A stretch of 64,000 nt of DNA from an uncultured Clostridia bacterium (GTDB taxonomy: Bacteria; Bacillota; Clostridia; TANB77; CAG-508), in the NCBI GenBank assembly GCA_944388045.1, contig CALXHG010000005.1:5590-69589 (forward strand). The letters are read 5' to 3'. Under the pieces are notes generated by a model. The model saw only the letters and a list, made by a program, of their open reading frames with translations, made no database searches and was not told where the DNA came from. Made by a program: the position numbers and the translations under genes. How positions within the stretch are numbered: the first letter of the stretch is position 1; every line of letters starts with the position of its first letter. This document shows, piece by piece, positions 1 through 64,000 of this stretch.

Positions 1-402
1 GTAGAAGTAGATAAAAAAATAGTTGGAAAAATAGATAATGGATTTTTAGTTTTAATAGGAATAAAAAAGGGTGATACAAAAGAACAAGCAGATTATTTAG
101 TAAAAAGGTTATGTAATTTAAGAATTTTTACAGATGAGAATGATAAGATGAATTTAAGTTTAAAAGATGTAAATGGAAAATTACTAATAGTATCTCAATT
201 TACTTTATATGGAGATTGCACACAAGGAAATAGACCATCTTTTATTGAAGCTGCAAGACCAGAAGAAGCAATTCCATTATATGAATATTTTTGTGAACAA
301 TGCCAATTAAACAATATAGAAGTTCAAAAAGGGATATTTGGAGCAGATATGAAAGTTGAATTACTTAATGATGGACCAGTTACTATTCTTCTAGAAAAAT
401 AG
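1..402 (+). CDS. dtd: D-aminoacyl-tRNA deacylase, C-terminal part (5' end outside window)
   Basis: Frame 1 is open from nt 1 (VEVDKKIVGKIDNGFLVLIGI...). SQFTLYGD..GNRPSF and NDGPVT motifs are typical of Dtd. TAG stop at 400-402. Confidence 0.85.
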   Translation, partial: VEVDKKIVGKIDNGFLVLIGIKKGDTKEQADYLVKRLCNLRIFTDENDKMNLSLKDVNGKLLIVSQFTLYGDCTQGNRPSFIEAARPEEAIPLYEYFCEQCQLNNIEVQKGIFGADMKVELLNDGPVTILLEK

Positions 403-428
403 AGACATTGATGTTGTAGATTAATAGG

Positions 429-457
429 AAATTTATAAATAAATATTTATAAATTTC
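429..457 (+). terminator. Stem-loop after dtd
   Basis: gaaatttataaat / atttataaatttc arms with a 4-nt loop, AT-rich, weak T tail. Confidence 0.45.
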
Positions 458-556
458 TTGAATTTAGTAAATAATATTGATAGAATCAATTATATCAAAA
501 GAAAAAATACAACTAGAGAATTTAAAACTAATATTGTAAGAAAAGGAGGTCTTTCT

Positions 557-1633
557 ATGGAAAGAAAAGTGAAAGTTGTGCAATATGGAGTTGGCAAAAT
601 GAGTTTATACACAATGAGATATGTGTATGAAAAAGGCGGAGAAATAGTAGGAGCAGTAGATATTAATCCTAATGTTATAGGAAAAGACATTGGAGAAATA
701 TTAGGAACAGAAAACAAAGGAGTAAAAGTTGTAAGTTCAGAAAATGCAAGACAGATGCTAGAAGAGACAAAACCAGATATTGTTATAGTTACAACAATGA
801 GTTTAATAAAAGATGTAGAAGAAGCATTAATGTTATGTGCTGAACTTGGAATAAATGCAATAACAACATGTGAAGAAGCTTTTTATCCTATAAATTCAAA
901 TCCAGGGATAACACATAAATTAGATGAACTCGCTAAAAAGAATAACTGTACAATTACAGGAAGCGGATATCAAGATATATATTGGGGACAATTAATATCA
1001 TCAATAGCAGGTTCAACACAAAAAATCACAAAAATAAAGGGAAGTTCAAGTTATAATGTAGAAGAATATGGAATTGCATTAGCCAAAGCCCATGGAGCTG
1101 GTTTAACACTTGAACAATTTGATAAGGAAATAGCTTCTGTAGACAGAATGAGTGATGAAGAAAGAAGAAAAATTATTGAAAGTGGAGAATATTCACCATC
1201 ATATATGTGGAATGTAAATGGATGGTTATGTGAAAAATTAGGATTAACAGTAAAATCACAAACACAAAAATGTGTACCACAAACATATAAAGAAGATTTA
1301 TTTTCTTCAACATTAAATATGACAGTAAAAGCAGGAGATGCAACAGGAATGAGTGCTGTTGTTACAACAGAAACAGAAGAAGGAATAACAATAGAAAGTG
1401 AATGTATAGGCAAAGTTTATGCACCTGATGAATTTGATAGAAATGAATGGACAATTTATGGTGAGCCTGACACGACAATTGTTGTAGAGAAACCAGCAAC
1501 AGTAGAACTTACATGTGCTTCTGTAGTAAATAGAATACCAGATGTTATAAACTCAAAATCAGGATATGTTCCAACATGTGAATTTGGTGAATTAAATTAT
1601 AGAGTAAAACCTTTAAATGAATATATTAAATAA
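557..1633 (+). CDS. NAD(P)-dependent amine dehydrogenase, DapB-like / 2,4-diaminopentanoate dehydrogenase family
   Basis: AAGGAGG at 543-549 precedes the ATG at 557. N-terminal Rossmann motif VVQYGVGKMS. Overall resemblance to Ord-type amine dehydrogenases. The track start at 458 lacks an RBS. Confidence 0.6.
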   Translation: MERKVKVVQYGVGKMSLYTMRYVYEKGGEIVGAVDINPNVIGKDIGEILGTENKGVKVVSSENARQMLEETKPDIVIVTTMSLIKDVEEALMLCAELGINAITTCEEAFYPINSNPGITHKLDELAKKNNCTITGSGYQDIYWGQLISSIAGSTQKITKIKGSSSYNVEEYGIALAKAHGAGLTLEQFDKEIASVDRMSDEERRKIIESGEYSPSYMWNVNGWLCEKLGLTVKSQTQKCVPQTYKEDLFSSTLNMTVKAGDATGMSAVVTTETEEGITIESECIGKVYAPDEFDRNEWTIYGEPDTTIVVEKPATVELTCASVVNRIPDVINSKSGYVPTCEFGELNYRVKPLNEYIK

Positions 1634-1673
1634 ATTATAGAAAAATATAGTTATAAATTAAGGAGAAAAAGGA

Positions 1674-2642
1674 TTGATAAAAGAACTGATAATAATAGTA
1701 ATAGGTTTTATATTTTTGGTAAAGGGAGCAGATTTATTGGTAAAAGCAGCAACTAGTATAGCAAAAAAATTTGGATTATCAGAAATGTTAATTGGACTAA
1801 CAATAGTTGCTGTAGGAACATCATTACCAGAAATCTTTATTACAATTACATCATCTGCAGAAGGACATTCTGATTTAATTATTGGAAATGCCATTGGTAG
1901 TTGTATATGTAACTTTTTATTAGTAATAGGAATTTCAACTTTAATAAGACCTGTGAAGTTTGATAAAAGAATAGTTAATAAACATCTCCCTATAGGAATA
2001 GCTACTATGATTTTACTTTTATTTTTAGGCAATACAAATAAAGTAGGAGATAATCACATAATTACTAGAGGACAAGGAGTTTTATTACTATTATGTACAT
2101 TAGCATATATTATTTTTACAATATATGAAGAAAATGCAATAAAAAATAAAAAAATAGATGAAGAAATTATAAAAGATGTAGAATCAAAAGAAGAAAAATC
2201 AATTTTCAAAATATTTATTTTCTTAATTGTAGGAATATTAGGACTAAAATTTGGATCTGACTTTGTTGTAGATAATAGTATATCAATTGCAACAAGATTA
2301 GGGTTATCTGAGAAATTTATAGGAATGACTGTAGTTGCCATAGGAACAGCTTTGCCAGAGATAATAACAGGAATAATAGCAGGAAGAAAAAATGAAACAG
2401 ATTTATTGATTGGAAATTTAATTGGATCTAATATATTAAATTTGTGTTTATTAATAGGATTAGGTGCTGTAATAAATCCTTTAACATTTATTTCTGATTT
2501 TAATAGAAGTATTATTGTTTTAATTATTATAACTTATTTTTTACAATGGGTCACAAGAAAAAATGAAAAAAATGAATTGAATAGAAAAGTAGGAGCCTTT
2601 TTGATTATTTTTTATATTGTTTATGTAATATGTATGATATAA
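1674..2642 (+). CDS. CaCA-family Na+/Ca2+ antiporter (YrbG-like)
   Basis: Two alpha-repeats, GTSLPEIF and GTALPEII, in a protein with about 10 TM segments. TTG start 8 nt after AGGAG. Confidence 0.8.
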   Translation: MIKELIIIVIGFIFLVKGADLLVKAATSIAKKFGLSEMLIGLTIVAVGTSLPEIFITITSSAEGHSDLIIGNAIGSCICNFLLVIGISTLIRPVKFDKRIVNKHLPIGIATMILLLFLGNTNKVGDNHIITRGQGVLLLLCTLAYIIFTIYEENAIKNKKIDEEIIKDVESKEEKSIFKIFIFLIVGILGLKFGSDFVVDNSISIATRLGLSEKFIGMTVVAIGTALPEIITGIIAGRKNETDLLIGNLIGSNILNLCLLIGLGAVINPLTFISDFNRSIIVLIIITYFLQWVTRKNEKNELNRKVGAFLIIFYIVYVICMI

Positions 2643-2692
2643 AAATTCATGTAATGGGTTGAACATTCTATGAGATGATAACGAACAACACT

Positions 2693-2780
2693 ATTGGGGT
2701 CGGTCCCTTTTGTTATTGGGGTCGGTCCCTTTTGTTATTGGGGTCGGTCCCTTTTGTTATTGGGGTCGGTCCCTTTTTGC
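2693..2780 (+). repeat. Array A: 4 tandem 22-bp units ATTGGGGTCGGTCCCTTTTGTT
   Basis: Units start exactly at 2693, 2715, 2737 and 2759. A GC-rich 12-mer core in an AT-rich intergenic region. Followed by AATTGGTACCAATC (2782-2795) and GAGAACCAGTACC (2826-2838). Confidence 0.95.
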
Positions 2781-3125
2781 TAATTGGTACCAATCTTAAC
2801 TAATTTTTCTATTTTTTTAAAAAAAGAGAACCAGTACCATTTTTATTGAATATAATTAATAGAGGTATATTTAATAAATTAACCCCTCAAGAAAGGAAGA
2901 GAAAATGAATTATAAATATTATACTTCAAATAACAATTATATTCTCTTATGACGAAGAATTAAAATTCAGTAATAGCAAAGGTTTCCTCCTACAAACAAT
3001 TTAGTAAATTATAAAATTTTCACATATTTAAAAGATGAATTGTAAAAAATAATAATACAAGTTCATCTTTTTTTGATTTTATAATAATATTTAAAATTAT
3101 AAAGTAGAAATTGGAGGATTTGAAA

Positions 3126-3509
3126 ATGGAAAATAAAGAATTAAGTAAAAATAAATATGGAATTGAATATACAAAGGTAGGAGATTTTTATTTACCAAAT
3201 ATTGCATTACCAAAACCAAGAAGAACAGGTGATATAGGAAAATATGGCAGATTAAGACTACAATATTTAGAAGAACACCACAAAGCAGAATGTATGTTAA
3301 TGAGAATAAATAACGAATTAACAAGTCATTTATTAGATATTGAAGATGAATGTAGAACAAGAGTTGAGAGTTTAGTAGAGCAAATGGCAAAAAAAGAAAA
3401 TATTACAGAAGAACTAAAAGCCAATAATCAATTAGAATGGGTACAAAAAATGAACAATATTAAAAATAGAGCAGAAGAAATTGCATATAATGAAATAATT
3501 TTTATATAA
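3126..3509 (+). CDS. tnpV: TnpV-like transposon-associated protein
   Basis: GKYGRLRLQYLEEHH...EWVQKMNNIKNRAEEI matches the conserved TnpV pattern of Tn4451-type mobilisable transposons. GGAGG at 3113-3117, 8 nt before the ATG at 3126. Confidence 0.75.
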   Translation: MENKELSKNKYGIEYTKVGDFYLPNIALPKPRRTGDIGKYGRLRLQYLEEHHKAECMLMRINNELTSHLLDIEDECRTRVESLVEQMAKKENITEELKANNQLEWVQKMNNIKNRAEEIAYNEIIFI

Positions 3510-3583
3510 GCAATATTAAATTTTAAAATTTTAATGTTTTTTCAAAAAATAAGTGATATAATACTAATAAATTAGAGTTTTTG

Positions 3584-3609
3584 AAATTCGCAGACGCGTC
3601 TGCGAATTT
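3584..3609. repeat. Perfect 26-bp palindrome AAATTCGCAGACGCGTCTGCGAATTT
   Basis: Self-complementary with an ACGCGT centre and GC-rich. Lies about 22 nt downstream of an extended -10 (TGATATAAT, 3554-3562) and 60 nt upstream of the ATG at 3669. Confidence 0.9.
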
Positions 3610-3668
3610 TGGAAAACTATTAAAATATGAAAAATTATAAGTTAAATGTTTAAAGAAAGAGGTAAAAT

Positions 3669-4841
3669 ATGGAAGAAAATCAAATGTTAGAAAAAGATTT
3701 TAAAGAAGTATTTAAAGATATAAAAAATGAAATATTAAATGCGCAATATGATATTTATAAAAGTGCAAATATAAGAACATTAGCATTATATAGTTATTTT
3801 GGGAAAATAATAGATGAAAATGCAAAATAAGGAAATAGCTTTATAAATAATTTATCAATAGAATTAAAGATAAATTTCCCAAATATGAAAGGTTTTTCAG
3901 AAAGAAATCTTCTTAATATGAAAAAATACTATTTAGAATGTAAAAATAATGATAATTTACAAAAACTTTCGGAAAAGATACCTTGGTCGCATAATATATT
4001 GATTTTTAGTAAGATAAAAGAAGAAGAACAAAGAGAGTGGTACATAGATAAACTTGCTTGTAGTGAATTTTGGAAAGAAAAAGATAGTTATAGGCAATTA
4101 CAAAATGCTTTTTATGATTATATGGTATCACATAATTTTGAACTAGAAAGAGGTTTACCAAAAGAAGAAACAGGTAGAGAACATTTGGATTTAAAAGAAT
4201 ATAAGGAAATAACTAATTTTGAAAAGACAAAAGAAACATTAAAGAATATAAAACTGGAATTGCCAGATGTACCAGAGATAGCAGATATAAGTAAATTTTC
4301 TATAAAGAGAGATGAAAAGATTTTAGAAGAAATTATAAAACCAAAAGATGAATTAATACAAGGTTTATATCAAGATAATTTAATATTACATCAAGAATTG
4401 TCAAGACAAGCAAAAGTTATTGATGAAGCTGAAAAATACCAAAAAGAAAGAGATACTATAATTGCAGATAATAAAGCATTAAACAATAAAGTAAAAGATT
4501 TAGAAAGAGAATATAAAAATAAAGTAAATAATCTTGACTTTGACTATAACAATAGGAAAGAAGAATTGGAAAAAGAATTTAAAACAAAAGAATTTGATAT
4601 TGAATATAAATATAAACACAAAATTAAAACATTAGAAAAAGAAAATAACCATTTACACAAAATTGTAGATAAATTTTACGAAACAGTAGAAAAATTTATA
4701 AAATGGATTTGTCATAAATTTGGTATAGGAGAATCAAAAGAATTGGTTAAAAAATTTGAAGAAGATACAAATACTTTAATTGATCCAGAAAAACAACTAA
4801 AAAAAGAAGAAAGAGAAAAAGAGTGGGATTTGGAAATGTAA
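3669..4841 (+). pseudogene. Chimeric remnant: DUF1016 (YhcG-type) N-terminal fragment with an in-frame TAA, fused to a MobV/Pre-type relaxase C-terminal fragment
   Basis: A single frame runs from ATG 3669 and is broken by TAA at 3828-3830. NFPNMKGFSERNLLNMKKYY...IPWSHNILI...REWYIDK is DUF1016_N-like. From about 4060 onward, FELERGLPKEETGREHLDLKEYKE plus a coiled-coil tail is Mob/Pre-like. There is no nuclease core and no relaxase N-terminus. Confidence 0.6.
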
Positions 4842-5074
4842 GGAACAAATTTTATATGTTTCTTACTATTTAATATGTTTAAAGCAAATTATAATAATGA
4901 TATGTATGGAGTTTGTTATGTTATTAGTTGAAGTTGTGTTTGAGTATTTTAAAAAAATTTAAGAAAAAAATCTAATTTGTTGTTTTTTTATTTTTTTATG
5001 ATATAATGATTACAGTTAACTAAAAGATAATTAAGCATGAAAAGTTAATAAAGGGAGTATAAGATACTAAAGAA

Positions 5075-5800
5075 GTGGAAAATGAAGAAATAAAACAATA
5101 TCTGATAAATTTTGTTGAAAAAACATTAAATGAATGTGAATTATTTAAAAAGGTATATGGAGTAGACTTTGTTAGAAAAAAACTAGAAACGAATTTAGAA
5201 AAGGTATATATAAATATATCTAATTGCGATTCTAATACTGCATTGTATGATATGGAAAATTCTAGCATAACAATTTTTTCTAATAAGCCTTTGGATATAT
5301 TGGATATTGAATTAGCTCAAAAAACAGAAAACATATCAGAAGAAATCATGCAACACTTTTATGATTTAATTTTTTGCATAAATGGAGGCGAAACAATAGC
5401 ATCCAAAGACTTTACATCCAGACTAGCATTAAAATTTAAAAATCAAATATATCTAGAAATATTAAAAAGATACCAAAAAGAAATTGTTGAGCAAATTAAA
5501 AATAGTAGACAAGCTAAAAATGAAGATGAAAAAATAGATTTACCAGTACCATATAAAAAAAGTTGGTTTCAAAAATTAAAGGAAGCAATTAAATCAAAAT
5601 TTATAAAAAAAGCAAATCAAGATATTAGACATAATGGGATACCAAGTCAAGAAAAAAATACTAAACAACAATTTAAAAGGTATATTTGTGATATGTCAAA
5701 CTATTCAGAAGAGAAACCTGCAATTAAATATTCTAACACAAATATAGAAAAATCAAAACAAAAAAGTGAATTAGAAACACATAATGGACAAGAATTATAG
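5075..5800 (+). CDS. Hypothetical protein (K/E-rich C-terminus)
   Basis: Long ORF with a GTG start and no convincing RBS. No recognisable motif. Confidence 0.4.
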   Translation: MENEEIKQYLINFVEKTLNECELFKKVYGVDFVRKKLETNLEKVYINISNCDSNTALYDMENSSITIFSNKPLDILDIELAQKTENISEEIMQHFYDLIFCINGGETIASKDFTSRLALKFKNQIYLEILKRYQKEIVEQIKNSRQAKNEDEKIDLPVPYKKSWFQKLKEAIKSKFIKKANQDIRHNGIPSQEKNTKQQFKRYICDMSNYSEEKPAIKYSNTNIEKSKQKSELETHNGQEL

Positions 5801-5881
5801 AGAGCTTTTAATATTACAAAATAAAAACATATACTATTGAAATTAAAAAATATGTAATTTATTATATGTATGGAGGCAAAA

Positions 5882-5977
5882 ATGATAATAAAAGTCGAAC
5901 AAATAAAATCAAATTTGAAAAATAAATTTGAAATTAAAGTGAATAATGAATTGAAATATTTAGCAGGTGCACCTTGA
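5882..5977 (+). CDS. 31-codon ORF ending in TGA, in frame with the next ORF
   Basis: Strong RBS TGGAGG 7 nt before the ATG at 5882. The TGA at 5975-5977 is followed directly by the ATG at 5978 in the same frame. Confidence 0.4.
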   Translation: MIIKVEQIKSNLKNKFEIKVNNELKYLAGAP

Positions 5978-6703
5978 ATGGATATTAATGTGCCATTAAA
6001 TATTGATAGAGTTAGAAGTTGTATAATTACAAAAATTGATGAAAGTATTTGTTATAAAACCTGTTACGATATTGCAGAAGATATTTCTAATACAGCTATT
6101 CCAATGAAATGGGTAGTTACTGGAGAGCAAAAAAGTCTTATTTTTAAGATATTTGATAAAGAAAATAATAGTTGTGGAGAATTTTATAAATTAACAAATG
6201 ATTTTTTGAATACAAAATATGTAATCGAATATGGTAATTATAAGTTAAAAAGTTACGACATATCTATTGGCAAAACTCGAAATATATTAATATATAAAGA
6301 TGATTTTCAAATTGCTGAAATTGTAAAGCCTTTGAGTGTATCAAACAATTTAGATTGTTATTATATATTTTTACTTGATGAATTTAGTTATTTGGAAACA
6401 ATTCTTTCGTTTTTTACTGTATTTTTCGATTATCAAAATTACAATAGTAGTGGACAAGTGGTAGCTAATAAAGAAGAAGTTAAGTTTCGATATACATATG
6501 ATAAAAATAATAAATTATATGATAAAAACTGGATATTAAATCATTTTGATGAACAAGAAGTCAATTTAATTAACAATCAAATACAAGAGAACAGGAAAAA
6601 TACTACTAATAAAATTAAAAAACAAGCTAAATGTATAGGTTCTTTTATTATTTTTGTATGGTTGATAGTGTTAATAATTTTTGGAATAATTTATTTTGGA
6701 TAA
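5978..6703 (+). CDS. Hypothetical protein with C-terminal TM anchor
   Basis: 241-aa ORF with a hydrophobic tail (FIIFVWLIVLIIFGIIYF). Possibly the continuation of 5882-5977. Confidence 0.5.
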   Translation: MDINVPLNIDRVRSCIITKIDESICYKTCYDIAEDISNTAIPMKWVVTGEQKSLIFKIFDKENNSCGEFYKLTNDFLNTKYVIEYGNYKLKSYDISIGKTRNILIYKDDFQIAEIVKPLSVSNNLDCYYIFLLDEFSYLETILSFFTVFFDYQNYNSSGQVVANKEEVKFRYTYDKNNKLYDKNWILNHFDEQEVNLINNQIQENRKNTTNKIKKQAKCIGSFIIFVWLIVLIIFGIIYFG

Positions 6704-6716
6704 AGGGGGTGAGTAC

Positions 6717-7160
6717 ATGAATAAAATTTTTAAAATCGTATTGATTATATTTGTATTAGGATTAATTGGTGGAATTATTGCATTTATGGCTACTGGTAAC
6801 ATTGCTAATGCCGAAGAATATAAACTAGGTAGTGATATAATAAAATCGGTGAAAACAATAGTAGGAAAAAGACAAGTTGTATCTACATCAACAGAAACAA
6901 GTAATGGAATTACAACTAAAAAAATAGAATATAAGTCTGACAAGGTACAAGATGATTTATTAAAATATACTCAATATCTTAGAAATGAAGGTGGTTTTAC
7001 TCTAACAAAAGATATGGATTTATCAGTAATTCCATCAACAGTTGAGTTAGGTAAAAATTCTAGTGATTCTGGGAAATTAATTATGATGACAATAGACTAT
7101 AATTCATTTGGATATACGATTACCATTCAAAAAGGTGAAGGAACTTTGACTATGTATTAA
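6717..7160 (+). CDS. Small membrane-anchored/secreted hypothetical protein
   Basis: GGGGGTGAG RBS before the ATG at 6717. N-terminal TM or signal segment IVLIIFVLGLIGGIIAFMA. Confidence 0.55.
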   Translation: MNKIFKIVLIIFVLGLIGGIIAFMATGNIANAEEYKLGSDIIKSVKTIVGKRQVVSTSTETSNGITTKKIEYKSDKVQDDLLKYTQYLRNEGGFTLTKDMDLSVIPSTVELGKNSSDSGKLIMMTIDYNSFGYTITIQKGEGTLTMY

Positions 7161-7225
7161 AAATAAAATTTTATAAATATACTGACAAATTTAAATATTA
7201 GTGCCAGTATATTTATTGTTTTATA

Positions 7226-8320
7226 TTACTTATTCTCTATAATCCATTCATAAACCTCATCTTCAGAAAGTTTACCCTTTTTCATTTGATTGATTTTTTC
7301 TTTAGCTTGTTTTTTCCAGTTTTCAAAGCTTTTAGCAAGTTTCTTGTTATCTTTATTTTTCTTGACTTGCATAAATTTTTGTTGATATGTTCTCCTATAT
7401 TCTCCCATAGCCTTATTTTGTTTTAATCTTTCTGTATAAGATTGGAAAGCACCTAAATCTCTACAAGACTTTGATTTTTCTTTTGGGTAATCACAATAAA
7501 TTTCATCTACTTTTGAGGTTGGAATAAAGTACATTCCACAATTTTGACATTTTTTAATTGGATAGTTAGGTGTTTTTGAAAGTTCTTCAAGTATAGCATA
7601 GCAAATACTTGATAAATCGTTACTTTTATGTGTATCACTCATTGAAAGTAGCACATTCTCTGAATGTAATGACTCTAGTATATCATATTCACTATTATTT
7701 AAAAATTCATCATATTTTCTTGAATAACTATCTCTCATAATTAAGTCATTTTTATAATAAGAATATAATTTTCCCTTTCTTTTTATTAAATAAACAGCAA
7801 ATCGTTCAGAATATGTATATTTTTCTAAATTACTGTCATTATTCAAATTATATATGTATGTAACAGCATTTATTAATTCTTCTTGTAAGTCTATTAGATT
7901 TTCTTGTAAATCTTCAAATATCTTAGTTGTTGCCTTTAAATAGTTTTCATTACTACCATAATTATTAAGTAATTCAAATTTATAATTTTCATTTAAATCT
8001 CTTAATATTTCAAAGCCATAAGCATAGAAGAAAGATTTGTAAGCCGTTTCATAATTTAATAAATCAGCATTCAAAAATCTTAATAATAAAAGTCCAAATT
8101 TCTCATAAAAAGGAAAGTAAATACTAGCAGGGTGTTTTAAGCCATTATCTGTTTTTTCCTTTTCTTTATAATAAACATCTCTTAATTTATTTTCAGTATC
8201 TAAATGATAATCAGCTTTATAAAAATATAATGGTGTAGCATAATATTCTTTTTTTGTTTCAGTATCAAACCAGAAGTAGAAATCTTGAAAGAAAGTTACT
8301 TTTGGTAATTCCATACTCAT
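7226..8320 (-). CDS. DUF6076-like protein (mobile-element associated in Firmicutes)
   Basis: C-terminal CQNCGMYFIP....YCDY......CRD cysteine cluster followed by a basic K-rich tail, as I recall for DUF6076. AGAGGTG RBS on the - strand. Confidence 0.5.
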   Translation of the reverse strand: MSMELPKVTFFQDFYFWFDTETKKEYYATPLYFYKADYHLDTENKLRDVYYKEKEKTDNGLKHPASIYFPFYEKFGLLLLRFLNADLLNYETAYKSFFYAYGFEILRDLNENYKFELLNNYGSNENYLKATTKIFEDLQENLIDLQEELINAVTYIYNLNNDSNLEKYTYSERFAVYLIKRKGKLYSYYKNDLIMRDSYSRKYDEFLNNSEYDILESLHSENVLLSMSDTHKSNDLSSICYAILEELSKTPNYPIKKCQNCGMYFIPTSKVDEIYCDYPKEKSKSCRDLGAFQSYTERLKQNKAMGEYRRTYQQKFMQVKKNKDNKKLAKSFENWKKQAKEKINQMKKGKLSEDEVYEWIIENK

Positions 8321-8391
8321 CTATTTTCACCTCTTTAAAATAATTTTTATCGAAAAACAATCGACAATTCTAAAAAAATAATAAATTGTTA

Positions 8392-8420
8392 TTGACATCC
8401 TATATTTATTGTACTATAAT
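8392..8420 (+). promoter_or_regulatory. Consensus sigma-A promoter TTGACA-N17-TATAAT
   Basis: TTGACA at 8392-8397 and TATAAT at 8415-8420. A TATCGAAAAACAAT box at 8348-8361 is repeated at 8541-8554 ahead of a second TTGACA at 8564. Confidence 0.6.
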
Positions 8421-8457
8421 ATCAATATAATTACAATACTTTTTCTCAAAACTCACT

Positions 8458-8529
8458 ATTGGGGTCGGTCCCTTTTTGTGCTGGGGTCGGTCCCTTTTTA
8501 TTATTGTGATTAGTCCACTTTTTGTGCTG
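8458..8529 (+). repeat. Array B: 2 intact units plus 1 degenerate unit of the GGGGTCGGTCCC 22-bp repeat
   Basis: ATTGGGGTCGGTCCCTTTTTGTG, then CTGGGGTCGGTCCCTTTTTA, then a decayed copy GTGATTAGTCCACTTTTTGTGCTG. Same orientation and the same CACTATT lead-in as array A. Confidence 0.9.
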
Positions 8530-8619
8530 ATATACAAAAATATCGAAAAACAATAAAAAAGTATTGACAAATAATAAAATATGATATATATTTGTGCTAT
8601 GAAAGGAGAGAAATAAAAA

Positions 8620-9135
8620 ATGAAAATTTTAGGAGAAAAAAGTTTATCATCAAAAGTAATAGTAGGATTAAACATACTTTTTATATTAATAAGTATTATA
8701 GATTTATTTGTATTAACATTAATAGCAAAATCAACAAAAAACGTTATCACAAATATAAATATACAAAATAGTATATTTGATTTATTGTTATTTGTAATGA
8801 TTATAATTACAGGATTAATCGCACTTTTTATAATATATCAATTTACAAAAATATTTAAAAATTTAAAAAATAATATATTATTTACTACAAATAATTCTAA
8901 AAGCTTAAATATAATAAGCAACAGTTGTTTCATTATAAGTGTAATATATCTAATAATCTCAATACTAATAATAGCAATAGCAAAAAATTTAATAGATGAA
9001 TTTATTTACTATATATTAGCATTCTCAATAATGTTAATGATTATTTTTGTTGTATCTAGTATAGGAATAAAAATACTTAATGAAATATATAAAAAAGCAA
9101 TTGAATATAAAGAAGAAAATGAATTAACAATATAG
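8620..9135 (+). CDS. DUF2975-family membrane protein
   Basis: Four TM segments. The pairing with a downstream YozG-type HTH gene is canonical. AAAGGAGAG RBS. Confidence 0.6.
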   Translation: MKILGEKSLSSKVIVGLNILFILISIIDLFVLTLIAKSTKNVITNINIQNSIFDLLLFVMIIITGLIALFIIYQFTKIFKNLKNNILFTTNNSKSLNIISNSCFIISVIYLIISILIIAIAKNLIDEFIYYILAFSIMLMIIFVVSSIGIKILNEIYKKAIEYKEENELTI

Positions 9136-9295
9136 ATTTCTGAAAAGGTAATTACTTTGAAAGAAAATTTTTTTATTACAATTTTGTCTTTAATCGAAGT
9201 GAGAAATTAATAAGATATAATTTGAAAGAAAATCTTTCATTATTATGTGTGCCTTCAAGCGAAAATAGAGAAGCTAGAAAGGAATGAAATTTAAA

Positions 9296-9514
9296 ATGAT
9301 AATAGTAAATTTAGATGTAATGATGGCAAAAAGAAAAATATCATCTGGAGAACTGGCAGAAAAGGTAGGAATAACACCAGCAAATTTATCAATTTTAAAA
9401 ACTAATAAAGCAAAAGCTATAAGGTTTTCAACTTTAGAGAAATTATGTGACATCCTAGATTGTAAACCAGGAGACATATTAGATTATGATAAAAACACGG
9501 AGGAAAAAATTTGA
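9296..9514 (+). CDS. YozG-family HTH (XRE-type) transcriptional regulator
   Basis: MIIVNLDVMMAKRKISSGELAEKVGITPANLSILKTNKAKAIRFSTLEKLCDILDCKPGDIL is the typical short YozG sequence. ATG 9296 is preferred over 9284 on RBS spacing. Confidence 0.8.
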   Translation: MIIVNLDVMMAKRKISSGELAEKVGITPANLSILKTNKAKAIRFSTLEKLCDILDCKPGDILDYDKNTEEKI

Positions 9515-10035
9515 AAAGATTAGTAATTTATGTATTTCTATTAATACTAACATTTTATAGTATTTATTTATTATTCAGAATAGAAATAAAAAACGAAAAA
9601 AACGAAATTAATACAATAGGAAAAATAAACAATGAAGAAATGCTTCCAATACCTACAAGGATAATATATAAAAATAAAAAAGAAAAAAATTATACTTTTT
9701 CAAATATATTAAATAATATTCCTCTAAATTTAGAAGTAAAAGAAGTAAAACCAGAAATTTATCAAATGATGTTGACAAATTATGGCAAAGGAGATTTTAA
9801 AAATATTTGCAAGAGCTTAGGAATTGAAACAACAAATGATTTACTCAACTTTAATTTGAATAAAGAAACAATAATTATAACATTATCAAAATATGAAATT
9901 CAAAATGTAAAACAAAATATAGGAAATATCAAATATACATTTGGAAATTATCAAGACAAATATTCTATAAATATTTTAATAGTAAGCAAAATAGTAAACA
10001 CAAATTGTATATATTATAATATTAATAATTTATAG
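9511..10035 (+). CDS. Membrane-anchored hypothetical protein
   Basis: The TTG start overlaps the upstream TGA (coupling). One N-terminal TM segment. Confidence 0.45.
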   Translation: MKRLVIYVFLLILTFYSIYLLFRIEIKNEKNEINTIGKINNEEMLPIPTRIIYKNKKEKNYTFSNILNNIPLNLEVKEVKPEIYQMMLTNYGKGDFKNICKSLGIETTNDLLNFNLNKETIIITLSKYEIQNVKQNIGNIKYTFGNYQDKYSINILIVSKIVNTNCIYYNINNL

Positions 10036-10063
10036 TAAAAAATAATTATAATAGGAGAAAAAA

Positions 10064-11176
10064 ATGATAGTATTATACATAGGATTAGCATTTTTATTTT
10101 TAATAGTACCACTAATTTTAACATTAATAAATATTATAAATTTATTCAAAAAAAAGAAAATAAAAGAAAATTTAATAGATATATTAATATTTTTATTAGG
10201 AATACCATTTACAATATTGTTATACTGGGCAAGTGAGTTTAACAAAGATTATACAGAAGCACTAAGATTAGGTGGATTTGAGTTAGGATTGCATACTCCA
10301 ATTGCTTCTTGGAGTATGCCAACAGTGTTAACAATTTTTGGATTAGGAATAATCTCTTATATATTAATAAGAATAAGAAAATTAAAACTACCACCAGTAA
10401 TTGTAGTAAGTTCAATGTCTGGAATTTTTATATGTTCTATTTATATGATTATTTGGATAATACAAATAAGTAATAATATGGATAAATATATTTTTGGATT
10501 ACCATATTTAACTTTATTTCCAATAAATTATATTTTATGTAGTATAAGAGCAGAGATTGAAATTATGAAAAAATATAAACAAGAAAATATAGAAAGAAAA
10601 CAATATGAAAATAAATTTTTGAATTTTTGCAATAAATTACTTTATAATATAGATAATTGGCCAATACTTGCAATTGTATTTTCGTTTCCTCTTATTATAA
10701 TTCTTATAAGTATATTAATGATTTTTGGACAAAGACCAGATGAAGCAATAAAAGCATTTTTAGAAACTAGTGATTGGACATTGTCAACCAAAATATCTCC
10801 ACCACCAATAACGTATGATGGACATTATTTATGCACAGTATCTTTAAGAGGTCATAAAAATATAGTAAAACCAATACGTATGGGAATAAGACATGGAGAA
10901 AGAATTGTAGTTAATAGACAATTATGTATTGCAAATGCTTTTGAAGATTTAATTAAAGAAAAAATGCCAAGATTTCATCATTTAATAAGATATATTTATG
11001 ATAAATATGGATATCCATTATCAAAACATATAAATACTAGTATACAAGCAGATATTACATATTTTATAATGAAACCATTAGAGTGGATTTTTTTGATTGT
11101 TTTATATACATTTGATGTAAAACCAGAAAATAGAATAGCAACACAATATATAGGTAATAAAAATGTTAAAATATAA
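10064..11176 (+). CDS. Multi-pass membrane protein with a conserved C-terminal soluble domain (possibly DUF6688-like)
   Basis: At least 6 TM segments. The C-terminal YDGHYLCTVSLRGHKNIVKP...NRQLCIANAFEDLIKE block looks conserved. GGAG RBS. Confidence 0.5.
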   Translation: MIVLYIGLAFLFLIVPLILTLINIINLFKKKKIKENLIDILIFLLGIPFTILLYWASEFNKDYTEALRLGGFELGLHTPIASWSMPTVLTIFGLGIISYILIRIRKLKLPPVIVVSSMSGIFICSIYMIIWIIQISNNMDKYIFGLPYLTLFPINYILCSIRAEIEIMKKYKQENIERKQYENKFLNFCNKLLYNIDNWPILAIVFSFPLIIILISILMIFGQRPDEAIKAFLETSDWTLSTKISPPPITYDGHYLCTVSLRGHKNIVKPIRMGIRHGERIVVNRQLCIANAFEDLIKEKMPRFHHLIRYIYDKYGYPLSKHINTSIQADITYFIMKPLEWIFLIVLYTFDVKPENRIATQYIGNKNVKI

Positions 11177-11406
11177 AAAACGGGTTTAATTTGAAAGAAT
11201 TTAACATTCATAACATCTTTAATAACTTTCAATTTAATGTTGTATTGGAGAATAAAAAATAATACAATTGATAATGAGTATCCAGAAGTTTCTGAATTTG
11301 ATTCATATAGCAACTAATATTAATAAAACGTTAATAATAAAATATTGATAAAAGGTATATTTTATGTTATTATAATGTTGAAATAATATACAAGGAGTTT
11401 GATAAA

Positions 11407-11802
11407 ATGAGAAAGAAAATTATTTTATCTATATTATTCATTATTAGTTTAACACCAATGCTATTAGAACAATTTGGAACAGTTAAAGGAGTTCAAGCTG
11501 TTAGTGGGCTTATGAATTTATTTAATCCATTAGGTGTTTTATCAGTATTACTATTTATAATAGGAGTTTGGGGAACATTTGGAAGTAAAAAGGCAAATAA
11601 AATTTTATGTCTTTTAGGATTATGTGGAATTGTAATTTCAGAAATTTATAATTTTTTTACATGGCATATATATACTATTACAGGGGAATTTAGTTTTATA
11701 ACTAGTCTTAATTTTGTGTTCCCAGAATTTTATATTGGATTATCAGCATCTATAATAATGATAATTGTTTATTGTTTTATTGATAAAAATAATAAAAATT
11801 AA
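11407..11802 (+). CDS. Small 4-TM membrane protein
   Basis: AAGGAG RBS. Hydrophobic throughout. Confidence 0.5.
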   Translation: MRKKIILSILFIISLTPMLLEQFGTVKGVQAVSGLMNLFNPLGVLSVLLFIIGVWGTFGSKKANKILCLLGLCGIVISEIYNFFTWHIYTITGEFSFITSLNFVFPEFYIGLSASIIMIIVYCFIDKNNKN

Positions 11803-11816
11803 AAGAGGAACAAAAA

Positions 11817-12536
11817 ATGCCAATATGGAATCCGTGGCATGGATGCCACAAAAAAAGTGCAGGATGTTTAAACTGTTATATGTTCAGAAGAGATTCAGAA
11901 TTTGATAAAGATAGTAACACAGTAAGTAAAACAAACTCTTTTGACATGATTTTAAAAAAGAAAAAAGATGGAACATATAAAATTCAAAATGAAAAAGATT
12001 ATATATACACATGTATGACATCAGATTTTTTTATTGAAGAAGCTGATGAATGGAGAAAAGAAATATGGCAAATGATAAAACAAAGGAAGGATTTAAAATT
12101 TTTTATAATAACAAAAAGAATAGAAAGGTTTTATGTAAGTTTGCCAGAAGACTGGAAAGATGGATATGAAAATGTAACTATATGTTCAACATGCGAAAAT
12201 CAAAAAACAGCTAATGAAAGATTACCAATTCTTTTAGAATTGCCAATAAAACATAGAGAAATAATTCATGAACCAATGTTAGAAAAAATTAATATAGAAA
12301 AATATTTACAAAGTAACAAAATAGAAAATGTAACTTGTGGTGGAGAATCTGGACCAAATGCACGAATATGCAATTATGAATGGATTTTAGATATTAGAAA
12401 TCAATGTTTAAAATATAATGTACCATTTTATTTTAAGCAAACAGGAGCAAATTTTATAAGAGAAAACAAATTATATAAAATTCCAAGAAAAGAACAAATG
12501 AGGCAAGCTCAAAAAGCAAATATTAATATAAAATAA
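11817..12536 (+). CDS. DUF5131 (phage Gp37/Gp68) family protein
   Basis: The N-terminal WNPWHGCHKKSAGCLNCY cysteine motif is characteristic of the family. AGAGGA RBS. Confidence 0.7.
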   Translation: MPIWNPWHGCHKKSAGCLNCYMFRRDSEFDKDSNTVSKTNSFDMILKKKKDGTYKIQNEKDYIYTCMTSDFFIEEADEWRKEIWQMIKQRKDLKFFIITKRIERFYVSLPEDWKDGYENVTICSTCENQKTANERLPILLELPIKHREIIHEPMLEKINIEKYLQSNKIENVTCGGESGPNARICNYEWILDIRNQCLKYNVPFYFKQTGANFIRENKLYKIPRKEQMRQAQKANINIK

Positions 12537-12709
12537 ACAGAAAATTAATACAAAATTTTCTAGCAAAATTATAATAAAAATTTTTATATGAGGAATTACT
12601 AAAATAATTCTAAATATAAAAATTTTTTTGTATCATTGAAACAAAATTACATACTTAAAAGGTCTAATAGATGTAAAATATATGTACATATAAAAACGTG
12701 GAGGAACAA

Positions 12710-13243
12710 ATGGAAGAACTTGTAAAAAAGGCTAAAAAAGGAGATAATGAAGCATTTACAGAGTTAATTATGAATTTACAGACAGATTTATATAAAATAG
12801 CAAAAGCAAAAATAAATGATGAAGATGATATTAATGAAGCGGTACAAGAAACAATAATAAAAGCATATTGTTCAATAAAAAAGCTTAAAGACGAAAAATA
12901 CTTTAAAACATGGATTATTAGAATATTAATAAATGAATGTAATAACATTTACAAGAAAAAAAGAAAATCAAAAACAGAAGAATATAATGAAAATACTGTA
13001 AATCAAGCAGAGCTAGATACAATAAACACCAAAATAAATAATTTAGATTTTTATATTTTAATTAAGAATTTAAATGAAGACGAAAAAATGGCTGTAATAC
13101 TTTTTTATCTTGAAGAATTTTCTACAAAAGATATAGGAAAAATCTTAAAAGTGTCAGAAAATACAATAAGGACAAGACTTTCTAGAGCAAGAAAAAAATT
13201 AAAAAAGATGTTTGATGGAGGTAATATTGATGCAAAATATTGA
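12710..13243 (+). CDS. ECF-type RNA polymerase sigma-70 family factor
   Basis: Region 2 (TWIIRILINECNNIYKK) and region 4 HTH (FSTKDIGKILKVSENTIRTRLSRARKKL). GGAGG 5 nt before the ATG at 12710. Confidence 0.85.
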   Translation: MEELVKKAKKGDNEAFTELIMNLQTDLYKIAKAKINDEDDINEAVQETIIKAYCSIKKLKDEKYFKTWIIRILINECNNIYKKKRKSKTEEYNENTVNQAELDTINTKINNLDFYILIKNLNEDEKMAVILFYLEEFSTKDIGKILKVSENTIRTRLSRARKKLKKMFDGGNIDAKY

Positions 13244-14807
13244 TGATATTATTAAATATAAAGTAAAACAAGAAATAGACTTACCTAATAATTATAAAGA
13301 AACAGTAAAAAATACAGTACAAAAATGTACACAAAATCAAAAAGATTATACTAAAAAAATAAGAAAATATAAAATACTAAATTTTTTAAGAAAAATAGGA
13401 ATTAGTGCTTTAGTAGGAGCAAGTACAATAACAGTTTATTCAGCAACTACAAATAATTTACCATTTATAAATATGGGGCTAATGAAAGTTGGAGAAAATT
13501 TCGAAGAAAATTCAATAGAAGTAAATAAATCAATAGAAAATGAATATGTAAAAATAATATTAGAATCTTTAGCAGGAGATAATGCATATATTATTCTTGA
13601 ATATAGAATTAATTTAAAAGAAAAAGCTATCTCAGAATTTGGAAATGTAAAATATAGTGATGCAATGGGATACAGTTTATGGATTTCTGATAATATATTA
13701 GTAAATTCTAATGAAATTACAAATAAAATTCAAGAAATTTCTAAAATATCAGATACAGAATTTGTATATGTTGAAGTTTTAAACATAATGGATATAGCAG
13801 AAGAAGATTTAAAATTAGAAATTAATATGAATAATTTTATTATAAATAGTGATATGACTAATAAAATTAAATTAAATAAATCATTACAATTTGATGTAAA
13901 GATTAATACTAAAGATAAAACAGAATTTATACCACAAGAAAGAATATTAGATGAAAAAAATAAAATAGTAATTAATAATGTTGGAAATACACAATTTGCA
14001 ACATATGTAACTTTACAAAAAATTACAGAAAATATGACTTATAAAGAATTTAAAGAACTAAATCCATGGAAATATAATAGTTTTATTGTAACTGATGAAA
14101 ATGGAGAAGAAATATCATTTTCAATCCATTATGCAGATTTTTCAGGAAAATATTATTATGTAAAAAATGAAAATGGAGAATATGAATTAACAGATTTAAA
14201 AGATTTAAAAGATATTGAAGATAATGCCAAAATTCGTTATATAGAAAATTTTGTCATTTTGTTAGGAGCTCAAGAAAAATTAGATAATATAAAGATTATT
14301 CCAATTGAAACAACTATGTTTAATGATAAAAATAATGAAGAAGCTGATGAATATAAAAAAGTAAAGTGGTACCCATTAGTTGAGGGACAAAATAAATATT
14401 CAGCAACAAGTAGTTTGGGTGGAACTCTAGAAATAAATAATATAAAAATAGATGAAAATTATATAACATTTTATTATAATAAAAAAGGATTAATAGGAAA
14501 TGATTCATTGATAATTCTTAGAAAAAATAATGGAACAATGAATTATATTTACCCATTAAGAGAAGAAATAAATGGAATTAATAGTACAGAGAACAAAGTT
14601 GTATTTTCAAGAAATCTTTTTGGTATAGCAGGTTTAAATGTTTATAGTATGGAAGACCTAGATAAAAATTTAGAAAATATAGAATTTGCTTTGTTATATG
14701 GTAGCAAAAGCAAAATAATTGCAGAAGAATTTAAAATTCAAATTCCAAAACAAGATAATCAAACAGCAGAAATTAAAGATATTAAAATATTAGATAAAAA
14801 TTTTTGA
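13230..14807 (+). CDS. Anti-sigma-factor-like membrane protein (DUF4179-type) with a large extracytoplasmic domain
   Basis: Overlaps the sigma gene by 14 nt. GGAGG 8 nt before the ATG at 13230. Short cytoplasmic N-terminus, one TM segment (ISALVGASTITVY) and about 450 aa outside. Confidence 0.6.
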   Translation: MQNIDDIIKYKVKQEIDLPNNYKETVKNTVQKCTQNQKDYTKKIRKYKILNFLRKIGISALVGASTITVYSATTNNLPFINMGLMKVGENFEENSIEVNKSIENEYVKIILESLAGDNAYIILEYRINLKEKAISEFGNVKYSDAMGYSLWISDNILVNSNEITNKIQEISKISDTEFVYVEVLNIMDIAEEDLKLEINMNNFIINSDMTNKIKLNKSLQFDVKINTKDKTEFIPQERILDEKNKIVINNVGNTQFATYVTLQKITENMTYKEFKELNPWKYNSFIVTDENGEEISFSIHYADFSGKYYYVKNENGEYELTDLKDLKDIEDNAKIRYIENFVILLGAQEKLDNIKIIPIETTMFNDKNNEEADEYKKVKWYPLVEGQNKYSATSSLGGTLEINNIKIDENYITFYYNKKGLIGNDSLIILRKNNGTMNYIYPLREEINGINSTENKVVFSRNLFGIAGLNVYSMEDLDKNLENIEFALLYGSKSKIIAEEFKIQIPKQDNQTAEIKDIKILDKNF

Positions 14808-14821
14808 AAATAAATTTAAAT

Positions 14822-14855
14822 AACCATTCTATTGTTAATGTAGAATGGTTATTTT
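14822..14855 (+). terminator. Rho-independent terminator
   Basis: AACCATTCTA / TAGAATGGTT stem followed by ATTTT. Confidence 0.65.
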
Positions 14856-14984
14856 GATATGTGACATAACTTATAGTTATAATATTTTAGAAAAAAGTAA
14901 ATAAGTTATTTTGTATTTAGCATAACTGTAGAGTAAAATATGAAAAAAATTATTAAAACTTTCTTGTTAGATAAAAAAATATAC

Positions 14985-15022
14985 AAACATATGTTTACAA
15001 AATACAAAAAAGATGTTATAAT
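14985..15022 (+). promoter_or_regulatory. SOS (LexA/Cheo-type) box overlapping a TTTACA-N17-TATAAT promoter
   Basis: Perfect palindrome AAACATATGTTT at 14985-14996 (Bacillus consensus CGAACATATGTTCG) overlaps the -35 TTTACA (14994-14999). TATAAT at 15017-15022. Confidence 0.6.
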
Positions 15023-15081
15023 AAATTTGAGATTTACAAAGCTAATATAACTTGCACTTTTGGAAAGGGATGATAGCAAAA

Positions 15082-16338
15082 ATGCAAAAATTTTATTTAT
15101 GTATTGATTTAAAAACATTTTATGCATCAGTTGAATGTGTAGAAAGAGGTTTAGACCCATTTAACACAAATTTAGTAGTAGCAGATCCAACAAGAGGCAA
15201 AGGAACAATTTGCTTAGCAGTTACACCCAAAATGAAAATGCTAGGAGTAAAAAATAGATGTAGAATTTTTGAAATTCCACCAACAATAAAATATATAATA
15301 GCAACACCTAGAATGAAAAAATATATAGAATATTCAGCAAACATATATGCAATATATTTAAAATATTTTGCAAAAGAAGATATACATGTATATTCAATAG
15401 ATGAAGCATTTATGGATGCAACAAAATATTTAAAGATGTATAACTCAACACCAATAGAATTAGCAAAAAAAATAATGAAAGATATATACATAACATATGG
15501 AATAACAGCAACAGCAGGAATTGGAACAAATATGTATTTATCAAAAATTGCTTTAGACATAACAGCAAAGCACAATTCTAGTAATATAGGATATTTAGAT
15601 GAAGAAAAATATAAAAAAGAATTATGGCATCATAAACCATTAAAAGATTTTTGGCAAGTAGGAAATGGAATAGAAAAAAGATTAAATAAAATGGGGATAT
15701 TAGATATGTATGATGTTGCACATACAAATCCAAAAAAATTATATAAAGAATTTGGAATTAATGCAGAATATTTAATAGACCACTCTTGGGGAAAAGAAAG
15801 TTGCACTATAGCAGACATAAAAGCATACAAATCAAAAACAAATTCAATTTCAAATAGTCAAGTTTTATTTGAAGATTATTCATTCGAAAAAGCAAGACTA
15901 GTGTTAAAAGAAATGATTGAATTAGGAAGCTTAAGATTAATTGAAAATAATTTAGTAACAGATACAGTACAATTATACATAGGATATTCAAAAGATATTA
16001 TAAAAGCAACAGGAGGAAGTAAAAAAATAAAAAATCATATAAATACATATTCTGAACTTATAAAAGCATTTTTAGAAATATATGATAAAACAACAAACAA
16101 AGATGTGCCTATAAGGAGAATAGGAGTAAATTTTGAAAATATAATACAAGCTGATAATATACAATTAAGTTTGTTTACAGACCAAGAAAAATTAGATAAA
16201 GAAAGAAAATTAGAATTAACAATGTGTAATATAAAAAATAAATTAGGTAAAAATAGTATTGTAAGAGGAATGGATTTACAAGAAGGAGCAACTACAATAC
16301 TTAGAAATAAATTAATAGGAGGGCATAATGGTGGTTAG
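15082..16338 (+). CDS. Y-family (DinB/UmuC-type) translesion DNA polymerase
   Basis: FYLCIDLKTFYASVE, SIDEAFMD and the GIG..MYLSKIA motifs. Alternative start at ATG 15070. Confidence 0.85.
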   Translation: MQKFYLCIDLKTFYASVECVERGLDPFNTNLVVADPTRGKGTICLAVTPKMKMLGVKNRCRIFEIPPTIKYIIATPRMKKYIEYSANIYAIYLKYFAKEDIHVYSIDEAFMDATKYLKMYNSTPIELAKKIMKDIYITYGITATAGIGTNMYLSKIALDITAKHNSSNIGYLDEEKYKKELWHHKPLKDFWQVGNGIEKRLNKMGILDMYDVAHTNPKKLYKEFGINAEYLIDHSWGKESCTIADIKAYKSKTNSISNSQVLFEDYSFEKARLVLKEMIELGSLRLIENNLVTDTVQLYIGYSKDIIKATGGSKKIKNHINTYSELIKAFLEIYDKTTNKDVPIRRIGVNFENIIQADNIQLSLFTDQEKLDKERKLELTMCNIKNKLGKNSIVRGMDLQEGATTILRNKLIGGHNGG

Positions 16339-16633
16339 TAGAGCAAAACAATTTCTTCCATTTGATTCACTAAAAGGATTACAAGAAGCACTAAGAGAAA
16401 AGGAAATAGAACAAGAAGAACAAATAGAATTATCTGAAGAAAAATTAACAGAATTAAATAATATTTTTAATAAAATTGAAATTGGAAGTAAAGTAAAAAT
16501 AAAATTTTATAAAAACAATAAATATATTGAAATAAAAGGAACAATAACAAACATTGATTATATAAAAAAGAAAATACAAATAGAAAAAATTCAAAATATA
16601 AATATTTCTGATATAGTATCAATATCGATTTAA
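16328..16633 (+). CDS. YolD-like protein
   Basis: QFLPFDSLKGL N-terminus, about 100 aa, overlaps the polymerase gene by 11 nt. This is the classical Y-polymerase/YolD pairing (uvrX-yolD, yqjW-yqzH). Confidence 0.7.
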   Translation: MVVSRAKQFLPFDSLKGLQEALREKEIEQEEQIELSEEKLTELNNIFNKIEIGSKVKIKFYKNNKYIEIKGTITNIDYIKKKIQIEKIQNINISDIVSISI

Positions 16634-16857
16634 TCTAGAGTAAAATACCTGTTGAACGGTTAGTCTAAATTATATAAAAATATTGATAAAAAAATAAAAC
16701 TGATATAATATAGAACATGAATGATAAAATTAATATTTAAATTCTCAATTATAGAAAAAATTAGATTTTTTCATATATAAGAAAAAAATTCATTCAGAAA
16801 AACTCACTCAAGTTAAAAATTAGAGTGTATGTGAAATATAAAAAATCAGGAGGAAAT

Positions 16858-17919
16858 ATGAAAGGTATAAAAATAGGAAATAAAATATCAAAATATCCTA
16901 TAATCCAAGGAGGAATGGGAGTTGGGGTATCATTACACAGACTAGCAGGAACAGTAAGCAAAGAAGGAGGAATAGGAATTATTTCTTGTGCAGACATAGG
17001 ATATCAAGAAGAAGACTTTAACAAAAATCCATTAGAAGCAAATTTAAGAGCAATAAAAAAAGAAATAAAAAAAGCAAGAGAAATAGCAGGAGAAGATAAA
17101 ATTTTAGGTGTAAATATAATGGTAGCAATGAAAGAATATGCAACATATGTAAAAGCATGTGTAAAAGAAAAAATAGATGTAATTATATCAGGAGCAGGAA
17201 TTCCAAAGGACTTACCAGAATATGTAAAAGGGACAATTACCAAAATAGCACCAATTGTATCATCTCTAAGATGTTGCAAACTAATTGTAAATCATTGGAT
17301 GACTAAATATGATTATGTTCCAGATATGATTGTTATAGAAGGACCAGAAGCAGGGGGACATTTAGGTTTTAAAAGAGAAGAATTAGATGAAGAAAATAAA
17401 CCAAGATTAGAAAATATAACATCAGAAATAGTAGAATATATAAAAGAAGTGGAAAAAGAAACAGGAAAAGAAATTCCAGTTATTAGTGCAGGAGGAATTT
17501 GGGATAGTAAAGACATAAAAAAATATTTAAGTTTAGGAGCATCTGGAGTTCAGATGGCAACAAGATTTGTAGCAACAAAGGAATGTGATGCTTCAGAAGA
17601 ATTTAAAAAAGCTTATATAAATGCAAAAGAAGAAGATATAAAAATAATAAAAAGCCCTGTTGGAATGCCCGGAAGAGCTATATATAATACATTTATTCAA
17701 AAAACAGAAAATGAAAAATGCCATATAGATAAGTGCTACAATTGTATAAAAACATGTAAAGTTGCAACAACACCATATTGTATAACAAAAGCTTTAATAA
17801 ATGCGGTAAAAGGAAACTTAAGAGAAGGGTTAGTATTTTGTGGAAGTAATGTTGCAAAAGTAAAAGAAATAGTTTCAGTACATGATTTGATGAATGAATT
17901 AGTTTGTGATATTGGATAA
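16858..17919 (+). CDS. NAD(P)H-dependent flavin oxidoreductase, nitronate monooxygenase / FabK-like family
   Basis: YPIIQGGMGVGVS and EGPEAGGHLG motifs. AGGAGGA RBS. Confidence 0.75.
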   Translation: MKGIKIGNKISKYPIIQGGMGVGVSLHRLAGTVSKEGGIGIISCADIGYQEEDFNKNPLEANLRAIKKEIKKAREIAGEDKILGVNIMVAMKEYATYVKACVKEKIDVIISGAGIPKDLPEYVKGTITKIAPIVSSLRCCKLIVNHWMTKYDYVPDMIVIEGPEAGGHLGFKREELDEENKPRLENITSEIVEYIKEVEKETGKEIPVISAGGIWDSKDIKKYLSLGASGVQMATRFVATKECDASEEFKKAYINAKEEDIKIIKSPVGMPGRAIYNTFIQKTENEKCHIDKCYNCIKTCKVATTPYCITKALINAVKGNLREGLVFCGSNVAKVKEIVSVHDLMNELVCDIG

Positions 17920-17942
17920 TTAATTAAAAATATAATAGAAAA

Positions 17943-17997
17943 AATGATGTGAAATAAATTAGTATAAGAATATTTTATAAATTTATTTCACATCATT
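17943..17997 (+). terminator. Long stem-loop terminator
   Basis: AATGATGTGAAATAAATT / AATTTATTTCACATCATT arms, 18 bp. Confidence 0.6.
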
Positions 17998-18019
17998 TAA
18001 AAGTTTTTATAAAAAAGTA

Positions 18020-18048
18020 TTGACAAAGATAAAATCAAAGTGTATAAT
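18020..18048 (+). promoter_or_regulatory. Consensus promoter TTGACA-N17-TATAAT for tRNA-Tyr
   Basis: TTGACA at 18020-18025 and TATAAT at 18043-18048. The tRNA begins 32 nt downstream. Confidence 0.7.
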
Positions 18049-18079
18049 AAAAAAGCATTGAAAAAGTGCATATAAATTT

Positions 18080-18165
18080 GGACAGGTGGCCGAGTGGCTA
18101 AAGGCGGCAGACTGTAAATCTGTTCTCATTTGAGTACGATGGTTCGAATCCATCCCTGTCCACCA
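18080..18165 (+). tRNA. tRNA-Tyr (GTA) with long variable arm and encoded CCA
   Basis: Acceptor stem GGACAGG/CCTGTCC. Anticodon loop CTGTAAA with GTA at 18114-18116. T-arm GGTTCGAATCC. 3' ACCA. Confidence 0.95.
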
Positions 18166-18182
18166 TAAATTTATTAGAAGAA

Positions 18183-18228
18183 TTAAGGTTTTTAAACTTT
18201 TGAAAATTAAAAAACCTTAATTTTTTTT
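18183..18228 (+). terminator. Rho-independent terminator
   Basis: TTAAGGTTTTT / AAAAACCTTAA stem followed by T8. Confidence 0.7.
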
Positions 18229-18531
18229 ATAAATAAATGACACTACCCTGAACTAAAATGCCTTGTTTAATCTAACTATATAATAACATCTTTTTTTATT
18301 TGTCAAATTAAATTAAAAGAAAAAACAACTTCTCTAAAATTGTTTGTATACACATAAAAGATGTTTTATTAATTTTCTCTTAAAAAGCAATAAAACTCTT
18401 GAAAAAAAACAAAAAAAGAAATAAAATAATAACAAATAAAAATAAAAAACACATAAAAAAATAGACAAATATATTCTAAAAGAAAATCATAAAATAATAA
18501 GTGATATATTGAGAGAGGAATGATAATAAAT

Positions 18532-19167
18532 ATGAAAATAGGAATTATAACAGAAAACAGTCAAGCAGAAAAAAACAAAATAATATATGAAGCCTTAAAA
18601 CCAATAGCAGAGCAAAAAGGATATGAAATATATAATTATGGAATGGAAAGCAAAGAAGAAGAAAATTTAACATATGTTCAAGCAGGTTTGTTAGCTGGAA
18701 TATTAATAAATACAAAAGCGGTAGATTTCATAATAACAGGATGTGGAACAGGAGAAGGAGCAATGCTTGCATTAAACAGTTTTCCAAATGTTTTGTGTGG
18801 GCATATAGTAGATCCAACAGATGCATATTTATTTAGTCAAATAAATGTAGGAAATGCAGTATCAATAGGATATGCAAAAGGATTTGGTTGGGGAAGTGAG
18901 CTAACATTAAAATATATATTTGAAAAATTATTTGAAACAGATTTTGGTGGAGGATATCCAAAAGAAAGAGCAATTCCAGAACAAACAAATAAAAAAATAT
19001 TAGATGATATTAAAAAAATTACATATAAAGATATGTTAACAATTTTAAAAGAAATAGACCCACAATTTTTATATCAAACAGTAAACAGAAAACAATTTAA
19101 AGAAAACTTCTTTAAAAATGCAGAAAATGGAGATATTAAAGAATATATAAAAGAAATATTAAAATAG
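18532..19167 (+). CDS. RpiB/LacA/LacB-family sugar-phosphate isomerase (long form)
   Basis: ITGCGTGEGAMLALNSFPNV motif. RBS spacing favours ATG 18532. Confidence 0.7.
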   Translation: MKIGIITENSQAEKNKIIYEALKPIAEQKGYEIYNYGMESKEEENLTYVQAGLLAGILINTKAVDFIITGCGTGEGAMLALNSFPNVLCGHIVDPTDAYLFSQINVGNAVSIGYAKGFGWGSELTLKYIFEKLFETDFGGGYPKERAIPEQTNKKILDDIKKITYKDMLTILKEIDPQFLYQTVNRKQFKENFFKNAENGDIKEYIKEILK

Positions 19168-19199
19168 TAACTAAAAAAGAATATTTTTTATAAAAAATA

Positions 19200-19228
19200 T
19201 TGCAAAAATTAAAGAACAATAGTATAAT
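19200..19228 (+). promoter_or_regulatory. Promoter TTGCAA-N17-TATAAT
   Basis: Hexamers at 19200-19205 and 19223-19228. The leader to the GT2 gene is about 210 nt and extremely A-rich. Confidence 0.5.
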
Positions 19229-19444
19229 ATAAAAGGCAAAAAAATACAATATAGTAAAATGATGAAAAACTAAGACTAATAATAAATTGAAAAAGTAAAA
19301 AAATATTTATAAAAAATTAAAACATCTACTAATATGAAATATTCAAATAAAAAATATATAAAATAAATAAAAATTAAAATAAAAAACAAAAATTAATAAA
19401 TAAAAAAATTAGTTAAAATAAATAAAAGAAAAGAGAGAGGTAAA

Positions 19445-20695
19445 ATGGAGTATATATATATACTAAAGCAAGCATTAATATGGTTATTAACAACATTTTG
19501 GTGTTATCAATTTATAATAAGTTTATGTGCATTAATTAAATTAAAAGATAAAACATATATTGTAAATAAAAATCACAAATTTATGGCAATTATACCAGCA
19601 CACAATGAAGAAAAAGTTGTAGGAAACTTAATAGAAAGTTTAAAAAACCAAACATATGACAAAAATTTATATGATATATATGTAATAGCAGATAATTGTA
19701 CAGATGAAACAGCAAAAATAGCAAAACAAAGTGGTGCAATTGTATATGAAAGATTTGATGAAGCACACAAAACAAAAGGATATGCATTAAAATGGTTTTT
19801 AAAGAAAAAAATAAAAGAAAATGCAGATTATGATGCTTTCTTTGTATTTGATGCAGACAATATAGTAGACAAAAATTTTATAACAAATATGAATAAAAAA
19901 CTATGCCAAGGAGAGGAAGTTGTTCAAGGATATAGAGACATAAAAAATCCAACAGACAATTGGATAACAGCAGGATATGCTCTATTTTACTGGACAATGC
20001 ATAGATTTTATCACTTAGCAAGATATAATATAGGATTATCACCATTACTTAATGGAACAGGATTTATGGTAAAATTTGATGTAGTAAAACCAAATGGCTG
20101 GGAAACAGAAACATTAACAGAAGATATAGAATTTTCCTTAAAACAAATAATTAAAGGAAAAAAACTTGGATGGGCAACAGATGCAATAGTTTATGATGAA
20201 CAACCAACATCATTTAAACAATCATGGTCACAAAGAAGCAGATGGACCGTTGGACATATGCAATGTTTAAAGATATATACAGGACAATTAGCAAAAGCAG
20301 TAAAAGAACATAAAACTTTAATGAATTTTGATGGATTGCTTTATATTGCAGGAACAGCACCAATGCTTGTTATAACATTTGGGCTTATGATTTTAAATTG
20401 CATTATGTATTTGGCTCAAGAAATGTCAACAAGTTTATTTATAATTAATGTATTAAATTATTTAATACCTACATTATTAACACCTATAGCAATATCACTA
20501 GTAGTAATGGTTCTTGAGAAAAAACCAATAAAACCTATGATTAAAGGATTATTATGTTATCCATTATTTATGGGAACATGGGTAATTATAAACTTAAAAT
20601 GTCTATTTAAAAGAGAAACAACTTGGGAGAAAATTGACCATGTTAGAAATATAAAAATTTCTGAAGTAAAAGAAGAAGTACCAGAAAAAATATAA
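19445..20695 (+). CDS. Membrane-integrated family-2 glycosyltransferase (processive synthase-like)
   Basis: IIPAHNEE, DADN, TEDIEFS and QRSRWTVG (QxxRW) motifs, with N- and C-terminal TM segments. Confidence 0.8.
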   Translation: MEYIYILKQALIWLLTTFWCYQFIISLCALIKLKDKTYIVNKNHKFMAIIPAHNEEKVVGNLIESLKNQTYDKNLYDIYVIADNCTDETAKIAKQSGAIVYERFDEAHKTKGYALKWFLKKKIKENADYDAFFVFDADNIVDKNFITNMNKKLCQGEEVVQGYRDIKNPTDNWITAGYALFYWTMHRFYHLARYNIGLSPLLNGTGFMVKFDVVKPNGWETETLTEDIEFSLKQIIKGKKLGWATDAIVYDEQPTSFKQSWSQRSRWTVGHMQCLKIYTGQLAKAVKEHKTLMNFDGLLYIAGTAPMLVITFGLMILNCIMYLAQEMSTSLFIINVLNYLIPTLLTPIAISLVVMVLEKKPIKPMIKGLLCYPLFMGTWVIINLKCLFKRETTWEKIDHVRNIKISEVKEEVPEKI

Positions 20696-20788
20696 AAACA
20701 GTAATTTAAATAAAAAAATTATAAAAATTATATAACAAAATTTAATTTTAAGTTTATTTTTTGTAAACTAAAAAACTTCAATTATAAT

Positions 20789-20811
20789 AAAGACACGAAA
20801 TTCGTGTCTTT
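20789..20811 (+). terminator. Rho-independent terminator
   Basis: AAAGACACGAA/TTCGTGTCTTT hairpin. Confidence 0.6.
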
Positions 20812-20963
20812 ATCGTGGTATAAAAACAATAAAGTTTATATATAATTTTAGTTGTCAAAATATTTACAATTTTAATTGTAAGAAAAATAAAATTAATAAA
20901 AATTCAAATAATACAAAAGTTTTATAAATTAATAAAAATGTATTAATTTAAGAAGGAAGAATT

Positions 20964-21824
20964 ATGAGTTTGGAAAATATAAAAGTTTATGCTTTTGTAG
21001 GACCATCTGGAACAGGGAAAAGCTATAGAGCACAGATGGTGGCAAGTGAAAAAAATATACACTTTATAATAGATGATGGATTATTAATAAAAGATAATCA
21101 AATAATTGCTGGGCTTTCAGCAAAAAAAGCTCCAACAAAAATAGAAACAGTAAAACATGCATTATTTCTAAAAGAAGATGAACAAGAACAAATAGAAAAA
21201 GCATTACAGAAACACAAGCCCTCAAAAATACTAATTTTAGGCACATCAGATGGAATGGTAGAAAAAATTGCATCAAATTTAAAATTACCTAAAATATCAG
21301 AAACAATATATATTAACCAAGTTGCAACAGAAGAAGAAATGAAAACAGCAAGACATATTAGAGAAACAGAAGGAAAACATGTAATACCTGTTCCAACATT
21401 CGAATTAAAAAAAGATTTTTCTGGTTTTATATTAGACCCATTACAAATATTTAAATCAAAAGGAATAGGAAAAAAACCATATATATCAGAAAAAACAATT
21501 ATAAGACCAACATTTAGTTATATGGGAAATTTTACAATATCAGATACTGTCTTTAGACAAATAATTGAACATATAGCAAAAAAAATGCCTAATATATATA
21601 AAGTAATAAAAACAAGAGTTTCTAGTTCAGAAGAAGGAACAAATATATATATGGAAGTAACAGTTGTTTATGGAAGTAATGTAAAAAGCATATTAAAAGA
21701 ATTTAAAGAAAAAGCCAAAAAAGAAATAGAAAATTTAACAGCTATGAATGTTGTATCATTAGAAATAATTGCTAAAAATATATATGTTCCAGAAAAAAAT
21801 ATAGAAATACAAAATTTTAGTTAA
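20964..21824 (+). CDS. P-loop NTPase domain fused to an Asp23/Gls24-family domain
   Basis: Walker A GPSGTGKS at the N-terminus. The C-terminal ~110 aa (ISDTVFRQIIEH...VEVTVVYGSNV...NVVSLEI) resembles Asp23. Confidence 0.6.
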   Translation: MSLENIKVYAFVGPSGTGKSYRAQMVASEKNIHFIIDDGLLIKDNQIIAGLSAKKAPTKIETVKHALFLKEDEQEQIEKALQKHKPSKILILGTSDGMVEKIASNLKLPKISETIYINQVATEEEMKTARHIRETEGKHVIPVPTFELKKDFSGFILDPLQIFKSKGIGKKPYISEKTIIRPTFSYMGNFTISDTVFRQIIEHIAKKMPNIYKVIKTRVSSSEEGTNIYMEVTVVYGSNVKSILKEFKEKAKKEIENLTAMNVVSLEIIAKNIYVPEKNIEIQNFS

Positions 21825-21843
21825 ATAAAATTGTCTGAAAGGA

Positions 21844-22455
21844 ATGGAAAAATTGATGGACAAAATAAAGATGTTTTTTAAACAAATAATAAGAATTATA
21901 GTAAGATCTGCAATAAGACTATATTTTATAGTTGTATATAGAGTAAAAGTGTTAGGAAGAGAAAATATTCCTACAGACAAAAAAGAGCCACTAATATTTT
22001 GTGGAAATCACAGAACATATAATGACCCACCACTAATAGTAGTAACAGCTAAAAGACATGTTAGATTTTTAGCCAAAGAAGAACTTAGAAAAAATAAATT
22101 ATTCGCATTTTTAGGAGTTGTTTTTGATGGAATCTATGTAAAAAGAGACTCAAAAGATGTTGGAGCATTAAAAACAACACTTAAAGCATTAAAAAATCAT
22201 GAAAGTATAGCTCTTTTTCCAGAAGGAACAAGACATGGTATAGAAAAAGGACAAAAAGCAAAAGATGGTGCTGCATTTTTTGCTGTTAAAACAGGAGCTA
22301 GAGTTATACCAGTTGGAATTAGTGGAGGAGAAAAGCCATTTAAACAAATGACAATTAGATATGGCAAACCAATGGATTTTAGTAATAGAAGTAAAGATGA
22401 ATTAGATGAAATAACAGAAGAAATAATGGAAGAAATAATAAAATTAACAAAATAA
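21844..22455 (+). CDS. plsC: 1-acyl-sn-glycerol-3-phosphate acyltransferase
   Basis: NHRTYNDP (HX4D) and FPEGTR motifs. Start ambiguous (21844 or 21856). Confidence 0.8.
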   Translation: MEKLMDKIKMFFKQIIRIIVRSAIRLYFIVVYRVKVLGRENIPTDKKEPLIFCGNHRTYNDPPLIVVTAKRHVRFLAKEELRKNKLFAFLGVVFDGIYVKRDSKDVGALKTTLKALKNHESIALFPEGTRHGIEKGQKAKDGAAFFAVKTGARVIPVGISGGEKPFKQMTIRYGKPMDFSNRSKDELDEITEEIMEEIIKLTK

Positions 22456-22568
22456 AAATGATAAATTCAAAAATTAAGAATTGTAAATTATTCAATTAAA
22501 TAACTAAAGAGAGAAAAATAGATATAAAAATAATCAAGTAAGAAATAAAGGGAAGGAAATGAAACAAA

Positions 22569-24392
22569 ATGAATAACGAAAAAATAAGAAATATAGCAAT
22601 AATTGCACACGTAGACCATGGAAAAACAACATTAGTAGATGCTTTACTAAAACAAAGCCATGTATTTAGAGAAAATGAACAAGTACAAGAAAGAGTAATG
22701 GACTCAAATGACCAAGAAAAAGAAAGAGGAATAACAATATTAGCAAAAAATACAGCAGTAATGTATAATGACATAAAAATAAACATAGTAGATACACCAG
22801 GACATGCTGACTTTGGAGGAGAAGTAGAAAGAGTATTAAAAACAGTTGATGGAGTACTTTTATTAGTAGATGCATTTGAAGGAGCAATGCCACAAACAAG
22901 AGAAGTACTAAAAAAATCACTTGCATTAAATTTAAAACCAATTGTAGTTATAAATAAAATAGATAGACCAGGAGCAGAGCCACAAAAAGTATTAGATGAA
23001 GTAATGGAACTATTTATTGAATTAGAAGCAAATGATGATCAACTAGATTTTCCAGTAGTATACACATCAGCAAAAAATGGAGTAGCAAAAATGAATTTAT
23101 CAGATCCAGATGGAGATATGTCATGTTTATTTGAAACAATAATAAAAACAATAAATCCACCAGCATGTGATGAAAATGGAACAATGCAAATGCTAGTTTC
23201 AAACATAGATTATGATGACTATGTTGGAAGAATTGCAGTAGGAAGACTAGAAAGAGGAATAATAAAATCTGGAATGCCAGTAAGTATATGTGAAAAAGAA
23301 GATAAAATATCACAAGGAAGAATTTCAAAAGTATATACACATATGGGACTTAAAAAAGTAGAAGTTGAAGAAGCAAAAGCTGGAGATATAATCGAGATTG
23401 CAGGAATTCCACAAATTCATATTGGAGACACAATATGTGACTTTGAACATCCAGAAAAAATACCATTTGTAGATATAGACCAACCAACAATATCTATGAC
23501 ATTTAGTGTAAATAATGGACCATTTGCAGGAAGAGAAGGACAATTTATTACATCAAGACATTTAAGAGATAGATTATTTAAAGAATTAGACAGAAATGTA
23601 AGTTTAAGAGTAGAAGAAACATCATCACCAGATTCATTTATAGTATCAGGTAGAGGAGAATTACACCTTTCTGTATTAATAGAAACAATGAGAAGAGAAG
23701 GATATGAATTATTAGTATCTAGACCAAAAGTAATAATAAAAGAAATTGATGGAGTAAAATGTGAACCAATAGAAAGATTAGTTGTAAATGTACCAGATGA
23801 TTGTGTAGGAAATGTTATAGAAAAATTAGGTAGACGTAAAGCAGAAATGGTAAATATGGAACCAGCAGAAGCAGGACATACAAAAATAGAATTTAAAATT
23901 CCATCAAGAGGCTTAATAGGATATAGAACAGAATTTTTAACAGACACAAAAGGTGAAGGAACTATGAATAGTATATTTGATTCATATGAGCCATATAAAG
24001 GAGATATAGTTGCAAGAACAAGAGGAACAATAGTTGCATTTGAAAATGGAACATCAATAACATATGGATTATATAATGCTCAAGATAAAGGAGAATTATT
24101 TATAGGACCTGGTGTAGATGTATATGAAGGAATGATAGTTGGAATTAATTCAAGAGGAGAAGATTTAGCAATAAATGTATGTAAAGAAAAACATCTTACA
24201 AATACAAGAGCATCAGGCTCAGATGATGCATTACATTTAGTACCACCAATTCAAATGTCATTAGAAAAAGCATTAGAATTTATACAAGATGATGAACTTG
24301 TTGAAGTAACACCAAAATCTATAAGATTAAGAAAGAAAATTTTAAATAACAAAGATAGAGAAAGAGCAGCAAGAAATTCTGCAAAAGCATAA
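22569..24392 (+). CDS. typA: Translational GTPase TypA/BipA
   Basis: AHVDHGKTT, DTPGHADF and NKID G-motifs, 607 aa, collinear with BipA. Confidence 0.95.
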   Translation: MNNEKIRNIAIIAHVDHGKTTLVDALLKQSHVFRENEQVQERVMDSNDQEKERGITILAKNTAVMYNDIKINIVDTPGHADFGGEVERVLKTVDGVLLLVDAFEGAMPQTREVLKKSLALNLKPIVVINKIDRPGAEPQKVLDEVMELFIELEANDDQLDFPVVYTSAKNGVAKMNLSDPDGDMSCLFETIIKTINPPACDENGTMQMLVSNIDYDDYVGRIAVGRLERGIIKSGMPVSICEKEDKISQGRISKVYTHMGLKKVEVEEAKAGDIIEIAGIPQIHIGDTICDFEHPEKIPFVDIDQPTISMTFSVNNGPFAGREGQFITSRHLRDRLFKELDRNVSLRVEETSSPDSFIVSGRGELHLSVLIETMRREGYELLVSRPKVIIKEIDGVKCEPIERLVVNVPDDCVGNVIEKLGRRKAEMVNMEPAEAGHTKIEFKIPSRGLIGYRTEFLTDTKGEGTMNSIFDSYEPYKGDIVARTRGTIVAFENGTSITYGLYNAQDKGELFIGPGVDVYEGMIVGINSRGEDLAINVCKEKHLTNTRASGSDDALHLVPPIQMSLEKALEFIQDDELVEVTPKSIRLRKKILNNKDRERAARNSAKA

Positions 24393-24437
24393 ATTTAAAA
24401 ACAAAAAATAAAATTTAGCAAAGTTACTTATAATTAA

Positions 24438-24498
24438 AGGTTGTATAATAAATATTTTAGTAATTTCTTAATAACACTAACATTTTATTATACAACCT
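24438..24498 (+). terminator. Long-loop hairpin after typA
   Basis: AGGTTGTATAATAAA / TTTATTATACAACCT arms. Two more small hairpins follow (24520-24548 and 24562-24588). Confidence 0.45.
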
Positions 24499-24615
24499 AA
24501 ATATATTTTTATACAATAGGAGAATTTTTCTATTGTATTATAATACTACAAGCGTTATTAGTTTGAGTTTAAAACTCAAATTGTAAAAAAATTATAGAAA
24601 TAAAAAGGATAAAAA

Positions 24616-25209
24616 ATGAACAAAGAAGAATTAAATAAAATAAAAGAGAAAGCACTAGAAGAACACATACCAATAATTATGGATGATACATTAGAAGTTG
24701 TAGATAAAATTTTAAAAGAAGTAAAACCTAATAGAATACTAGAAATTGGAACTGCTGTTGGATATTCTGCAATTTGTTTTTCTGAATACTTGCAAAAAAA
24801 TGGAGTTATTGATACAATTGAAAGGGAAGAACAAAGAGTTAAAGAAGCAAAAATAAATATAGAAAAAGTTGGAGTTTCTGATAAAATAAATATTTACGAA
24901 GGTGATGCAGTAGAAATATTACCAACATTAAATGAAAAATATGATGTTGTTTTTATTGATGCAGCTAAAGGAAAATATCCATTTTTTTTAAAAGAAGCAT
25001 TGCGAATGTTAAAACCTACAGGAGTGATATTAGCTGATAATATTTTGTATAAAGGCTATGTTATGAGTGATTATAATAAACATAAACAACGTACAGCAGT
25101 TAGAAATTTGAGGGAATATATTAAAGAAGTTACAGAAAATCCAGATATTGAAACAGAAATTTTAGAAGTTGGAGATGGGCTAGCTATTAGTAAATACAAA
25201 AAGAAGTAA
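24616..25209 (+). CDS. Class I SAM-dependent O-methyltransferase (YrrM/TrmR-like)
   Basis: ILEIGTAVGYS SAM-binding motif and FIDAAKG, about 197 aa. Confidence 0.75.
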   Translation: MNKEELNKIKEKALEEHIPIIMDDTLEVVDKILKEVKPNRILEIGTAVGYSAICFSEYLQKNGVIDTIEREEQRVKEAKINIEKVGVSDKINIYEGDAVEILPTLNEKYDVVFIDAAKGKYPFFLKEALRMLKPTGVILADNILYKGYVMSDYNKHKQRTAVRNLREYIKEVTENPDIETEILEVGDGLAISKYKKK

Positions 25210-25286
25210 AATTTTATAAATTATGATTTTTATATTTCAAATTATATATATTAATATCAAAAAATTTTTTATAAAAGGGGGTACTT

Positions 25287-27224
25287 ATGAAAATAAAAAA
25301 ATTTTTATTTACAATTTTGTTCGCAATTTTTATTTTATTAATTTCACAGAATAAAGTAGATGCAACTTTAGAACTTAATAATTTAGACTTTGACGTACAA
25401 ATAAATTCTGATGGAAGTATGGATGTAACAGAAACATGGGATATTTATGTGAGTGACACAAATACTTTATTTAAAAATTTTGAGAGAGATTCATCAAAAT
25501 ATTCTAATATAATTGATGTAACAGTTAAAGAAATAACAAAAGGTAAAAATAAAGAATTTAGTCAAATATATGAAGAAATGTATCATGTTACAAAAGACTG
25601 TTATTATGCACTAAATAAAACAGACGGAAAATTTGAAATTGCATGGGGAGTTGGATTAGATAATAGTTCAGATGAAAGAGTGTACCAAATTTCATATAAA
25701 GTAGTTGATGCAATTGCAAAATATAATGATTATGCCGAAATTTATTGGCAATTTGTAGGGTCGGATTTTGAAATACCAGCAGATAAAGTTACTGGAACAA
25801 TTTTATTGCCAGACAATGCTGAAAATATACAAGATATTTTAGTTTGGGGACATACAGAAGATTTAAATGGAGATATAAATGTTACAGGTTTAAATGAAAT
25901 ATCATTTGAAATTTCAAAATATAGAGGAAATTGTTATATTGAAGTAAGATCATTATTTCCAAAAACAATGGTTGGAAATTTAAACAGAACATATAATTAT
26001 GATGTTTATGATAAAGTATTGCAAGAAGAAACTGTTTGGGCAAATGAAGCGAATGAAAGAAGAGAAGCTCGTGAAAAAGCACAAGAAAACACTATGAAAA
26101 TAATGCTTATAACAATAAGTGTTATATTTGGAGTAATTTTAATAATCTCAATTATTAATTTTATTAAAAATTTGAAAAAAATAACTAATATGGAGAAAAA
26201 ATATATTCCTACAACTGAATATGAATATTTTAGAGAATTACCATATAAAGATGCAACACCTGCAGAGGCATTATTTATAAAAAGTGAATGTAGTGATGCA
26301 AGTTTTACAAGTAGTTTTGCTGCAAATATTTTAGATTTGTGTTTAGAAAAATATATTTCATTAGAAGTAATAGAAGAAAAGTCAATTTTATCTGATGGGG
26401 TTATAAAAATTACACTATTAAATAAGCCAAAAGATAATTTAAAATTAGATGAAAAACTAACATTAAACTTTCTTGAAGATGTATCAATAGATGGAAAAGA
26501 TTTAACCACAAAAGATATTACAAGATATTTGAGAAAAAGACCAAGCAAAATAACAAGTTTAGATAAAGATCTAAATACAATAATTACAAATGTTGAGAAA
26601 AATGCTGGTAAATTTGATGATAAAAAGAAAAAAGAAAAGGAAAAATTCCAAAACCAAAAAATGTTTAATTATATTACTTTAATTCTATTATTATCACTTG
26701 GACTACCTTTGATTGGATTAACTTTGATTACATTTAGTAACTATGCAAATTCGAAAATAGTGTTGATGTGTATATGTACTGCAATTGCATTAATAGTAAA
26801 TGCAATATTATCAAGTATTATCACAAAAAGAATAAATGTTTTAACACAAGAAGGTGTAGATGAAAAAAATAAGTGGGATGCATTTGAAAAATTTATGGAA
26901 GATTTTTCTATGTTAGACCAAAAAGAAATACCAGATGTAGTATTATGGGAAAAATATTTAGTATTTGCAACAGCATTTGGAATATCTGAAAAAGTTCTAA
27001 AACAATTAAAAGTTGTTTATCCACAAATTGATGACATAAATTCACCTATATATAGTTCATTTGCATATATACATATTATGAATTCAGTAAATATTGGAAC
27101 ATGTGTTAGCTCATCTGTATATTCTGGAACATACTCATCAGGAAGTGGTTCTGGAGGAGGATTCTCTGGCGGAGGCGGAGGAGGCCGGTGGCCGGCGGCG
27201 GCGGCGGAGGTCGCTAAAACATAA
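25287..27224 (+). CDS. DUF2207-family membrane protein with glycine-rich C-terminus
   Basis: Signal/TM segment, large extracellular domain, internal TM segments, terminal SGSGSGGGFSGGGGGG. The last ~15 codons may be frameshifted. Confidence 0.7.
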   Translation: MKIKKFLFTILFAIFILLISQNKVDATLELNNLDFDVQINSDGSMDVTETWDIYVSDTNTLFKNFERDSSKYSNIIDVTVKEITKGKNKEFSQIYEEMYHVTKDCYYALNKTDGKFEIAWGVGLDNSSDERVYQISYKVVDAIAKYNDYAEIYWQFVGSDFEIPADKVTGTILLPDNAENIQDILVWGHTEDLNGDINVTGLNEISFEISKYRGNCYIEVRSLFPKTMVGNLNRTYNYDVYDKVLQEETVWANEANERREAREKAQENTMKIMLITISVIFGVILIISIINFIKNLKKITNMEKKYIPTTEYEYFRELPYKDATPAEALFIKSECSDASFTSSFAANILDLCLEKYISLEVIEEKSILSDGVIKITLLNKPKDNLKLDEKLTLNFLEDVSIDGKDLTTKDITRYLRKRPSKITSLDKDLNTIITNVEKNAGKFDDKKKKEKEKFQNQKMFNYITLILLLSLGLPLIGLTLITFSNYANSKIVLMCICTAIALIVNAILSSIITKRINVLTQEGVDEKNKWDAFEKFMEDFSMLDQKEIPDVVLWEKYLVFATAFGISEKVLKQLKVVYPQIDDINSPIYSSFAYIHIMNSVNIGTCVSSSVYSGTYSSGSGSGGGFSGGGGGGRWPAAAAEVAKT

Positions 27225-27231
27225 AACTCTA

Positions 27232-27270
27232 AAAAAATTCATTGAAAACTAAGCTTTCAATGAATTTTTT
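27232..27270 (+). terminator. Rho-independent terminator
   Basis: AAAAAATTCATTGAAA / TTTCAATGAATTTTTT. Confidence 0.7.
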
Positions 27271-27304
27271 CTTGAATAGGAAAAATCGATTTTTCCTATT
27301 CAAG
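27271..27304. repeat. Perfect 34-bp palindrome CTTGAATAGGAAAAATCGATTTTTCCTATTCAAG
   Basis: Fully self-complementary around TCGA. Lies between convergent genes. Confidence 0.9.
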
Positions 27305-27404
27305 AAAAGAGCTTCGCTCAAACGGATGCACACAAATTTTACTTTGTAAAATTTGGCGCACGAACAATAACGCGGGCTTTGAAATATTATAAACTTATAA
27401 AATG

Positions 27405-28301
27405 TTAAAAGAAGCCCGCTATTGTTCTAATAATTAACTTCATATCTAAAGGAAGTTCGCAATCAATACTTAAAGTTTTATGAGTAATAGGATGAATAAA
27501 AGAAATATGATTACAATGTAATGCTTGCCTATTAATTATAGATGATTTAGAACCATATAAAGAATCTCCAATTAAAGGATGACCAATTGCCATAAAATGA
27601 ACTCTAATTTGATGAGTTCTTCCAGTTTGAAGAGAACATTTTACTATAGATATTGCATCAGACAATTCTTTTAAAACTTCATAATGAGTTATAGCATTTT
27701 TTCCGTTAGGAGAAACACATCTTTCGATTATACTATTTTCTTTTCTATCAATAGGTAAATTTATAGTTCCAACTTTTTTATCTAAAATTCCAGAAACAAT
27801 AGCAGTATATTCTTTTTTAAACTGATTTTCGTTCATTTGTCTAATTAAACATTCCTGAATATATTCGTTTTTTGCAAAAACTATTATTCCCGAAGTATTT
27901 AAATCCAGTCTGTTTACAGGTCTAATTTTTTTCTTAAGACCAATTAAGTCAAAGTAATATCTAACACCATTAGATATGCTATCATCAAAATGTAAAATAG
28001 AAGGATGAACAGCAATGCCAGCAGGTTTGTTTAAAATCAATAAACAATCATCTTCAAATAAGATATCTAAATTCATTTTAACAGGAACTATATTATCATT
28101 TTCTTCTTCATAATTTAAATCAACTTTTATAATATTTCCAATTTTTACTTCAGAACGTGTATCAACTGCTATATCATCTAAAGAAACTAGATGATTTGAA
28201 ATAACTTTATTTATTAATCTTCCAGATAATTTGAATTCTTGCTTTAAAATTTGATTTATATTCGAATATCTATAATCTGTAACTTTATATTCTAAAAACA
28301 T
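27405..28301 (-). CDS. RluA-family (RluD-like) 23S rRNA pseudouridine synthase
   Basis: An S4-like N-terminus, then the HRLD-type NRLDLNTSG and GRTHQIRVH motifs. ATG 28301 preferred (GGTG RBS). Confidence 0.85.
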   Translation of the reverse strand: MFLEYKVTDYRYSNINQILKQEFKLSGRLINKVISNHLVSLDDIAVDTRSEVKIGNIIKVDLNYEEENDNIVPVKMNLDILFEDDCLLILNKPAGIAVHPSILHFDDSISNGVRYYFDLIGLKKKIRPVNRLDLNTSGIIVFAKNEYIQECLIRQMNENQFKKEYTAIVSGILDKKVGTINLPIDRKENSIIERCVSPNGKNAITHYEVLKELSDAISIVKCSLQTGRTHQIRVHFMAIGHPLIGDSLYGSKSSIINRQALHCNHISFIHPITHKTLSIDCELPLDMKLIIRTIAGFF

Positions 28302-28471
28302 TAAAATCACCAAAAATATTTTATAATGTTTTAGTTAAATAGTCAAATATATATAAATCAATTAAATATCTTGAAATTTTGTGTTTTATATTGTAAAATA
28401 TTTTTGGTGTGTAAGTTTATAAATTTTAGAAGAATAAAAACATATAGATTTTAAAAGATAAGGAAAGTGAT

Positions 28472-29095
28472 TTGATTTTGAAAATAATAAATATATTTAA
28501 ACATACAAGAGTTGTACTAAAACATAAGTGGGTAGTATTTAAATTATGTTGCAAAATAGGAATACCATGGAGAGGATTTTTACATGATTTTTCTAAATTT
28601 TCTCCAGAAGAATTTTGGGAAAGTGTAAAATATTTTAATGGACATAAAAGCCCTATTATAGTATGCAAAATGGAAAATGGATATTCAAAAGCATGGTTAC
28701 ACCACAAAGGTAGAAATAAACATCATCCAGAATATTGGACAGATTTAGCATTACCAGAGCAAGCAGTAATAATGCCATATAAATATTCTGCAGAAATGGT
28801 ATGTGACAAAATGGCAGCAGGAATTGTATACGAGGGGAAAAATTGGACACCAAGTACAGAAATAAATTATTATATGAAAGAAAGAGAAAATGAATTAATA
28901 AATCCACAAATGGATAAATTTATGATAGAGGTATTTACTCAAGTTGAAAAAGAAGGACTAAATAAAACATTTACAAAACAAAATATTAAAAAAATATATA
29001 ACAAATATTGCAGTAGAACGGAGAAATTAGATGAGAATAAGGTTAAAAAAATGGGCAAGACCAGAATTAGAAGCAAGCAAATTTTACATAGATAA
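28472..29095 (+). CDS. DUF5662-family protein
   Basis: [10 protein letters not shown]....GFLHDFSKF...[15 protein letters not shown] is the conserved pattern. The 3' end overlaps trmB by 65 nt. Confidence 0.6.
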
Positions 29096-29690
29096 TCCAG
29101 AAGAAATAAAAGGTAAATGGAAAGAACAATTTAAAAATAAAGAAAATCCAATTTATTTAGAACTAGGATGTGGAAAAGGAAAATTTATATCGCAATTAGC
29201 ATTACAAAATCCACAAATAAATTATATAGCAATAGATTTAGTGGATGCAATGCTAGGCTTAGCAAAAAGAGAAATTGAACAAAGATATAGTCAAGAACAA
29301 AAAGAAATAGATAATGTAATATTAACAAGATTTGATATACAAAGAATAGATTTTATATTATCAAAAGAAGATGATATAAAACGAATATATATAAATTTTT
29401 GCAATCCATGGCCAAAAGGAAAACATAGAAAAAAGAGATTAACACATACAAGACAATTAGAAAAATATAAAAATTTCTTATCAGAAAATGCAGAAATATA
29501 TTTTAAAACAGATGATGATGATTTATTTAGAGCAAGCTTAGGATATTTTGAAGAAGCAGGCTTCAAAATAATAGCAAAAAGTTATGACTTGCATAAAGAG
29601 CCAATATGGGAAAATAACATAGAAACAGAACATGAAAAAATGTTTAGTGAACAAGGCATAAAAATAAAAGCACTAATAGCTAAAATATAG
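29031..29690 (+). CDS. trmB: tRNA (guanine46-N7)-methyltransferase
   Basis: MRIRLKKWA start, [13 protein letters not shown] motif, FCNPWPK, HEKMF. Confidence 0.9.
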
Positions 29691-29698
29691 GGGTAATT

Positions 29699-30034
29699 GC
29701 TGGGGTCGGTCCCTTTTTCTATTGGGGTCGGTCCTAAAATCAACCCAAATATATAAATTGTTTTTTATACCTTGTGTGTCGCAACCTACAAAAGAATTTC
29801 AATAAGTAGGTTGCTCCAAATCGCATTCGCTACGCTCATTTGGTCGCTTACGCGGTATTACAAAACAATTTATATATTTGGTTTGATTTTAGGACCGACC
29901 CCAATAGAAAAAGGGACCGACCCCAGCAAAGAAAGGGACCGACCCCAGCAAAAAAAGGGACCGACCCCAGCAAAGAAAGGGACCGACCCCAATAGAAAAA
30001 GGGACCGACCCCAGCAGAAAAGAGGACCGACCCC
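29699..30034. repeat. Composite element C: 73/74-bp inverted arms around an 82-bp core, extended by a 7-unit 22-bp-periodic GGGACCGACCCC array
   Basis: Forward cores at 29702 and 29724. Reverse cores at 29891, 29913, 29935, 29957, 29979, 30001 and 30023, an exact 22-bp period. Arms 29699-29771 and 29854-29927 are near-perfect complements. Confidence 0.95.
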
Positions 30035-30058
30035 AACTAAAAGAAAGAGGATTATATA

Positions 30059-30538
30059 ATGGAAAAAAAGAAAAGAGTTTTATTTATTTCAAGTACAGGT
30101 GGACATTTTAATGAATTACAACAATTAAAGCCATTATTTGAAAAGTATGATTATCATATAATAACAGAAAAAGATGGAACAACAAAAAAATTGAAAGAAA
30201 AGTATGGTAATAAAATAATGTTTTTGCCATATGGAACAAGGCAGAAATTGTTTAGATATATTTTTATTTATACATTTTTATGTTTTAAAACAATTTATCT
30301 TTATTTTAAATTAAGACCTCAATATATAGTTACGACAGGAACACATACAGCAGGACCAATGTGTTATTTAGGCAAATTATTTGGAAGTAAAATAATTTAT
30401 ATAGAAACATTTGCAAACAGAAATAGAAAAACTGCTACTGGAAGATTAATTTATCCTATTGCAGATTTGTTTATTGTCCAATGGGAAGAATTACTTAAAT
30501 TATATCCAAAAGCTGTGTATGGAGGTGCAATATATTAA
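30059..30538 (+). CDS. Alg14-like / PssD-Cps14F-type glycosyltransferase membrane subunit
   Basis: VLFISSTGGHFNEL N-terminus, about 159 aa, paired with an Alg13-like gene. Confidence 0.75.
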   Translation: MEKKKRVLFISSTGGHFNELQQLKPLFEKYDYHIITEKDGTTKKLKEKYGNKIMFLPYGTRQKLFRYIFIYTFLCFKTIYLYFKLRPQYIVTTGTHTAGPMCYLGKLFGSKIIYIETFANRNRKTATGRLIYPIADLFIVQWEELLKLYPKAVYGGAIY

Positions 30539-30630
30539 TTTTATAGGACTAAATAATAAAAGTATTTGCATGCATAATATTCAAGATATTTAGATTAAAA
30601 AACATCCAAAATATAAGGAGGAGTAATATA

Positions 30631-31110
30631 TTGATATTAGTTACTTTAGGAACACAAAATAATAGTTTTCATAGATTATTAGAAGAAGTTCAAAAAAATA
30701 TTGATAATGGAAATATAAAAGAAGAAGTTATAGTACAAAATGGGTATACAAAATTTGACTCAAAACAAATGAAACTTATAAAAGAAATTCCACAAGATGA
30801 ATTTAACAAATTAATAGACCAAGCAAATTTAGTAATAACACATGGAGGAGTAGGTTCAATTATAACAGCTATAACTAAAGGAAAAAAAGTAATTGCAATT
30901 CCTAGATTAAAAAAATATAATGAACATGTAAATGACCATCAAATTGAAATAATTGATGCATTTAATGAAAAAGGTTATATTATAGGAATACATAGTGTTG
31001 AAGAATTAGGAAAGGCACTTGAAGAAGCGGAAAATTTTAAGCCACAAAAATATGTTAAAAATACTGGAAACATTTTAAAATTAGTGGAAGATTTTATTGA
31101 TAATAATTAA
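30631..31110 (+). CDS. Alg13-like / PssE-Cps14G-type glycosyltransferase catalytic subunit (GT28 C-terminal domain)
   Basis: ILVTLGTQ, ITHGGVGSI and HQIE motifs. AAGGAGGAG RBS, TTG start. Confidence 0.75.
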   Translation: MILVTLGTQNNSFHRLLEEVQKNIDNGNIKEEVIVQNGYTKFDSKQMKLIKEIPQDEFNKLIDQANLVITHGGVGSIITAITKGKKVIAIPRLKKYNEHVNDHQIEIIDAFNEKGYIIGIHSVEELGKALEEAENFKPQKYVKNTGNILKLVEDFIDNN

Positions 31111-31274
31111 ATATTTGCATCATTATATTAGAATAGAATCTTTTAGTTATTTATATGTTGGTATAGAATAATTAATATAAAGAATTTAGATAAAAAAAGT
31201 TACAAAAAATTTACAAAACAGAAAAAAAGTAAGAAAAAAGGGCAAAATTTCACAAAAATTTTGTCTTTTTACTA

Positions 31275-31303
31275 TTGCAAAAAAATAATATTATTGGTAT
31301 GAT
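31275..31303 (+). promoter_or_regulatory. Promoter TTGCAA-N17-TATGAT upstream of ftsE
   Basis: Hexamers at 31275-31280 and 31298-31303. Confidence 0.5.
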
Positions 31304-31387
31304 AAAAAAGAATGAAACCATAAAAATATGACAAAAAAATTGAAAAATAAAACTGATACAAAATTGTCAAAAGAAAAAAGAAAAAAA

Positions 31388-31437
31388 TAGAACCGGTACT
31401 TTTTTTACAATAAAAAGGGAAAAAATAGAACCGGTAC
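31388..31437 (+). repeat. Pair of TAGAACCGGTAC motifs in the ftsE leader (site E)
   Basis: Copies at 31388-31399 and 31426-31437, each preceded by an A-run. The same arrangement occurs at 42476-42524. Confidence 0.85.
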
Positions 31438-31463
31438 AAAATTGCCTTAAAGGGGAAATGAAA

Positions 31464-32150
31464 ATGATAGAATTTAGAAATGTTAGCAAAAAATATGGAA
31501 CAGGAACAGAAGCTGTTAAAAATGCTAATTTTAAAATAGATAAAGGAGAATTTGCCTTTCTTGTAGGAAGTTCAGGAAGTGGAAAATCTACATTAATAAA
31601 ATTAATATTAAAAGAAGAAGAACCAACAAGTGGAAATATAATAATAAACGGAAAAGATACAACATTTTTAAAACAAAATAGGGTACCATATTTAAGAAGA
31701 AGTATGGGAGTTGTTTTTCAGGACTTTAGATTATTACCAGATAAAACTGTTTACGAAAATGTTGCATTTGCTATGTATATAGTAAAAGCAACACCAAGAC
31801 ATATACGTAGACAAGTACCAATGGTATTATCACTTGTAGGATTAAGTAAAAAAGCAAAAATGTATCCAAATGAATTATCTGGAGGGGAGCAACAAAGAGT
31901 AGCACTTGCAAGAGCATTAGTAAATAATCCATCAATGATAATAGCAGATGAGCCTACAGGAAATTTGGACCCAGACACAGCATGGGATATTATGAATTTA
32001 TTAAATGAAATAAATTTAAGAGGAACAACAGTAGTAGTAGCAACACACGCAAAAGACATTGTAGACCAAATGAAAAAAAGAGTTATACACATCAATAAAG
32101 GTGTAATAGTTAAAGATGATAAAAAAGGTGGGTATGATTGTGAGATTTAA
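31464..32150 (+). CDS. ftsE: Cell-division ABC transporter ATP-binding protein FtsE
   Basis: Walker A GSSGSGKST, signature LSGGEQQR, Walker B IIADEP. RBS spacing favours ATG 31464. Confidence 0.9.
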   Translation: MIEFRNVSKKYGTGTEAVKNANFKIDKGEFAFLVGSSGSGKSTLIKLILKEEEPTSGNIIINGKDTTFLKQNRVPYLRRSMGVVFQDFRLLPDKTVYENVAFAMYIVKATPRHIRRQVPMVLSLVGLSKKAKMYPNELSGGEQQRVALARALVNNPSMIIADEPTGNLDPDTAWDIMNLLNEINLRGTTVVVATHAKDIVDQMKKRVIHINKGVIVKDDKKGGYDCEI

Positions 32151-33033
32151 TGTTATAAGCTATTTATTAAAAGAAGGAATACAAAATTTATTTAAAAACA
32201 AAAAATCAACAATATCATGTTTAATGATAATGATAGCAACAATGCTGATTTTTGGTTTGTTTTTTGTAATAGGAGAAAATATAAATGCATTTGTAAAAAG
32301 TGTTGCAGATGCACAAGGAATAAGAGTATTTGTGTCAAATACGGCAACAGATGAAGAAATTGAACAAGTTGGAAAAGACATTCTAGAAATTGATGGAGTA
32401 AGAGATGCAAAATATATTTCAAAAGAAGAAGGTCTTGAAACTATGAGAGAAAAGTTTGGAGACGAGCTAATGGCAGGATATATAGAAAGAAATATATTTC
32501 CAGCATCATATGAAGTAACATTAACAGATTTAGAATTAAATAATTCTGTTCAAGAAAGTTTAAGACAAATACCAAATGTAGAAGATTTGCGTTCAAGTAA
32601 CCCAACAATAGAACAAATTATAAGACTAGCAAAAGGTATAAAAATTGTTACATGGGTAATTTTAGTATTATTAATAGTTATTTCAACAGCAATAATAGCA
32701 AATACAATAAAATTAACAGTACATGCAAGAAGAAAAGAAATATCTATTATGAAATATGTTGGAGCAACAAATAGTTTTATTAGATGGCCATTTTTAGTAG
32801 AAGGTGTAATAATAGGTGTTCTTGCAGGATTAATTTCTGTGGGAATTATAGGATTATCATATACATATATTGCAGGAAAATTATCAGGAACAACTTTCTT
32901 AGAGCTAGCAAATTGGCAATTAATAGATTTCTCAAATATGTTTGAATTAATTTTAGTTGTATATTTAAGTTTAGGAGTTGGAATAGGAGCAATAGGAAGT
33001 GGAATATCAATGAAAAAATACTTAGATGTATAA
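32134..33033 (+). CDS. ftsX: Cell-division permease-like protein FtsX
   Basis: Four TM segments with a large first extracellular loop, and KYVGAT. Start is either ATG 32134 or GTG 32140. Overlaps ftsE. Confidence 0.85.
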   Translation: MIVRFNVISYLLKEGIQNLFKNKKSTISCLMIMIATMLIFGLFFVIGENINAFVKSVADAQGIRVFVSNTATDEEIEQVGKDILEIDGVRDAKYISKEEGLETMREKFGDELMAGYIERNIFPASYEVTLTDLELNNSVQESLRQIPNVEDLRSSNPTIEQIIRLAKGIKIVTWVILVLLIVISTAIIANTIKLTVHARRKEISIMKYVGATNSFIRWPFLVEGVIIGVLAGLISVGIIGLSYTYIAGKLSGTTFLELANWQLIDFSNMFELILVVYLSLGVGIGAIGSGISMKKYLDV

Positions 33034-33164
33034 AATAAGTTTTTGTCAAAAGATAGTAGAATAACAGTATTATGAAATAACAAAGCAGTAGTAAGAAGAG
33101 GTGGATACAAAAGTAAAATATTAATGAAAATGATTTTGATGTATAACAGAAAGGAAGTGGAAAT

Positions 33165-34403
33165 ATGCACAAACGTGTTTTGGCAATATTTTTAATATTA
33201 ATAATAACAATTCCAGGTATTTGTGCATATTCTACAAGTATAGATGAATTACAAGAACAATCAAATGAAATCACAAAAAATTTAACAGAAACAAATAATA
33301 GATTACAAGCAGTGCAAGAACAAGTGTCAGAAAATATGGCAGAATTGCAAAAATTAAACACAGAGTTAGCACAATATGAAGATGAAACAAACAAAATAAA
33401 AGAAGATATAGACAAAATAAACCAAGAAATTACAGAAAATGAACAAAAATTAGAAAAAATTCAAGCTGAATATGACAGTTTACAAAATTTAATTGATAGC
33501 AGACTTATAGAAATGTATAAATCAACAGATTTACAATTCCTAGATATTTTACTTACAGCAACTAATGTTAATGATTTTTTAACAACATATTATGCATTAG
33601 TAGATTTAAATAAATATGATACAGAACTTCTAGAAAATGCTAAAAAACAAAAGATAGAAATAGAAACTACAAAAAAAATACTAGAAGAAAAAAGGAAACA
33701 GTCCATTGAAAACAAACAAACATATCAAAAAAAATCACAAGTACTTCAAAACATGAGAAAAAAACAAGAATTTTACTTGTCAAAATTAACTGCAGAAGAA
33801 CAGCAATTACAAGCACAAATAGATGAATATAATACACAAGTTGCAGAAATAGAGGCAGAAATAAGGTTTTTAGCTTCAGAAAGTATAAGTGAAAGTTATA
33901 TTGGAGGAGCATTTACATGGCCAGTACCAGGACACACATCATTAACCTCATTATATGGAATGAGAGTTCATCCAATAACAGGAGCATACAAATTACATAC
34001 AGGAGTAGATATTAGTGCAGGAATAGGAACACCATTTGTAGCGGCTGCAAAAGGGGTAGTTTCTAAAGCTACATTTAATAGAGCATATGGAAACATGGTA
34101 ATAATAGATCATGGAGGAGGAGTACAAACACTATATGCACATGGAAGTGAAATTCTAGTACAAGTAGGAGATGAAGTAAATGCTGGAGATGAAGTACTAA
34201 AAGTAGGTTCAACAGGATATTCAACAGGACCACATGCACATTTCGAAATAAGAATTAATGGACAAACAGTTGATCCATTAGATTATTTAATTTATAAGAA
34301 GGGAATTGAAGAAAATGAAGAAACTGAAGAAAATGGTAAAACACCAAACAGTAATGAACCAAATAGTGAAGAAACCAATCAAAATGAACAAAATAATAAT
34401 TAA
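33165..34403 (+). CDS. Coiled-coil M23 peptidase / murein hydrolase activator (EnvC-like), copy 1
   Basis: Signal peptide, long coiled coil, HTGVDI...HGG...GPHAHFE M23 motifs, acidic N/E-rich tail. Confidence 0.85.
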   Translation: MHKRVLAIFLILIITIPGICAYSTSIDELQEQSNEITKNLTETNNRLQAVQEQVSENMAELQKLNTELAQYEDETNKIKEDIDKINQEITENEQKLEKIQAEYDSLQNLIDSRLIEMYKSTDLQFLDILLTATNVNDFLTTYYALVDLNKYDTELLENAKKQKIEIETTKKILEEKRKQSIENKQTYQKKSQVLQNMRKKQEFYLSKLTAEEQQLQAQIDEYNTQVAEIEAEIRFLASESISESYIGGAFTWPVPGHTSLTSLYGMRVHPITGAYKLHTGVDISAGIGTPFVAAAKGVVSKATFNRAYGNMVIIDHGGGVQTLYAHGSEILVQVGDEVNAGDEVLKVGSTGYSTGPHAHFEIRINGQTVDPLDYLIYKKGIEENEETEENGKTPNSNEPNSEETNQNEQNNN

Positions 34404-35559
34404 TTTGTTAACTATCAGTATATCATTAATATTATTAATGCAAAATGTAGTTTATTCAGCTAGCTCAAAAAGTGCCTTACAAGATGAAATGTCAGATACA
34501 CAAGACAAAATAGAACAATTGCAAAAAGAACAAGAAGAAATTAAAGATAATCGTTCAGAAGCAATGAAAAGTGTAGAAGATTTAATTTATCAAATATCAG
34601 ATGTAGAAAAAGAAATAGAAGATTTAGAAACAAAGGTTAATAATTTGCAAGAAAAAATTGACCAAAGCGAAAAAGACATACAACAAAAAACAGAAGAATA
34701 TAATAAACAAGAAGAATTATTAGATGCAAGATTATTAGCTTTATATAAAAGTGGAGATACATCATTTTTAGAAATATTTTTAACATCTTCTAGTATGACA
34801 GAGTTTCTTGCTAATTATTATTTAGCACAAGAACTAGTAGAATATGATAAAGAATTTATGCAATCTGTTATAGAACAAAAAGAACAATTAGAGGCAGATA
34901 AAGCACAATTAGAAGCTGATAAAAAAGAATTAGATACATCATTAACAAGGCGAAAAGCTAAACAAGTATCTTTAACAAGTATGAAAGTACAAAAAGAAAA
35001 ATATGCAGAACAATTAACAGAACAAGAAAAGAAAAATCAAGAAGAAATAGAACAATTTGAAAGAGACAAAGCAGAAATAGAAAGAGAATTAAAAAGAATT
35101 GCAGAAGAAGAAGCAAAGAAAAACTCTGTAAATATTTCTAGTACACCAAGTGCAAGTGGATATATATTCCCGGTACAAGGACTAACAAGAGCAAATATTA
35201 ATAATAAAACATATCCATCATATCCAGGACATACTGGAGTAGATGTTAATATAAATGTTACAGGAAAAAATGTTGTTGCAGTAAAAGATGGAACAGTAGT
35301 TATATCAAAAGCATTAAAAAATCCAAATGGTACATATAGAAGCTACGGAGAATATGTTGTTATAAACCATCATGATGGAACAATGACATTATATGCACAT
35401 ATGTTAGCTGGTTCTAGAAAAGTAAAAGAAGATGACAAAGTAGTTCGAGGTCAAATTATTGGAACAGTTGGCAGTACAGGAAATTCAACAGGAAATCACT
35501 TACATTTTGAGGTAAAAGTTGGAGGTAGGTCAGTAAATCCATTACCATATTTGCCATAA
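34384..35559 (+). CDS. Coiled-coil M23 peptidase / murein hydrolase activator (EnvC-like), copy 2
   Basis: Signal peptide MNKIIINLLTISISLILL starts at ATG 34384. Coiled coil, then HTGVDV...GNHLHFE. Confidence 0.8.
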   Translation: MNKIIINLLTISISLILLMQNVVYSASSKSALQDEMSDTQDKIEQLQKEQEEIKDNRSEAMKSVEDLIYQISDVEKEIEDLETKVNNLQEKIDQSEKDIQQKTEEYNKQEELLDARLLALYKSGDTSFLEIFLTSSSMTEFLANYYLAQELVEYDKEFMQSVIEQKEQLEADKAQLEADKKELDTSLTRRKAKQVSLTSMKVQKEKYAEQLTEQEKKNQEEIEQFERDKAEIERELKRIAEEEAKKNSVNISSTPSASGYIFPVQGLTRANINNKTYPSYPGHTGVDVNINVTGKNVVAVKDGTVVISKALKNPNGTYRSYGEYVVINHHDGTMTLYAHMLAGSRKVKEDDKVVRGQIIGTVGSTGNSTGNHLHFEVKVGGRSVNPLPYLP

Positions 35560-35706
35560 AAATTAATAAAAAGTTAGATATAGTATATTGTAATTTTAAT
35601 ATAATATGATTTTAATTTATAAATATATGTAGTAGAATACATTGCTATATTTAATGTAATAAATTTAAAAGGAGGAATAAGTCCTTAAAGGGCTTAAAAT
35701 AACAAA

Positions 35707-36942
35707 ATGGAAGAAAATAGTTATGTAAAAAGACAAAGATTTTATAAAACAATAATGCTTGTAGTGTTAACAGTATTTATAACATTTATATTTACAACTG
35801 TATTTATAAGCAATCAAATAGAAAAAAATGGTTCAACTAATGATAATTCAATAACATCAATTTTTCAAAATTTAACAGGAAATAGCAATTTACAAAAATC
35901 ATTAGAAACAATAGAAGAATTAGTTAAAGACAAATACTTAAATGAAATTGACGAAAAAAAAGCAATAGAAGGAGCAATTGAAGGATATGTAGACTCATTA
36001 GGAGATCCATATACAGAATACATTCCAGCAGAAGAAATGGAAGATTATACAGAAGCAATTATGGGGAATTATGTTGGGATAGGAATATATATGACAAAAA
36101 ATATAGAAAAAAATCTAATAGAAGTTTTATCTCCAATTAGAGAAAGTCCAGCAGAAGAAGCAGGAATAAAACCAGGAGATTTTATTACAAAGATAAATGG
36201 TGTATCATATACAGGAGATGAGATGACACAAGCTTCTAATGTTATAAAAGGAGAAGAAGGTTCAAAAGTAACATTAGAAATTCTTAGAGGAGATCAAACA
36301 ATAACACTTGAAGTTGAAAGAAGAAATATAAATACAAATCCAGTATATGAATATTTAATAGATGAAAATATTGGATATTTAGGAATATCAAGTTTTGATG
36401 AAGGTGTTGCAGAAGATTTTAAAAATAAGTTTTTAGATTTAAAAGACAAAGGAATAAAATCACTAATAATAGATTTAAGAGATAATGGAGGAGGGATTGT
36501 AGAAGAAGCAACACAAATTGTAGATTATATAGTTCCAAAAGGAAAAGATATATTAATAACTGTAGATAAAGACAAAAATGAAGAAATAACAAAATCTAAA
36601 GAAGATGTTTTAATAGATATGCCAGTTGTTGTTTTAGTAAATGCAAGTTCAGCTAGTGCTTCAGAAATAGTTGCAGGAGCATTAAAAGACTTAGATGAAG
36701 CAACAATTGTAGGAAGTAAAACATATGGAAAAGGTGTTATACAAGAATTTCTTTCATTAAGTAATGGAGGAGGACTAAAAATAACAATAGAAGAATATTA
36801 TACACCAAATAGAACTAAAATTAATGGAGTAGGAATTACACCAGATGTAGAAGTAGAATTAGAAACAAGTGTAACAGGTTTACCAACAGATAAAAATGAT
36901 ACTCAATTAAATAAGGCAATAGAAATATTACATCAACAATAA
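35707..36942 (+). CDS. ctpA: S41 carboxyl-terminal processing protease
   Basis: TM anchor, PDZ domain (GIKPGDFITKING), DLRDNGGG, catalytic SASASE...K. Confidence 0.9.
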   Translation: MEENSYVKRQRFYKTIMLVVLTVFITFIFTTVFISNQIEKNGSTNDNSITSIFQNLTGNSNLQKSLETIEELVKDKYLNEIDEKKAIEGAIEGYVDSLGDPYTEYIPAEEMEDYTEAIMGNYVGIGIYMTKNIEKNLIEVLSPIRESPAEEAGIKPGDFITKINGVSYTGDEMTQASNVIKGEEGSKVTLEILRGDQTITLEVERRNINTNPVYEYLIDENIGYLGISSFDEGVAEDFKNKFLDLKDKGIKSLIIDLRDNGGGIVEEATQIVDYIVPKGKDILITVDKDKNEEITKSKEDVLIDMPVVVLVNASSASASEIVAGALKDLDEATIVGSKTYGKGVIQEFLSLSNGGGLKITIEEYYTPNRTKINGVGITPDVEVELETSVTGLPTDKNDTQLNKAIEILHQQ

Positions 36943-37077
36943 TTACTAGTTCAGCTAAAATTTCATATAAATCCAATGGTATATATTTATATCATGGATT
37001 TATATATTGAAATTATTATAAAAGATTTATGGGTATTCTTTTAAAAACCTAAATTTTTATAAAAAGGAAAAAAACAA

Positions 37078-37725
37078 ATGAATTTAGCAAATAAATTAAC
37101 AATATTTAGAATAATTTTAGTACCAATATTAATGGCAGTACCTATTATAGATGGTATTTATGGAATTTCTGGAGAATTATTAGGAGTACCAACATCATTT
37201 TGGATAATGAATATAATATTTATAATAGCATCTATAACAGATAAATTAGATGGATATATTGCAAGAAGTAAAAATCAAGTAACAACTATTGGAAAATTTT
37301 TAGACCCATTAGCAGATAAAATTTTAGTACTTTCAGCATTAATTATTTTAGTTGAATATGGAAAAATACCATCATGGATACCAATTATTGTTTTAGCTAG
37401 AGAATTTATTGTTTCTGGATATAGATTAATTGCAGTAGAAAAAGGCGGAAAAGTAATTGCAGCATCTATATGGGGAAAAGTAAAAACAGTTACACAAATG
37501 ATTGCTATTATTTTAGCATTTTTAGATAAATTTAAATTTGGTGACTTTGTATATGGAGTATTTACAGAGGCAGAAGCACAACTAAGTTCTTCTTTAATAT
37601 TTATGACAACAGGAGAATTTATAATTAATTTACTTTCTACTTTAATGTTAATAATATCAGTAATAGCTACTATTTTATCAGGTATTAATTATTTAAAAGG
37701 AAGTAAAGAACTTTTTAAAGATTAG
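37078..37725 (+). CDS. pgsA: CDP-diacylglycerol--glycerol-3-phosphate 3-phosphatidyltransferase
   Basis: CDP-alcohol phosphatidyltransferase motif DKLDGYIAR....G..LDPLADK. Confidence 0.85.
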   Translation: MNLANKLTIFRIILVPILMAVPIIDGIYGISGELLGVPTSFWIMNIIFIIASITDKLDGYIARSKNQVTTIGKFLDPLADKILVLSALIILVEYGKIPSWIPIIVLAREFIVSGYRLIAVEKGGKVIAASIWGKVKTVTQMIAIILAFLDKFKFGDFVYGVFTEAEAQLSSSLIFMTTGEFIINLLSTLMLIISVIATILSGINYLKGSKELFKD

Positions 37726-37854
37726 AAAATTAAATTTTATAAAACTTTACTTTATGATAAAGTAAACATGTATAAAGTTTATAAAGACTTTCTTTTCATT
37801 ACATTCAAAAAATAATTCATAAATGACTGAGTAGTAAAATTTTTATAAAATATA

Positions 37855-37883
37855 TTGACAAAAATATAAAATTATTGTAATAT
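37855..37883 (+). promoter_or_regulatory. Promoter TTGACA-N17-TAATAT upstream of a ~215-nt greA leader
   Basis: Hexamers at 37855-37860 and 37878-37883. Confidence 0.5.
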
Positions 37884-38100
37884 ACTACTTAAATTAAACA
37901 AAAAGAAAAAACAAGTGCACTAAATATACTATGTACTTTGGTTGGAAAAGTTACTTTTCCAACCAGATTTGTGCTTGTATAGGAAACAATATGAAACTTT
38001 AGGTTTCTCAACTCAAAGTTAAAATAAAATTTTAAATATAAAAATTTTATTTTCAAAAGAAAAATCAAGTTTTCCTATACAAAGAAAGGAATGATTTAAG

Positions 38101-38577
38101 ATGGGAGAAAAAGAAGTAATCCTTACACAAGAAGGATTTGACAAGTTAGAAAAAGAATTAGAATATTTAAGAACAGAAAAAAGAACAGAAATTGCAGAAA
38201 GAATAAAAGTAGCATTAGGATTTGGAGATTTATCAGAAAATTCTGAATATGATGAAGCAAAAAATGCACAAGCAGAAAACGAAAATAAAATTGCGGAATT
38301 AGAAAATAAAATAAGACATGCCAAAATAATAGATGAATCAGAAATAGATACAAAAACTGTTCAAATAGGTAATACAGTAAAACTATATGATTTAGAATTT
38401 GATGAAGAAGTAGAATATACAATAGTTGGTTCAACAGAAGTAAATATAGCAGAAAATAAGATATCAAATGAATCACCAATAGGCAAAGCATTATTAGGAG
38501 CAAAAAAAGGAACAACAGTTGAAGTAGATGCACCAGCAGGAAAAATTCAATACAAAATAATATCAATTAAAAAATAA
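38101..38577 (+). CDS. greA: Transcription elongation factor GreA
   Basis: [16 protein letters not shown]...[13 protein letters not shown] motifs, 158 aa. Confidence 0.95.
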
Positions 38578-38597
38578 ATGAAAATCAGTTAAATAAA

Positions 38598-38837
38598 AGG
38601 TTGTAATAATTCCGTGAGAAATTTTGATATATTAATAATTGCATAAATTTTTCGACTCAATACGGAAATGTAAGAATTTCTAAAATAATTTTATGGCACC
38701 CTTTCACTTAGTCCTCGCTAACGCTCGACGCGAACATTTTCCATAAAATTAATTTAAGAAATTCTAAATTTCCTCCAATCGTATTCAAAATTTATTTATT
38801 ATTAATATATCAAAATTTCTCACGGAATTTATAACAA
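38598..38837. repeat. ~240-bp imperfect palindrome with a GC-rich centre
   Basis: The outer ~31 bp of each arm (ATTCCGTGAGAAATTTTGATATATTAATAAT / reverse complement) are perfect. The inner arms are imperfect. The centre contains TCGCTAACGC (38715-38724). Confidence 0.9.
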
Positions 38838-38906
38838 AAAATTTTAAGAAATGTCAAAAATTTGTTTGACATTTCTTTTTCAATATGATAATATAATACA
38901 AGATAG

Positions 38907-38922
38907 AGAATAAATGTTTTCT
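38907..38922 (+). promoter_or_regulatory. Candidate LexA box in the lexA leader
   Basis: AGAATAAATGTTTTCT has 12 of 16 positions palindromic (GAAT-N4-GTTT). It lies just downstream of TTGACA (38866)-N17-TAATAT. Confidence 0.4.
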
Positions 38923-38952
38923 TAGTAAAATGTAAAAGGAGTAGTGATTTAA

Positions 38953-39603
38953 ATGGGGACAAGGGCTGAAACAAGTAGAAAAGAAAAAGCTATACTAAAA
39001 TTTATTGAAACACAAGTATTAGAAAATGGATATCCACCATCAGTTAGAGAAATAGGAAAAGCAATTGGATTAAGTTCAACAGCAACAGTACATGCATATT
39101 TAGAAAAACTAGAAAGAGATGGATATATAAAGAAACAAGACAAAAAAGGAAGAACATTAAAAATAATAAAAGGAAGTAATGGAGAACCTGTTGCAACAAA
39201 TACAGGTAAAGATTTTTATGTTCAAAAAGAATTAGTTAATGTACCAGTAATAGGAAAAATAACTGCAGGACAACCAATATTAGCTGTAGAAAATGTAACA
39301 GACACATTTCCAATTCCAATAGATTTTGTTGGAAATAGTGAAAGTTTTATGCTAACAGTAAGTGGAGAAAGTATGATAGAAGCAGGAATACTTGATGGAG
39401 ACTATATATTAGTAAAAAAACAAGAAGATGCAAGAAATGGAGAGATAGTAGTTGCATTAATTGGAGATGAAGCAACAGTAAAAACATTTTACAAAGAAAA
39501 AAATTATATACGTTTACAACCAGAAAATCATACAATGGATCCAATTATTGTACCAGATTGCAAAATATTAGGAAAAGTTGCAGGAGTATTCAGAAAGCTA
39601 TAA
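38953..39603 (+). CDS. lexA: SOS repressor LexA
   Basis: N-terminal winged HTH (PPSVREIGKAIGLSSTATVHAYLEKLE). S24 peptidase domain (SGESM...ATVKTF). Confidence 0.95.
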   Translation: MGTRAETSRKEKAILKFIETQVLENGYPPSVREIGKAIGLSSTATVHAYLEKLERDGYIKKQDKKGRTLKIIKGSNGEPVATNTGKDFYVQKELVNVPVIGKITAGQPILAVENVTDTFPIPIDFVGNSESFMLTVSGESMIEAGILDGDYILVKKQEDARNGEIVVALIGDEATVKTFYKEKNYIRLQPENHTMDPIIVPDCKILGKVAGVFRKL

Positions 39604-39664
39604 TATAAATTAAATCAATATTAAATTATGAATTAACAAGTAAAAATTAATAAAAAAATAATAT

Positions 39665-39693
39665 AAAATAGCAAGGAAAAAACTTGCTATTTT
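39665..39693 (+). terminator. Rho-independent terminator
   Basis: AAAATAGCAAG / CTTGCTATTTT. Confidence 0.7.
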
Positions 39694-39807
39694 CTTACTT
39701 GTATAATATAATTTAAAAGAATAAAATTTAAATATTATTGGAAATATATATTAAAACACTCAAACAAAAATAAAATTTAGAAATGTAATAAATAAGGAGA
39801 CAAACCA

Positions 39808-41541
39808 ATGAAACATAGAAATAATCTTAAATTAAATATAGAAAATAAACCAAAAAAAATCAAAAATAGTAATTCTCCAAAAAGAATAATAATAGTCTTA
39901 ATATTATTAGTTTTATGTGTATTTATTTTAAATAAAGCCAAAAATTATGTTATTGGGAAAGCCGAAAATGATATTAATTTAATAATCAATAACAGGAATG
40001 TAACAGAAGATTTAAAACATCCAATAGTAAAAGAAAATGAAATAATATATATGTCTATGGATGATATAGAAAATTATTTTGATAAATACATTTATATTGA
40101 AGAAGAAATAAATGAAATAGTAACAACATATGATAAACAAATAGCAAGTATTGGGTTTGAAACAAATAAATTAACACTAAATGGTTCAACAAAAAAAGTA
40201 CAAGCACATGCAATAAAAAAAGAAGAAGTAATATATTTACCAATATCAGAAATGCAAGAAGTATATAATGTAGAGATGGCAGTATCAGACAAAAATATTA
40301 CTTTAGATTCACTTGATAGAAAGCAAGTAAAAGCATATACAAAATCAAATTTATCAGTAAAATGGAAAGCTGACTTTTTCTCCAAAACAGTAGATAAAGT
40401 AAAAAAGGGAGATGTTCTTATTGCGATAGAAGATGTAGATAAAGGTTGGACAAAAGTAAGAACACAAAATGGAGAAGTTGGATATGTAAAAACAAATAAA
40501 CTAACCAATTACACAACTGTTAGGGATGATTTTATAGAAGAAAAGCAAATACAAGGAAAAGTAAACATGTTTTGGGACTATTACTCAAAATATGTAAAAT
40601 GCCCAGACAGAACAGGACAAGTAATAGAAGGAGTAAATGTTGTATCACCATCATTTTTCTATATAGATGAAGATGGAGAATTCCAAGACAAAGTAGGAGA
40701 TGCAGGAAAACAATATATTGAATGGGCACATTCAAATAATTATAAAGTATGGGCAATGGTACAAAGTGATGAAGCAGGAAAAAAAACAACATCAACAATA
40801 TTAAATAGTTATGCAAAAAGACAAGAATTAATAGAAAAAATAATAGAAGTATGTGTAGAATATCAACTAGATGGTATAAATATAGATTTTGAAAATATGT
40901 ATGAAGCAGATAAAGACAAATTTTCAAGATTTATAATAGAACTAGAGCCACGTTTAAATGAAATAGGAGCAGTATTATCAGTAGATGTAACAGCACCAGA
41001 TGGAGATCCAAATTGGTCTTTATGTTATGACAGAAATGTTATAGGACATGTAGCGGACTATATAGTATTTATGGCATATGACCAATATGGAAATTCAAGC
41101 ACAAAACCAGGAACAACAGCAGGATATAATTGGGTAGAAACTAATGTAAAAAAATTTATAGATAATGAAGATGTAGAACCTAGTAAAATAATACTTGGAA
41201 TGCCTTTATATACAAGACAATGGACAATAGATTCTAATGGAGAAATAAAAAAAGATGGTAGCGGTGTTGTAAGTATGTTAAATACCAAAATACCAAATAA
41301 TGTAGAAAAACAATGGGATGAAGAATTAAAACAATATTATATAGAATATAAATCTGGTAGTGACACAATAAAAATGTGGATAGAAGATGGAACATCTATT
41401 GCTGCAAAAGTTTCTCTTGTTACTAAATATGGATTAGCAGGAACATCATGTTGGAGAAAAGATATGGAAACTTCAAATATTTGGAGTGTAATAAATACAG
41501 AATTAACAAAAGCAGAACAAAACTCAAGTGAAACAGAATAA
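39808..41541 (+). CDS. Membrane-anchored GH18 glycosyl hydrolase with copper-amine-oxidase-like stalk and SH3 domains (YdhD-like)
   Basis: TM anchor, SH3b-like segment (GWTKVRTQNGEVGYVK), GH18 catalytic DGINIDFE. Confidence 0.8.
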   Translation: MKHRNNLKLNIENKPKKIKNSNSPKRIIIVLILLVLCVFILNKAKNYVIGKAENDINLIINNRNVTEDLKHPIVKENEIIYMSMDDIENYFDKYIYIEEEINEIVTTYDKQIASIGFETNKLTLNGSTKKVQAHAIKKEEVIYLPISEMQEVYNVEMAVSDKNITLDSLDRKQVKAYTKSNLSVKWKADFFSKTVDKVKKGDVLIAIEDVDKGWTKVRTQNGEVGYVKTNKLTNYTTVRDDFIEEKQIQGKVNMFWDYYSKYVKCPDRTGQVIEGVNVVSPSFFYIDEDGEFQDKVGDAGKQYIEWAHSNNYKVWAMVQSDEAGKKTTSTILNSYAKRQELIEKIIEVCVEYQLDGINIDFENMYEADKDKFSRFIIELEPRLNEIGAVLSVDVTAPDGDPNWSLCYDRNVIGHVADYIVFMAYDQYGNSSTKPGTTAGYNWVETNVKKFIDNEDVEPSKIILGMPLYTRQWTIDSNGEIKKDGSGVVSMLNTKIPNNVEKQWDEELKQYYIEYKSGSDTIKMWIEDGTSIAAKVSLVTKYGLAGTSCWRKDMETSNIWSVINTELTKAEQNSSETE

Positions 41542-41735
41542 TATTAAGTAGGAAAGTATAATTTCCCTTTTATTGTAAGACTAAATTCTAGATTTAAACA
41601 AAATCTAGAATTTACTTTTAAACTTAAAGATTAATAAAAAAATACTTTAAAAAGCTTGTAAAAATTAACAAAAAAAGATATAATAATAATATATCTTATG
41701 TGTTTACAAAAAAGAAAAAGAGAGGAGCGATTTTT

Positions 41736-42260
41736 ATGGAAATAAAAGTAACAGGAAAAGAACTTAAGATAACAGACGCAATCAATGATTATATAGAAAG
41801 GAAAATGGACAGAATAGAAAAATATTTTGAAAATGCAGAAGCAGAAGTAATTGCCAGACTAGAAAAAAATACACAAATAGCAGAAATAAAAGTAATGGCA
41901 AATGGAGAAACATTCAGAGCAGTAACAGAGGATAAAGACTTATATGCTTCAATAGATAAAGATATAGATATATTAGAAGGACAAATTAGAAAATACAAAA
42001 CCAAAAAGGAAAAAATGCAAAAAGAATCAAGTTTAAAAGAACTTAATTCACAAAAAGTAGTACATGAAGTAGAAGATGAAATATTAAAAGTAGAATATTA
42101 TGAATTAAAACCAATAACACCAGAAGATGCAAAATTAATATTAGAAGAGAAGCCAACACAAATGTTTTTAACATTTGTAAATCAAGATTCTGGAAAAGTA
42201 AATGTAATACACAGATTAAAAGATGGTAAAAACTATGGTTTAATAGAGCCAGAAGCATAG
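41736..42260 (+). CDS. hpf: Ribosome hibernation-promoting factor (long HPF)
   Basis: MEIKVTGKELKITDAINDYIERK N-terminus and a C-terminal dimerisation domain. AGAGGAG RBS. Confidence 0.9.
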   Translation: MEIKVTGKELKITDAINDYIERKMDRIEKYFENAEAEVIARLEKNTQIAEIKVMANGETFRAVTEDKDLYASIDKDIDILEGQIRKYKTKKEKMQKESSLKELNSQKVVHEVEDEILKVEYYELKPITPEDAKLILEEKPTQMFLTFVNQDSGKVNVIHRLKDGKNYGLIEPEA

Positions 42261-42273
42261 AAAATATTTATTT

Positions 42274-42437
42274 GGGGTCGGTCCTTTTTGCTATTAGGGT
42301 CGGTCCCTTTTTTGTCATATTTTCACTTTGAGTTGCGTAATTTACCCTAAAAACAAACACTAGACAAAAAAGGACAAAAAAGGGACCGACCCTAATAGCA
42401 AAAAGGACCGACCCCGACAACAAAAGGGACCGACCCT
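42274..42437. repeat. Composite element D: perfect 43-bp inverted arms carrying GGGGTCGGTCC repeats, plus one extra unit
   Basis: Forward cores at 42274 and 42296. Reverse cores at 42382, 42404 and 42426 (22-bp period). The spacer is about 56 bp. Confidence 0.95.
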
Positions 42438-42475
42438 AATAGTATGTTTTGCAAATAACAAAAAGAAAGCAAAAA

Positions 42476-42524
42476 GAGAACCGGCACCAAATTTCCCACT
42501 AAAGGAAAAAAGAGAACCGGTACT
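42476..42524 (+). repeat. Pair of GAGAACCGG(C/T)AC motifs in the vanZ leader (site D')
   Basis: Copies at 42476-42488 and 42512-42524, 36 nt apart, each followed by AAATTT..CC as at site E. Confidence 0.85.
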
Positions 42525-42557
42525 AAATTTGCCCAATTATCTAACAAGGAGGAAAAA

Positions 42558-43064
42558 GTGAAAAGACAAATAATTATAATAAGAATAATACTAATAATTT
42601 TATTAATAATAACATTTTTTTATATTTTTAATTTTTCAAGCCAAGACTCAGAAAAATCTGGGAACTTAAGCAGAACAATAACAGTAAGTGTAACAAAAAA
42701 TATAAAAAAAATACAAGAACTAGATTATAATAAAAAAAATGATGTATTAAATACAATTGAAAAAGTAATTAGAAAATTAGCTCATTTTTCTGAATATACT
42801 TTTTTAGGAATATTATTAATGTCATTAATGAGTACATATAATTTAAAACAGAGAAATAAATTTGTATTAAGTATAGGAATAGGGTTTTTATATGCATGTT
42901 CTGATGAGTTCCATCAGTTATTTGTACCAGGAAGAACTGCAAAATTCACAGATGTATTAATAGATACGTCAGGTGTTATTGTAGGCAGTGTAATAATATT
43001 TCTAGTAATTTCAATTATAAAAAAAACAATAGAAAAAAAGAAAAAATTGGTAGTTGATAATTAA
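42558..43064 (+). CDS. VanZ-family membrane protein
   Basis: RKLAHFSEYTFLG and DEFHQLFVPGR motifs. GTG start after AAGGAGG. Confidence 0.8.
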   Translation: MKRQIIIIRIILIILLIITFFYIFNFSSQDSEKSGNLSRTITVSVTKNIKKIQELDYNKKNDVLNTIEKVIRKLAHFSEYTFLGILLMSLMSTYNLKQRNKFVLSIGIGFLYACSDEFHQLFVPGRTAKFTDVLIDTSGVIVGSVIIFLVISIIKKTIEKKKKLVVDN

Positions 43065-43200
43065 TCTATCAATTTTTTTTATTTGATAATTACTTGAAAT
43101 ATTTTTTTAGAGTTTATAAATATTATTTTATATACTTGAACTATTTATTACGATGTTATAAAAATTAATGATAGTATCAATTTTTTATTAACTGTTTTTA

Positions 43201-43229
43201 TTGACATATATATATAAAGATTATATAAT
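43201..43229 (+). promoter_or_regulatory. Consensus promoter TTGACA-N17-TATAAT upstream of surface protein 1
   Basis: Hexamers at 43201-43206 and 43224-43229. Confidence 0.55.
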
Positions 43230-43487
43230 ATTTATGAAAATTTTAATAAATAAACAATTTTATCAAAAGAAGAATGTACAAAATTTTGGGGCTTATTTAA
43301 TTACAAAATTAAGATGTGCATTTTTTTATTCAAAAAATATATTTTAAAAATGATAAAAATAATAATTAAATAAAAATATTTAAAATAGTTATTTAATATA
43401 ATTATAAAAGTCAGTTTGATAAGTAATCATAATATAATTCATCAGTTATTAAAAAAAATATTAATAAAAATAGAAAGGGGAATTAAA

Positions 43488-46400
43488 ATGAAAAAAAGAA
43501 TTATTAGTTTTCTAATTTTACTAACAATGTTAAGCACAATTATTTTAGGAGCAACATCAAATGTAGTTATGGCAAAAACAGAAGAGATGGTTCAGAATTC
43601 TTCAAATAAAACATTAGCAACAACTGTTTCTAATAATGAAACAGTATCTATAAATAATTTGAACAATGAGACTGCAACAATGAACGAACCAAGCAATGAG
43701 ACATATACATTAGATGAATTATTAAATGATGAACAAGAACAAAATGAATTAAAACAACTTTTTGAAAAAGTATCAAATCCAATAGAAGAGGAAAAAGAAG
43801 AAAAAGCAGTATTAACAACAATGCAAGACATAACATATAAAGTGCCAAATGAAGGAGGTTCATCAGAGTATTTACAAGGTATATATATACCAGGATATGA
43901 CTTTTTTATTAATACCAGTACTGTTACAAACACACAAACAAATGAAACAAAAAGTTATTTTAAAATATTTAAACATGATGTAATAAACAATACAAATAAA
44001 AAAATCTATGATTCTACAAATGATAATCCTTCTGTATATGAAGTAACATATCGTGTAAGAGATGATATGTTATACATATTATATGTAGCAGATTACAAAA
44101 CATCAGTTAAAAAATATTCAACAACAAAAATTATTGGAATTAACTTAGTTACAGAAGCAATAGTAATGAAACAAAGTTTTAATATAGAATTAGATATGTC
44201 ATATATTGAAAGTTTTGCAGTAGATGGAGCTCAAAGAGTATATTTACCATATAAAGGTACAGGACTAAAAGTATTTGATAAAAACGGAAAAGTATTATAT
44301 GATTTTGCCCCAACTGATAATCAAGAAGGAAAATATTTTAATTATATAAAAGGAATATCTCCTAATGATAAAATATTATTTTTTGAGGTAATGTATAAAT
44401 ATAGTGAGTCTAAATATAATACTCAAACTGTTTACGAAGGAATGCAAAAACTAAACAATGGTGTATTTGTAAATAAAGAAGGATGGACTGTTTATGGAAG
44501 AACGTTTCCTAGCATATATTCACAAAACCCAATGTGGTACTTTATAGATGATAATGGAACATATGCTGTAGACCAATATGGAAGAATAGCAAAATTTAAC
44601 TATAATGTAACAGATACAAATATGGGAGTTGACAGAGAAATTGTTTTAGATTTAGCATCTGGGGTATATGATTATGGAGCATATGCTTATAGACCATATT
44701 ACCCAAATGTATGTACAAATGAAAATAACATATATATTGTAGGAGCAAATGGCAATATATATATAGTAAATAAAACAACATTAAAATGTACTCAATATAT
44801 TTCAACAGGAATAAAAGATTATACAGATATAAGAAGCATAAATTATTATGAACAAAGTATTTTCATGTTAACAAAACCAGATTTCGATTATTACATGAAA
44901 CAAATAAAATTAAATAACAGTAATATAACTACAATACAAAATCTTATAATATCAGAAAATAAAACAACATCACGTACAATATCAGATATAGTAGCAAAAT
45001 ATAAACAAACATCACCAAAATATGATTATAATAAATCAATATATAAAATAACACCAAGTTGGAAAAATCCATATAAAGCAGGAAGTTTGCAAGATGGAGT
45101 TGTAACTGATACAATAAACAGACTAAATTATTATAGATGGTTAGTTGGAGTAAATGAAATAGCAGTAAATACAAGTAAATTAGACAGAAATCAAAAAGGA
45201 GCAGTAATAAGTAAAGCAAATGGAACAATAAGTCACTATCCAACTCAACCAAGTGATATGGATGATGCATTTTATGAAGAAGCATATGATGGATGTAATG
45301 CAAAATATGAAGAAGGAGATACATATTCAGGAAATGTATCTTATGGAGACAGGAGACCATATCAAGCAATAGAAGGATTTGTAAGTGACTTGTATAATGT
45401 AACAATAGGAAGTGCAACAGGACACAGACAAAGTATGTTAGACCCAAAAGCAACTGCAATAAGTTTTGGACAATGCGAAGAATTTTCAACAGCATCAGTA
45501 TATTATGATGAAGATAAAGATGTAACAAGTTCTAAATTTTATGCATTTCCATCAGCAGGATATTTTCCAAACACAGAAATGGCAGTAAGTGAATATTGGT
45601 CAATATATTTAACTGGAGCAGTATCAGGAACAGCAAGAGTAAACTTTACATATAAAGGAAAAACATATGCAGGAACAGGTTTATTATTTGAAAGCGGATA
45701 TCCAGCATTAAGTTTTAGAATGCCAGATGAGTTACAAAAACTTTTAGGTAGTACATATGATAACATACCTGGTGGAACAGAAATACAAGTAGAAGTATTG
45801 GGATTAAAAGATGAAAACTTAAATAATGTAACATATAGATATAAAGTAAACTTTTTTGATATGAAAGCAGAAATGCCAAGTCCACAAGATGTGGCAGATT
45901 TAATATTTGATTATAAATTTTATGCAGATAATTATCCAGATTTAAAGAAAGCATTTGGATATAATGAGGGAGCATTAAAAAATCATTGGTTAACAGATGG
46001 AATAAAAGAAGGAAGACAATCATCAGCAGTATTTGACCTTAAATATTATGTATATAATAATGAAGATATAAAGAAAGCCTTTGGAACAAATTATAATTCA
46101 GCATATAATCATTTTATAACAACAGGATTTTCAGAATTAAGACCAAGTTCAAATGAATATTATGGAAATTATTATAAAGATAATAATATAGATTTAAAAA
46201 ATTTTTCAGCTTATAATTTAATGAAACATTATATGCAATTTGGTAGAAAAGAAGGAAGAAAAGCAACAAATGTAATAGATAAAACACCAGTAGATATAAG
46301 ACAATATTTGCTAGATTATAATATATATACAACATTAAAAGATAATATAGACTTACAAAAAGCCTTTGGAAATGATCAAGGGGCATTAAAAAATCATTGG

Positions 46401-47357
46401 GAAACATATGGAATACCAGAAGGAAGAATAGCATCATTAGTATTTGATGCAGAATTTTACTTAAATAAATATGCGGACTTAAAGAAGGCTTTTGGAAATA
46501 ATTATACAAAAGCATATGAACATTTTGTAACAGACGGAATCAAAGAAGGAAGACAGGGTTCAAGATATTTTGATGTAAAATATTATTTAACAACACATAA
46601 AGATATAAAAAATGTATATGGTGATAATTATACAAAAGCTTTAAAACACTTCGTAACAAAAGGAATGAAAGAAGGAAGAGTAGCAAGTGCAGAATTTAAT
46701 ATAAAACAATATAAAGAAAATTATGAAGATTTAAGAAAAGCATATGGAAATAATTATATAGAATATTATAAACATTATATAAATCATGGATTAAAAGAAG
46801 GAAGAAATGCACAAACGCCAATAATAAGGAAATTATCAACATTTGAAGAATATTTGTACAGAGAGAATGTATATTTAAGATTAAATAATGATGTAAAAAA
46901 AGCATTTGGAAATAATAGTACAAAAATAAAAAATCATTGGATAACAGATGGAATAAAACAAGGTAAAATAGCATCATTAGTATTTGATGCAAAATATTAT
47001 TTAAATAAATATCCAGATTTAAAGAAAACCTTTGGAAATGACTATGAAAGAGCATATAATCATTTTATAACAGCAGGAATAAAAGAAGGAAGACAAGGTT
47101 CAAAGTATTTTAATGCAAAATATTATATGAATAAATATCCAGATTTAAAGAAAGCCTTTGGAACAAATTATCAAAAAGCATTAGAACATTTTGTAATGAA
47201 TGGAATAGGAGAAGGAAGAGTAGGAAGCGCAGAATTTAATGTAAAAAATTATAGAGCAAATTATAAAGATTTGGATAAAGCATATGGAAAAGTTTATATA
47301 GAATATTATCTTCATTATATGAATTTTGGGATAAAAGAAGGAAGAAAACCAATTTAA
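43488..47357 (+). CDS. Secreted multidomain protein 1: signal peptide, unassigned beta-rich N-domain, CAP/SCP (YkwD-like) domain, 11 copies of a ~42-aa C-terminal repeat
   Basis: MKKRIISFLILLTMLSTIILGATSNVVMA signal peptide after the GGGG RBS. CAP motifs INRLNYYRWL and GHRQSMLDP..ISFG. Repeats span 45906-47354. Confidence 0.85.
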   Translation: MKKRIISFLILLTMLSTIILGATSNVVMAKTEEMVQNSSNKTLATTVSNNETVSINNLNNETATMNEPSNETYTLDELLNDEQEQNELKQLFEKVSNPIEEEKEEKAVLTTMQDITYKVPNEGGSSEYLQGIYIPGYDFFINTSTVTNTQTNETKSYFKIFKHDVINNTNKKIYDSTNDNPSVYEVTYRVRDDMLYILYVADYKTSVKKYSTTKIIGINLVTEAIVMKQSFNIELDMSYIESFAVDGAQRVYLPYKGTGLKVFDKNGKVLYDFAPTDNQEGKYFNYIKGISPNDKILFFEVMYKYSESKYNTQTVYEGMQKLNNGVFVNKEGWTVYGRTFPSIYSQNPMWYFIDDNGTYAVDQYGRIAKFNYNVTDTNMGVDREIVLDLASGVYDYGAYAYRPYYPNVCTNENNIYIVGANGNIYIVNKTTLKCTQYISTGIKDYTDIRSINYYEQSIFMLTKPDFDYYMKQIKLNNSNITTIQNLIISENKTTSRTISDIVAKYKQTSPKYDYNKSIYKITPSWKNPYKAGSLQDGVVTDTINRLNYYRWLVGVNEIAVNTSKLDRNQKGAVISKANGTISHYPTQPSDMDDAFYEEAYDGCNAKYEEGDTYSGNVSYGDRRPYQAIEGFVSDLYNVTIGSATGHRQSMLDPKATAISFGQCEEFSTASVYYDEDKDVTSSKFYAFPSAGYFPNTEMAVSEYWSIYLTGAVSGTARVNFTYKGKTYAGTGLLFESGYPALSFRMPDELQKLLGSTYDNIPGGTEIQVEVLGLKDENLNNVTYRYKVNFFDMKAEMPSPQDVADLIFDYKFYADNYPDLKKAFGYNEGALKNHWLTDGIKEGRQSSAVFDLKYYVYNNEDIKKAFGTNYNSAYNHFITTGFSELRPSSNEYYGNYYKDNNIDLKNFSAYNLMKHYMQFGRKEGRKATNVIDKTPVDIRQYLLDYNIYTTLKDNIDLQKAFGNDQGALKNHWETYGIPEGRIASLVFDAEFYLNKYADLKKAFGNNYTKAYEHFVTDGIKEGRQGSRYFDVKYYLTTHKDIKNVYGDNYTKALKHFVTKGMKEGRVASAEFNIKQYKENYEDLRKAYGNNYIEYYKHYINHGLKEGRNAQTPIIRKLSTFEEYLYRENVYLRLNNDVKKAFGNNSTKIKNHWITDGIKQGKIASLVFDAKYYLNKYPDLKKTFGNDYERAYNHFITAGIKEGRQGSKYFNAKYYMNKYPDLKKAFGTNYQKALEHFVMNGIGEGRVGSAEFNVKNYRANYKDLDKAYGKVYIEYYLHYMNFGIKEGRKPI

Positions 47358-47409
47358 ACAATTAAAATAAAGATTGAATATTGACACTTAGTGCGAAAAT
47401 CTTTAAACT

Positions 47410-47449
47410 AAAAATAGTATAGATATAGAAATATATTTATACTATTTTT
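47410..47449 (+). terminator. Rho-independent terminator
   Basis: AAAAATAGTATA / TATACTATTTTT. A near-identical hairpin follows paralogue 3. Confidence 0.7.
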
Positions 47450-47530
47450 GTGTTAAAAAATAATGCAACTATTACTTTATACAATTAAAATGTTTAAAAT
47501 CTAATACTATGGAAAATTGTAATTTAATAA

Positions 47531-47559
47531 TTGACAAAAATTCAAAACAAAAATATAAT
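47531..47559 (+). promoter_or_regulatory. Consensus promoter TTGACA-N17-TATAAT upstream of surface protein 2
   Basis: Hexamers at 47531-47536 and 47554-47559. Confidence 0.55.
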
Positions 47560-47679
47560 AATGTTGTAAATTTTAAATAGGAGTCTTTAAATATTTACAT
47601 CTTTATAAATTCTTTTAAAATTTAAAATCATACAAAAGAATAATTAAAAGACATGGAAATAAAAAGAAAGGGGAACAAA

Positions 47680-50196
47680 ATGAAAAAAATAGTTAATAGA
47701 CTAGTTATTTTACTTGCAATTTTTATTGCATTAATATTAGGAATAAATTCAAATGAAGTTATGGCAAAAAATACAGAAGACATAATAATATCAGAAAATG
47801 ATACAATAACACACACAATAAAAGAAATAGTAGAAAAATACAAAGAAACATTACCAAAATTTAATTATAATGAATCAATTTATAAAACAACACCAAGTTG
47901 GGAAAATCCATATTCAGCAGGAAGTATAAAAGATAAAGTAATAACAGATACAATAAACAGACTAAACTATTATAGATGGCTAACAGGTGTAGATGAAATA
48001 AAAATAAATTATGATAAATTAGACAGAAATCAAAAAGGAGCAGTTTTAAGTAAGGCAAATGAAAGCTTAAGCCATACTCCAGAAAAACCAATTGATATGG
48101 ATGATGAATTTTATCAAGAAGCATATGATGGATGTAATGCAAAATATGAAGAAGGAGATACATACTCAGGAAATGTATCTATGGGAGATTTAAGACCTTA
48201 TCAAGCAATAGAGTCCTATGTAAATGAATTATATAATGTTACTCCAGAAAGTGCAACAGGACATAGACAAAGTATGTTAGATCCTACTGCAACATCAATG
48301 AGTTTTGGACATTGTGAAGAATATTCAACAGTATCTATATTTTATGATTATAATAAAGATGTTACAAGTTCAAAATTTTATGCATATCCACCAGCAGGAT
48401 ATTTTCCAAATACAGAAATGGCAGTAAGTGAATATTGGTCAATATATTTTACAGATGAAGTATCTGGAACTGCAAGAGTAAATTTTACATATAACGGAAA
48501 AGTTTACCAAGGAACAGGATTAGTTTTTGAAAAAAATTATCCAGTATTAAGTTTTAGAATGCCTGAGGAATTAGAAAATATTTTAGGTTATCCATATGAA
48601 TATATTCCAGTAGATACAGAAATACAAGTAGAAATATTAGGGTTACAAGATAAAAATTCAAATAATTTAATATATAAATATACTGTAAACTTTTTTGATA
48701 TGGTGGCAGAAAATCCAACATCACAAGATGTAGCAAATTTAATATTTGATTATAAATTTTATGCAGATAAATACCCTGAACTAAAAGAAAAATATGGTTA
48801 TAATGAAACACTATTAAGAAGTCACTGGTTAACAACAGGAATAAATGAAGGAAGACAATCTTCAGCAGTATTTGATCTTGAATATTATGTATATAATAAC
48901 GAAGATATAAAGAAAGCCTTTGGAACAAATTATAATTCAGCATATAATCATTTTATAACAATAGGATTTTCAGAACTAAGACCAAGCTCAAATGAATATT
49001 ATGGAAAATATTATAAAAACAATAATTCAGATTTAAAAAATTTCTCAGCATATAATTTAATGAAACATTATATGCAATTTGGTAAAAAAGAAGGAAGAAA
49101 AGCAACAAATGTAATAGATAAAACACCAATAGGTATAAAACAATACTTACTGGATTATGATATATATACAACATTAAAAAATAACAATGATTTAAAAACA
49201 GCTTATGGAAATAATCAAGAAGCATTAAAAAATCATTGGGAGAGATTTGGAATAAAAGAAGGAAGAAAAGCATCATTAGTATTTGATGCAAAATTTTATT
49301 TAAATAAATATACAGATTTAAAGAAAGCGTTCGGAAATAATTATGCAAAAGCATATGAACATTTTGTTGAAAATGGAATAAATGAAGGAAGACAAGGTTC
49401 AATGTATTTTGATGTAAAATGGTTTGCAGAAAATAATAAAGATATAAAACAAATTTATGGAACAAATTATACAAAAATATTAGAATATTTTGTAACAAAT
49501 GGAATAAAAGAAGGAAAACAAGGAAGTGCAGAATTTAATGTAAAAATTTATAGAGAAAATTATACAGATTTAAGAAATGCATATGGAACAAATTACAAGG
49601 AATATTATAAACACTATATAGATTATGGAAATGCAGAAGGAAGAAATGGATTAACAGAAGTAGTAAGAAAACTAACAGAAATAGAAGAATATTTATATAA
49701 TGAAAAAGTATATACAAGAGCAAATGAAAACATAGCAGAACTATATAAAAATGATTCAACAAAAATAAAAAATCATTGGATAAAATATGGAATTAAAGAA
49801 GGAAAAATAGCATCATTAGTATTTGATGCAAAATATTATTTAAATAAATATCCAGACTTAAAGAAAACCTTTGGAAATGACTATGAAAGAGCATATAATC
49901 ATTTTATAACAACAGGAATAAAAGAAGGAAGACAAGGTTCAATGTATTTTAGTGCAAAATATTATATAAACCAATATCCAGACTTAAAGAAAGCTTTTGG
50001 ATCAAATTATAAAAACGCATTAGAACATTTCGTAATAAATGGAATAGGAGAAGGAAGAGTAGGAAGTGCAGAATTTAATATGAAAAATTATAGAGCAAAT
50101 TATAAAGATTTAGATAAAGCATATGGAAAAGTTTATATAGAATATTATCTTCATTATATGAATTTTGGAATAAACGAAGGAAGAAAGCCTATATAG
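47680..50196 (+). CDS. Secreted protein 2: signal peptide, CAP/SCP domain, 11 copies of the ~42-aa repeat (lacks the N-domain)
   Basis: MKKIVNRLVILLAIFIALILGINSNEVMA signal peptide. Collinear with residues ~490 to the end of protein 1. Repeats span 48745-50193. Confidence 0.85.
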   Translation: MKKIVNRLVILLAIFIALILGINSNEVMAKNTEDIIISENDTITHTIKEIVEKYKETLPKFNYNESIYKTTPSWENPYSAGSIKDKVITDTINRLNYYRWLTGVDEIKINYDKLDRNQKGAVLSKANESLSHTPEKPIDMDDEFYQEAYDGCNAKYEEGDTYSGNVSMGDLRPYQAIESYVNELYNVTPESATGHRQSMLDPTATSMSFGHCEEYSTVSIFYDYNKDVTSSKFYAYPPAGYFPNTEMAVSEYWSIYFTDEVSGTARVNFTYNGKVYQGTGLVFEKNYPVLSFRMPEELENILGYPYEYIPVDTEIQVEILGLQDKNSNNLIYKYTVNFFDMVAENPTSQDVANLIFDYKFYADKYPELKEKYGYNETLLRSHWLTTGINEGRQSSAVFDLEYYVYNNEDIKKAFGTNYNSAYNHFITIGFSELRPSSNEYYGKYYKNNNSDLKNFSAYNLMKHYMQFGKKEGRKATNVIDKTPIGIKQYLLDYDIYTTLKNNNDLKTAYGNNQEALKNHWERFGIKEGRKASLVFDAKFYLNKYTDLKKAFGNNYAKAYEHFVENGINEGRQGSMYFDVKWFAENNKDIKQIYGTNYTKILEYFVTNGIKEGKQGSAEFNVKIYRENYTDLRNAYGTNYKEYYKHYIDYGNAEGRNGLTEVVRKLTEIEEYLYNEKVYTRANENIAELYKNDSTKIKNHWIKYGIKEGKIASLVFDAKYYLNKYPDLKKTFGNDYERAYNHFITTGIKEGRQGSMYFSAKYYINQYPDLKKAFGSNYKNALEHFVINGIGEGRVGSAEFNMKNYRANYKDLDKAYGKVYIEYYLHYMNFGINEGRKPI

Positions 50197-50300
50197 AATT
50201 TTATAGATGCTATAAAAGGTTGAAAAATAAATGTTTTGTATAAACAGAATATTGTTATTTTCCAGCCTTTTAAGAGTATTTAGAAGGGAATGTGATTAAA

Positions 50301-53300
50301 ATGAAAAAAAGAATAATATTTTTTGCTACTTTAACAATAATTCTAAATATAATAATTTTAGGAATAAATTCAAATATAGTTATAGCAAATATAAATGAAA
50401 CTGAAAATAAAACATATTCAATAGAATATGATGATCCATATGATATTGGTACAACGGATTATATTAGAGGAGCATCATATAATGGAAAAAATTACTATTT
50501 AAACGAATATTCTGTTTATCATACTACAGGCGATTTTTCTGAAAGTTATTTTAAAATATATAAGCATAACACAATAAGTAATACAAATACATTAATATAT
50601 GATGCAACAAGTGAGAATGGACATGTACTTGCAACAAATGTAAACAACAATAAATTATATGTATTATATATTACAGATTATTCTTTTTCAGCAGGTTCTT
50701 CAAAAGAATATGATACATGTTATATAATAGGAATAGATTTAAAAAATGATAAATTAATTTTAAAACAAAAATATAATTCTAAACAAATGGATATTTTTTA
50801 TACCTCATTTACTGTAGACAGCCAACAAAGAGCATATTTAGTATATGATTATGACGGATTGCAAGTGTTTGATAAAAACGGAAAAGAAATATTTAACAAA
50901 AAACCAACAGAAGATGCCAAAGAAACAGGAAACTTTATATTTTTAAAAGGTGTAAGTCCAAATGACCAAATATTATTTTTTGAAAAGATGAATCGTTCAA
51001 CATTAACTAATTATTATGCATTAAGTATAGGTGAAGGAATGCAAAAATTAAATAATGGAGTATTTGCAAATCAAGAAGAATGGACTACTTATGGAAGGAC
51101 ATTTCCAAATAATTGGTCTTATAATCCAATATGGCATTTTATAGATGAAGAAGGCAATTATGCAGTAGATCAATATGGAAGATTAGCAAAATTTGATTAT
51201 AATACAAATTCAAATATGATGTGTGATAGAGAATTTTTAATAGATTTAAAATCAACTGTAGAAGATGTTACATATAAACCACTATATCCAAGTGTTGCTC
51301 AAAATGAAAATATAATATATTTGCTAGGAGCAAATAATAATATATATATTATAAACAAAGATACATTACAATATAATCAATATATTGCAACAGGAATAGA
51401 AGAATATAATGAAATATTTAATATAACATATATGAATCAAAGTTTGTTATTACTAAAAAACAATCGTGGAAAATACTATGTTGAACAAATAAAAATTAAT
51501 AATAATAATATACAAACTATTAAAGATACATTGATTACAGAAAATAGTACAACATTACACACAATTAAAGATATAGTAGAAAAGTATAAACAAACATCAC
51601 CAAAATATGATTATAATAAATCGATATATAAAACAACACCTAGTTGGAAAAGCCCATATAAAGCAGGAAGTTTGCAAGATGAAGTTATAACAGATACAAT
51701 TAATAAATTAAATTATTATAGATGGCTAGTTGGTGTAGATGAAATAGGAATCAATTATAATAAATTAGAAAGAAACCAAAAAGGAGCAGTATTAAGTAAA
51801 GCAAATGGCAGAATTAGCCATTATCCAACAAAGCCAAATGATATGGATGAAGAATTTTATGATGAAGCATATGATGGATGTAATATAAAATATGAAGAAG
51901 GAGATACATATTCTGGTAATATTTCATCTGGTATCAGAAAACCATATCAGGTAATAGAAGGATTTGTAAGCGATTTAAATAATTATTCTCTTAATAGTGC
52001 AACAGGGCATAGACAAAGTATGTTAGACCCAAAAGCAACAGCAATGAGTTTTGGACAATGTGAAGAATATACAACAGCATCAGTATATTATGATGATGAA
52101 AAAGATGTAAAAAAATCAGAATTTTATTCTTTTCCATCTGCAGGATTTTTTCCAAATACAGAAATGAAATTAAATGAATACTGGTCAATATATTTAACAA
52201 ATGCAATTTCTGGCACTGCAAGAATTAATTTTACATATAAAGGTGAAACATATAGTGGAACAAATTTAATGTTTGAAAATGGATATCCTGTATTAAATTT
52301 TAAAATGCCAAGTAAATTACAAAAAATTATTAATTCTGAAAATACAAATATTCCTGGTGGAACAGAAATACAAGTAGAATTAGTAGGTCTAAAAGATGAA
52401 AACTTAAATAATATAACATATAGATATACAGTAAACTTTTTTGATATGAAATCAGAAATGCCAAGTTCACAAGAGGTAGCAAATTTAATATTTGATTATA
52501 AATTTTATGCAGATAAATATCCAGATTTAAAGCAAGCCTTTGGATATAATGAAACAGCATTAAAAAATCATTGGTTAACAAATGGAATAAAAGAAGGAAG
52601 ACAATCATCAGCAGTATTTGACCTTAAATATTATGTATATAATAATGAAGATATAAAAAAAGCCTTTGGAACAAATTATAATTCTGCATATAATCATTTT
52701 ATAACAATAGGATTTTCAGAATTAAGACCAAGTTCAAATGAATATTATGGAAAATATTATAAAAATAATAATTCAGATTTAAAAAATTTCTCAGCATATA
52801 ATTTAATGAAACATTATATGAGATTTGGTAAAAAAGAAGGAAGAAAAGCAACAAATGTAATAGATAAAACACCAATAGATATAACACCATATTTACTAGA
52901 TTATAATATATATATATCATATAAAAATAACAAAGATTTAAAAACAGCTTATGGAAATAATCAAACGGCATTAAAAAATCATTGGAAAACATTTGGAATA
53001 AGAGAAGGAAGAATAGCATCAATAGTATTTGATGCAAAATATTACTTAAATAAATATCCAGACTTAAAGAAAGCTTTTGGAAATAATTATGAAAAAGCAT
53101 ATGAACATTTTATAGAAAATGGAATAAATGAAGGAAGACAAGGTTCAAGATATTTTGATGTAAAATATTATTTAACAACATATAAAGATATAAAAAATGT
53201 ATATGGAGAAAATTACACAAAAGCCTTAAAACACTTTGTAACCAAAGGAATAGGAGAAGGAAGAGTAGGAAGTGCAGAATTTAATTTAAAAAATTATAAA

Positions 53301-53402
53301 GCAAATTATAAAGATTTGGTTAAAGCATATGGAAATGTTCATATAGAATATTATCTTCATTATATGAATTTTGGAATAAACGAAGGAAGAAAACCTGTAT
53401 AA
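50301..53402 (+). CDS. Secreted protein 3: signal peptide, beta-rich N-domain, CAP/SCP domain, 7 copies of the ~42-aa repeat
   Basis: MKKRIIFFATLTIILNIIILGINSNIVIA signal peptide. Collinear with protein 1 but missing the last 4-repeat block. Repeats span 52491-53399. Confidence 0.85.
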   Translation: MKKRIIFFATLTIILNIIILGINSNIVIANINETENKTYSIEYDDPYDIGTTDYIRGASYNGKNYYLNEYSVYHTTGDFSESYFKIYKHNTISNTNTLIYDATSENGHVLATNVNNNKLYVLYITDYSFSAGSSKEYDTCYIIGIDLKNDKLILKQKYNSKQMDIFYTSFTVDSQQRAYLVYDYDGLQVFDKNGKEIFNKKPTEDAKETGNFIFLKGVSPNDQILFFEKMNRSTLTNYYALSIGEGMQKLNNGVFANQEEWTTYGRTFPNNWSYNPIWHFIDEEGNYAVDQYGRLAKFDYNTNSNMMCDREFLIDLKSTVEDVTYKPLYPSVAQNENIIYLLGANNNIYIINKDTLQYNQYIATGIEEYNEIFNITYMNQSLLLLKNNRGKYYVEQIKINNNNIQTIKDTLITENSTTLHTIKDIVEKYKQTSPKYDYNKSIYKTTPSWKSPYKAGSLQDEVITDTINKLNYYRWLVGVDEIGINYNKLERNQKGAVLSKANGRISHYPTKPNDMDEEFYDEAYDGCNIKYEEGDTYSGNISSGIRKPYQVIEGFVSDLNNYSLNSATGHRQSMLDPKATAMSFGQCEEYTTASVYYDDEKDVKKSEFYSFPSAGFFPNTEMKLNEYWSIYLTNAISGTARINFTYKGETYSGTNLMFENGYPVLNFKMPSKLQKIINSENTNIPGGTEIQVELVGLKDENLNNITYRYTVNFFDMKSEMPSSQEVANLIFDYKFYADKYPDLKQAFGYNETALKNHWLTNGIKEGRQSSAVFDLKYYVYNNEDIKKAFGTNYNSAYNHFITIGFSELRPSSNEYYGKYYKNNNSDLKNFSAYNLMKHYMRFGKKEGRKATNVIDKTPIDITPYLLDYNIYISYKNNKDLKTAYGNNQTALKNHWKTFGIREGRIASIVFDAKYYLNKYPDLKKAFGNNYEKAYEHFIENGINEGRQGSRYFDVKYYLTTYKDIKNVYGENYTKALKHFVTKGIGEGRVGSAEFNLKNYKANYKDLVKAYGNVHIEYYLHYMNFGINEGRKPV

Positions 53403-53494
53403 ATAAAAATTTATTAAAATAATAATTGTATTAAATTAATTTAAAACTAAAATTATATTATATAGAGAGATTATATACATAGTTAAAATAAAAG

Positions 53495-53532
53495 AATAGT
53501 ATAGATATTGGAAATATTTATACTATTTTTTT
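53495..53532 (+). terminator. Rho-independent terminator
   Basis: AATAGTATA / TATACTATT stem plus a T-run. Confidence 0.65.
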
Positions 53533-53615
53533 GATATATAAAATTTCATAAATTATACAAGGTAAAGAAATATAAAAAATAACCACATTTTTTGTCAAAA
53601 ATACATTAAAATTGG

Positions 53616-53644
53616 TTGACAATATAATTCTAATAATATAAAAT
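53616..53644 (+). promoter_or_regulatory. Promoter TTGACA-N17-TAAAAT ahead of the glycopolymer locus
   Basis: Hexamers at 53616-53621 and 53639-53644. About 200-nt leader. Confidence 0.45.
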
Positions 53645-53853
53645 GTACATGAATGTCAAGAAATATAAAAAAATTTTAGTAAAACTAAAAACAAAAGCAA
53701 AAATTTACATAAAATATAAAAATGTATTGAAATTATGTAGCACATATAGTATAATAATATGTGGTTTTAAAAATTTAAAAATTATTTTTAAAACAGTAGA
53801 AAAAATAGTAAAAAGAGAAGAAGCTATATAATATTAAATAGGGGGAATTTTTA

Positions 53854-54543
53854 ATGAATATTGATATAGTTAATCAAGAACCAGTTAACACTCAAACAAG
53901 TTTAAAGCTTAGAGAAAGACAAAGTATAAAACATAAACAACCATATTTATATTTTAAAAGAGGAATAGATATTGTATTATCATCAATTGCACTTGTATTA
54001 CTATCACCAGTATTTCTTATAATATCTATAGCAATAAAATTAGAATCAAAAGGTCCAGTATTTTTTGGACATAAAAGAATAGGAAAAAATGGAAAAACAA
54101 TAAAAATATACAAATTTAGATCTATGGTACAAAATGCGGAAGATTTGATTAAAAAATTTACGCCAGAGCAAATGAAAGAATATAAGGAAAATTATAAACT
54201 AACAGATGACCCAAGAGTAACAAAAGTTGGAAAGTTTATAAGAAAAACAAGTTTAGATGAATTACCTCAATTAATAAATATAATAAAAGGAGATTTGTCA
54301 ATTATAGGACCAAGACCAGTTATTGCAGAAGAATTAGAAAAGTATGGACATAATATGGACAAGTTTTTGAGTGTGACTCCTGGACTAACAGGATATTGGG
54401 CAGCAAATGGCAGAAGCAATACTACATATGAACAAAGAATGGAAATGGAACTGTATTATGTAGATAATATTTCGTTTAAAATGGATTTAAAAGTGTTTTT
54501 TAAAACAATAGAATCAGTAATAAAGAAAGAGGGAGCAATATAA
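53854..54543 (+). CDS. Small phosphoglycosyl transferase (bacterial sugar transferase, PF02397-type), copy 1
   Basis: One TM segment, KFRSM, DELPQL.N...GDLSIIGPRP. Confidence 0.85.
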   Translation: MNIDIVNQEPVNTQTSLKLRERQSIKHKQPYLYFKRGIDIVLSSIALVLLSPVFLIISIAIKLESKGPVFFGHKRIGKNGKTIKIYKFRSMVQNAEDLIKKFTPEQMKEYKENYKLTDDPRVTKVGKFIRKTSLDELPQLINIIKGDLSIIGPRPVIAEELEKYGHNMDKFLSVTPGLTGYWAANGRSNTTYEQRMEMELYYVDNISFKMDLKVFFKTIESVIKKEGAI

Positions 54544-54667
54544 TTTCTGGTTAGAAAGTAATTGTTATCATAAAATTGTATAAATTTAAACAAAATATTG
54601 AATTTACATAATTTATGATGTATAATATTATAGATTAAAAAGTTTATCTGAGGGGGAAATATGATAA

Positions 54668-55384
54668 ATGGAAATAATGAAAGAAAATCTAAAATATGTT
54701 GCAAAAGATAATTTAACATCATTAGTACCAGAAGATGCATTTGATGTACCAAAAAAATCACAAAAAAAAGCTGATATGTTCTTAAAAAGAACAATAGATA
54801 TATTTATTAGTATTTTTGGCGTAGTAGCTTTATTTCCGCTAACAATAAGTATTTACATAGCAAATATAATATGCAAAGATAAAGGACCAATTTTCTATAT
54901 ACAAAATAGAATTGGACAAAATGGTAAAATATTTAAATTATATAAATATCGTTCGATGGTTGTAGGAGCTGACGATATACTTGAAAAGTATTTAGAAGAA
55001 AATGAAGAAGCCAAAAAAGAGTATCAGGAATATAAAAAACTAAAAAATGATCCAAGAATAACTAAAGTAGGTGAGTTTATTAGAAAAACAAGCATAGATG
55101 AATTTCCACAATTTATAAATGTATTAAAAGGAGATATGAGCTTAGTTGGTCCAAGACCTTACTTAGAGAAAGAAAAAGAAGATATGAATGGTTATTATAA
55201 ATTCATAATAACTTGTAAACCTGGTTTAACAGGATTGTGGCAAATTAGCGGAAGAAGTGATTGCACTTTTCCCGAAAGAATAGATTTGGACATGAAATAT
55301 TACAATAACCATAACTTAAAATCTGATATAAAAATATTATTTAAAACAGCTATGAAGATTATAAAAAGAGAGGGAGCTATATAG
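54668..55384 (+). CDS. Small phosphoglycosyl transferase (bacterial sugar transferase), copy 2
   Basis: Same architecture: KYRSM, DEFPQFINVLKGDMSLVGPRP. Confidence 0.85.
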   Translation: MEIMKENLKYVAKDNLTSLVPEDAFDVPKKSQKKADMFLKRTIDIFISIFGVVALFPLTISIYIANIICKDKGPIFYIQNRIGQNGKIFKLYKYRSMVVGADDILEKYLEENEEAKKEYQEYKKLKNDPRITKVGEFIRKTSIDEFPQFINVLKGDMSLVGPRPYLEKEKEDMNGYYKFIITCKPGLTGLWQISGRSDCTFPERIDLDMKYYNNHNLKSDIKILFKTAMKIIKREGAI

Positions 55385-55468
55385 GGTTAAAGCTATGGTA
55401 TTTGAAATTTTCAAAATATACATAGCTGTTTTTATAAAAAATAAGCATTTAAAGAAAGGTTAACGAAA

Positions 55469-56548
55469 ATGTCAAACAATTCTAATTGTATGTTTTCAAT
55501 AATAATTCCTGTATACAATGCAGAGAAATATATAGAAACAACAGTTAAATCTATATTGAATCAGACTTACAAAAATTTTGAACTACTATTAATAAATGAT
55601 GGTTCAAACGATAATAGTAAACAAATTTGTGAAGAACTTTCAAAAAAAGATTCTAGAATAAGGTTCTTTGATAGAGTAAATGAAGGTGCGTCAAAAAGTA
55701 GAAATTATGGAATCGAAAAATCAAGTTTTGAATATATTTGTTTTTTAGATGCGGATGATTATGTTGAGAACAATATGCTTCAGGAATATGTTAAAATTCT
55801 TGAAAAGTATAAAAATGTTGAAATGATAACTTGTGGATTTTTTTCTGAAATTCTTGATGAAAAAAATCGAAAAAAATCACAAATAGATACTATAAATTAT
55901 ACTGAAAAGTATTATAGTACTTATAAAGAGCTGAAAGATGATTTTGTTACTTTATGGGATAAGGCAATATTGTATAATGTATGGAACAAAGTATATTTGA
56001 AAAGTATAATAAAAAAGTATAATATAACATTTATACAAGCTACGTTAGGCGAAGATGTTTATTTTAATCAACAATATTTGCTAAAAATTAATAGCTTATA
56101 TAATACTAATAAATGTTTTTATCATTATGTTAGAGGAAGAAGTAGTTCAATTACAGGACAATACATTAAAAATTTATTTGATATAAGATTAGAAGAAAAT
56201 GTTAAATTAAAGAAATATTTTAAGCAATTTGGATTAAAAAAAATAGAATATGAAGAATTTTGCGCTAGAAGATATATTGAAAGAACATTAGGATGTATTG
56301 AAAATCTATTCAATTCTCAATGTGAGCTAAAATTTAAAGATAAATATAATGAAATAAAGAGAATTATCTATAATGAATCAACATTAAGAGATTTAAAAAA
56401 GATGAAACCGAAAAGTCTTAAAATAAAAATATTGTTAATTCCATATAGAATAAAATCAGTTCCATTGGCTTTTATAATGGGTAAGATGTTGGCTTTTTGT
56501 AAAATTAAATTACCTAAATTATTCAACTTATTAAAAAATAGGAGATAG
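55469..56548 (+). CDS. Family-2 glycosyltransferase
   Basis: FSIIIPVYNAEKYI...LINDGSND...LDADD. Confidence 0.8.
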   Translation: MSNNSNCMFSIIIPVYNAEKYIETTVKSILNQTYKNFELLLINDGSNDNSKQICEELSKKDSRIRFFDRVNEGASKSRNYGIEKSSFEYICFLDADDYVENNMLQEYVKILEKYKNVEMITCGFFSEILDEKNRKKSQIDTINYTEKYYSTYKELKDDFVTLWDKAILYNVWNKVYLKSIIKKYNITFIQATLGEDVYFNQQYLLKINSLYNTNKCFYHYVRGRSSSITGQYIKNLFDIRLEENVKLKKYFKQFGLKKIEYEEFCARRYIERTLGCIENLFNSQCELKFKDKYNEIKRIIYNESTLRDLKKMKPKSLKIKILLIPYRIKSVPLAFIMGKMLAFCKIKLPKLFNLLKNRR

Positions 56549-56557
56549 GAGTAAAAA

Positions 56558-57670
56558 ATGAAAAAAGTAGATATAATAACATTACATAGAGTTGTAAATT
56601 ATGGTTCAGTATTGCAAACATATGCATTACAAGAAAAAATAAAAGAAAAAGGTTTTGAAGTAGAAACAATTGATTATTATCCTGAAAGACTACATATGAT
56701 TGGAATGCTAAAAAGATTAAAAACAAAAAAAGAAATTCTTAGAAAAAATCCTATTGTTAGACTAGGGGCTCAATGTGTAATATTACCATCATATATTCAA
56801 CGTTTTGCTATGTTTAAAAAATTTTTAAAGAAATATATAAAAATGACAGAAAAAACTTATTTTACAAAAGAAGATATAGAAAAAGATATTCCACAAGCAG
56901 ATATATATTGTACAGGAAGTGATCAAGTGTGGAATAGTGATTGGAATGAAAAGATAGAATATCCATTTTTCTTAGATTTTGTACCAGATAATAAAAAGAG
57001 GATTTCTTATGCGGCTAGTTTTGGAAAAAAATCATTAACTGAAGAAGAAATACCAGAAACAAAAAGATTGATTAATAAATATAAATATTTATCTATGAGA
57101 GAGCTTTCAGGAGTAGAAATTTTAAAAAAACTAGGAAGAGATGATGGAATTAATGTTTTAGATCCAACTTTATTATTAAATAAATCTGAATGGTTAAAAA
57201 TAGCTTCAAACAAATATGTTGGGAAAAAGTATGTTTTGATGTACAATTTGAATAGAAATAAAAAAATATATAAGTATGTGGAAAAATTAGCCAAAGAAAA
57301 GGGATTAGATATCTACTATATTAGTTATAATTTACATGAATGCTTTCATAAAGGAAAAATGAAGTGTAATGTAAAAGTTGAGGACTTTTTATCACTTATT
57401 GCAAATGCAAGCTATGTGGTTACAGATTCATTCCATGCTACAGCTTTTTCAATTAATTTTAATACACCTTTTATGATTATATTTCCAGAAAAATTTAGTA
57501 CAAGATTAGCAAGCATACTAGAAGTTACTGGATTACAAGATAGGATTGTAAAAGATTATAATAATATTGAGTTAGCAGATAAAAGAATTGATTTTACACA
57601 TGCAAACAAAATTTTAGATGAAGAGAGAAAAAAAGCTTCTCTATACTTAGATAAAGCATTAAATGATTAA
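56558..57670 (+). CDS. Polysaccharide pyruvyl transferase family protein
   Basis: ITLHRVVNYGSVLQTYALQ N-terminus and ...TDSFHATAF motif, typical of PF04230-type enzymes. Confidence 0.75.
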   Translation: MKKVDIITLHRVVNYGSVLQTYALQEKIKEKGFEVETIDYYPERLHMIGMLKRLKTKKEILRKNPIVRLGAQCVILPSYIQRFAMFKKFLKKYIKMTEKTYFTKEDIEKDIPQADIYCTGSDQVWNSDWNEKIEYPFFLDFVPDNKKRISYAASFGKKSLTEEEIPETKRLINKYKYLSMRELSGVEILKKLGRDDGINVLDPTLLLNKSEWLKIASNKYVGKKYVLMYNLNRNKKIYKYVEKLAKEKGLDIYYISYNLHECFHKGKMKCNVKVEDFLSLIANASYVVTDSFHATAFSINFNTPFMIIFPEKFSTRLASILEVTGLQDRIVKDYNNIELADKRIDFTHANKILDEERKKASLYLDKALND

Positions 57671-57684
57671 TATTTGGAGGAGTT

Positions 57685-58155
57685 ATGGAAGAAAAATTTA
57701 TCAAAATCATTAATAAAAATGAATGTACAGGATGCCGAGCTTGTGAACAAGTTTGTCCAGTTAATGCTATAACAATGAAAGAGGATATAGCACATCTGAA
57801 GGAATTGCATATCTAATAAAAAATGGTTATAGAACATGGAGGAGTTGTTTTTGGAAGTGCTTATGATGAAAAATTTATGCCAAGACAAATATATGTTACT
57901 AATATAAATGATTTACAAAAGTTGAGAGGTTCTAAATATGTAACAAGTGATACTCAAAATACATTTCCAAAAGTCAAAAAATTTTTAGAAGAAGGAAAAA
58001 TTGTACTTTATACTGGAGTTCCATGTCAAATAGGTGGCCTAAAAAAAGATTATGACAATCTATATACGATAGACATTATTTGCCATGGTGTACCAAGTCA
58101 AAAGATATTTAAAAAGGGGGAAAAATGGATAAAAAAATTAGAGTTTTATATATAG
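57685..58155 (+). pseudogene. Degraded coenzyme F420 hydrogenase/dehydrogenase beta-subunit-like (4Fe-4S) gene
   Basis: ATG 57685 gives CTGCRACEQVCPVNAI, then a TAA at 57814. A second piece (57823-58155) has GGVVFGSAYD, LRGSKYV, GVPCQIGGLK and ICHGVPS. The second ferredoxin motif and the C-terminal domain are absent. Confidence 0.6.
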
Positions 58156-59243
58156 TTCCGTCTTTAAAAATTTATGATGGAGTTGCTAGTTATGCAATGA
58201 ATTATTTTAGAAGTATTGATAGAGATAAAATACAAATAGATTTTGTTATAGGAATAAATGAAAGAAGTGTATATTTTGATGAAGTTGAAAAATGTGGCAG
58301 TAAAATATTTTATATTCCTAAAATCAGAATAAAAAATAGTATTAAAACAATAAAAAAAATTAAAACTTTTTTAAAAGAAAATGCAAAAAATTATGATATA
58401 ATACATTGCCATGTTTTAAATATGGGAGCATTTTATTTGCATTATGCTAAGAAATATGGAATAAAAGTTAGAATTTTACATAGTCATGTAACTAAAACAG
58501 CAGATTCAAAATTACATGAAATAAGAAATAAGGTATTGTTACCTTATGCAATAAAAAATGCAAATTATTATTGTGCGTGTTCAAAAGATGCTGGAGATAA
58601 AATTTTTATAAACAAGGTTGTTCATGTAATAAAAAATGCAATTAATGGAAAAAGATTTGAATATAATAAAAATGTTAGAGATGAATTAAGAAAATATTAT
58701 GAAATTGAAAAAGATACTTTTGTTATAGGAAATATTGGAAGATTGTGTAATCAGAAAAACCAAAAATTTCTTATAAAAATTTTTAAAGAAATAAATAAAA
58801 AAGTAAAAAATTCTAAATTAATAATTGTTGGAAATGGACCATTAGAGTATGAATTAAAAGAAATTGCTAAAGAAAATTCATTAGAAAAGGATATTTTATT
58901 TTTAGAACCAATGAATAATATTGAAAAAATTTATCAAATATTTGATGTATTTGTATTACCTTCGATATATGAGGGGCTAGGAATAGTACTATTAGAAGCT
59001 CAAATTTCAGGACTTCCTTGTGTGGCTTCTGATGTTGTTCCTGAAGAGGCTCAAATTTCTGAATTGTATAAAAAAATATCTTTAAATGATACTGTTGAAA
59101 ATTGGGTAGAAAATATAATTAATAGTAAAGTAATTAATAGAAAAACTAATTTAAATGGTTTAATAGAGAATAATTATGAAATTGAAACTGAAGCAAAAAA
59201 ATTAATGGAATACTATAACCAGCTTTTGAAAGAGGAAAATTAG
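58125..59243 (+). CDS. GT4 (group 1) glycosyltransferase
   Basis: PSIYEGLGIVLLEAQISGLPCVASD EX7E motif. Confidence 0.85.
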   Translation: MDKKIRVLYIVPSLKIYDGVASYAMNYFRSIDRDKIQIDFVIGINERSVYFDEVEKCGSKIFYIPKIRIKNSIKTIKKIKTFLKENAKNYDIIHCHVLNMGAFYLHYAKKYGIKVRILHSHVTKTADSKLHEIRNKVLLPYAIKNANYYCACSKDAGDKIFINKVVHVIKNAINGKRFEYNKNVRDELRKYYEIEKDTFVIGNIGRLCNQKNQKFLIKIFKEINKKVKNSKLIIVGNGPLEYELKEIAKENSLEKDILFLEPMNNIEKIYQIFDVFVLPSIYEGLGIVLLEAQISGLPCVASDVVPEEAQISELYKKISLNDTVENWVENIINSKVINRKTNLNGLIENNYEIETEAKKLMEYYNQLLKEEN

Positions 59244-60326
59244 ATGACTATTTATATAATTATAATTATATTAACGATATTATTAGGATATTGTTTAAAA
59301 CCTAATAAAAATCAAAAAAATAAAAAAATATATATTATAATAATTTTTTCTATATTGGCTATTGTTGCAGCAATTAGAAATTATACAGTTGGAGTGGACA
59401 CACCTCAATTTTGTGATGCATTTGAAAAAATTTCGAGAATGACGATAGAACAAGCAAAAGAGAGTACAAGATATGAAATTGGATTTATAACTCTATGCAA
59501 ACTTTTAAGTTACATTACTACTGATTATCAAATTTTAATTATTGTAACTAGTTTATTTATAATGTATAGTGTAGGACAGTTTATATATAAGGAGTCAAAA
59601 GATTGTATTTTAAGTTCTTTACTTTTTATTTTATTAAATTGTTATGCAATGTATATGAATGTAATGAGACAAGCTATTGCAATCTCAATAATCCTTTTAG
59701 GATATACATATTTTTTTAAAAATAATAAAATTATAAAGTATTTCTTTACTATTATTTTTGCTAGTTTATTTCACCAATCAGCAATAATAATGATAGTTAC
59801 AATTTTTCTACAAAAATTAAAATTTAAGAATAAATATTTTCTTATAACAATTATAACTTCAGGTATTATTTTTGTTTTTGCAAATCCAATTCTTAATTTA
59901 TTTACTAAACTATTTACTACATATTCTGGATATTTGGAAGGTCAATTTGCAGTTTCAAATTATTTTGCATCAGTTTTAAATGCACTTGTTGCAATAGTTT
60001 TCTTTGTGATAGGTATTTGTTATAATAAAAATAAATTTAAAGAAAAGGATAGAACAGTATTAGATTTTTATGCATTTATGATAATGCTAAATGTTATTTT
60101 TTTTGTTGCAACTATAAAAATAAGTATATTTAATAGATTAACTACATATTTTAATATTTTTAATGTTGTATGGATTCCCGAATTTATAAGCAATATACAG
60201 AAAAAAGAAGATAAAAGGTTTATTTTGTTAATATTATTGTTATGTACATTATTTTATTGGGGAATTATATCAATTTATAGACCAGAATGGCATGGTGTAG
60301 TACCATATAAAACTTTTTTTGAATAG
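59244..60326 (+). CDS. EpsG-family / Wzy-like polysaccharide polymerase
   Basis: About 10 TM segments. N-terminal ...RNYTVGVDT motif typical of EpsG. Confidence 0.7.
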   Translation: MTIYIIIIILTILLGYCLKPNKNQKNKKIYIIIIFSILAIVAAIRNYTVGVDTPQFCDAFEKISRMTIEQAKESTRYEIGFITLCKLLSYITTDYQILIIVTSLFIMYSVGQFIYKESKDCILSSLLFILLNCYAMYMNVMRQAIAISIILLGYTYFFKNNKIIKYFFTIIFASLFHQSAIIMIVTIFLQKLKFKNKYFLITIITSGIIFVFANPILNLFTKLFTTYSGYLEGQFAVSNYFASVLNALVAIVFFVIGICYNKNKFKEKDRTVLDFYAFMIMLNVIFFVATIKISIFNRLTTYFNIFNVVWIPEFISNIQKKEDKRFILLILLLCTLFYWGIISIYRPEWHGVVPYKTFFE

Positions 60327-60336
60327 AGAGGAAAAA

Positions 60337-61191
60337 ATGGAAAAAAAAATTGGAATTATATTATTAAATTATAAAAATTATAATGATACTATAGAATGTA
60401 TAAAATCTATAGAAAATCAAAACTATTCAAATTATTGCATAATAGTAGTAGACAATAATTCACAAAATGAATCTGTAAATGAAATAAAAATTTCTTGTAA
60501 AGATATGAATAATATTTATATAATAGAAAATAAAGAAAACGTAGGTTTTGCAAAGGGAAATAATATTGGAATTAAATTTGCTAAGGAAAATTTAAAATGT
60601 GATTTTGTATTTGTATTAAATACAGACACAGTACTTTTTGACGAAAATACATTAAAAAAATTAATATCATTATATAAACCAGAAGAAAAAATAGCAATTA
60701 TAAATCCAATGTGTTGTGATATAGAAAAAATTATTCAAAAGCCATATTTAATTTATAATTCAAAAATGTGGAAATATGTTATAAGAATGGGAATATATAT
60801 TTTAAAACAAATAATAAAATATATATTTAATTTAGATAAATATAAAAAAAATAATGAGAAATTTAATGTAGAAGAAATTAAAGAAAATAAATATATAATA
60901 CAAGGATGTGCATATATTTTAACACCAGATTTTTTTAAATATTATTCTCAAATTTTTCCCGAAACTTTTTTATATTGTGAAGAATTAGCATTAGCTATTT
61001 ATATTGAAAAGGCTAATCTAAAAATTGAAAATAGTACAGATGTTTTAATTATACATAAAGAGGCTGGCTCAACAAAAGAAATTTTAAAAGATAGAAAAAA
61101 GAAAAAAATAAAATTTCAAATTCAAAGTTATTTTAAAGTTGTTAAACTTTTATTTTATGATTATAAAAAAATAAAAAAATTATATAATTAA
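60337..61191 (+). CDS. Family-2 glycosyltransferase
   Basis: IGIILLNYKNYNDTIECIKSI...VVDNNS...GFAKGNN. Confidence 0.8.
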   Translation: MEKKIGIILLNYKNYNDTIECIKSIENQNYSNYCIIVVDNNSQNESVNEIKISCKDMNNIYIIENKENVGFAKGNNIGIKFAKENLKCDFVFVLNTDTVLFDENTLKKLISLYKPEEKIAIINPMCCDIEKIIQKPYLIYNSKMWKYVIRMGIYILKQIIKYIFNLDKYKKNNEKFNVEEIKENKYIIQGCAYILTPDFFKYYSQIFPETFLYCEELALAIYIEKANLKIENSTDVLIIHKEAGSTKEILKDRKKKKIKFQIQSYFKVVKLLFYDYKKIKKLYN

Positions 61192-61280
61192 AAGTGTATT
61201 AAGGAAAAAATAATTATAAATGATAAAAAATATTAATGAAAAAATATATATTATAATGAAAGATGAAGTGAAGAAAGTTT

Positions 61281-62303
61281 ATGATTAAGATAAGTGTTAT
61301 TATACCTATTTATAATTCTAAAGAATATATAAATAGATGTATAGATAGCTTAGTAAATCAAAAGAATTTTAATGATTATGAGATAATTTTAGTTGATGAT
61401 GGTTCATCAGACGGAAGCGAAAAAGTTTGTGATGAGTATGAAAAGAATTATAAAAATATAAAAGTTTTTCATAAAAAAAATGAAGGTGTAAGTATTGCAA
61501 GAAATAAAGGAATAAAAGAGTCAAAAGGGGACTATATAACATTTGTAGATAGTGATGACTATGTAGATGAATATATGCTATATAATTTTTCTAATGCTAT
61601 TGAAAAATTGCAAAGTGATATTATTTTTTGCGGATATAATAATATATTTGTGAAAAACAATAAGAAAATTATAATTAATGCATGCAAATTTGATAATATA
61701 GATTTATGTGAATTTAATGACAAATATTTCAAAAATTATTATTGCAATTATTTAATACATGGACCATATAATAAGATTTATAAAAGTTGCATAATTAAAG
61801 ATAATAATATAAAGTTTGATGAAAATCTTAAAATATGTGAAGACGCTATTTTTGTAATAGATTGTTTGAAAAAATGTAAAACAATATCAAGTATAGAAGA
61901 ATGTTATTATAATTATATGCAAAACGGAACAAGTGATACATTAATTAGAAAATTTAGCGAAAATGAAATAGAAGCAAATTGGAAACTTTATTATAGTTTT
62001 GAAAAACTTTTAGAAATAGGTAATTTAAAAAATGATAATATTAAAATTGTAAAAGCTGACTTTATAAATAGATTTATTGTTTGTTTGAAAAAAATGTTTT
62101 TAAAGTCTAACTATAATAGAAAAAAATTAATTGAAGAAATTAATAAATATATACATGATGTTAGAAACTTGGATTTTAAAGGAACTAAATATAAAAGTAA
62201 TATTTTAAATAATTTAATTTATTTAGGAATAAAATTTAAAAAAAAATATATAACATATATTTTTTTAAAACTATATGTAATATTAAAGCATAGTTTTCTT
62301 TAG
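61281..62303 (+). CDS. Family-2 glycosyltransferase
   Basis: ISVIIPIYNSKEYI...VDDGSSDGS...VDSDD. Confidence 0.8.
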   Translation: MIKISVIIPIYNSKEYINRCIDSLVNQKNFNDYEIILVDDGSSDGSEKVCDEYEKNYKNIKVFHKKNEGVSIARNKGIKESKGDYITFVDSDDYVDEYMLYNFSNAIEKLQSDIIFCGYNNIFVKNNKKIIINACKFDNIDLCEFNDKYFKNYYCNYLIHGPYNKIYKSCIIKDNNIKFDENLKICEDAIFVIDCLKKCKTISSIEECYYNYMQNGTSDTLIRKFSENEIEANWKLYYSFEKLLEIGNLKNDNIKIVKADFINRFIVCLKKMFLKSNYNRKKLIEEINKYIHDVRNLDFKGTKYKSNILNNLIYLGIKFKKKYITYIFLKLYVILKHSFL

Positions 62304-62312
62304 GAGGATATA

Positions 62313-64000
62313 ATGAAGAAAAACAAAAGCAAAAAAATTATTTTATATATTGTTATTTTTTTAATTATTATAACTACTATTACATTAATATTGTTAAAAA
62401 AAATTAAAATTTTTAATTATATCTATAATACTTTTAATAGTATTTCTAATAGTAAAATTGAGAAAAATTTGAATGAAGAGGTAAACATTGAATTTAATGA
62501 TAATGATAATATAATAATTGGAAATAAAATTAGTATTAAATTAACTCAAAATGTAGATGAATTATATAATAATTATGAAATTAATATTTATTGTGATAAT
62601 AATAAGATTTCTAATTTTGAGCTTGCAGAAAAAAGTAAAGAAGTTGAAATTAATTTTGATAAAGAAGGAAAACATAGTTTAAAAATTGATATTTATAAAG
62701 GAACTGAATTAATAAAAACTCAAAATAATGATTTTTTTGTAATAAATGAATATAAACATCAATTTGCTGAAAAAACGTCTCGTTTTGGAATGTCAACTCA
62801 TTTTGGATTAAATTATAACAGAGATAGTATTAGTAAAGGATTAGATTTATTATTTAATTTAGGAATTAAAAATATAAGAGATAATATTCTTTGGCAACAT
62901 GTTGATAAAGGTGAGGGTAAATATAGTTATAACATATCAGATTCATGGGTGCCATATATTATGGAAAAAAATATAAATATACTAGCTTTGCTTAGTGGGG
63001 GTTATGAAGATGAAAATGGAAAAATCCATTCACAAATAACATCAGAAAGTGAATTATTAAGATATGGAGAATATGTTAAAAGTGTAGTTAATAAATATCC
63101 TGATATAATAGAATATCAAATATTTAATGAACCAAATGCTGGATGGACTGATAATTCTGAAAAAGAATGGTATGCAAAATCAACAATCGAAGTATATAAT
63201 AAATTAAAAGAAACTAATAAATACAAAAGAACTGTAGTTGGAAGTGTTGCAATAAAATATTTAGAGGAAAAAGAATCAATTGATTATTTAACAGATATAG
63301 GTGCTAAATATGGTGCTTTAAAAGAATCTAATACATTTGCTTATCATATGTATACGTCTCAAGAAAATATGCAAAGATTAAAAGAAGTTACAGAATATGC
63401 TAATGAAGCAATAAATAATATAGGTGGATTTACTAACATCTATGTAAATGAAATGGGAATAACAAGTAGTGATGATATAACAGAAATTGACAGAATACAG
63501 AAAATAATAAAACAAATGGTAACTTACATAAACTATGGTATTTCTAAAGTGTATATATATGATTTTAGAGATACAGATAAAGAGGATGGAACTTCAAGAT
63601 ATGGAATTGTAACAAATGATTATATTCCAAAAGAATCTTATTTTATATTAAAAAGATTTTTGGAAAATACTAATGGAGCAGAGTATATTGGAAAAATCAA
63701 AAACCTAGAAGGTATTGAAAATGATAATTTAGAGGTACATGTATATGATAAAGATGGAAAACCAAAAATTATTGTATGGTCAAGTAGTAGTAAAATCAAT
63801 ATAACAGTTCCATATGCAAATTTTAAAGCAACAGATTTATATGGAGAAGAAATACAACCAGATGAAAGTGGAAACTTAGTAATAACAAAAATGCCAATAT
63901 ATATAGATGAAGTAGATTATAACTATTTTTACCAAGCAATATCAAATATGGCAACAGAAAAATATAATGAGTTTACTGAAAAATTTGCTGGAGAAATAGC
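62313..64000 (+). CDS. Membrane-anchored clan GH-A (GH5/GH39-like) glycoside hydrolase, 3' end outside window
   Basis: Not in the supplied ORF track. AGGAGG at 62302-62307, ATG at 62313, and the frame is open to the window end (checked codon by codon). N-terminal TM segment, IFNEPN (acid/base) and VNEMG (nucleophile) motifs. Confidence 0.7.
   Translation, partial: MKKNKSKKIILYIVIFLIIITTITLILLKKIKIFNYIYNTFNSISNSKIEKNLNEEVNIEFNDNDNIIIGNKISIKLTQNVDELYNNYEINIYCDNNKISNFELAEKSKEVEINFDKEGKHSLKIDIYKGTELIKTQNNDFFVINEYKHQFAEKTSRFGMSTHFGLNYNRDSISKGLDLLFNLGIKNIRDNILWQHVDKGEGKYSYNISDSWVPYIMEKNINILALLSGGYEDENGKIHSQITSESELLRYGEYVKSVVNKYPDIIEYQIFNEPNAGWTDNSEKEWYAKSTIEVYNKLKETNKYKRTVVGSVAIKYLEEKESIDYLTDIGAKYGALKESNTFAYHMYTSQENMQRLKEVTEYANEAINNIGGFTNIYVNEMGITSSDDITEIDRIQKIIKQMVTYINYGISKVYIYDFRDTDKEDGTSRYGIVTNDYIPKESYFILKRFLENTNGAEYIGKIKNLEGIENDNLEVHVYDKDGKPKIIVWSSSSKINITVPYANFKATDLYGEEIQPDESGNLVITKMPIYIDEVDYNYFYQAISNMATEKYNEFTEKFAGEI

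Follow-up and report, generated by a model that had tools for sequence, protein, structure and literature searches.

The 22-bp repeat units found in the window (the whole 64,000-nucleotide stretch of DNA that we analyzed) represent, with a probability of about 0.8, a dispersed, non-autonomous repeat family of a RAYT-type Y1 tyrosine transposase of the TIRYT/TnpA-REP subclass 2.1 type. Cleavage by the enzyme, mobility of the units, and any host function are inferences.

Searching both strands of the window for GGGACCGACCCC with at most one mismatch yielded 20 matches, 12 of them exact, against a shuffled expectation of 0 (100 dinucleotide-preserving shuffles gave no match). All 20 copies are confined to four intergenic sites, A to D, each located between long open reading frames, and within the arrays the spacing is exactly 22 bp everywhere in the window. 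Tandem Repeats Finder likewise reported a period of 22 at 2692-2777, 29892-30042, and 42378-42442. This confirms the first-pass annotation, which had described about 20 copies of the 12-mer, all intergenic and always 22 bp apart; the unit numbers and positions that it gave for the four sites were recovered as well, and so were the few alternating spacer variants of the 22-bp units (AATAGAAAAA and AGCAAAGAAA). Each unit combines a conserved 13-mer (GGGACCGACCCC plus A) with roughly five variable positions and an A5 tract, the core being flanked by A-R-Y-A-N on one side and by A5 on the other, and the A5 tracts are in phase with the cores. Among 195 units, core positions 2 to 11 were at least 96% conserved and spacer positions 13 to 17 only 44 to 85%, a contrast that partly follows from the selection of the units by their core.

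The coordinates of the arrays and of the associated elements are given in Table 1. Site A is placed between an open reading frame ending at 2642 and an ATG at 2906, and site B occupies a divergent intergenic region (genes at 7226-8320 on the - strand and 8620-9135 on the + strand). The left arm of site C begins 9 nt past the stop codon of a trmB-like gene, while the last core of its right arm ends at 30034, leaving 24 nt before the ATG (30059) of an Alg14-domain gene, as previously noted; the arm stops just short of the ribosome-binding site of this gene. The left arm of site D begins about 10 nt past an hpf-like stop codon.

Table 1. Repeat arrays and associated elements in the window
Feature	Position	Cores	Strand	Description
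Site A	2692..2777	2696-2773	-	four identical head-to-tail 22-bp units, TATTGGGGTCGGTCCCTTTTGT on the + strand
Second-type unit	2822..2845		+	one copy, AAAAAAGAGAACCAGTACCATTTT
Site B	8458..8529	8461-8494	-	2 intact units and 1 in-register decayed unit, GTGATTAGTCCA, at 8505
Site C left arm	29699..29735	29702-29735	-	2 units, GGGGTCGGTCCC-T5 orientation
Site C cargo	29736..29890		+	dispersed module of ~155 bp between the arms
Site C right arm	29891..30044	29891-30034	+	7 units, A5-GGGACCGACCCC orientation
Second-type units	31383..31440		+	two copies, AAAAATAGAACCGGTAC, 38 bp apart
Site D left arm	42270..42313	42274-42307	-	2 units, cores slightly decayed
Site D apex spacer	42314..42376		.	no sequence relation to the site C cargo
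Site D right arm	42377..42442	42382-42437	+	3 units
Second-type units	42466..42535		+	two copies, AAAAAGAGAACCGGCACCAAATTTCCCAC / AAAAAAGAGAACCGGTACTAAATTTGCCCAA, period 36

At sites C and D, the left and right arms are mutual inverted repeats, a feature that had not been recorded in the first-pass annotation. Inside clusters, orientation switches from - to + only, once per cluster, and at the switch a T-tract meets an A-tract. Because units of opposite orientation always face each other in this way, each cluster represents a foldback (REPIN-like) hairpin whose arms vary in length. Indeed, site C folded as single-stranded DNA reached -99.2 kcal/mol (z = -13.9), and its two arms have spacer variants in common. 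In contrast, the single unit is neither a palindrome nor a hairpin: when both strands were folded as DNA, we obtained -1.9 kcal/mol, with z scores of -1.9 and -1.5, compared to -11 kcal/mol (z = -3.7) for an E. coli REP used as a control.

The cargo lying between the arms of site C is itself dispersed, which had also escaped the first-pass annotation. It is bounded by an inner inverted repeat of 27 to 29 bp (29737-29764 and 29862-29890) enclosing an asymmetric, almost invariant center (29765-29861, about 95 nt) that contains two hairpins. Ten more copies (9 full and 1 clipped at the end of the locus) were found in loci of a closely related metagenome-assembled genome (MAG), always between inverted units, and their centers are 96 to 99% identical. 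Of the 26 pairs in the inner inverted repeat, 9 are changed on both sides in a compensatory manner, and one-sided changes are absent. A search of the whole window with Rfam 15 at gathering score found a single tRNA and no other family, and a permissive scan of site C matched only generic long-hairpin miRNA models, far below threshold. We also found a related second unit type (GAGAACCGGYACY followed by AAATTT), likewise new to the annotation of this region, beside sites A and D and at a third place. The copy next to site A is oppositely oriented and separated from the T-tract end of the array by about 50 bp, and the other two pairs are located immediately 5' of an ftsE-like ATG (31458) and just 5' of a VanZ-like gene (start at 42558), respectively.

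The units are not restricted to the window. We searched 185,579 species genomes for stretches with two adjacent exact cores, and 24 of the 26 stretches found belong to one MAG, CALXCA01, where they are spread over 18 contigs. This genome is about 95% identical to the window, and its locus L009 is the orthologue of window positions 27755-35739. Mapping of the motif in related genomes had been proposed previously, and since it occurs in 24 stretches of CALXCA01, it is not absent elsewhere. In the sister MAG, the arrays form runs of 1 to 14 units in both orientations, in intergenic regions of unrelated context, and no rep or par gene adjoins any of them.

One of the sister-genome loci (L023) harbors a 256-amino-acid open reading frame with three units upstream (GGGGTCGG on the sense strand) and two inverted units downstream. 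This protein is a RAYT-type Y1 (HUH) transposase. It matches the Pfam Y1_Tnp family with 44.9 bits (E = 1.5e-11; cut-off, 23), and its best NCBIfam match is REP_Tyr_transpos, at 51 bits under a cut-off of 80. The HUH motif (NHIH), the catalytic tyrosine, and the asparagine at Y+4 (YIHRN) show no variation among 26 homologues; this asparagine is RAYT specific, IS200/IS605 TnpA having a glutamine there (PMC3333891). An AlphaFold model of the protein (pLDDT 78.8) found as its best PDB match 4ER8_A, the E. coli RAYT with a REP hairpin (E = 2e-6, TM 0.71 on the target), followed by the IS608 and ISDra2 TnpA folds, while a full-length family profile searched against PDB sequences gave nothing at E up to 1. 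The protein carries a conserved C-terminal extension of about 120 amino acids, the last 72 of which are modeled as a five-helix domain (pLDDT 90.6). This domain matches Pfam HTH_7 or HTH_28 weakly, in 3 of the 26 members (E = 0.014 to 0.19), and its best Foldseek matches include DnaA domain IV (E = 1.4, TM about 0.4 to 0.5) and the ParB/Spo0J HTH, neither at a significant level; the C-terminal profile gave only noise against PDB sequences. The gene was present in one copy in the approximately 190 kb of sister-genome sequence examined, outside the window. A candidate second paralogue in the same MAG (P0105) was rejected, its locus coming from another sample and having a different terminal inverted repeat (GGTGACGGGGAAT). 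The window itself has no Y1 gene that tblastn with the transposase could detect; it is through the sister genome and the homologues that the units are connected to the enzyme.

These homologues, at 75 to 52% identity, are each flanked by their own related core. The core is GGGGTCGGTTCY for the 75% homologue (6 units, period 22), GGGACCWGGTCCC for the 58% homologue, GGGGTCGGTTCC for the 55% homologue (units 34 bp apart, 3 per side), GGGACCGGGTC for the 53% homologue, and GGGACCGGTTCT for the 52% homologue (units 32 to 34 bp apart). In a 12.8-kb stretch from the lineage of the latter, 9 of the 12 intergenic regions contain units. Overall, GGGWCRG was found on the sense strand upstream and on the antisense strand downstream of the gene in 33 of 54 loci of relatives, and the opposite arrangement occurred in 1. 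Compared to the published motif GGGGWSAS, the core agrees at 7 of 8 positions, position 7 being G instead of A in our units and R in the sampled relatives. Judged from these sequences, the 13-mer is probably best explained as this lineage's version of the GGGGWSAS/GGGGWCRG terminal-repeat motif of TIRYT enzymes.

A different reading, raised in the first-pass annotation, would be that the arrays are phased duplex sites of a DNA-binding protein, such as iterons, centromere-like sites, or operators, serving replication, segregation, or regulation. The exact 22-bp period, close to two helical turns, the conserved core with variable spacers, the A5 tracts phased with the cores, and the position of several arrays just 5' of start codons would all suit such sites, and so would the five-helix C-terminal domain of the enzyme with its non-significant resemblance to DnaA domain IV and the ParB/Spo0J HTH. 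However, this reading does not fit the presence of the same units in 24 sister-genome stretches, in unrelated contexts, in both orientations, and in runs of 1 to 14, with a rep or par gene beside none of the arrays. Furthermore, the Y1 transposase is the only gene consistently bracketed by units, and close strains differ in unit number, a variation that one would not expect an operator or iteron set to tolerate. We therefore consider replication, segregation, or operator sites highly improbable. The placement of every core on one face of the helix could nevertheless matter if the C-terminal helical domain of the enzyme binds duplex DNA.

The comparison of strains, which the first-pass annotation had suggested, indeed revealed a unit-number polymorphism: in the right arm of site C, the window has 7 units where the orthologue L009 has 5, the two differing by a clean 44-bp indel. 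Similarly, the transposase locus has three upstream units in one sample and two in another. Neighboring spacers match each other exactly in 39% of cases, compared to 4.9% for spacers from different arrays, and higher-order blocks of 2 and 5 units are present. The arrays thus evolve locally, blocks of 1, 2, or 5 units being duplicated or lost. Exact-protein look-ups returned only strains that are 99.7 to 100% identical, all with the same arrays. Since no empty site (presence/absence polymorphism) was seen in the strains available, where only unit numbers were found to differ, it is solely the multi-copy dispersal of the units that argues for transposition.

In another reading, the elements would be unrelated to the Y1 enzyme, being either ordinary MITEs derived from a DDE-type insertion sequence or minisatellites generated by replication slippage only. 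Site C does look like a MITE, with inverted ends, a length of about 350 bp, and many copies, and neighboring spacers within arrays are often identical, as they would be after slippage. Yet slippage cannot seed the same 12-mer into 24 separate stretches, and the roughly 335 kb of sequence fetched revealed no DDE transposase with unit ends, the Y1 gene being the only one bracketed by units. No target-site duplication was apparent at the array boundaries, which are fuzzy and were inspected non-systematically. Nor does slippage account for the matching cores at homologous Y1 genes of other lineages. A MITE or minisatellite origin is very improbable and the least credible of the alternatives that we considered.

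Alternatively, the arrays might chiefly be host cis-acting RNA or DNA structures (stacked weak terminators, RNase III or other processing sites, or mRNA stabilizers) whose link to the transposase is historical; roles of the terminator, processing, and stabilizer type have been described for REPs (PMC3733652). In the T-tract orientation, the RNA would read GGGGUCGGUCCC-U5, that is, a 4-bp hairpin (-4.6 kcal/mol) followed by a U run, and this orientation comes directly after the upstream stop codon at sites A, C, and D. By a rough count, about 7 single-arm arrays have the T-tract orientation and 3 do not, and site C would give rise to a very long hairpin in the trmB-alg14 transcript. On the other hand, no site meets a simple terminator consensus, the unit hairpins are far weaker than functional terminators, and promoter and terminator scans of sites A and C gave nothing attributable to the arrays. 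In addition, site B and several of the MAG arrays either occupy divergent promoter regions or are antisense to the transcripts on their flanks, and neither the dispersal of the units nor the co-variation of core and transposase would be explained. As the main explanation, host structures are therefore very unlikely; a role of this kind is possible and is best seen as a secondary use, compatible with a transposase-linked repeat family. It is plausible that alg14 is co-transcribed through the site C structure or controlled by it, as the first-pass annotation had proposed.

The closest published class is that of the TIRYT enzymes and their TIRtrons (PMC3733652, PMC6006769), TIRYT being equated with TnpA-REP subclass 2.1. 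Di Nocera et al. (2013; PMC3733652) described RAYT-like genes flanked by GGGGWSAS terminal inverted repeats together with dispersed families of these repeats, and Quentin et al. (2018; PMC6006769) found subclass 2.1 enzymes to be long, with an HTH-like C terminus (Bac_DnaA_C, HTH_23, or HTH_28). Our system shares with this class a RAYT-like Y1 HUH gene, seen in one copy and longer than IS200 TnpA by a C-terminal helical extension, flanking inverted repeats that are not hairpins and contain GGGG-W-S-x-S (here GGGGTCGG), and dispersal of the repeat as singles, dimers, and clusters. It differs in that the repeat is a 13-bp core plus A-tract, amplified head to tail into arrays of as many as 14 units with a strict period of 22 bp, that opposite arrays form foldback hairpins, some of them with the conserved 155-bp cargo, and that the host belongs to an uncultured gut Clostridia lineage with 25% G+C. 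Furthermore, while no repeats were reported near subclass 2.1 genes (PMC6006769), they are obvious here and fill most intergenic regions in one related lineage.

The first-pass annotation had also named REP/BIME-like dispersed elements as a model, and this is the one that the evidence supports, since the units flank a RAYT-type Y1 gene in inverted orientation and their core co-varies with that protein; the fit is not exact. As in the REP/REPIN-RAYT systems of E. coli and Pseudomonas (PMC3333891, PMC3116915), a domesticated Y1 transposase lies between inverted copies of a short, abundant extragenic repeat (20- to 40-nt class), tandem copy number is variable between strains, and the fold of the enzyme is closest to 4ER8. 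The inverted doublets, like REPINs, form one hairpin from two inverted repeats whose arms evolve in a compensatory way. Like REPs in the strict sense, the units are extragenic, of high copy number, and linked to a RAYT gene that lies between inverted copies of them, but they fall outside the strict definition because they are non-palindromic and lack a conserved GTAG or CGTC tag. Neither are the arrays BIMEs, since the units run head-to-tail at a fixed period instead of alternating as REP and iREP with linkers, although the co-occurrence of two unit types in clusters loosely recalls them. With IS200/IS605 TnpA (IS608, ISDra2), the enzyme shares the HUH/Y1 catalytic core, but its gene is not multiplied and is enclosed in symmetric inverted repeats rather than in distinct left- and right-end hairpins. 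A CRISPR array, with repeats of 24 to 48 bp and unique spacers of similar length, was ruled out given the 12-bp core and the A-rich spacers, which are 10 bp long and belong to a few shared variants. A literature search for the 12-mers retrieved nothing relevant.

The Drosophila foldback (FB) transposons have long inverted arms made of tandem repeats, unequal and variable in length, with an optional central segment. The layout of the arms may be regarded as analogous to that of our clusters; these elements are eukaryotic, with another transposase and other repeat sizes, and no homology is implied.

In the mechanism that we propose for the Y1 transposase and its repeat family, the enzyme would recognize the core, either by its HUH domain on foldback DNA or by its C-terminal helical domain on duplex DNA. 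Single-stranded DNA would then be cut and rejoined, allowing units to spread to new intergenic sites, and this cut-and-join is expected to proceed without target-site duplication, as in IS200/IS605. At site C and at 10 other sister-genome loci, the hairpin carries the conserved cargo of about 155 bp at its apex. Since the single unit is not a hairpin, single-arm arrays, of which sites A and B are examples, cannot be recognized by the hairpin-based mechanism established for RAYT and IS200/IS605. At trmB-alg14, possible by-products would be read-through, processing of the RNA, or stabilization of the transcript.

A bolder version of this mechanism, which we find unlikely but worth stating, is that clostridial TIRYT enzymes would recognize a non-hairpin site of 12 to 13 bp as duplex DNA through a DnaA-domain-IV-like C terminus and would build phased 22-bp arrays by unit-wise HUH cut-and-join, the arrays and the 95-nt center of the cargo having also been co-opted as a genome-wide cis-element, with possible roles in RNA processing or stability or in the organization of the nucleoid or the replication fork. 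If so, recognition and amplification would be unlike the hairpin-guided mode of RAYT and IS200/IS605, and the element family would colonize most intergenic regions in some gut Clostridia. REP/RAYT biology has so far been drawn almost entirely from Proteobacteria, and the TIRYT (subclass 2.1) branch is without biochemistry. The loci described here offer this branch a clean, minimal candidate substrate, with a 13-bp core and a fixed 22-bp period, and the co-variation of enzyme and site, together with the natural variation in unit number, makes the mechanism of recognition and amplification directly testable. The arrays break metagenome assemblies, the contigs L040, L041, and L010 ending inside them, and create spurious open reading frames, so that knowing the family also helps to annotate low-GC gut Clostridia.

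Arrays of the same 12-mer also occur in Streptomyces and Chthoniobacteraceae, where the 8 kb fetched contained no Y1 gene; chance could account for this shared sequence.

Across the whole window, 20 matches to the core GGGACCGACCCC were found at ≤1 mismatch, 12 of them exact, and no match was obtained in 100 dinucleotide-preserving shuffles. The 22-bp arrays are real and far beyond chance. Inside every run of the four clusters (sites A to D), the start-to-start distance is 22 bp without exception, and period-22 arrays were called at sites A, C, and D by Tandem Repeats Finder. The core is conspicuous because its G+C content is 75% within a window of ~25%. All clusters are intergenic, with long ORFs on both sides, and 24 nt separate the end of the last site C core from the ATG of a gene encoding a Pfam Alg14 domain. 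The first-pass annotation, which had reported about 20 copies of the 12-mer, all intergenic and at a constant 22-bp spacing, as well as 24 nt between the site C array and an alg14-like start, described the arrays accurately.

Coordinates and properties of the repeat arrays and associated features (window positions unless a fetched locus, L006 or L020, is named)
Feature	Position	Core	Details
Site A cores	2696-2773		
Site B cores	8461-8494		
Site C cores, left arm	29702-29735		
Site C cores, right arm	29891-30034		
Site C cargo	29736-29890		~155 bp between arms; dispersed module
Site D cores, left arm	42274-42307		
Site D cores, right arm	42382-42437		
Second-type units	2822-2845		beside site A
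Second-type units	31383-31440		directly 5' of ftsE-like gene
Second-type units	42466-42535		beside site D, directly 5' of VanZ-like gene
Other MITE-like hairpin repeat	27264-27432		
Other MITE-like hairpin repeat	37975-38082		
Other MITE-like hairpin repeat	38608-38822		
Streptomyces sp. NPDC050535 array	L006 7703-7824	GGGGTCGGTCCCGGGCCGCACG	six units, period 22, intergenic
Chthoniobacteraceae MAG array	L020 1622-1665	same 12-mer	two units, 22-bp period
75% transposase homologue		GGGGTCGGTTCY	spacing 22 bp, six units
58% transposase homologue		GGGACCWGGTCCC	
55% transposase homologue		GGGGTCGGTTCC	spacing 34 bp, three units per side
53% transposase homologue		GGGACCGGGTC	spacing 43 bp (two units)
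52% transposase homologue		GGGACCGGTTCT	spacing 32-34 bp

From 195 units, we derived the consensus A5-GGGACCGACCCC-A-R-Y-A-N. Core positions 2 to 11 are conserved at at least 96%, the two end positions at 81% and 90%, and the spacer at 44 to 85%, a contrast that is partly a selection effect since the units were picked by their core. At sites C and D, the units fall into two groups that are mutual inverted repeats, a feature missed by the first reading: the orientation is GGGGTCGGTCCC-T5 on the left and A5-GGGACCGACCCC on the right. The clusters are foldbacks with a fixed polarity. In the window and in 24 stretches of a sister genome, orientation within clusters flips only from T-tract to A-tract, never the reverse, and seemingly unidirectional arrays usually harbor one flipped terminal unit, still on a 22- to 23-bp register. 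The folding energy of the entire site C is -99.2 kcal/mol (z = -13.9). A lone unit folded as DNA gave -1.9 kcal/mol (z = -1.9 on one strand and -1.5 on the other) and no hairpin, compared to -11 kcal/mol (z = -3.7) for an E. coli REP control. The arrays change locally, as indicated by identical neighboring spacers (39% of cases versus 4.9% between arrays), by higher-order blocks of 2 and 5 units, and by strain differences in unit number.

Scanning one genome per species (185,579 species) with two cores 10 nt apart returned 26 stretches, 24 of which come from 18 different contigs of a single MAG, uncultured Clostridia bacterium BRZ_ER__bin71 (CALXCA01). This sister genome is ~95% identical to the window across the overlap, and its locus L009 is the orthologue of window positions 27755-35739. 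There, the left arm and the cargo (the module between the arms) of site C are unchanged, but the right arm has five units against seven in the window, which amounts to a clean indel of 44 bp. The same arrays recur in near-identical strains (99.7 to 100%) of other samples. The 22-bp units are dispersed, with a core conserved against variable spacers. Since metagenome contigs L040, L041, and L010 terminate inside arrays and long arrays give rise to spurious ORFs without stops (window 29772-30059 is one case), the repeat family breaks up assemblies and can mislead gene callers.

At locus L023 of the sister MAG, a 256-amino-acid ORF lies between three units on one side and two inverted units on the other; it is a RAYT-type Y1 transposase (REP-associated Y1 HUH tyrosine transposase). 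It matches Pfam Y1_Tnp above the cut-off (E = 1.5e-11), and its best NCBIfam match is "REP-associated tyrosine transposase," whose score of 51 bits falls short of the cut-off of 80. Three features never vary among 26 homologues: the HUH motif, the catalytic Tyr, and an Asn at position +4 from that Tyr; this Asn separates TnpA-REP from IS200/IS605 TnpA (Ton-Hoang et al., PMC3333891). The best PDB match of the AlphaFold model (pLDDT 78.8) is 4ER8, the E. coli RAYT with a REP hairpin (E = 2e-6), followed by the IS608 and ISDra2 transposases. The last 72 residues form five helices in a confident model, and sequence and fold matches of this C-terminal domain to HTH domains were weak or nonsignificant. 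The gene is single copy in the sister-genome sequence examined and absent from the window; in an independent sample, it is preceded by two units versus three.

The units are tied to this enzyme, and its relatives carry matching sites. We found 442 homologues (E < 1e-10), nearly all of ~260 residues, in chromosomal, stable neighborhoods recurring across samples and flanked by their own related cores, inverted as at L023. In the lineage hosting the 52% homologue (P0112; L029 1-12789, with the same locus in other samples as L030 and L031), units occupy 9 of 12 intergenic regions over 12.8 kb. These form CAGAACCGGTCCCAAATG doublets whose starts are separated by 32 bp, mostly in one orientation just 5' of ribosome-binding sites, a density far above that of classical REPs. 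A metagenome scan added 80 more distant relatives (25 to 52% identity); around their genes, the longest inverted repeats belong to the GGGGACGGTTC, GGGGTCAGGC, GGGGACAGA, or AGGGACAGACCCC type. Among the relatives' loci with enough flank, GGGWCRG was sense upstream and antisense downstream in 33 of 54, and the opposite arrangement occurred in 1 of 54.

RAYT-like genes with terminal inverted repeats (TIRs) on either side, in place of REP hairpins, were described by Di Nocera et al. (PMC3733652); the repeats have GGGGWSAS in common. These authors introduced the names TIRtron for the system and TIRYT for the enzyme and found dispersed TIR families to be moderately abundant, arranged as dimers or clusters. 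The systems were equated with TnpA-REP subclass 2.1 by Quentin et al. (PMC6006769); proteins of this subclass are long and have an HTH-like C terminus, and the searches by Quentin et al. found no REP-like sequences near subclass 2.1 genes. The gene-sense strand of the window core, GGGGTCGG, matches the TIRYT consensus at 7 of 8 positions. Unlike classical REPs, which are palindromic single units with a GTAG or CGTC tag, the window units are not palindromes and lack either tag, and the arrays do not alternate as BIMEs do. Because of this, we place the elements in the TIRYT/TIR class, with REPIN-like behavior, rather than among the REPs. The models initially favored (iterons, partition sites, and operators) are not supported, while the fallback of REP-like dispersed elements was essentially right, given the tie to a RAYT-type enzyme. 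Among the known RAYT/TIRYT repeat systems, the family counts as a new member of unusual regularity, and it offers a convenient minimal candidate substrate for the TIRYT enzyme branch, so far without biochemical study. The remaining 2 of the 26 stretches returned by the genome scan, from Streptomyces and Chthoniobacteraceae, represent two unrelated phyla; no Y1 gene was found in either 8-kb stretch, and their arrays may reflect chance or be TIRYT related.

We propose that the enzyme would recognize the core, cut single-stranded DNA, and rejoin the ends, an activity that would give rise to new sites and to gains or losses of units, in parallel with the strand-transfer model for BIME amplification (PMC3333891). 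The mobilized form would be foldbacks, with or without cargo, as for REPINs. At sites A and B, where the arrays have a single arm and the units form no hairpin, the C-terminal domain might recognize duplex DNA, in which case the 22-bp phasing would gain meaning. Regarding neighboring genes, the arm after the upstream stop codon at sites A, C, and D would read GGGGUCGGUCCC-U5 in RNA, with a predicted hairpin of -4.6 kcal/mol. Arrays elsewhere are found in divergent intergenic regions or antisense to their neighbors. Scans at sites A and C found no terminator or promoter consensus. Judging from the sequence, it is plausible that alg14 is cotranscribed through a very stable predicted hairpin.

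The site C cargo has 10 further copies in sister-genome loci (one cut off at the locus end), all between inverted units and 96 to 99% identical over the central 95 nt. Between copies, its inner inverted repeat shows double changes in 9 of 26 pairs and one-sided changes in none of the 26. Since one-sided (G-U type) intermediates are absent, a DNA-level hairpin constraint fits better than an RNA-level one. Rfam has no family for the arrays, units, or cargo. The cargo center (29765-29861) also contains a perfect 9-bp stem, GCAACCTAC...GTAGGTTGC, which puts GTAG, the classical REP tag, on both strands; this may be a coincidence.

A second unit type consists of GAGAACCGGYACY followed by AAATTT, with a period of 36 to 38 bp, and resembles the longer (32- to 34-bp) units flanking the 52 to 55% transposase homologues. 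In three MAG copies, it is innermost, next to the cargo. The three other MITE-like hairpin repeats, without a match in Rfam, each have several copies in the sister MAG (85 to 97% identity); that at 38608-38822 has perfect 33-bp terminal inverted repeats (ATTCCGTGAGAAATTTTGATATATTAATAAT). A GAGCG(T)TAGCGA-like motif is common to the site C cargo and the GC-rich centers of these three repeats. Finally, a GGC/GGCGGC-rich run at 27168-27207, in a genome of ~25% G+C, lies just 5' of a TAA stop (~27216, + strand) and of the 27264-27432 repeat.

Follow-up and report, generated by a model that had tools for sequence, protein, structure and literature searches.

Three neighbouring genes for secreted proteins with long C-terminal repeat tails stand inside a surface-polysaccharide locus in the 64,000-nucleotide stretch of DNA analysed here (the window), which raises the question of whether these tails hold the proteins on the polymer made next door. 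An earlier, sequence-only reading had proposed exactly this, with the locus and the tails as an anchor/ligand pair and the polymer, possibly pyruvylated, as the ligand. The proteins (A, B and C) come from an uncultured gut Clostridium. The gene inventory given in that reading holds throughout, with the VanZ gene, the three repeat-tailed proteins, two phosphoglycosyl transferases, three GT2 and one GT4 glycosyltransferases, a pyruvyl transferase, an EpsG/Wzy-like polymerase and a membrane-anchored hydrolase all in place on the plus strand:

42558..43064, plus strand: VanZ-family membrane protein (PF04892, E 1.8e-25)
43201..43229, plus strand: candidate sigma-70-type promoter TTGACA-17-TATAAT 5' of gene A (12/12, consensus match only)
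43416..47357, plus strand: protein A, 1313 aa (ORF and translation)
45891..47354, plus strand: tail of A, 11 repeats of 42 aa (3+4+4), basic, pI 9.3, net charge +20
47402..47457, plus strand: terminator-like AT-rich 20-bp hairpin followed by a U-run, 3' of gene A (-19.2 kcal/mol, z -6.9)
47531..47559, plus strand: candidate sigma-70-type promoter 5' of gene B (12/12 consensus match)
47653..50196, plus strand: protein B, 847 aa
48730..50193, plus strand: tail of B, 11 repeats of 42 aa, the final four-repeat block modelled
50292..53402, plus strand: protein C, 1036 aa
52476..53399, plus strand: tail of C, 7 repeats of 42 aa (3+4)
53490..53532, plus strand: terminator-like AT-rich hairpin plus U7, 3' of gene C (-17.1 kcal/mol, z -7.7)
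53854..54543, plus strand: small phosphoglycosyl transferase 1, Bac_transf (PF02397, E 1.3e-66; WbaP/EPS_sugtrans-like)
54668..55384, plus strand: small phosphoglycosyl transferase 2, Bac_transf (PF02397, E 1.5e-63)
55469..56548, plus strand: GT2 glycosyltransferase (PF00535, E 4.5e-35)
56558..57670, plus strand: polysaccharide pyruvyl transferase, capsule/EPS type (PF04230, E 1.1e-41)
57682..58155, plus strand: FrhB/FdhB-like Fe-S gene remnant, frameshifted and 3'-truncated
58125..59243, plus strand: GT4 glycosyltransferase (PF00534, E 2.2e-30)
59244..60326, plus strand: EpsG-family (Wzy-type) polymerase (PF14897, E 6.9e-56)
60319..61191, plus strand: GT2 glycosyltransferase (PF00535, E 1.8e-15)
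61281..62303, plus strand: GT2 glycosyltransferase (PF00535, E 6.2e-38)
62313..64000, plus strand: membrane-anchored PslG-like glycoside hydrolase, clan GH-A (ORF runs off the window)

A, B and C are paralogous secreted proteins, in which an acidic functional part (pI 4.5–4.9) is joined to a basic repeat module (pI 9.1–9.4). Each has a Sec-type signal peptide, as read from sequence, ahead of a CAP-like domain and the tail. In A (likely start ATG 43488) and C an N-terminal domain, beta-rich in A, precedes the CAP-like domain; B has no such N-terminal domain. This domain evolves fast in A and C, as judged from domain-wise identities to orthologues. The isolated CAP-like domain of B scores 22.7 bits against PF00188 (cut-off 21.1), the CAP-like assignment in A leans on the weak CAP match in its paralogue, and the non-tail part of C gave a poor structure model (pLDDT 47). 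The tails have an exact 42-residue period, far above chance, and their 11, 11 and 7 repeats fall into blocks of 3+4+4, 3+4+4 and 3+4, so that each protein ends in two or three units of the module; an arginine and a histidine are conserved in every repeat. The AlphaFold model of the last four-repeat block of B (pLDDT 97.1, pTM 0.91) has three helices per repeat, and one unit is predicted to consist of three or four such repeats packed in one compact all-alpha domain. This fold had no match in the PDB with Foldseek (best E 10), searches of the PDB by sequence and by profile returned nothing for the tail, and no Pfam, NCBIfam or PHROG model matches the repeat. Relatives were found down to E 5e-92, with 24,641, 12,978 and 3,624 cluster representatives at E<=1e-3, 1e-10 and 1e-30, respectively, and the module is thus a large, widespread and uncurated family.

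What the module does is indicated by the company it keeps. A peptidoglycan-active catalytic domain is present in 65 of the 120 best tail relatives, the partners including NlpC/P60 (20), CHAP (19), Amidase_2 (10), M23 (8) and YkuD (4), as well as Amidase_3, GH25, lysozyme and deacetylase domains. Among 96 genome-derived proteins the partners are YkuD (9), GH25 (8), Polysacc_deac_1 (5), CAP (4), Amidase_3 (3), Glucosaminidase (3), NlpC/P60 (3) and M23 (2), and proteins of the same low-GC lineage combine the module with GH25, Amidase_3, CHAP, YkuD and CAP domains. Two proteins on contigs of 27–28% GC, a CHAP-tail protein encoded directly after a phage holin and among tail genes (P0035) and an Amidase_2-tail protein in a phage contig (P0026), are bona fide phage endolysins with the module as their C-terminus. 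These fusions and the C-terminal position in endolysins give good support to a role of the tails as a putative non-covalent cell-wall-anchoring module. Its placement C-terminal to CHAP, amidase and NlpC/P60 domains, its repeat organisation, and the size (~300 aa) and holin-adjoining genes of the endolysin-like members all resemble endolysins and autolysins carrying CW_7, SH3b, LysM or choline-binding repeats. Unlike those, the tails match none of these models, their predicted fold has no PDB counterpart, and the module is rare in catalogued phages (one INPHARED record and three IMG/VR contigs). Wall binding may not cover the whole family, since some members lack a signal peptide or are joined to cytoplasmic glycosyltransferases.

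The three tail genes stand between VanZ on one side and the initiating phosphoglycosyl transferase on the other, and so inside the 5' module of the locus. VanZ families have been tied to exopolysaccharide and peptidoglycan lipid-carrier pathways (PMC12419801), and comparison of loci shows VanZ as a regular 5' member of this locus type. The hairpin 3' of gene C stands as a boundary between the tail genes and the polysaccharide operon and is followed by promoter matches of 11/12 at 53616–53644 and 53727–53755; the tail genes probably form transcription units of their own. Of the two phosphoglycosyl transferases, the second is the copy conserved in the related loci L002 (69% identity) and L006 (57%). 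The FrhB/FdhB-like gene, intact in L004, L080, L087 and L090, is reduced here to residues 8–216 of the 409-aa L004 orthologue, recovered in two frames. The hydrolase in the last ORF had been called GH5-like, which stands at the level of clan GH-A and not at that of the family: it has no Pfam match, GH5 included, and its nearest solved relative is PslG of GH39 (PDB 5bx9/4zn2; E 1.1e-7 over 327 residues). It shares with PslG of the Pseudomonas aeruginosa psl operon the location within a polysaccharide operon, the membrane anchor (N-terminal here) and the aligned catalytic NEP and E motifs, the latter the nucleophile Glu, but it is a Gram-positive protein whose full-length relatives (P0121 and others) reach ~966 aa and have additional domains at the C-terminus as well as a weak dockerin.

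Homologues of Wzx flippase, LCP ligase, Wzz, BY-kinase and sortase are absent from the 64 kb. In relatives the locus also includes genes for LCP, Wzx and a PslG-like hydrolase as well as CpsC/D/B-like genes. The LCP ligase there makes it probable that the polymer is attached to the wall and would be available as a ligand. Taken together, the window and its relatives contain the parts of streptococcal and lactococcal cps/eps loci (LCP, small phosphoglycosyl transferase, glycosyltransferases, Wzy-type polymerase, Wzx, Wzz-like protein, BY-kinase and CpsB phosphatase) and show similar mosaic, serotype-like variation. The order is not that of the LCP-CpsBCD-PGT-GTs-Wzy-Wzx arrangement, the CpsC/D/B-like genes of L080 being at its 3' end. 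VanZ belongs to the fixed gene set, neither Wzx nor LCP is seen in the part of the locus that the window covers, and genes for surface proteins interrupt the 5' module.

Comparison of the related loci supports one part of the proposed pairing. In the window, L002, L003, L004 and L006 the 5' module encloses the tail genes, and in L005 a UGDH gene lies directly upstream, so that tail and glycopolymer genes are close together in all five orthologous loci (L002–L006). The point of insertion differs, being LCP-x-tail-VanZ in L006 and VanZ-tail-PGT in the window, L002 and L004; in loci L090 and L092 the order is LCP-VanZ-Bac_transf, and in L087 and L089 VanZ adjoins Bac_transf directly. The position of the tail genes is kept although the downstream glycosyltransferases are replaced, which hints at selection for the linkage. 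Such proximity recurs in unrelated lineages, where tail-gene clusters are interleaved with GLF, LicD and cytidylyltransferase genes (L053), Wzm/Wzt (L041), GLF and an acyltransferase (L035), GT8 and GT2 (L073) or dlt, TagF and Wzx (L001).

The specificity of the pairing fared less well. The locus is a nucleotide mosaic (74–96% identical), a strain-variable Wzy-type surface-polysaccharide locus that is swapped between close relatives, and the divergence of the tails does not follow this swapping. L004 has the same locus as the window (HPF 97%, EpsG 98%) and tails 61–75% identical to those of the window, while the close relative L002, whose glycosyltransferases form another set and whose fetched 10 kb show no pyruvyl transferase, has tails equally similar at 58–77%. 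The pyruvylated ligand, suggested by analogy with SLH domains and CsaB, lacks support on further counts. CsaB was rejected as the identity of the transferase, which scores 23 bits against a TIGR03609 cut-off of 213 and is of the capsule/EPS type, a very large family with 7022 relatives at E<=1e-20 that extends far beyond the tail-family neighbourhoods. No tail gene lies within 7–10 kb in four loci of the same type with the pyruvyl transferase (L080, L087, L090 and L093), and local phmmer/jackhmmer searches found no pyruvyl transferase within 10 kb of a tail gene outside the orthologous group. Gram-negative bacteria also have the repeat, joined to OmpA or PG_binding_1, as do giant viruses, where it is joined to glycosyltransferases.

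Specific binding of the tails to the polymer of the adjacent locus, possibly via a pyruvate ketal in the manner of SLH/SCWP or CWB2/PSII, therefore seems unlikely to us, although by no means negligible. Besides the embedding, the recurrent clusters and the LCP ligase described above, it could draw on the pyruvyl transferase in the window, L003/L004 and L006, on the basic tails with their conserved Arg and His, which are compatible with an anionic ligand, and on a documented precedent, as in C. difficile the slpA/cwp locus is directly followed by the AP locus (PMC4973711). The likeness to CWB2 (PF04122) extends to a non-covalent anchor common to many secreted clostridial proteins, autolysins as well as large surface proteins, to functional units of about three to four repeats, and to surface-protein genes adjoining a wall-glycopolymer locus with LCP-type attachment (PMC4973711). 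However, the tails have no sequence relationship to CWB2 (no Pfam match), are predicted to be all-alpha with 42-aa repeats where CWB2 units have ~90 aa, and occur in phage endolysins and Gram-negative bacteria, and the window locus is swapped between close relatives whereas PSII is conserved. As in SLH proteins of Bacillus anthracis and Paenibacillus alvei, tandem helical repeats would form one compact (putative) wall-binding unit with a pyruvyl transferase gene in the neighbourhood, and the conserved Arg of each repeat could contact a carboxylate (mechanism in PMC6081394); unlike in SLH/CsaB systems, the tails lack an SLH Pfam match, the transferase fails the CsaB equivalog model, and the two do not generally occur together at the locus level. 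The PslG-like hydrolase and the CpsC/D/B-like genes of L080 are typical of capsule or EPS, and the module is used by endolysins. The binding domains known from endolysins recognise integral parts of the wall and not variable capsules.

Two other explanations were considered. The adjacency might be meaningless, arising by chance or recombination at the edge of a variable island, with the repeat a general oligomerisation or protein-protein module. We consider this improbable: the mosaic structure, insertion elements (IS110 in L080, transposases in L087), the members without signal peptide and the 64 of 79 tail loci without a specific glycopolymer marker in the flanks fetched (an uncontrolled count) are in its favour, but the partners are consistently peptidoglycan-active enzymes, the module takes the C-terminal position in endolysins and independent lineages repeatedly have glycopolymer genes close to the tail genes. 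Alternatively, the locus could be an S-layer-type protein glycosylation cluster whose lipid-linked glycan is put onto A–C, an enzyme/substrate linkage that we regard as very improbable. Large, strongly promoted tandem paralogous surface-protein genes do lie directly 5' of a PGT-initiated glycan locus, as S-layer glycan (slg) clusters adjoin S-layer genes in Geobacillus and Paenibacillus, and L002 and L006 carry a protein with a Wzy_C domain, a type found also in O-oligosaccharyl:protein transferases. The visible part of the window locus, however, has an EpsG polymerase instead of a Wzy_C/OTase-like gene, LCP and CpsC/D/B-like genes in relatives point to a wall-linked capsule, and the same locus type occurs without tail proteins nearby.

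The explanation that we favour, and hold to be somewhat probable as a whole, is a wall anchor with a constant ligand, encoded in a cell-surface island. The module would hold A–C on the cell wall non-covalently, its multivalent units may provide avidity, and the ligand would most likely be a component of the wall that remains the same when the neighbouring polysaccharide is altered, with peptidoglycan or a conserved portion of a polymer linked to the wall as candidates. With such a ligand the co-location would point to a cell-surface island, where proteins and glycans of the surface may be kept and exchanged together, and would not mean an obligate anchor/ligand pair.

The window has a G+C content of ~24.6% and nearly every gene of the region is found on the + strand. 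ORFs and profile matches returned the gene list from 42558 onward as the sequence-only reading had given it, with the tail genes A, B and C (three paralogues encoding secreted proteins with a CAP-like domain and a C-terminal tail of 42-residue repeats) between a VanZ gene and a polysaccharide locus:

42558-43064, + strand, VanZ-family gene (PF04892)
43201-43229, + strand, sigma-70 consensus promoter before A, 12/12 match
43416-47357, + strand, A, ORF with 11 repeats in blocks of 3+4+4
47531-47559, + strand, sigma-70 consensus promoter before B, 12/12 match
47653-50196, + strand, B, ORF with 11 repeats in blocks of 3+4+4
50292-53402, + strand, C, ORF with 7 repeats in blocks of 3+4
57682-58155, + strand, remnant of an FrhB/FdhB-like Fe-S gene, frameshifted and 3'-truncated, with residues 8-216 only, in two frames
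from 62313 and past the window end, + strand, last ORF, PslG-like hydrolase

Downstream of C lie two phosphoglycosyl transferases (PGT; Bac_transf), a GT2, a PS_pyruv_trans pyruvyl transferase, a GT4, an EpsG-family polymerase and two further GT2. Sec-type signal peptides can be read from the sequences of A, B and C. The two perfect promoters suggest that A and B may be very highly expressed, as S-layer or major surface proteins are. A stable hairpin follows each of the three genes (z -6.9 to -8.1), with a U-run after those of A and C, where the AT-rich hairpins are near-identical (ATAGTATAGATAT...), and two 11/12 promoter matches lie ahead of the first transferase gene. Since the tail genes thus have their own promoters and hairpins, they and the polysaccharide genes are neighbours rather than a single operon. 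Further upstream, a GH18 protein that also carries SH3_3 and Cu_amine_oxidN1 domains is encoded at 39808-41541, separated from VanZ by 1,017 nt that include the HPF gene, so other wall-binding modules are also used by this genome.

The tails repeat with an exact period of 42 residues and the motif F-D-x3-Y-x3-[NY]-x-D-L-x2-A-[FY]-G-x-N-x6-H-[FWY]-x3-G-x2-E-G-R. They are basic (pI 9.1–9.4) and the remainder of each protein is acidic (pI 4.5–4.9). Profile searches gave no Pfam, NCBIfam or PHROG family for the tail, the isolated tail drawing from Pfam only spurious sub-threshold matches (Castor_Poll_mid and TetR_C_9), and no PDB entry matched by sequence or profile. A profile built from 34 four-repeat blocks nevertheless found 24,641 representatives of 50%-identity clusters at E<=1e-3 and 12,978 at E<=1e-10, so that the tail is a large family missing from curated libraries. 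One four-repeat block is predicted by AlphaFold with high confidence (pLDDT 97.1, pTM 0.91) to be compact and all-alpha, with three helices per repeat, and Foldseek found no match to this model in the PDB (best E 10). Among the predicted viral structures of BFVD the repeat turns up in glycosyltransferases of giant viruses (Hyperionvirus, Fadolivirus, Harvfovirus and Megavirus), in an FkbM methyltransferase and in a dTDP-sugar reductase, single repeats superposing with rmsd of 1.2–1.6 Å at 32–46% identity, which hints at a wider tie to glycan-handling enzymes. Our literature search found no description of the 42-residue repeat, which does not prove that there is none. P0001, a 475-residue metagenomic protein with a PHP (DnaE-like) N-terminus and a terminal four-repeat block 64% identical to that of the window, lies on a 1.9-kb contig and is probably a chimera produced by assembly or gene calling. 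In locus L001 (1-11517, from a metagenomic genome of 38% GC) four consecutive enzymes carry a variant of the tail, with dltAB on one side and Wzx/TagF-like genes on the other; two are a glucosaminidase-like protein and a Peptidase_C1 that has a lectin-like domain, and the other two are a CAP protein and a GH5 cellulase.

What the tail is joined to is informative about its role. A peptidoglycan-active catalytic domain is present in 65 of the best 120 tail relatives, where the main partners are NlpC/P60 (20), CHAP (19), Amidase_2 (10), M23 (8) and YkuD (4), with single cases of Amidase_3, GH25, phage lysozyme and deacetylase and other proteins carrying CAP, SH3_3 or LysM. Among 96 tail proteins of species-representative genomes, from a scan with a narrower tail alignment that under-samples distant members, we found ricin-type lectins (19), YkuD (9), GH25 (8), polysaccharide deacetylase (5) and CAP (4), as well as Amidase_3, glucosaminidase, NlpC/P60, M23 and GH5. 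In the low-GC gut Clostridia nearest to the window the tail sits on GH25, YkuD, Amidase_3, CHAP, CAP, LRR plus CAP, transglutaminase-like and CotH proteins. Two relatives are genuine phage endolysins: P0035 (CHAP and tail) comes directly after Phage_holin_5_2 among tape-measure and tail genes, and P0026 (Amidase_2 and tail) belongs to a phage contig, each of the two contigs having 27–28% G+C; endolysin PHROGs match their catalytic parts, and no PHROG matches the tail. Each carries exactly one four-repeat block, so this block is probably the functional unit, of which A, B and C have two or three. In phage collections the tail was found in only one INPHARED record and three IMG/VR contigs, so the evidence for an endolysin role comes from metagenomic contigs. 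This pattern of partners and contexts is the architectural signature of a putative non-covalent cell-wall-binding module, and the suggestion that the tails are wall anchors is strongly supported by it, as a terminal array fused to peptidoglycan-active domains on secreted proteins and as the C-terminus of endolysins in lysis cassettes.

The module does not correspond to any of the catalogued anchoring systems that we compared. No SLH (PF00395) match was returned, either for the isolated tail at E<=10 or for the whole proteins at E<=0.01, and the pyruvyl transferase scores 23.1 bits against the CsaB equivalog TIGR03609, far below its cut-off of 213.1; an SLH/CsaB system, with which the tails and transferase had been compared, is thereby ruled out. 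By profile score the transferase is a generic member of PF04230, and its own family is very large, with 7022 matches at E<=1e-20. CWB2 (PF04122), which is recognised by three tandem motifs in the Pfam profile, has no match in A, B, C or the tail; the window tails have a 42-residue period and an all-alpha model. Nor did the tail match the profiles of CW_binding_1, CW_7, ChW, LysM, SH3_3, PG_binding_1, SPOR or Cu_amine_oxidN1. Terminal repeats that anchor proteins non-covalently are of a known kind, and so are surface-protein genes adjoining wall-polymer genes; what is new is the tail module itself, whose very large family has neither a curated model nor a solved or matching structure.

The window holds only part of the polysaccharide locus, and its relatives were reached via the PslG-like protein and the pyruvyl transferase (Pyr). 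In the 64 kb we found two Bac_transf, EpsG, three GT2 and one GT4, as in a Wzx/Wzy-type locus, and no homologues of Wzx, LCP (the wall-polymer ligase), Wzz, BY-kinase, CpsB or sortase, the locus running past the window end. Wzx flippases are present in relatives L002, L080, L087, L090 and L093. An FrhB/FdhB-like gene of ~400 aa stands alongside the pyruvyl transferase in all relatives. The order is Pyr-FrhB-GT4-EpsG-GT2-Wzx-acetyltransferase-GT2-IS110-PslG-like in L080, followed by sortase and small surface proteins; VanZ-PGT-GT2-Pyr-FrhB-GT4-EpsG onward in L087 and L089; sortase-x-LCP-VanZ-PGT-GT2-Pyr onward in L090 and L092; and sortase-LCP-PGT-GT2-Pyr onward, without VanZ, in L093-L095, the last two groups ending with Wzx and a dockerin-bearing PslG-like protein. 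In L080 the stretch 13036-18236, 3' of the PslG-like gene, encodes sortase, small proteins with LPKAG-type sorting signals, a Wzz-like protein, a ParA-like kinase and a CpsB phosphatase; the window ends ahead of the equivalent region. LCP lies 5' of VanZ in L090 and directly 5' of PGT in L093, and is also found in L006. Judging from this gene content, the locus type is Wzx/Wzy-dependent and of capsule/EPS type with an LCP ligase, as seen in relatives, and because of the ligase its polymer is probably linked to the peptidoglycan. VanZ regularly belongs to these loci, in agreement with the reported tie of VanZ families to lipid-carrier polysaccharide pathways (PMC12419801).

The last ORF had been described as a membrane-anchored GH5-like hydrolase. 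Its translation has a hydrophobic N-terminus, so the anchor stands, but the GH5 assignment holds only at the level of the clan, as PF00150 gave no match at E<=10 and the nearest solved protein is PslG (5bx9; E 1.1e-7, residues 22-348 against 28-371), the hydrolase of the Psl operon and a GH39 enzyme of clan GH-A. The catalytic motifs align, FNEPN with WNEPN (acid/base NEP) and NEMG with TEWG (nucleophile Glu). P0121 and other full-length relatives (~920–1030 aa) have a weak C-terminal dockerin (PF00404; L090 18691-19608), unexpected on an enzyme within a polysaccharide operon.

The locus is a mosaic, as comparison with the very close relative L004 demonstrates.

Nucleotide identity of window genes to L004
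HPF: 96.5%
VanZ: 91%
Tail genes: 75-81%
PGT1: 90%
GT4-EpsG-GT2: 96%
Last GT2: 74%

The order of the two tandem PGT genes (53854-55384) is reversed in L004 (10810-12330), and L002 and L006 have an orthologue of only one of them, the PGT at 54668-55384. L002 is closely related in its flanks (LexA 97% and HPF 88% identical to the window), yet its entire glycosyltransferase set differs, consisting of DUF1972-GT4, Wzy_C, GT4, GT2, GT4, UDP-glucose dehydrogenase, GT2 and Wzx. The surface proteins themselves (43416-53402 against L004 1551-10486) change much faster than the flanks, and their number differs, three in the window and two in L004, as would be expected if surface antigens or phage receptors were under diversifying selection. 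The three tail blocks of A are 75, 69 and 61% identical to those of L004, with the same locus, and 77, 63 and 58% to those of L002, with a different one (CAP-like domain 93 and 87%, respectively). Within the window's genome the tails are 70–92% identical, more alike than between orthologues, which points to homogenisation or a genome-specific constraint that would not be linked to polysaccharide type. Recent gene conversion was rejected as the source of this similarity: the paralogues are 79–84% identical in DNA with exact matches of <=76 nt, a pattern that fits older duplication or homogenisation better than recent conversion tracts. The CAP/SCP assignment (PF00188) comes from the isolated domain of B (22.7 bits, cut-off 21.1), whole B scoring 19.2 and A and C giving no match; the non-tail part was modelled poorly from a window-only alignment (pLDDT 47).

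What, then, do the tails bind? The sequence-only reading proposed the possibly pyruvylated polymer of the adjacent locus, a reasonable hypothesis which we nonetheless consider unlikely. In its favour, the five loci closest to the window tails (L002-L006) are orthologues, all at polysaccharide genes, and the tail genes lie within a conserved 5' module, between VanZ and PGT in the window, L002 and L003/L004 (VanZ-tail(s)-PGT) but ahead of VanZ in L006 (LCP-x-tail-VanZ-PGT), keeping this position despite replacement of the downstream genes. The C. difficile precedent cited for it is real, the AP locus being immediately downstream of the slpA/cwp locus and CWB2 being bound by PSII (PMC4973711). 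In unrelated lineages multi-tail clusters are also interleaved with genes of other wall-glycopolymer kinds.

Gene order at multi-tail clusters of unrelated lineages
L053: tail-GLF-GT2-LicD-x-LicD-cytidylyltransferase-tail-GT2, with LCP nearby
L035: tail-GLF-tail-acyltransferase-tail-tail
L041: four tail genes adjoining Wzm/Wzt and a methyltransferase
L073: GT8-GT2-tail-tail
L001: dltAB, four tail proteins, Wzx, TagF-like

With a set of 16 marker families, at least one specific glycopolymer marker was found in the flanks of 15 of 79 tail loci and at least two in 7; for random 20-kb windows we would expect 5–10% with a marker, a rough estimate of ours. Searching the neighbourhoods with only the polysaccharide proteins of the window had shown almost no association outside the orthologous loci, an underestimate because LicD, Wzm/Wzt, GLF and TagF were absent from the queries, which was corrected by Pfam on selected clusters and the wider marker set. 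It is improbable that the adjacency of tail genes and locus has no meaning at all, and S-layer-type glycosylation of A–C by the locus appears very improbable.

Other observations speak against the neighbouring polymer as ligand. The Pyr loci L080, L087-89, L090-92 and L093-95 have no tail gene within 7–10 kb by six-frame search with the tail profile, and conversely local phmmer/jackhmmer searches found no Pyr within 10 kb of a tail gene at any non-orthologous locus. Tail divergence does not track locus type, as seen in the A tails. The module is used by endolysins, whose binding domains, as far as is known, target integral wall components, not variable capsules. It is present in Gram-negatives, for example with OmpA in Chitinophaga and Bacteroidota and with PG_binding_1 and M10 in Corallococcus, and was also found in Archangium, Bdellovibrionales, Azomonas, cyanobacteria and Saccharibacteria. 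Finally, the polymers beside tail clusters differ among lineages, so the general ligand cannot be one defined epitope of the pyruvate-ketal sort. We therefore lean, with only modest preference, towards the tails as a generic, lineage-wide wall anchor: their ligand would stay constant as the neighbouring capsule-like polysaccharide varies, and the linkage of the two gene sets would reflect a surface island. A bolder proposal, that the repeat is a new glycan-binding fold and a third major non-covalent Firmicutes anchor beside SLH and CWB2, binding here the LCP-attached pyruvylated polysaccharide of its own locus, with anchor and ligand inherited and exchanged as one cassette, seems to us rather doubtful.

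In many of the abundant, uncultured gut Clostridia of low GC, autolysins, L,D-transpeptidases, CAP-domain and large variable surface proteins seem to hang on this module, which appears to serve a group of these bacteria and their phages as the chief means of anchoring, with family members also in myxobacteria, Bacteroidota, cyanobacteria and giant viruses. Definition of the ligand would explain how these Clostridia build their surface, offer a way to target or label them, engineered endolysins and tail-GFP probes being examples, and show if surface proteins and polysaccharides are exchanged as linked cassettes. If the ligand is peptidoglycan, the tail would be a new peptidoglycan-binding fold; if it is the neighbouring polymer, a new anchor/ligand system.

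Follow-up and report, generated by a model that had tools for sequence, protein, structure and literature searches.

A widespread ~42-residue repeat, a candidate wall-binding module on three tandem secreted proteins of an uncultured Clostridia bacterium

Introduction

The CW_7 fold is three-helix and all-alpha. Its units (PF08230; PDB 4CVD), known from the Cpl-7 pneumococcal phage lysozyme, resemble the repeat described here in being small (~42-48 aa), tandem, non-covalent in action and C-terminal on peptidoglycan hydrolases, including phage endolysins. SLH domains anchor secreted and S-layer proteins to the wall from a C-terminal (or N-terminal) position, the role proposed here for the repeat, and this anchoring depends on a pyruvylated secondary cell-wall polymer (the CsaB system). 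The Cwp proteins of C. difficile (CWB2, PF04122) are clustered paralogues in which the functional heads vary and the wall-binding tail is conserved, and their genes adjoin the PSII/anionic-polymer wall-polymer biosynthesis locus. ChW and CWB1 are likewise short tandem repeats, present on autolysins and endolysins of clostridia and streptococci. In PMC5817068, CW_7 figures as a domain that binds peptidoglycan (muropeptide), and no ligand of ChW is known.

Here we describe three tandem genes in a window of 64,000 nucleotides (the whole stretch of DNA that was analysed) whose products end in arrays of a ~42-aa repeat. From comparative evidence, we infer that the repeat represents a new family of non-covalent cell-wall-binding repeats.

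Results

Genes and signals

A sequence-only reading of the locus had reported three plus-strand genes for secreted proteins of 1289, 838 and 1033 aa, and these lengths and the coordinates hold (Table 1). Signal peptides of the Sec-type pattern, judged by inspection, are present in all three, with MKK(R), a hydrophobic core and then VMA/K, VMA/K or VIA/N. The ATG of gene 1 at 43488 follows an RBS (AAAGGGG) 7 nt upstream, and this gene is present unchanged on 9 metagenome contigs. The gene 2 product lacks the propeller. The window proteins lack both an LPXTG motif and a membrane anchor at the C-terminus, which reads EGRKPI or EGRKPV; the arrays stop 3 residues short of the stop codon.

Table 1. 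Features of the locus and its surroundings (window positions)
Feature	Position	Strand	Annotation
VanZ-family membrane protein gene	42558-43064	+	Pfam VanZ, 90.5 bits
Promoter-like site 5' of gene 1	43201-43229	+	TTGACA-17-TATAAT, 12/12; intergenic; consensus match only
Gene 1	43488-47357	+	1289 aa, start MKKR; signal peptide, acidic N/E/T-rich linker, predicted beta-propeller, CAP-like/beta-sandwich head, 11-repeat tail
Gene 1 N-domain (aa 126-489)	43863-44954	+	Predicted beta-propeller, via homology to the modelled protein 3 domain
Gene 1 head (aa 490-803)	44955-45896	+	CAP-like alpha-beta-alpha region and beta-sandwich; phmmer alignment to protein 2 head
Gene 1 tail	45903-47351	+	11 repeats, 3+4+4; HMM matches and position-specific identity matrix; pI 9.31
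Promoter-like site 5' of gene 2	47531-47559	+	12/12 consensus; consensus match only
Gene 2	47680-50196	+	838 aa; signal peptide, CAP-like/beta-sandwich head, 11-repeat tail
Gene 2 head	47794-48735	+	CAP-like/beta-sandwich
Gene 2 tail	48742-50190	+	11 repeats
Gene 3	50301-53402	+	1033 aa; signal peptide, then four further parts
Gene 3 beta-propeller (predicted)	about 50394-51539	+	AF2 model, PDB fold matches
Gene 3 CAP-like region	about 51546-52091	+	AF2 model
Gene 3 beta-sandwich	about 52122-52442	+	AF2 model
Gene 3 tail	52488-53396	+	7 repeats; HMM matches, AF2 model
Wall/surface polysaccharide biosynthesis locus	53854-62303	+	Pfam; 2x Bac_transf, GT2, polysaccharide pyruvyl transferase, GT4, EpsG-type polymerase, GT2, GT2
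Polysaccharide pyruvyl transferase	56558-57670	+	Pfam

The repeat and its array

Regex cutting of the tails gave 29 repeat copies (11, 11 and 7 in proteins 1, 2 and 3), exactly as first counted, and scanning the whole window in six frames with the HMM gave 29 matches of 20-74 bits, none outside the three genes. One additional listed match in the window, at -2.2 bits, is noise. The consensus of 16 copies is xFDxKxYxxxYxDLKKAFGxNYxxAYxHFxTxGIxEGRxGSx, in which F2, G19, G33 and E36 are invariant. Many of the conserved residues (the D in 'PDL', the G closing helix B and the G closing helix C) appear to have a structural role, which prevents the naming of a binding site.

The repeat matches no curated family or solved structure tested. 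Pfam and NCBIfam lack a model over the repeats of the three proteins at E<=1, a PHROG search of the tail gave chance-level matches only, and the PDB contains no sequence match to the tail. Foldseek of the tail model against the PDB returned just two matches; their E-values exceed 7, and CW_7 entries are not among them. Known wall-binding domains, taken from a published roster (PMC5817068), were checked, and the repeat is distinct from those that the sequence-only reading had set aside (SLH, CWB2, choline-binding, LysM, SH3b, GW and ChW). In the three proteins, SLH (PF00395) has no match at E<=1, and its fold and repeat length differ from those predicted here. CWB2 (PF04122) has no profile match and is an alpha/beta domain in triplets, whereas the present unit is helical, 42 aa long and in 7-11 copies. 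ChW and CWB1/choline-binding repeats (PF07538, PF01473, PF19127) also have no match, and are beta-rich with GW or ~20-aa aromatic hairpins. LysM, SH3b, GW, PG_binding_1, SPOR and ChW gave none at E<=1. CW_7 (PF08230) has no match at E<=1 and a different motif from the F-D...Y...D-L..A-F-G......H....G..E-G-R seen here; moreover, arrays of the present type reach 6-19 position-specific copies and occur on many non-hydrolase heads.

Structure prediction for the repeat block, proposed earlier as a check, gave a confident result: the protein 3 tail is modelled by AF2 as a rigid all-alpha array (pLDDT 96.1, pTM 0.87), in which three-helix units follow one another in regular order. The units form an ordered 3+4(+4) superstructure, with its own sequence at each position. 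The tails are basic (pI 9.1-9.4) and contain 17-18% aromatic residues; the heads are acidic (pI 4.5-5.7).

Heads and paralogue divergence

The beta-rich N-domain of proteins 1 and 3, noticed earlier and left unplaced, is real and is predicted to be a beta-propeller (WD40-like), at fold level only and without a sequence family. In the AF2 model of protein 3 aa 25-730 (pLDDT 87, pTM 0.77), aa 39-412 are all-beta (pLDDT ~90), and Foldseek found 756 PDB matches at E<=1e-3 (best E 3.5e-9). The best 50 of the 756 are overwhelmingly propeller-containing (e.g., DCAF1 WDR, Cdc4, Tako8 and tetrathionate hydrolase).

The CAP label for the heads is marginal. Like bacterial SCP/CAP proteins (YkwD-like, PF00188), the heads are secreted and carry a GHRxSMLDP....SFG motif, but their scores of 15.6-22.9 bits straddle the Pfam gathering cutoff of 21.1 bits used as the membership threshold. 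For the CAP domain claimed at first reading, the protein 2 head taken alone scores above this cutoff (22.9 bits, E=1.7e-4), and full-length proteins 1, 2 and 3 score below it (16.5, 19.2 and 15.6 bits, the match in protein 1 lying at aa 591-661). Among 15 diverse heads, 7 match CAP at E<0.1; a profile of 15 sequences found no PDB sequence relatives of the head. Residues ~416-597 of protein 3 are modelled as helices and strands in a CAP-compatible alpha/beta layout; the Foldseek list is saturated by propeller matches.

Amino acid identity climbs from the N-domain (47% between proteins 1 and 3) through the heads (67-77%) to the tails (79%), and tail DNA segments reach 96% identity. Relatives have 1 to 3 copies of the gene. 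As read from the sequences, this gradient supports the proposed logic of a variable head on a conserved repeat tail in clustered paralogues.

Distribution, fusion partners and anchor swapping

The repeat is very widespread, with 20,869 protein clusters identified by the profile search, and is described by no database tested. The named sources in Clostridia are Lachnospiraceae and Eubacterium MAGs. The modal copy number is 6-7, and arrays reach 6-19 copies with position-specific units. In 206 of 240 repeat proteins the array ends within 6 aa of the C-terminus (~14% are internal, with >6 aa of protein beyond the last repeat), and ~79% have a signal-peptide-like N-terminus by a heuristic. Peptidoglycan enzymes (Amidase_3, GH25, glucosaminidase or YkuD) are present in 34 of 56 random representatives, and NlpC/P60, Amidase_3, M23, GH25, YkuD, CHAP and glucosaminidase recur as partners in searches with protein 2 and the tail profile. 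Other sampled tails carry DUF5722, lectin-like or lipase heads. The propeller and CAP-like cassette also occurs on other anchors: SLH literally takes the place of the repeats on one orthologous head (P0036), dockerin on two (P0033, P0040) and ChW/Big_2 on two (P0032, with ChW, and P0035).

In IMG/VR endolysins, one repeat pair forms the extreme C-terminus, the slot of the binding domain. The catalytic partners are GH24 (L085, L083), glucosaminidase with Amidase_3 or Amidase_2 (glucosaminidase+amidase proteins L091, L090, L080) and a PHROG-endolysin amidase (phrog_435, L029). As a non-catalytic module C-terminal to the catalytic domain, the pair is by position a putative cell-wall-binding domain of these enzymes. 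In one CHAP lysin there are four repeats, with LysM after them. The commonest viral carrier of the repeat is a secreted protein beside an integrase, not an endolysin.

Relatives extend beyond Gram-positive bacteria. The family recurs at E~1e-100 among RTX, Calx-beta and cadherin-like proteins, a class typical of Gram-negative type-1-secreted adhesins. One to a few copies are present on glycosyltransferases of giant viruses, on FkbM methyltransferases and on sugar-nucleotide enzymes. A Foldseek search of BFVD hit glycosyltransferases of giant viruses as well as an FkbM methyltransferase and a dTDP-sugar reductase, with identities of roughly 20-48% (about 30-48% for matches of repeat length, 40-100 aa), in line with the glycosyltransferase-associated motif to which the repeat was likened at first reading. 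Since these repeats are on Gram-negative RTX proteins and giant-virus glycan enzymes, the ligand in those cases must be something other than a thick Gram-positive wall, and the superfamily is broader than a Gram-positive wall anchor. These relatives point to a broader glycan-binding role.

Gene neighbourhood

The genes lie between a VanZ gene and a polysaccharide locus (Table 1), whose product is a candidate ligand. A wall-polysaccharide locus adjoins or encloses the gene in five lineages (52-100% identity), the association being conserved in L002, L010, L011 and L012, and the VanZ neighbour recurs in L002, L005, L010, L011 and L012. One lineage has an LCP ligase directly upstream, and the locus of one encodes UDP-glucose dehydrogenase. 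The 1-3 tandem copies found here, with a polysaccharide locus, LCP and VanZ as neighbours, resemble the Cwp cluster in lying next to polymer-synthesis genes. PS_pyruv_trans is encoded in three loci (the window, L010 and L012), echoing the need of SLH for pyruvylation; the parallel is only suggestive, because this family also takes in capsule/EPS enzymes. This synteny was seen only for propeller-CAP orthologues, and a GH25-tail protein (L009) is not beside a polysaccharide locus, so the synteny could reflect head function rather than the ligand of the tail.

Discussion

We consider it probable that the acidic heads are held on the envelope by a repeat array that binds a wall glycopolymer. The three genes would encode Sec-secreted surface proteins, with the variable head (CAP-like domain, beta-sandwich and, where present, propeller) displayed on the cell envelope and the basic, aromatic-rich C-terminal array retaining it non-covalently. 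The likeliest ligand would be an anionic secondary wall polysaccharide carrying pyruvyl groups or uronic acids, for example the one that the neighbouring locus may make; the foremost alternative is peptidoglycan itself. Anatomy, distribution, fusion partners, anchor swapping and synteny are observed, whereas binding, ligand and the role of the head are inferred. In Clostridia and their phages, the repeat may be a general wall-targeting module that holds enzymes and other proteins. The surface-anchoring module first suggested from the sequence is supported, with anchoring argued from partners, endolysin slot and anchor swap, and the computational tests able to tell against it all came out in its favour.

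An unlikely alternative is that the repeat is a generic lectin-like (CBM-like) module that directs the head to a polysaccharide which is external or secreted (own capsule/EPS, host mucin or dietary glycan) rather than a self-wall anchor. The giant-virus, sugar-enzyme, RTX and Calx-beta relatives would suit such a role, as would the DUF5722, lectin-like and lipase heads and the synteny with a variable polysaccharide locus. However, the peptidoglycan of the producer itself is the substrate of most partners sampled, phage endolysins place the repeat in the binding-domain slot, and orthologous heads exchange it for anchors to the cell's own wall (SLH or ChW). The two explanations overlap if the glycan is a wall polysaccharide.

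It is distinctly improbable that the array serves in protein-protein assembly or as a spacer (an S-layer-like self-associating lattice or rigid stalk) and binds no glycan. In favour of this reading are the predicted rigidity and position-specific order of the array, the long back-to-back arrays of giant RTX adhesins (where repeats often serve as stalks) and the presence of dockerin, a protein-binding module, among the swapped anchors. Against it, a single 85-aa pair ending endolysins of ~240-480 aa cannot be a stalk, and basic charge, aromatic richness and the bias to peptidoglycan-enzyme partners fit wall binding better. An export or sorting tag (type-1-secretion-like or otherwise uncharacterised) is very hard to credit: arrays nearly always stop exactly 3 aa before the C-terminus and some proteins combine them with RTX repeats, but an N-terminal Sec signal peptide is already present in the window proteins and in most relatives, about 14% of arrays are internal, and 300-480 aa of ordered repeats far exceeds any known export tag.

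Beyond wall glycopolymer binding in these proteins, a wider proposal is conceivable, if doubtful. The ~42-aa F-D..Y...D-L..A-F-G...H...G..E-G-R unit may be an unrecognised, very widespread glycan-recognition fold common to Gram-positive wall proteins, phage endolysins, Gram-negative RTX adhesins and giant-virus/bacterial glycosyltransferases. With an anionic (e.g., pyruvylated) polysaccharide from the adjacent locus, it could form a third major clostridial system for non-covalent display, beside SLH/pyruvylated SCWP and CWB2/PSII. If this is true, a large part of the surface proteome and autolysin set of Lachnospiraceae-type gut commensals would depend on the repeat system for its organisation.

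A repeat tail shared by three secreted proteins

Reading of the ORFs, inspection of the N-termini and an HMM search confirmed in every detail the sequence-only reading of three genes encoding secreted proteins (proteins 1, 2 and 3) that end in 11, 11 and 7 copies of a ~42-aa repeat. By inspection, each protein begins with a Sec signal peptide (MKK(R), a hydrophobic core, then VMA followed by K or VIA followed by N), and each terminates in ...EGRKPI or ...EGRKPV. An LPXTG motif and a C-terminal membrane anchor are absent from all three. The window is AT-rich (~25% G+C). Genes 1 and 2 are each preceded by a perfect match to the promoter consensus, and a strong RBS precedes gene 1. Terminator-like hairpins within the tails were rejected as a coding artefact, as they correspond to the repeated coding string GCATCATTAGTATTTGATGC (ASLVFDA) at repeat boundaries. 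The only tRNA found by ARAGORN in the window, a single tRNA-Tyr (GTA), is also the sole Rfam match over its whole length. The source of the window is an ENA metagenome scaffold, and the three-gene array was found on 9 contigs.

Cutting the tails at the G..EGR anchor yields 29 repeats with the consensus xFDxKxYxxxYxDLKKAFGxNYxxAYxHFxTxGIxEGRxGSx. An HMM built from diverse repeat copies has exactly 29 matches (20-74 bits) in the six-frame translation of the whole window, every one within the three genes and divided 11, 11 and 7. An AlphaFold2 model of the protein 3 tail, based on a 15-sequence alignment of 7-repeat tails, predicts an all-alpha array with three short helices per repeat (pLDDT 96.1, pTM 0.87). 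The repeats are position-specific: a given repeat is 57-97% identical to its counterpart in the other paralogues, and those at non-equivalent positions share only 10-57%, or up to 60-84% where related by internal duplication. The tail is laid out as repeats 1-2-3, 4-5-6-7 and 8-9-10-11, the blocks being separated by longer linkers, and repeats 8-11 duplicate repeats 4-7. The 7-copy form of protein 3 is the most frequent one elsewhere too (modal copy number 6-7).

Amino-acid identity between the paralogues increases from 47% in the N-domain to 67-77% in the heads and 79% in the tails. This gradient fits the variable head on a conserved tail proposed at the outset. Some tail segments are 94-96% identical at the DNA level, compared with 63-65% for the propeller, and the tail has possibly undergone gene conversion. 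Basic tails (pI 9.1-9.4), with 17-18% aromatic residues, contrast with acidic heads and propellers (pI 4.5-5.7).

Coordinates of features in the window and in related loci
Feature	Location	Strand	Basis or remark
tRNA-Tyr (GTA)	window 18080-18165		ARAGORN, Rfam
GH18 + SH3_3 (+ weak Cu_amine_oxidN1), 577 aa	window 39808-41541
HPF	window 41700-42260
VanZ	window 42558-43064
Three consecutive ORFs, 1289, 838 and 1033 aa from MKK start codons	window 43488-53402 (43488-47357, 47680-50196, 50301-53402)	+	ORF reading
TTGACA-17-TATAAT, two perfect matches	intergenic, before gene 1 and gene 2		consensus match
Terminator-like hairpins in tails	window 46431-46450, 46971-46990, 49270-49289, 49810-49829, 53016-53035		coding string
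Polysaccharide pyruvyl transferase genes	window 56558-57670; L010:21919-23828; L012:7236-8558
MazE/PIN toxin-antitoxin pair	L010:14157-14814		splits tandem propeller-CAP-repeat genes
Commonest viral carrier	L038:3248-4261		~40 similar IMG/VR loci, e.g., L032, L045, L069
Tyrosine integrase	L038:4320-5495		directly downstream of carrier
Secreted repeat protein, 1236 aa	L004:3190-6900		contig MT836085.1

Propeller and head

The non-repeat part of protein 3 was modelled at pLDDT 87. The beta-rich N-domain that had been noted but not placed from sequence is real, and is modelled in protein 3 (residues ~39-412) as a beta-propeller. Foldseek gave 756 PDB matches to the model at E<=1e-3, and those listed at the top are overwhelmingly propeller-containing proteins. 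The propeller is followed by an alpha/beta region, where the CAP match is located, and then by a beta-sandwich. The CAP domain originally assigned to the heads is marginal: the Pfam model scores 15.6-19.2 bits on the full-length proteins, under the 21.1-bit cutoff, but 22.9 bits on the isolated head of protein 2. CAP matches are also present, weakly, in 7 of 15 diverse heads. PDB sequences searched with the head and a head profile contained no significant relative. Head divergence, together with copy-number variation, suggests an exposed, diversifying role for the head.

Searches for a known family

No Pfam or NCBIfam model matches the repeats at E<=1. SLH, CWB1, CWB2, ChW, LysM, SH3 types, PG_binding and CW_7 are thus excluded; together they form the set of non-covalent wall-binding domains catalogued in PMC5817068. 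The initial view that the repeat is not SLH, CWB2, LysM, ChW or choline-binding holds. Only weak, chance-level matches were obtained for the tails in PHROGs, neither the tail nor a repeat profile found anything significant among PDB sequences, and the tail model had no PDB neighbour below E=7 by Foldseek. Matches of the full proteins to Castor_Poll_mid (16.5 bits, cutoff 26.7), TetR_C_9, MotB and PhaR are sub-threshold or chance, and were set aside as noise. The searchable literature, queried also with literal motif strings, provided no account of the repeat.

Distribution and exchange of modules

Homologues of protein 2 form two groups, one with the same tail on other heads, the other with the same head on another tail module. 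Heads in the tail-sharing group include glucosaminidase, GH25, Amidase_2/3, NlpC/P60, YkuD, CHAP, polysaccharide deacetylase, transglutaminase, papain-like protease and LRR+CAP, and nearly always exactly 3 residues separate the end of the array from the C-terminus. The head-sharing proteins, often with the ~450-aa N-domain too, terminate in SLH (P0036), dockerin (P0033, P0040) or ChW/Big_2 (P0032, P0035). Judging from these domain assignments, the slot of the repeat tail is filled in them by known display modules.

The tail profile identified at least 1,421 proteins. Other heads among its matches are PHP, M10/astacin, M57, C39-like and DUF4157. One match of about half the tail length (P0205, 530 aa, E 4.4e-76) has a sortase domain (PF04203), which suggests that a covalent-anchoring enzyme may itself be positioned by the repeat module. 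Scanned against 1.84 billion representatives, a single-repeat profile matched 20,869 clusters (50% identity) at E<=1e-3 and 2,813 at E<=1e-30. Peptidoglycan enzymes account for 34 of 56 randomly sampled top representatives (13 Amidase_3, 8 GH25, 8 glucosaminidase and 5 YkuD). The array lies <=6 aa from the C-terminus in 206 of 240 repeat proteins, and a simple heuristic assigns a signal-peptide-like N-terminus to ~79% of the 240. Carriers with a named source derive from Lachnospiraceae or Eubacterium MAGs and from viral contigs. Searching genome contigs with protein 2 recovered only one locus, a distant one in a Lachnospiraceae MAG.

Repeats on viral contigs

A paired-repeat alignment confirmed 98 viral loci in IMG/VR, of which 80 were kept; the 7-repeat alignment gave zero confirmed matches. 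The loci include endolysin architectures with one pair of adjacent repeats (~85 aa) at the extreme C-terminus, preceded by GH24 lysozyme, by glucosaminidase and Amidase_3 (a PHROG 'endolysin'), or by glucosaminidase and Amidase_2 (with or without PG_binding_1). A CHAP lysin has 4 repeats, then LysM. From these architectures, which are independent and function-linked evidence, we infer that the repeat unit serves as a cell-wall-binding domain. The PhaLP 2.0 preprint remarks that many domains which lack annotation and accompany an endolysin catalytic domain are probably CBDs of unknown type.

The commonest viral carrier of the pair, a 323-338-aa protein with a signal peptide, is not an endolysin. 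Its ~250-aa head lacks a Pfam or PHROG match, and many of the matches to this carrier are near contig ends. At the one locus examined in detail (L038), the gene is directly upstream of a tyrosine integrase. This neighbor suggests a prophage accessory gene ('moron'), in which case the product would decorate the lysogen's wall.

A tblastn search of INPHARED phages with the tail returned one contig, MT836085.1, an 'unverified bacteriophage' from human faeces. The secreted protein that it encodes (1236 aa) has five repeat pairs with linkers between them, and two glycosyltransferase-like genes lie immediately upstream. Given this size and context, the protein is probably not an endolysin, and the contig is probably a bacterial fragment, not phage DNA.

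Relatives beyond Gram-positive wall proteins

The repeat profile also matches, at E~1e-100, giant proteins whose domains include RTX, Calx-beta, cadherin-like and lipase (P0349, P0387, P0391, P0326, P0277, P0328). They contain 11-19 back-to-back copies of a variant (YIASYGDLINAFG...HYI.YG..EGR, also written TFDGLEYIASYGDLINAFG....HYI.YG..EGR) that no Pfam model covers. These carriers are presumably Gram-negative type-1-secreted proteins. In BFVD, Foldseek matched giant-virus glycosyltransferases, an FkbM methyltransferase and a dTDP-sugar reductase, with one to a few copies, bearing out the glycosyltransferase-associated motif noted in the sequence-only reading. Thus, the superfamily extends beyond Gram-positive anchors. 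All cases would be covered by a generic glycan-binding fold that was recruited for wall binding in Clostridia and their phages.

Genomic context

Upstream of the three genes are, in order, genes for PcsB-like M23, CtpB, GreA, LexA, a GH18/SH3 protein, HPF and VanZ, the last three being a left flank conserved in relatives L002, L005 and L010. Downstream is a complete polysaccharide locus (two Bac_transf, GT2, pyruvyl transferase, GT4, EpsG polymerase and two GT2). Orthologues retain this neighborhood, with varying locus content and gene copy number. L010 (70% identity) has two copies, separated by the toxin-antitoxin pair, and a polysaccharide locus whose pyruvyl transferase forms a fusion with FrhB-like and ferredoxin domains. 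L002 (66%) has one copy, with Wzy, a flippase and, in place of pyruvyl transferase, UDP-glucose dehydrogenase. The single copy in L011 (58%) has a LytR-CpsA-Psr ligase immediately upstream, and that in L012 (52%) is flanked within the locus by pyruvyl transferase/flippase genes on one side and Glf/rml genes on the other. With one, two or three copies across relatives, the locus is plastic. An SLH-anchored orthologue and a GH25-tail protein lack an adjoining polysaccharide locus. Synteny general to all tail proteins was rejected, as the GH25-tail gene is in an unrelated context.

Proposed function

We propose that the three proteins would be exported by Sec, that the basic, aromatic-rich helical array would bind a wall glycopolymer non-covalently, and that the acidic head would be presented outward. 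The main alternative ligand is peptidoglycan, favored by the broad use of the repeat module in autolysins and endolysins. We prefer an anionic wall polysaccharide that is pyruvylated or contains uronic acid, given that tail and head carry opposite charges and that the position beside polysaccharide loci is conserved; the pyruvyl transferases or UDP-glucose dehydrogenase would make the polymer anionic. The repeat may resemble CW_7, SLH, CWB2 and ChW in function, but it fails every test of membership in them. As no literature account was found either, we infer, from strong comparative evidence as to function, a new family of non-covalent wall-binding repeat.

The sites at which autolysins, transpeptidases, adhesins and phage lysins work are set by non-covalent wall-binding modules, and LysM, SLH, CWB1, CWB2, CW_7 and SH3b have each come to serve in surface display and the engineering of endolysins. 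The repeat occurs in >20,000 clusters (50% identity) and lacks a Pfam/NCBIfam model and a solved structure, and its definition would annotate thousands of 'hypothetical' C-terminal regions. Its conserved spot beside variable, often pyruvyl-transferase-containing loci makes the ligand hypothesis testable. Defining the repeat would also offer binding domains for lysins directed at these bacteria, and a handle on surface-protein display in uncultured gut Clostridia.
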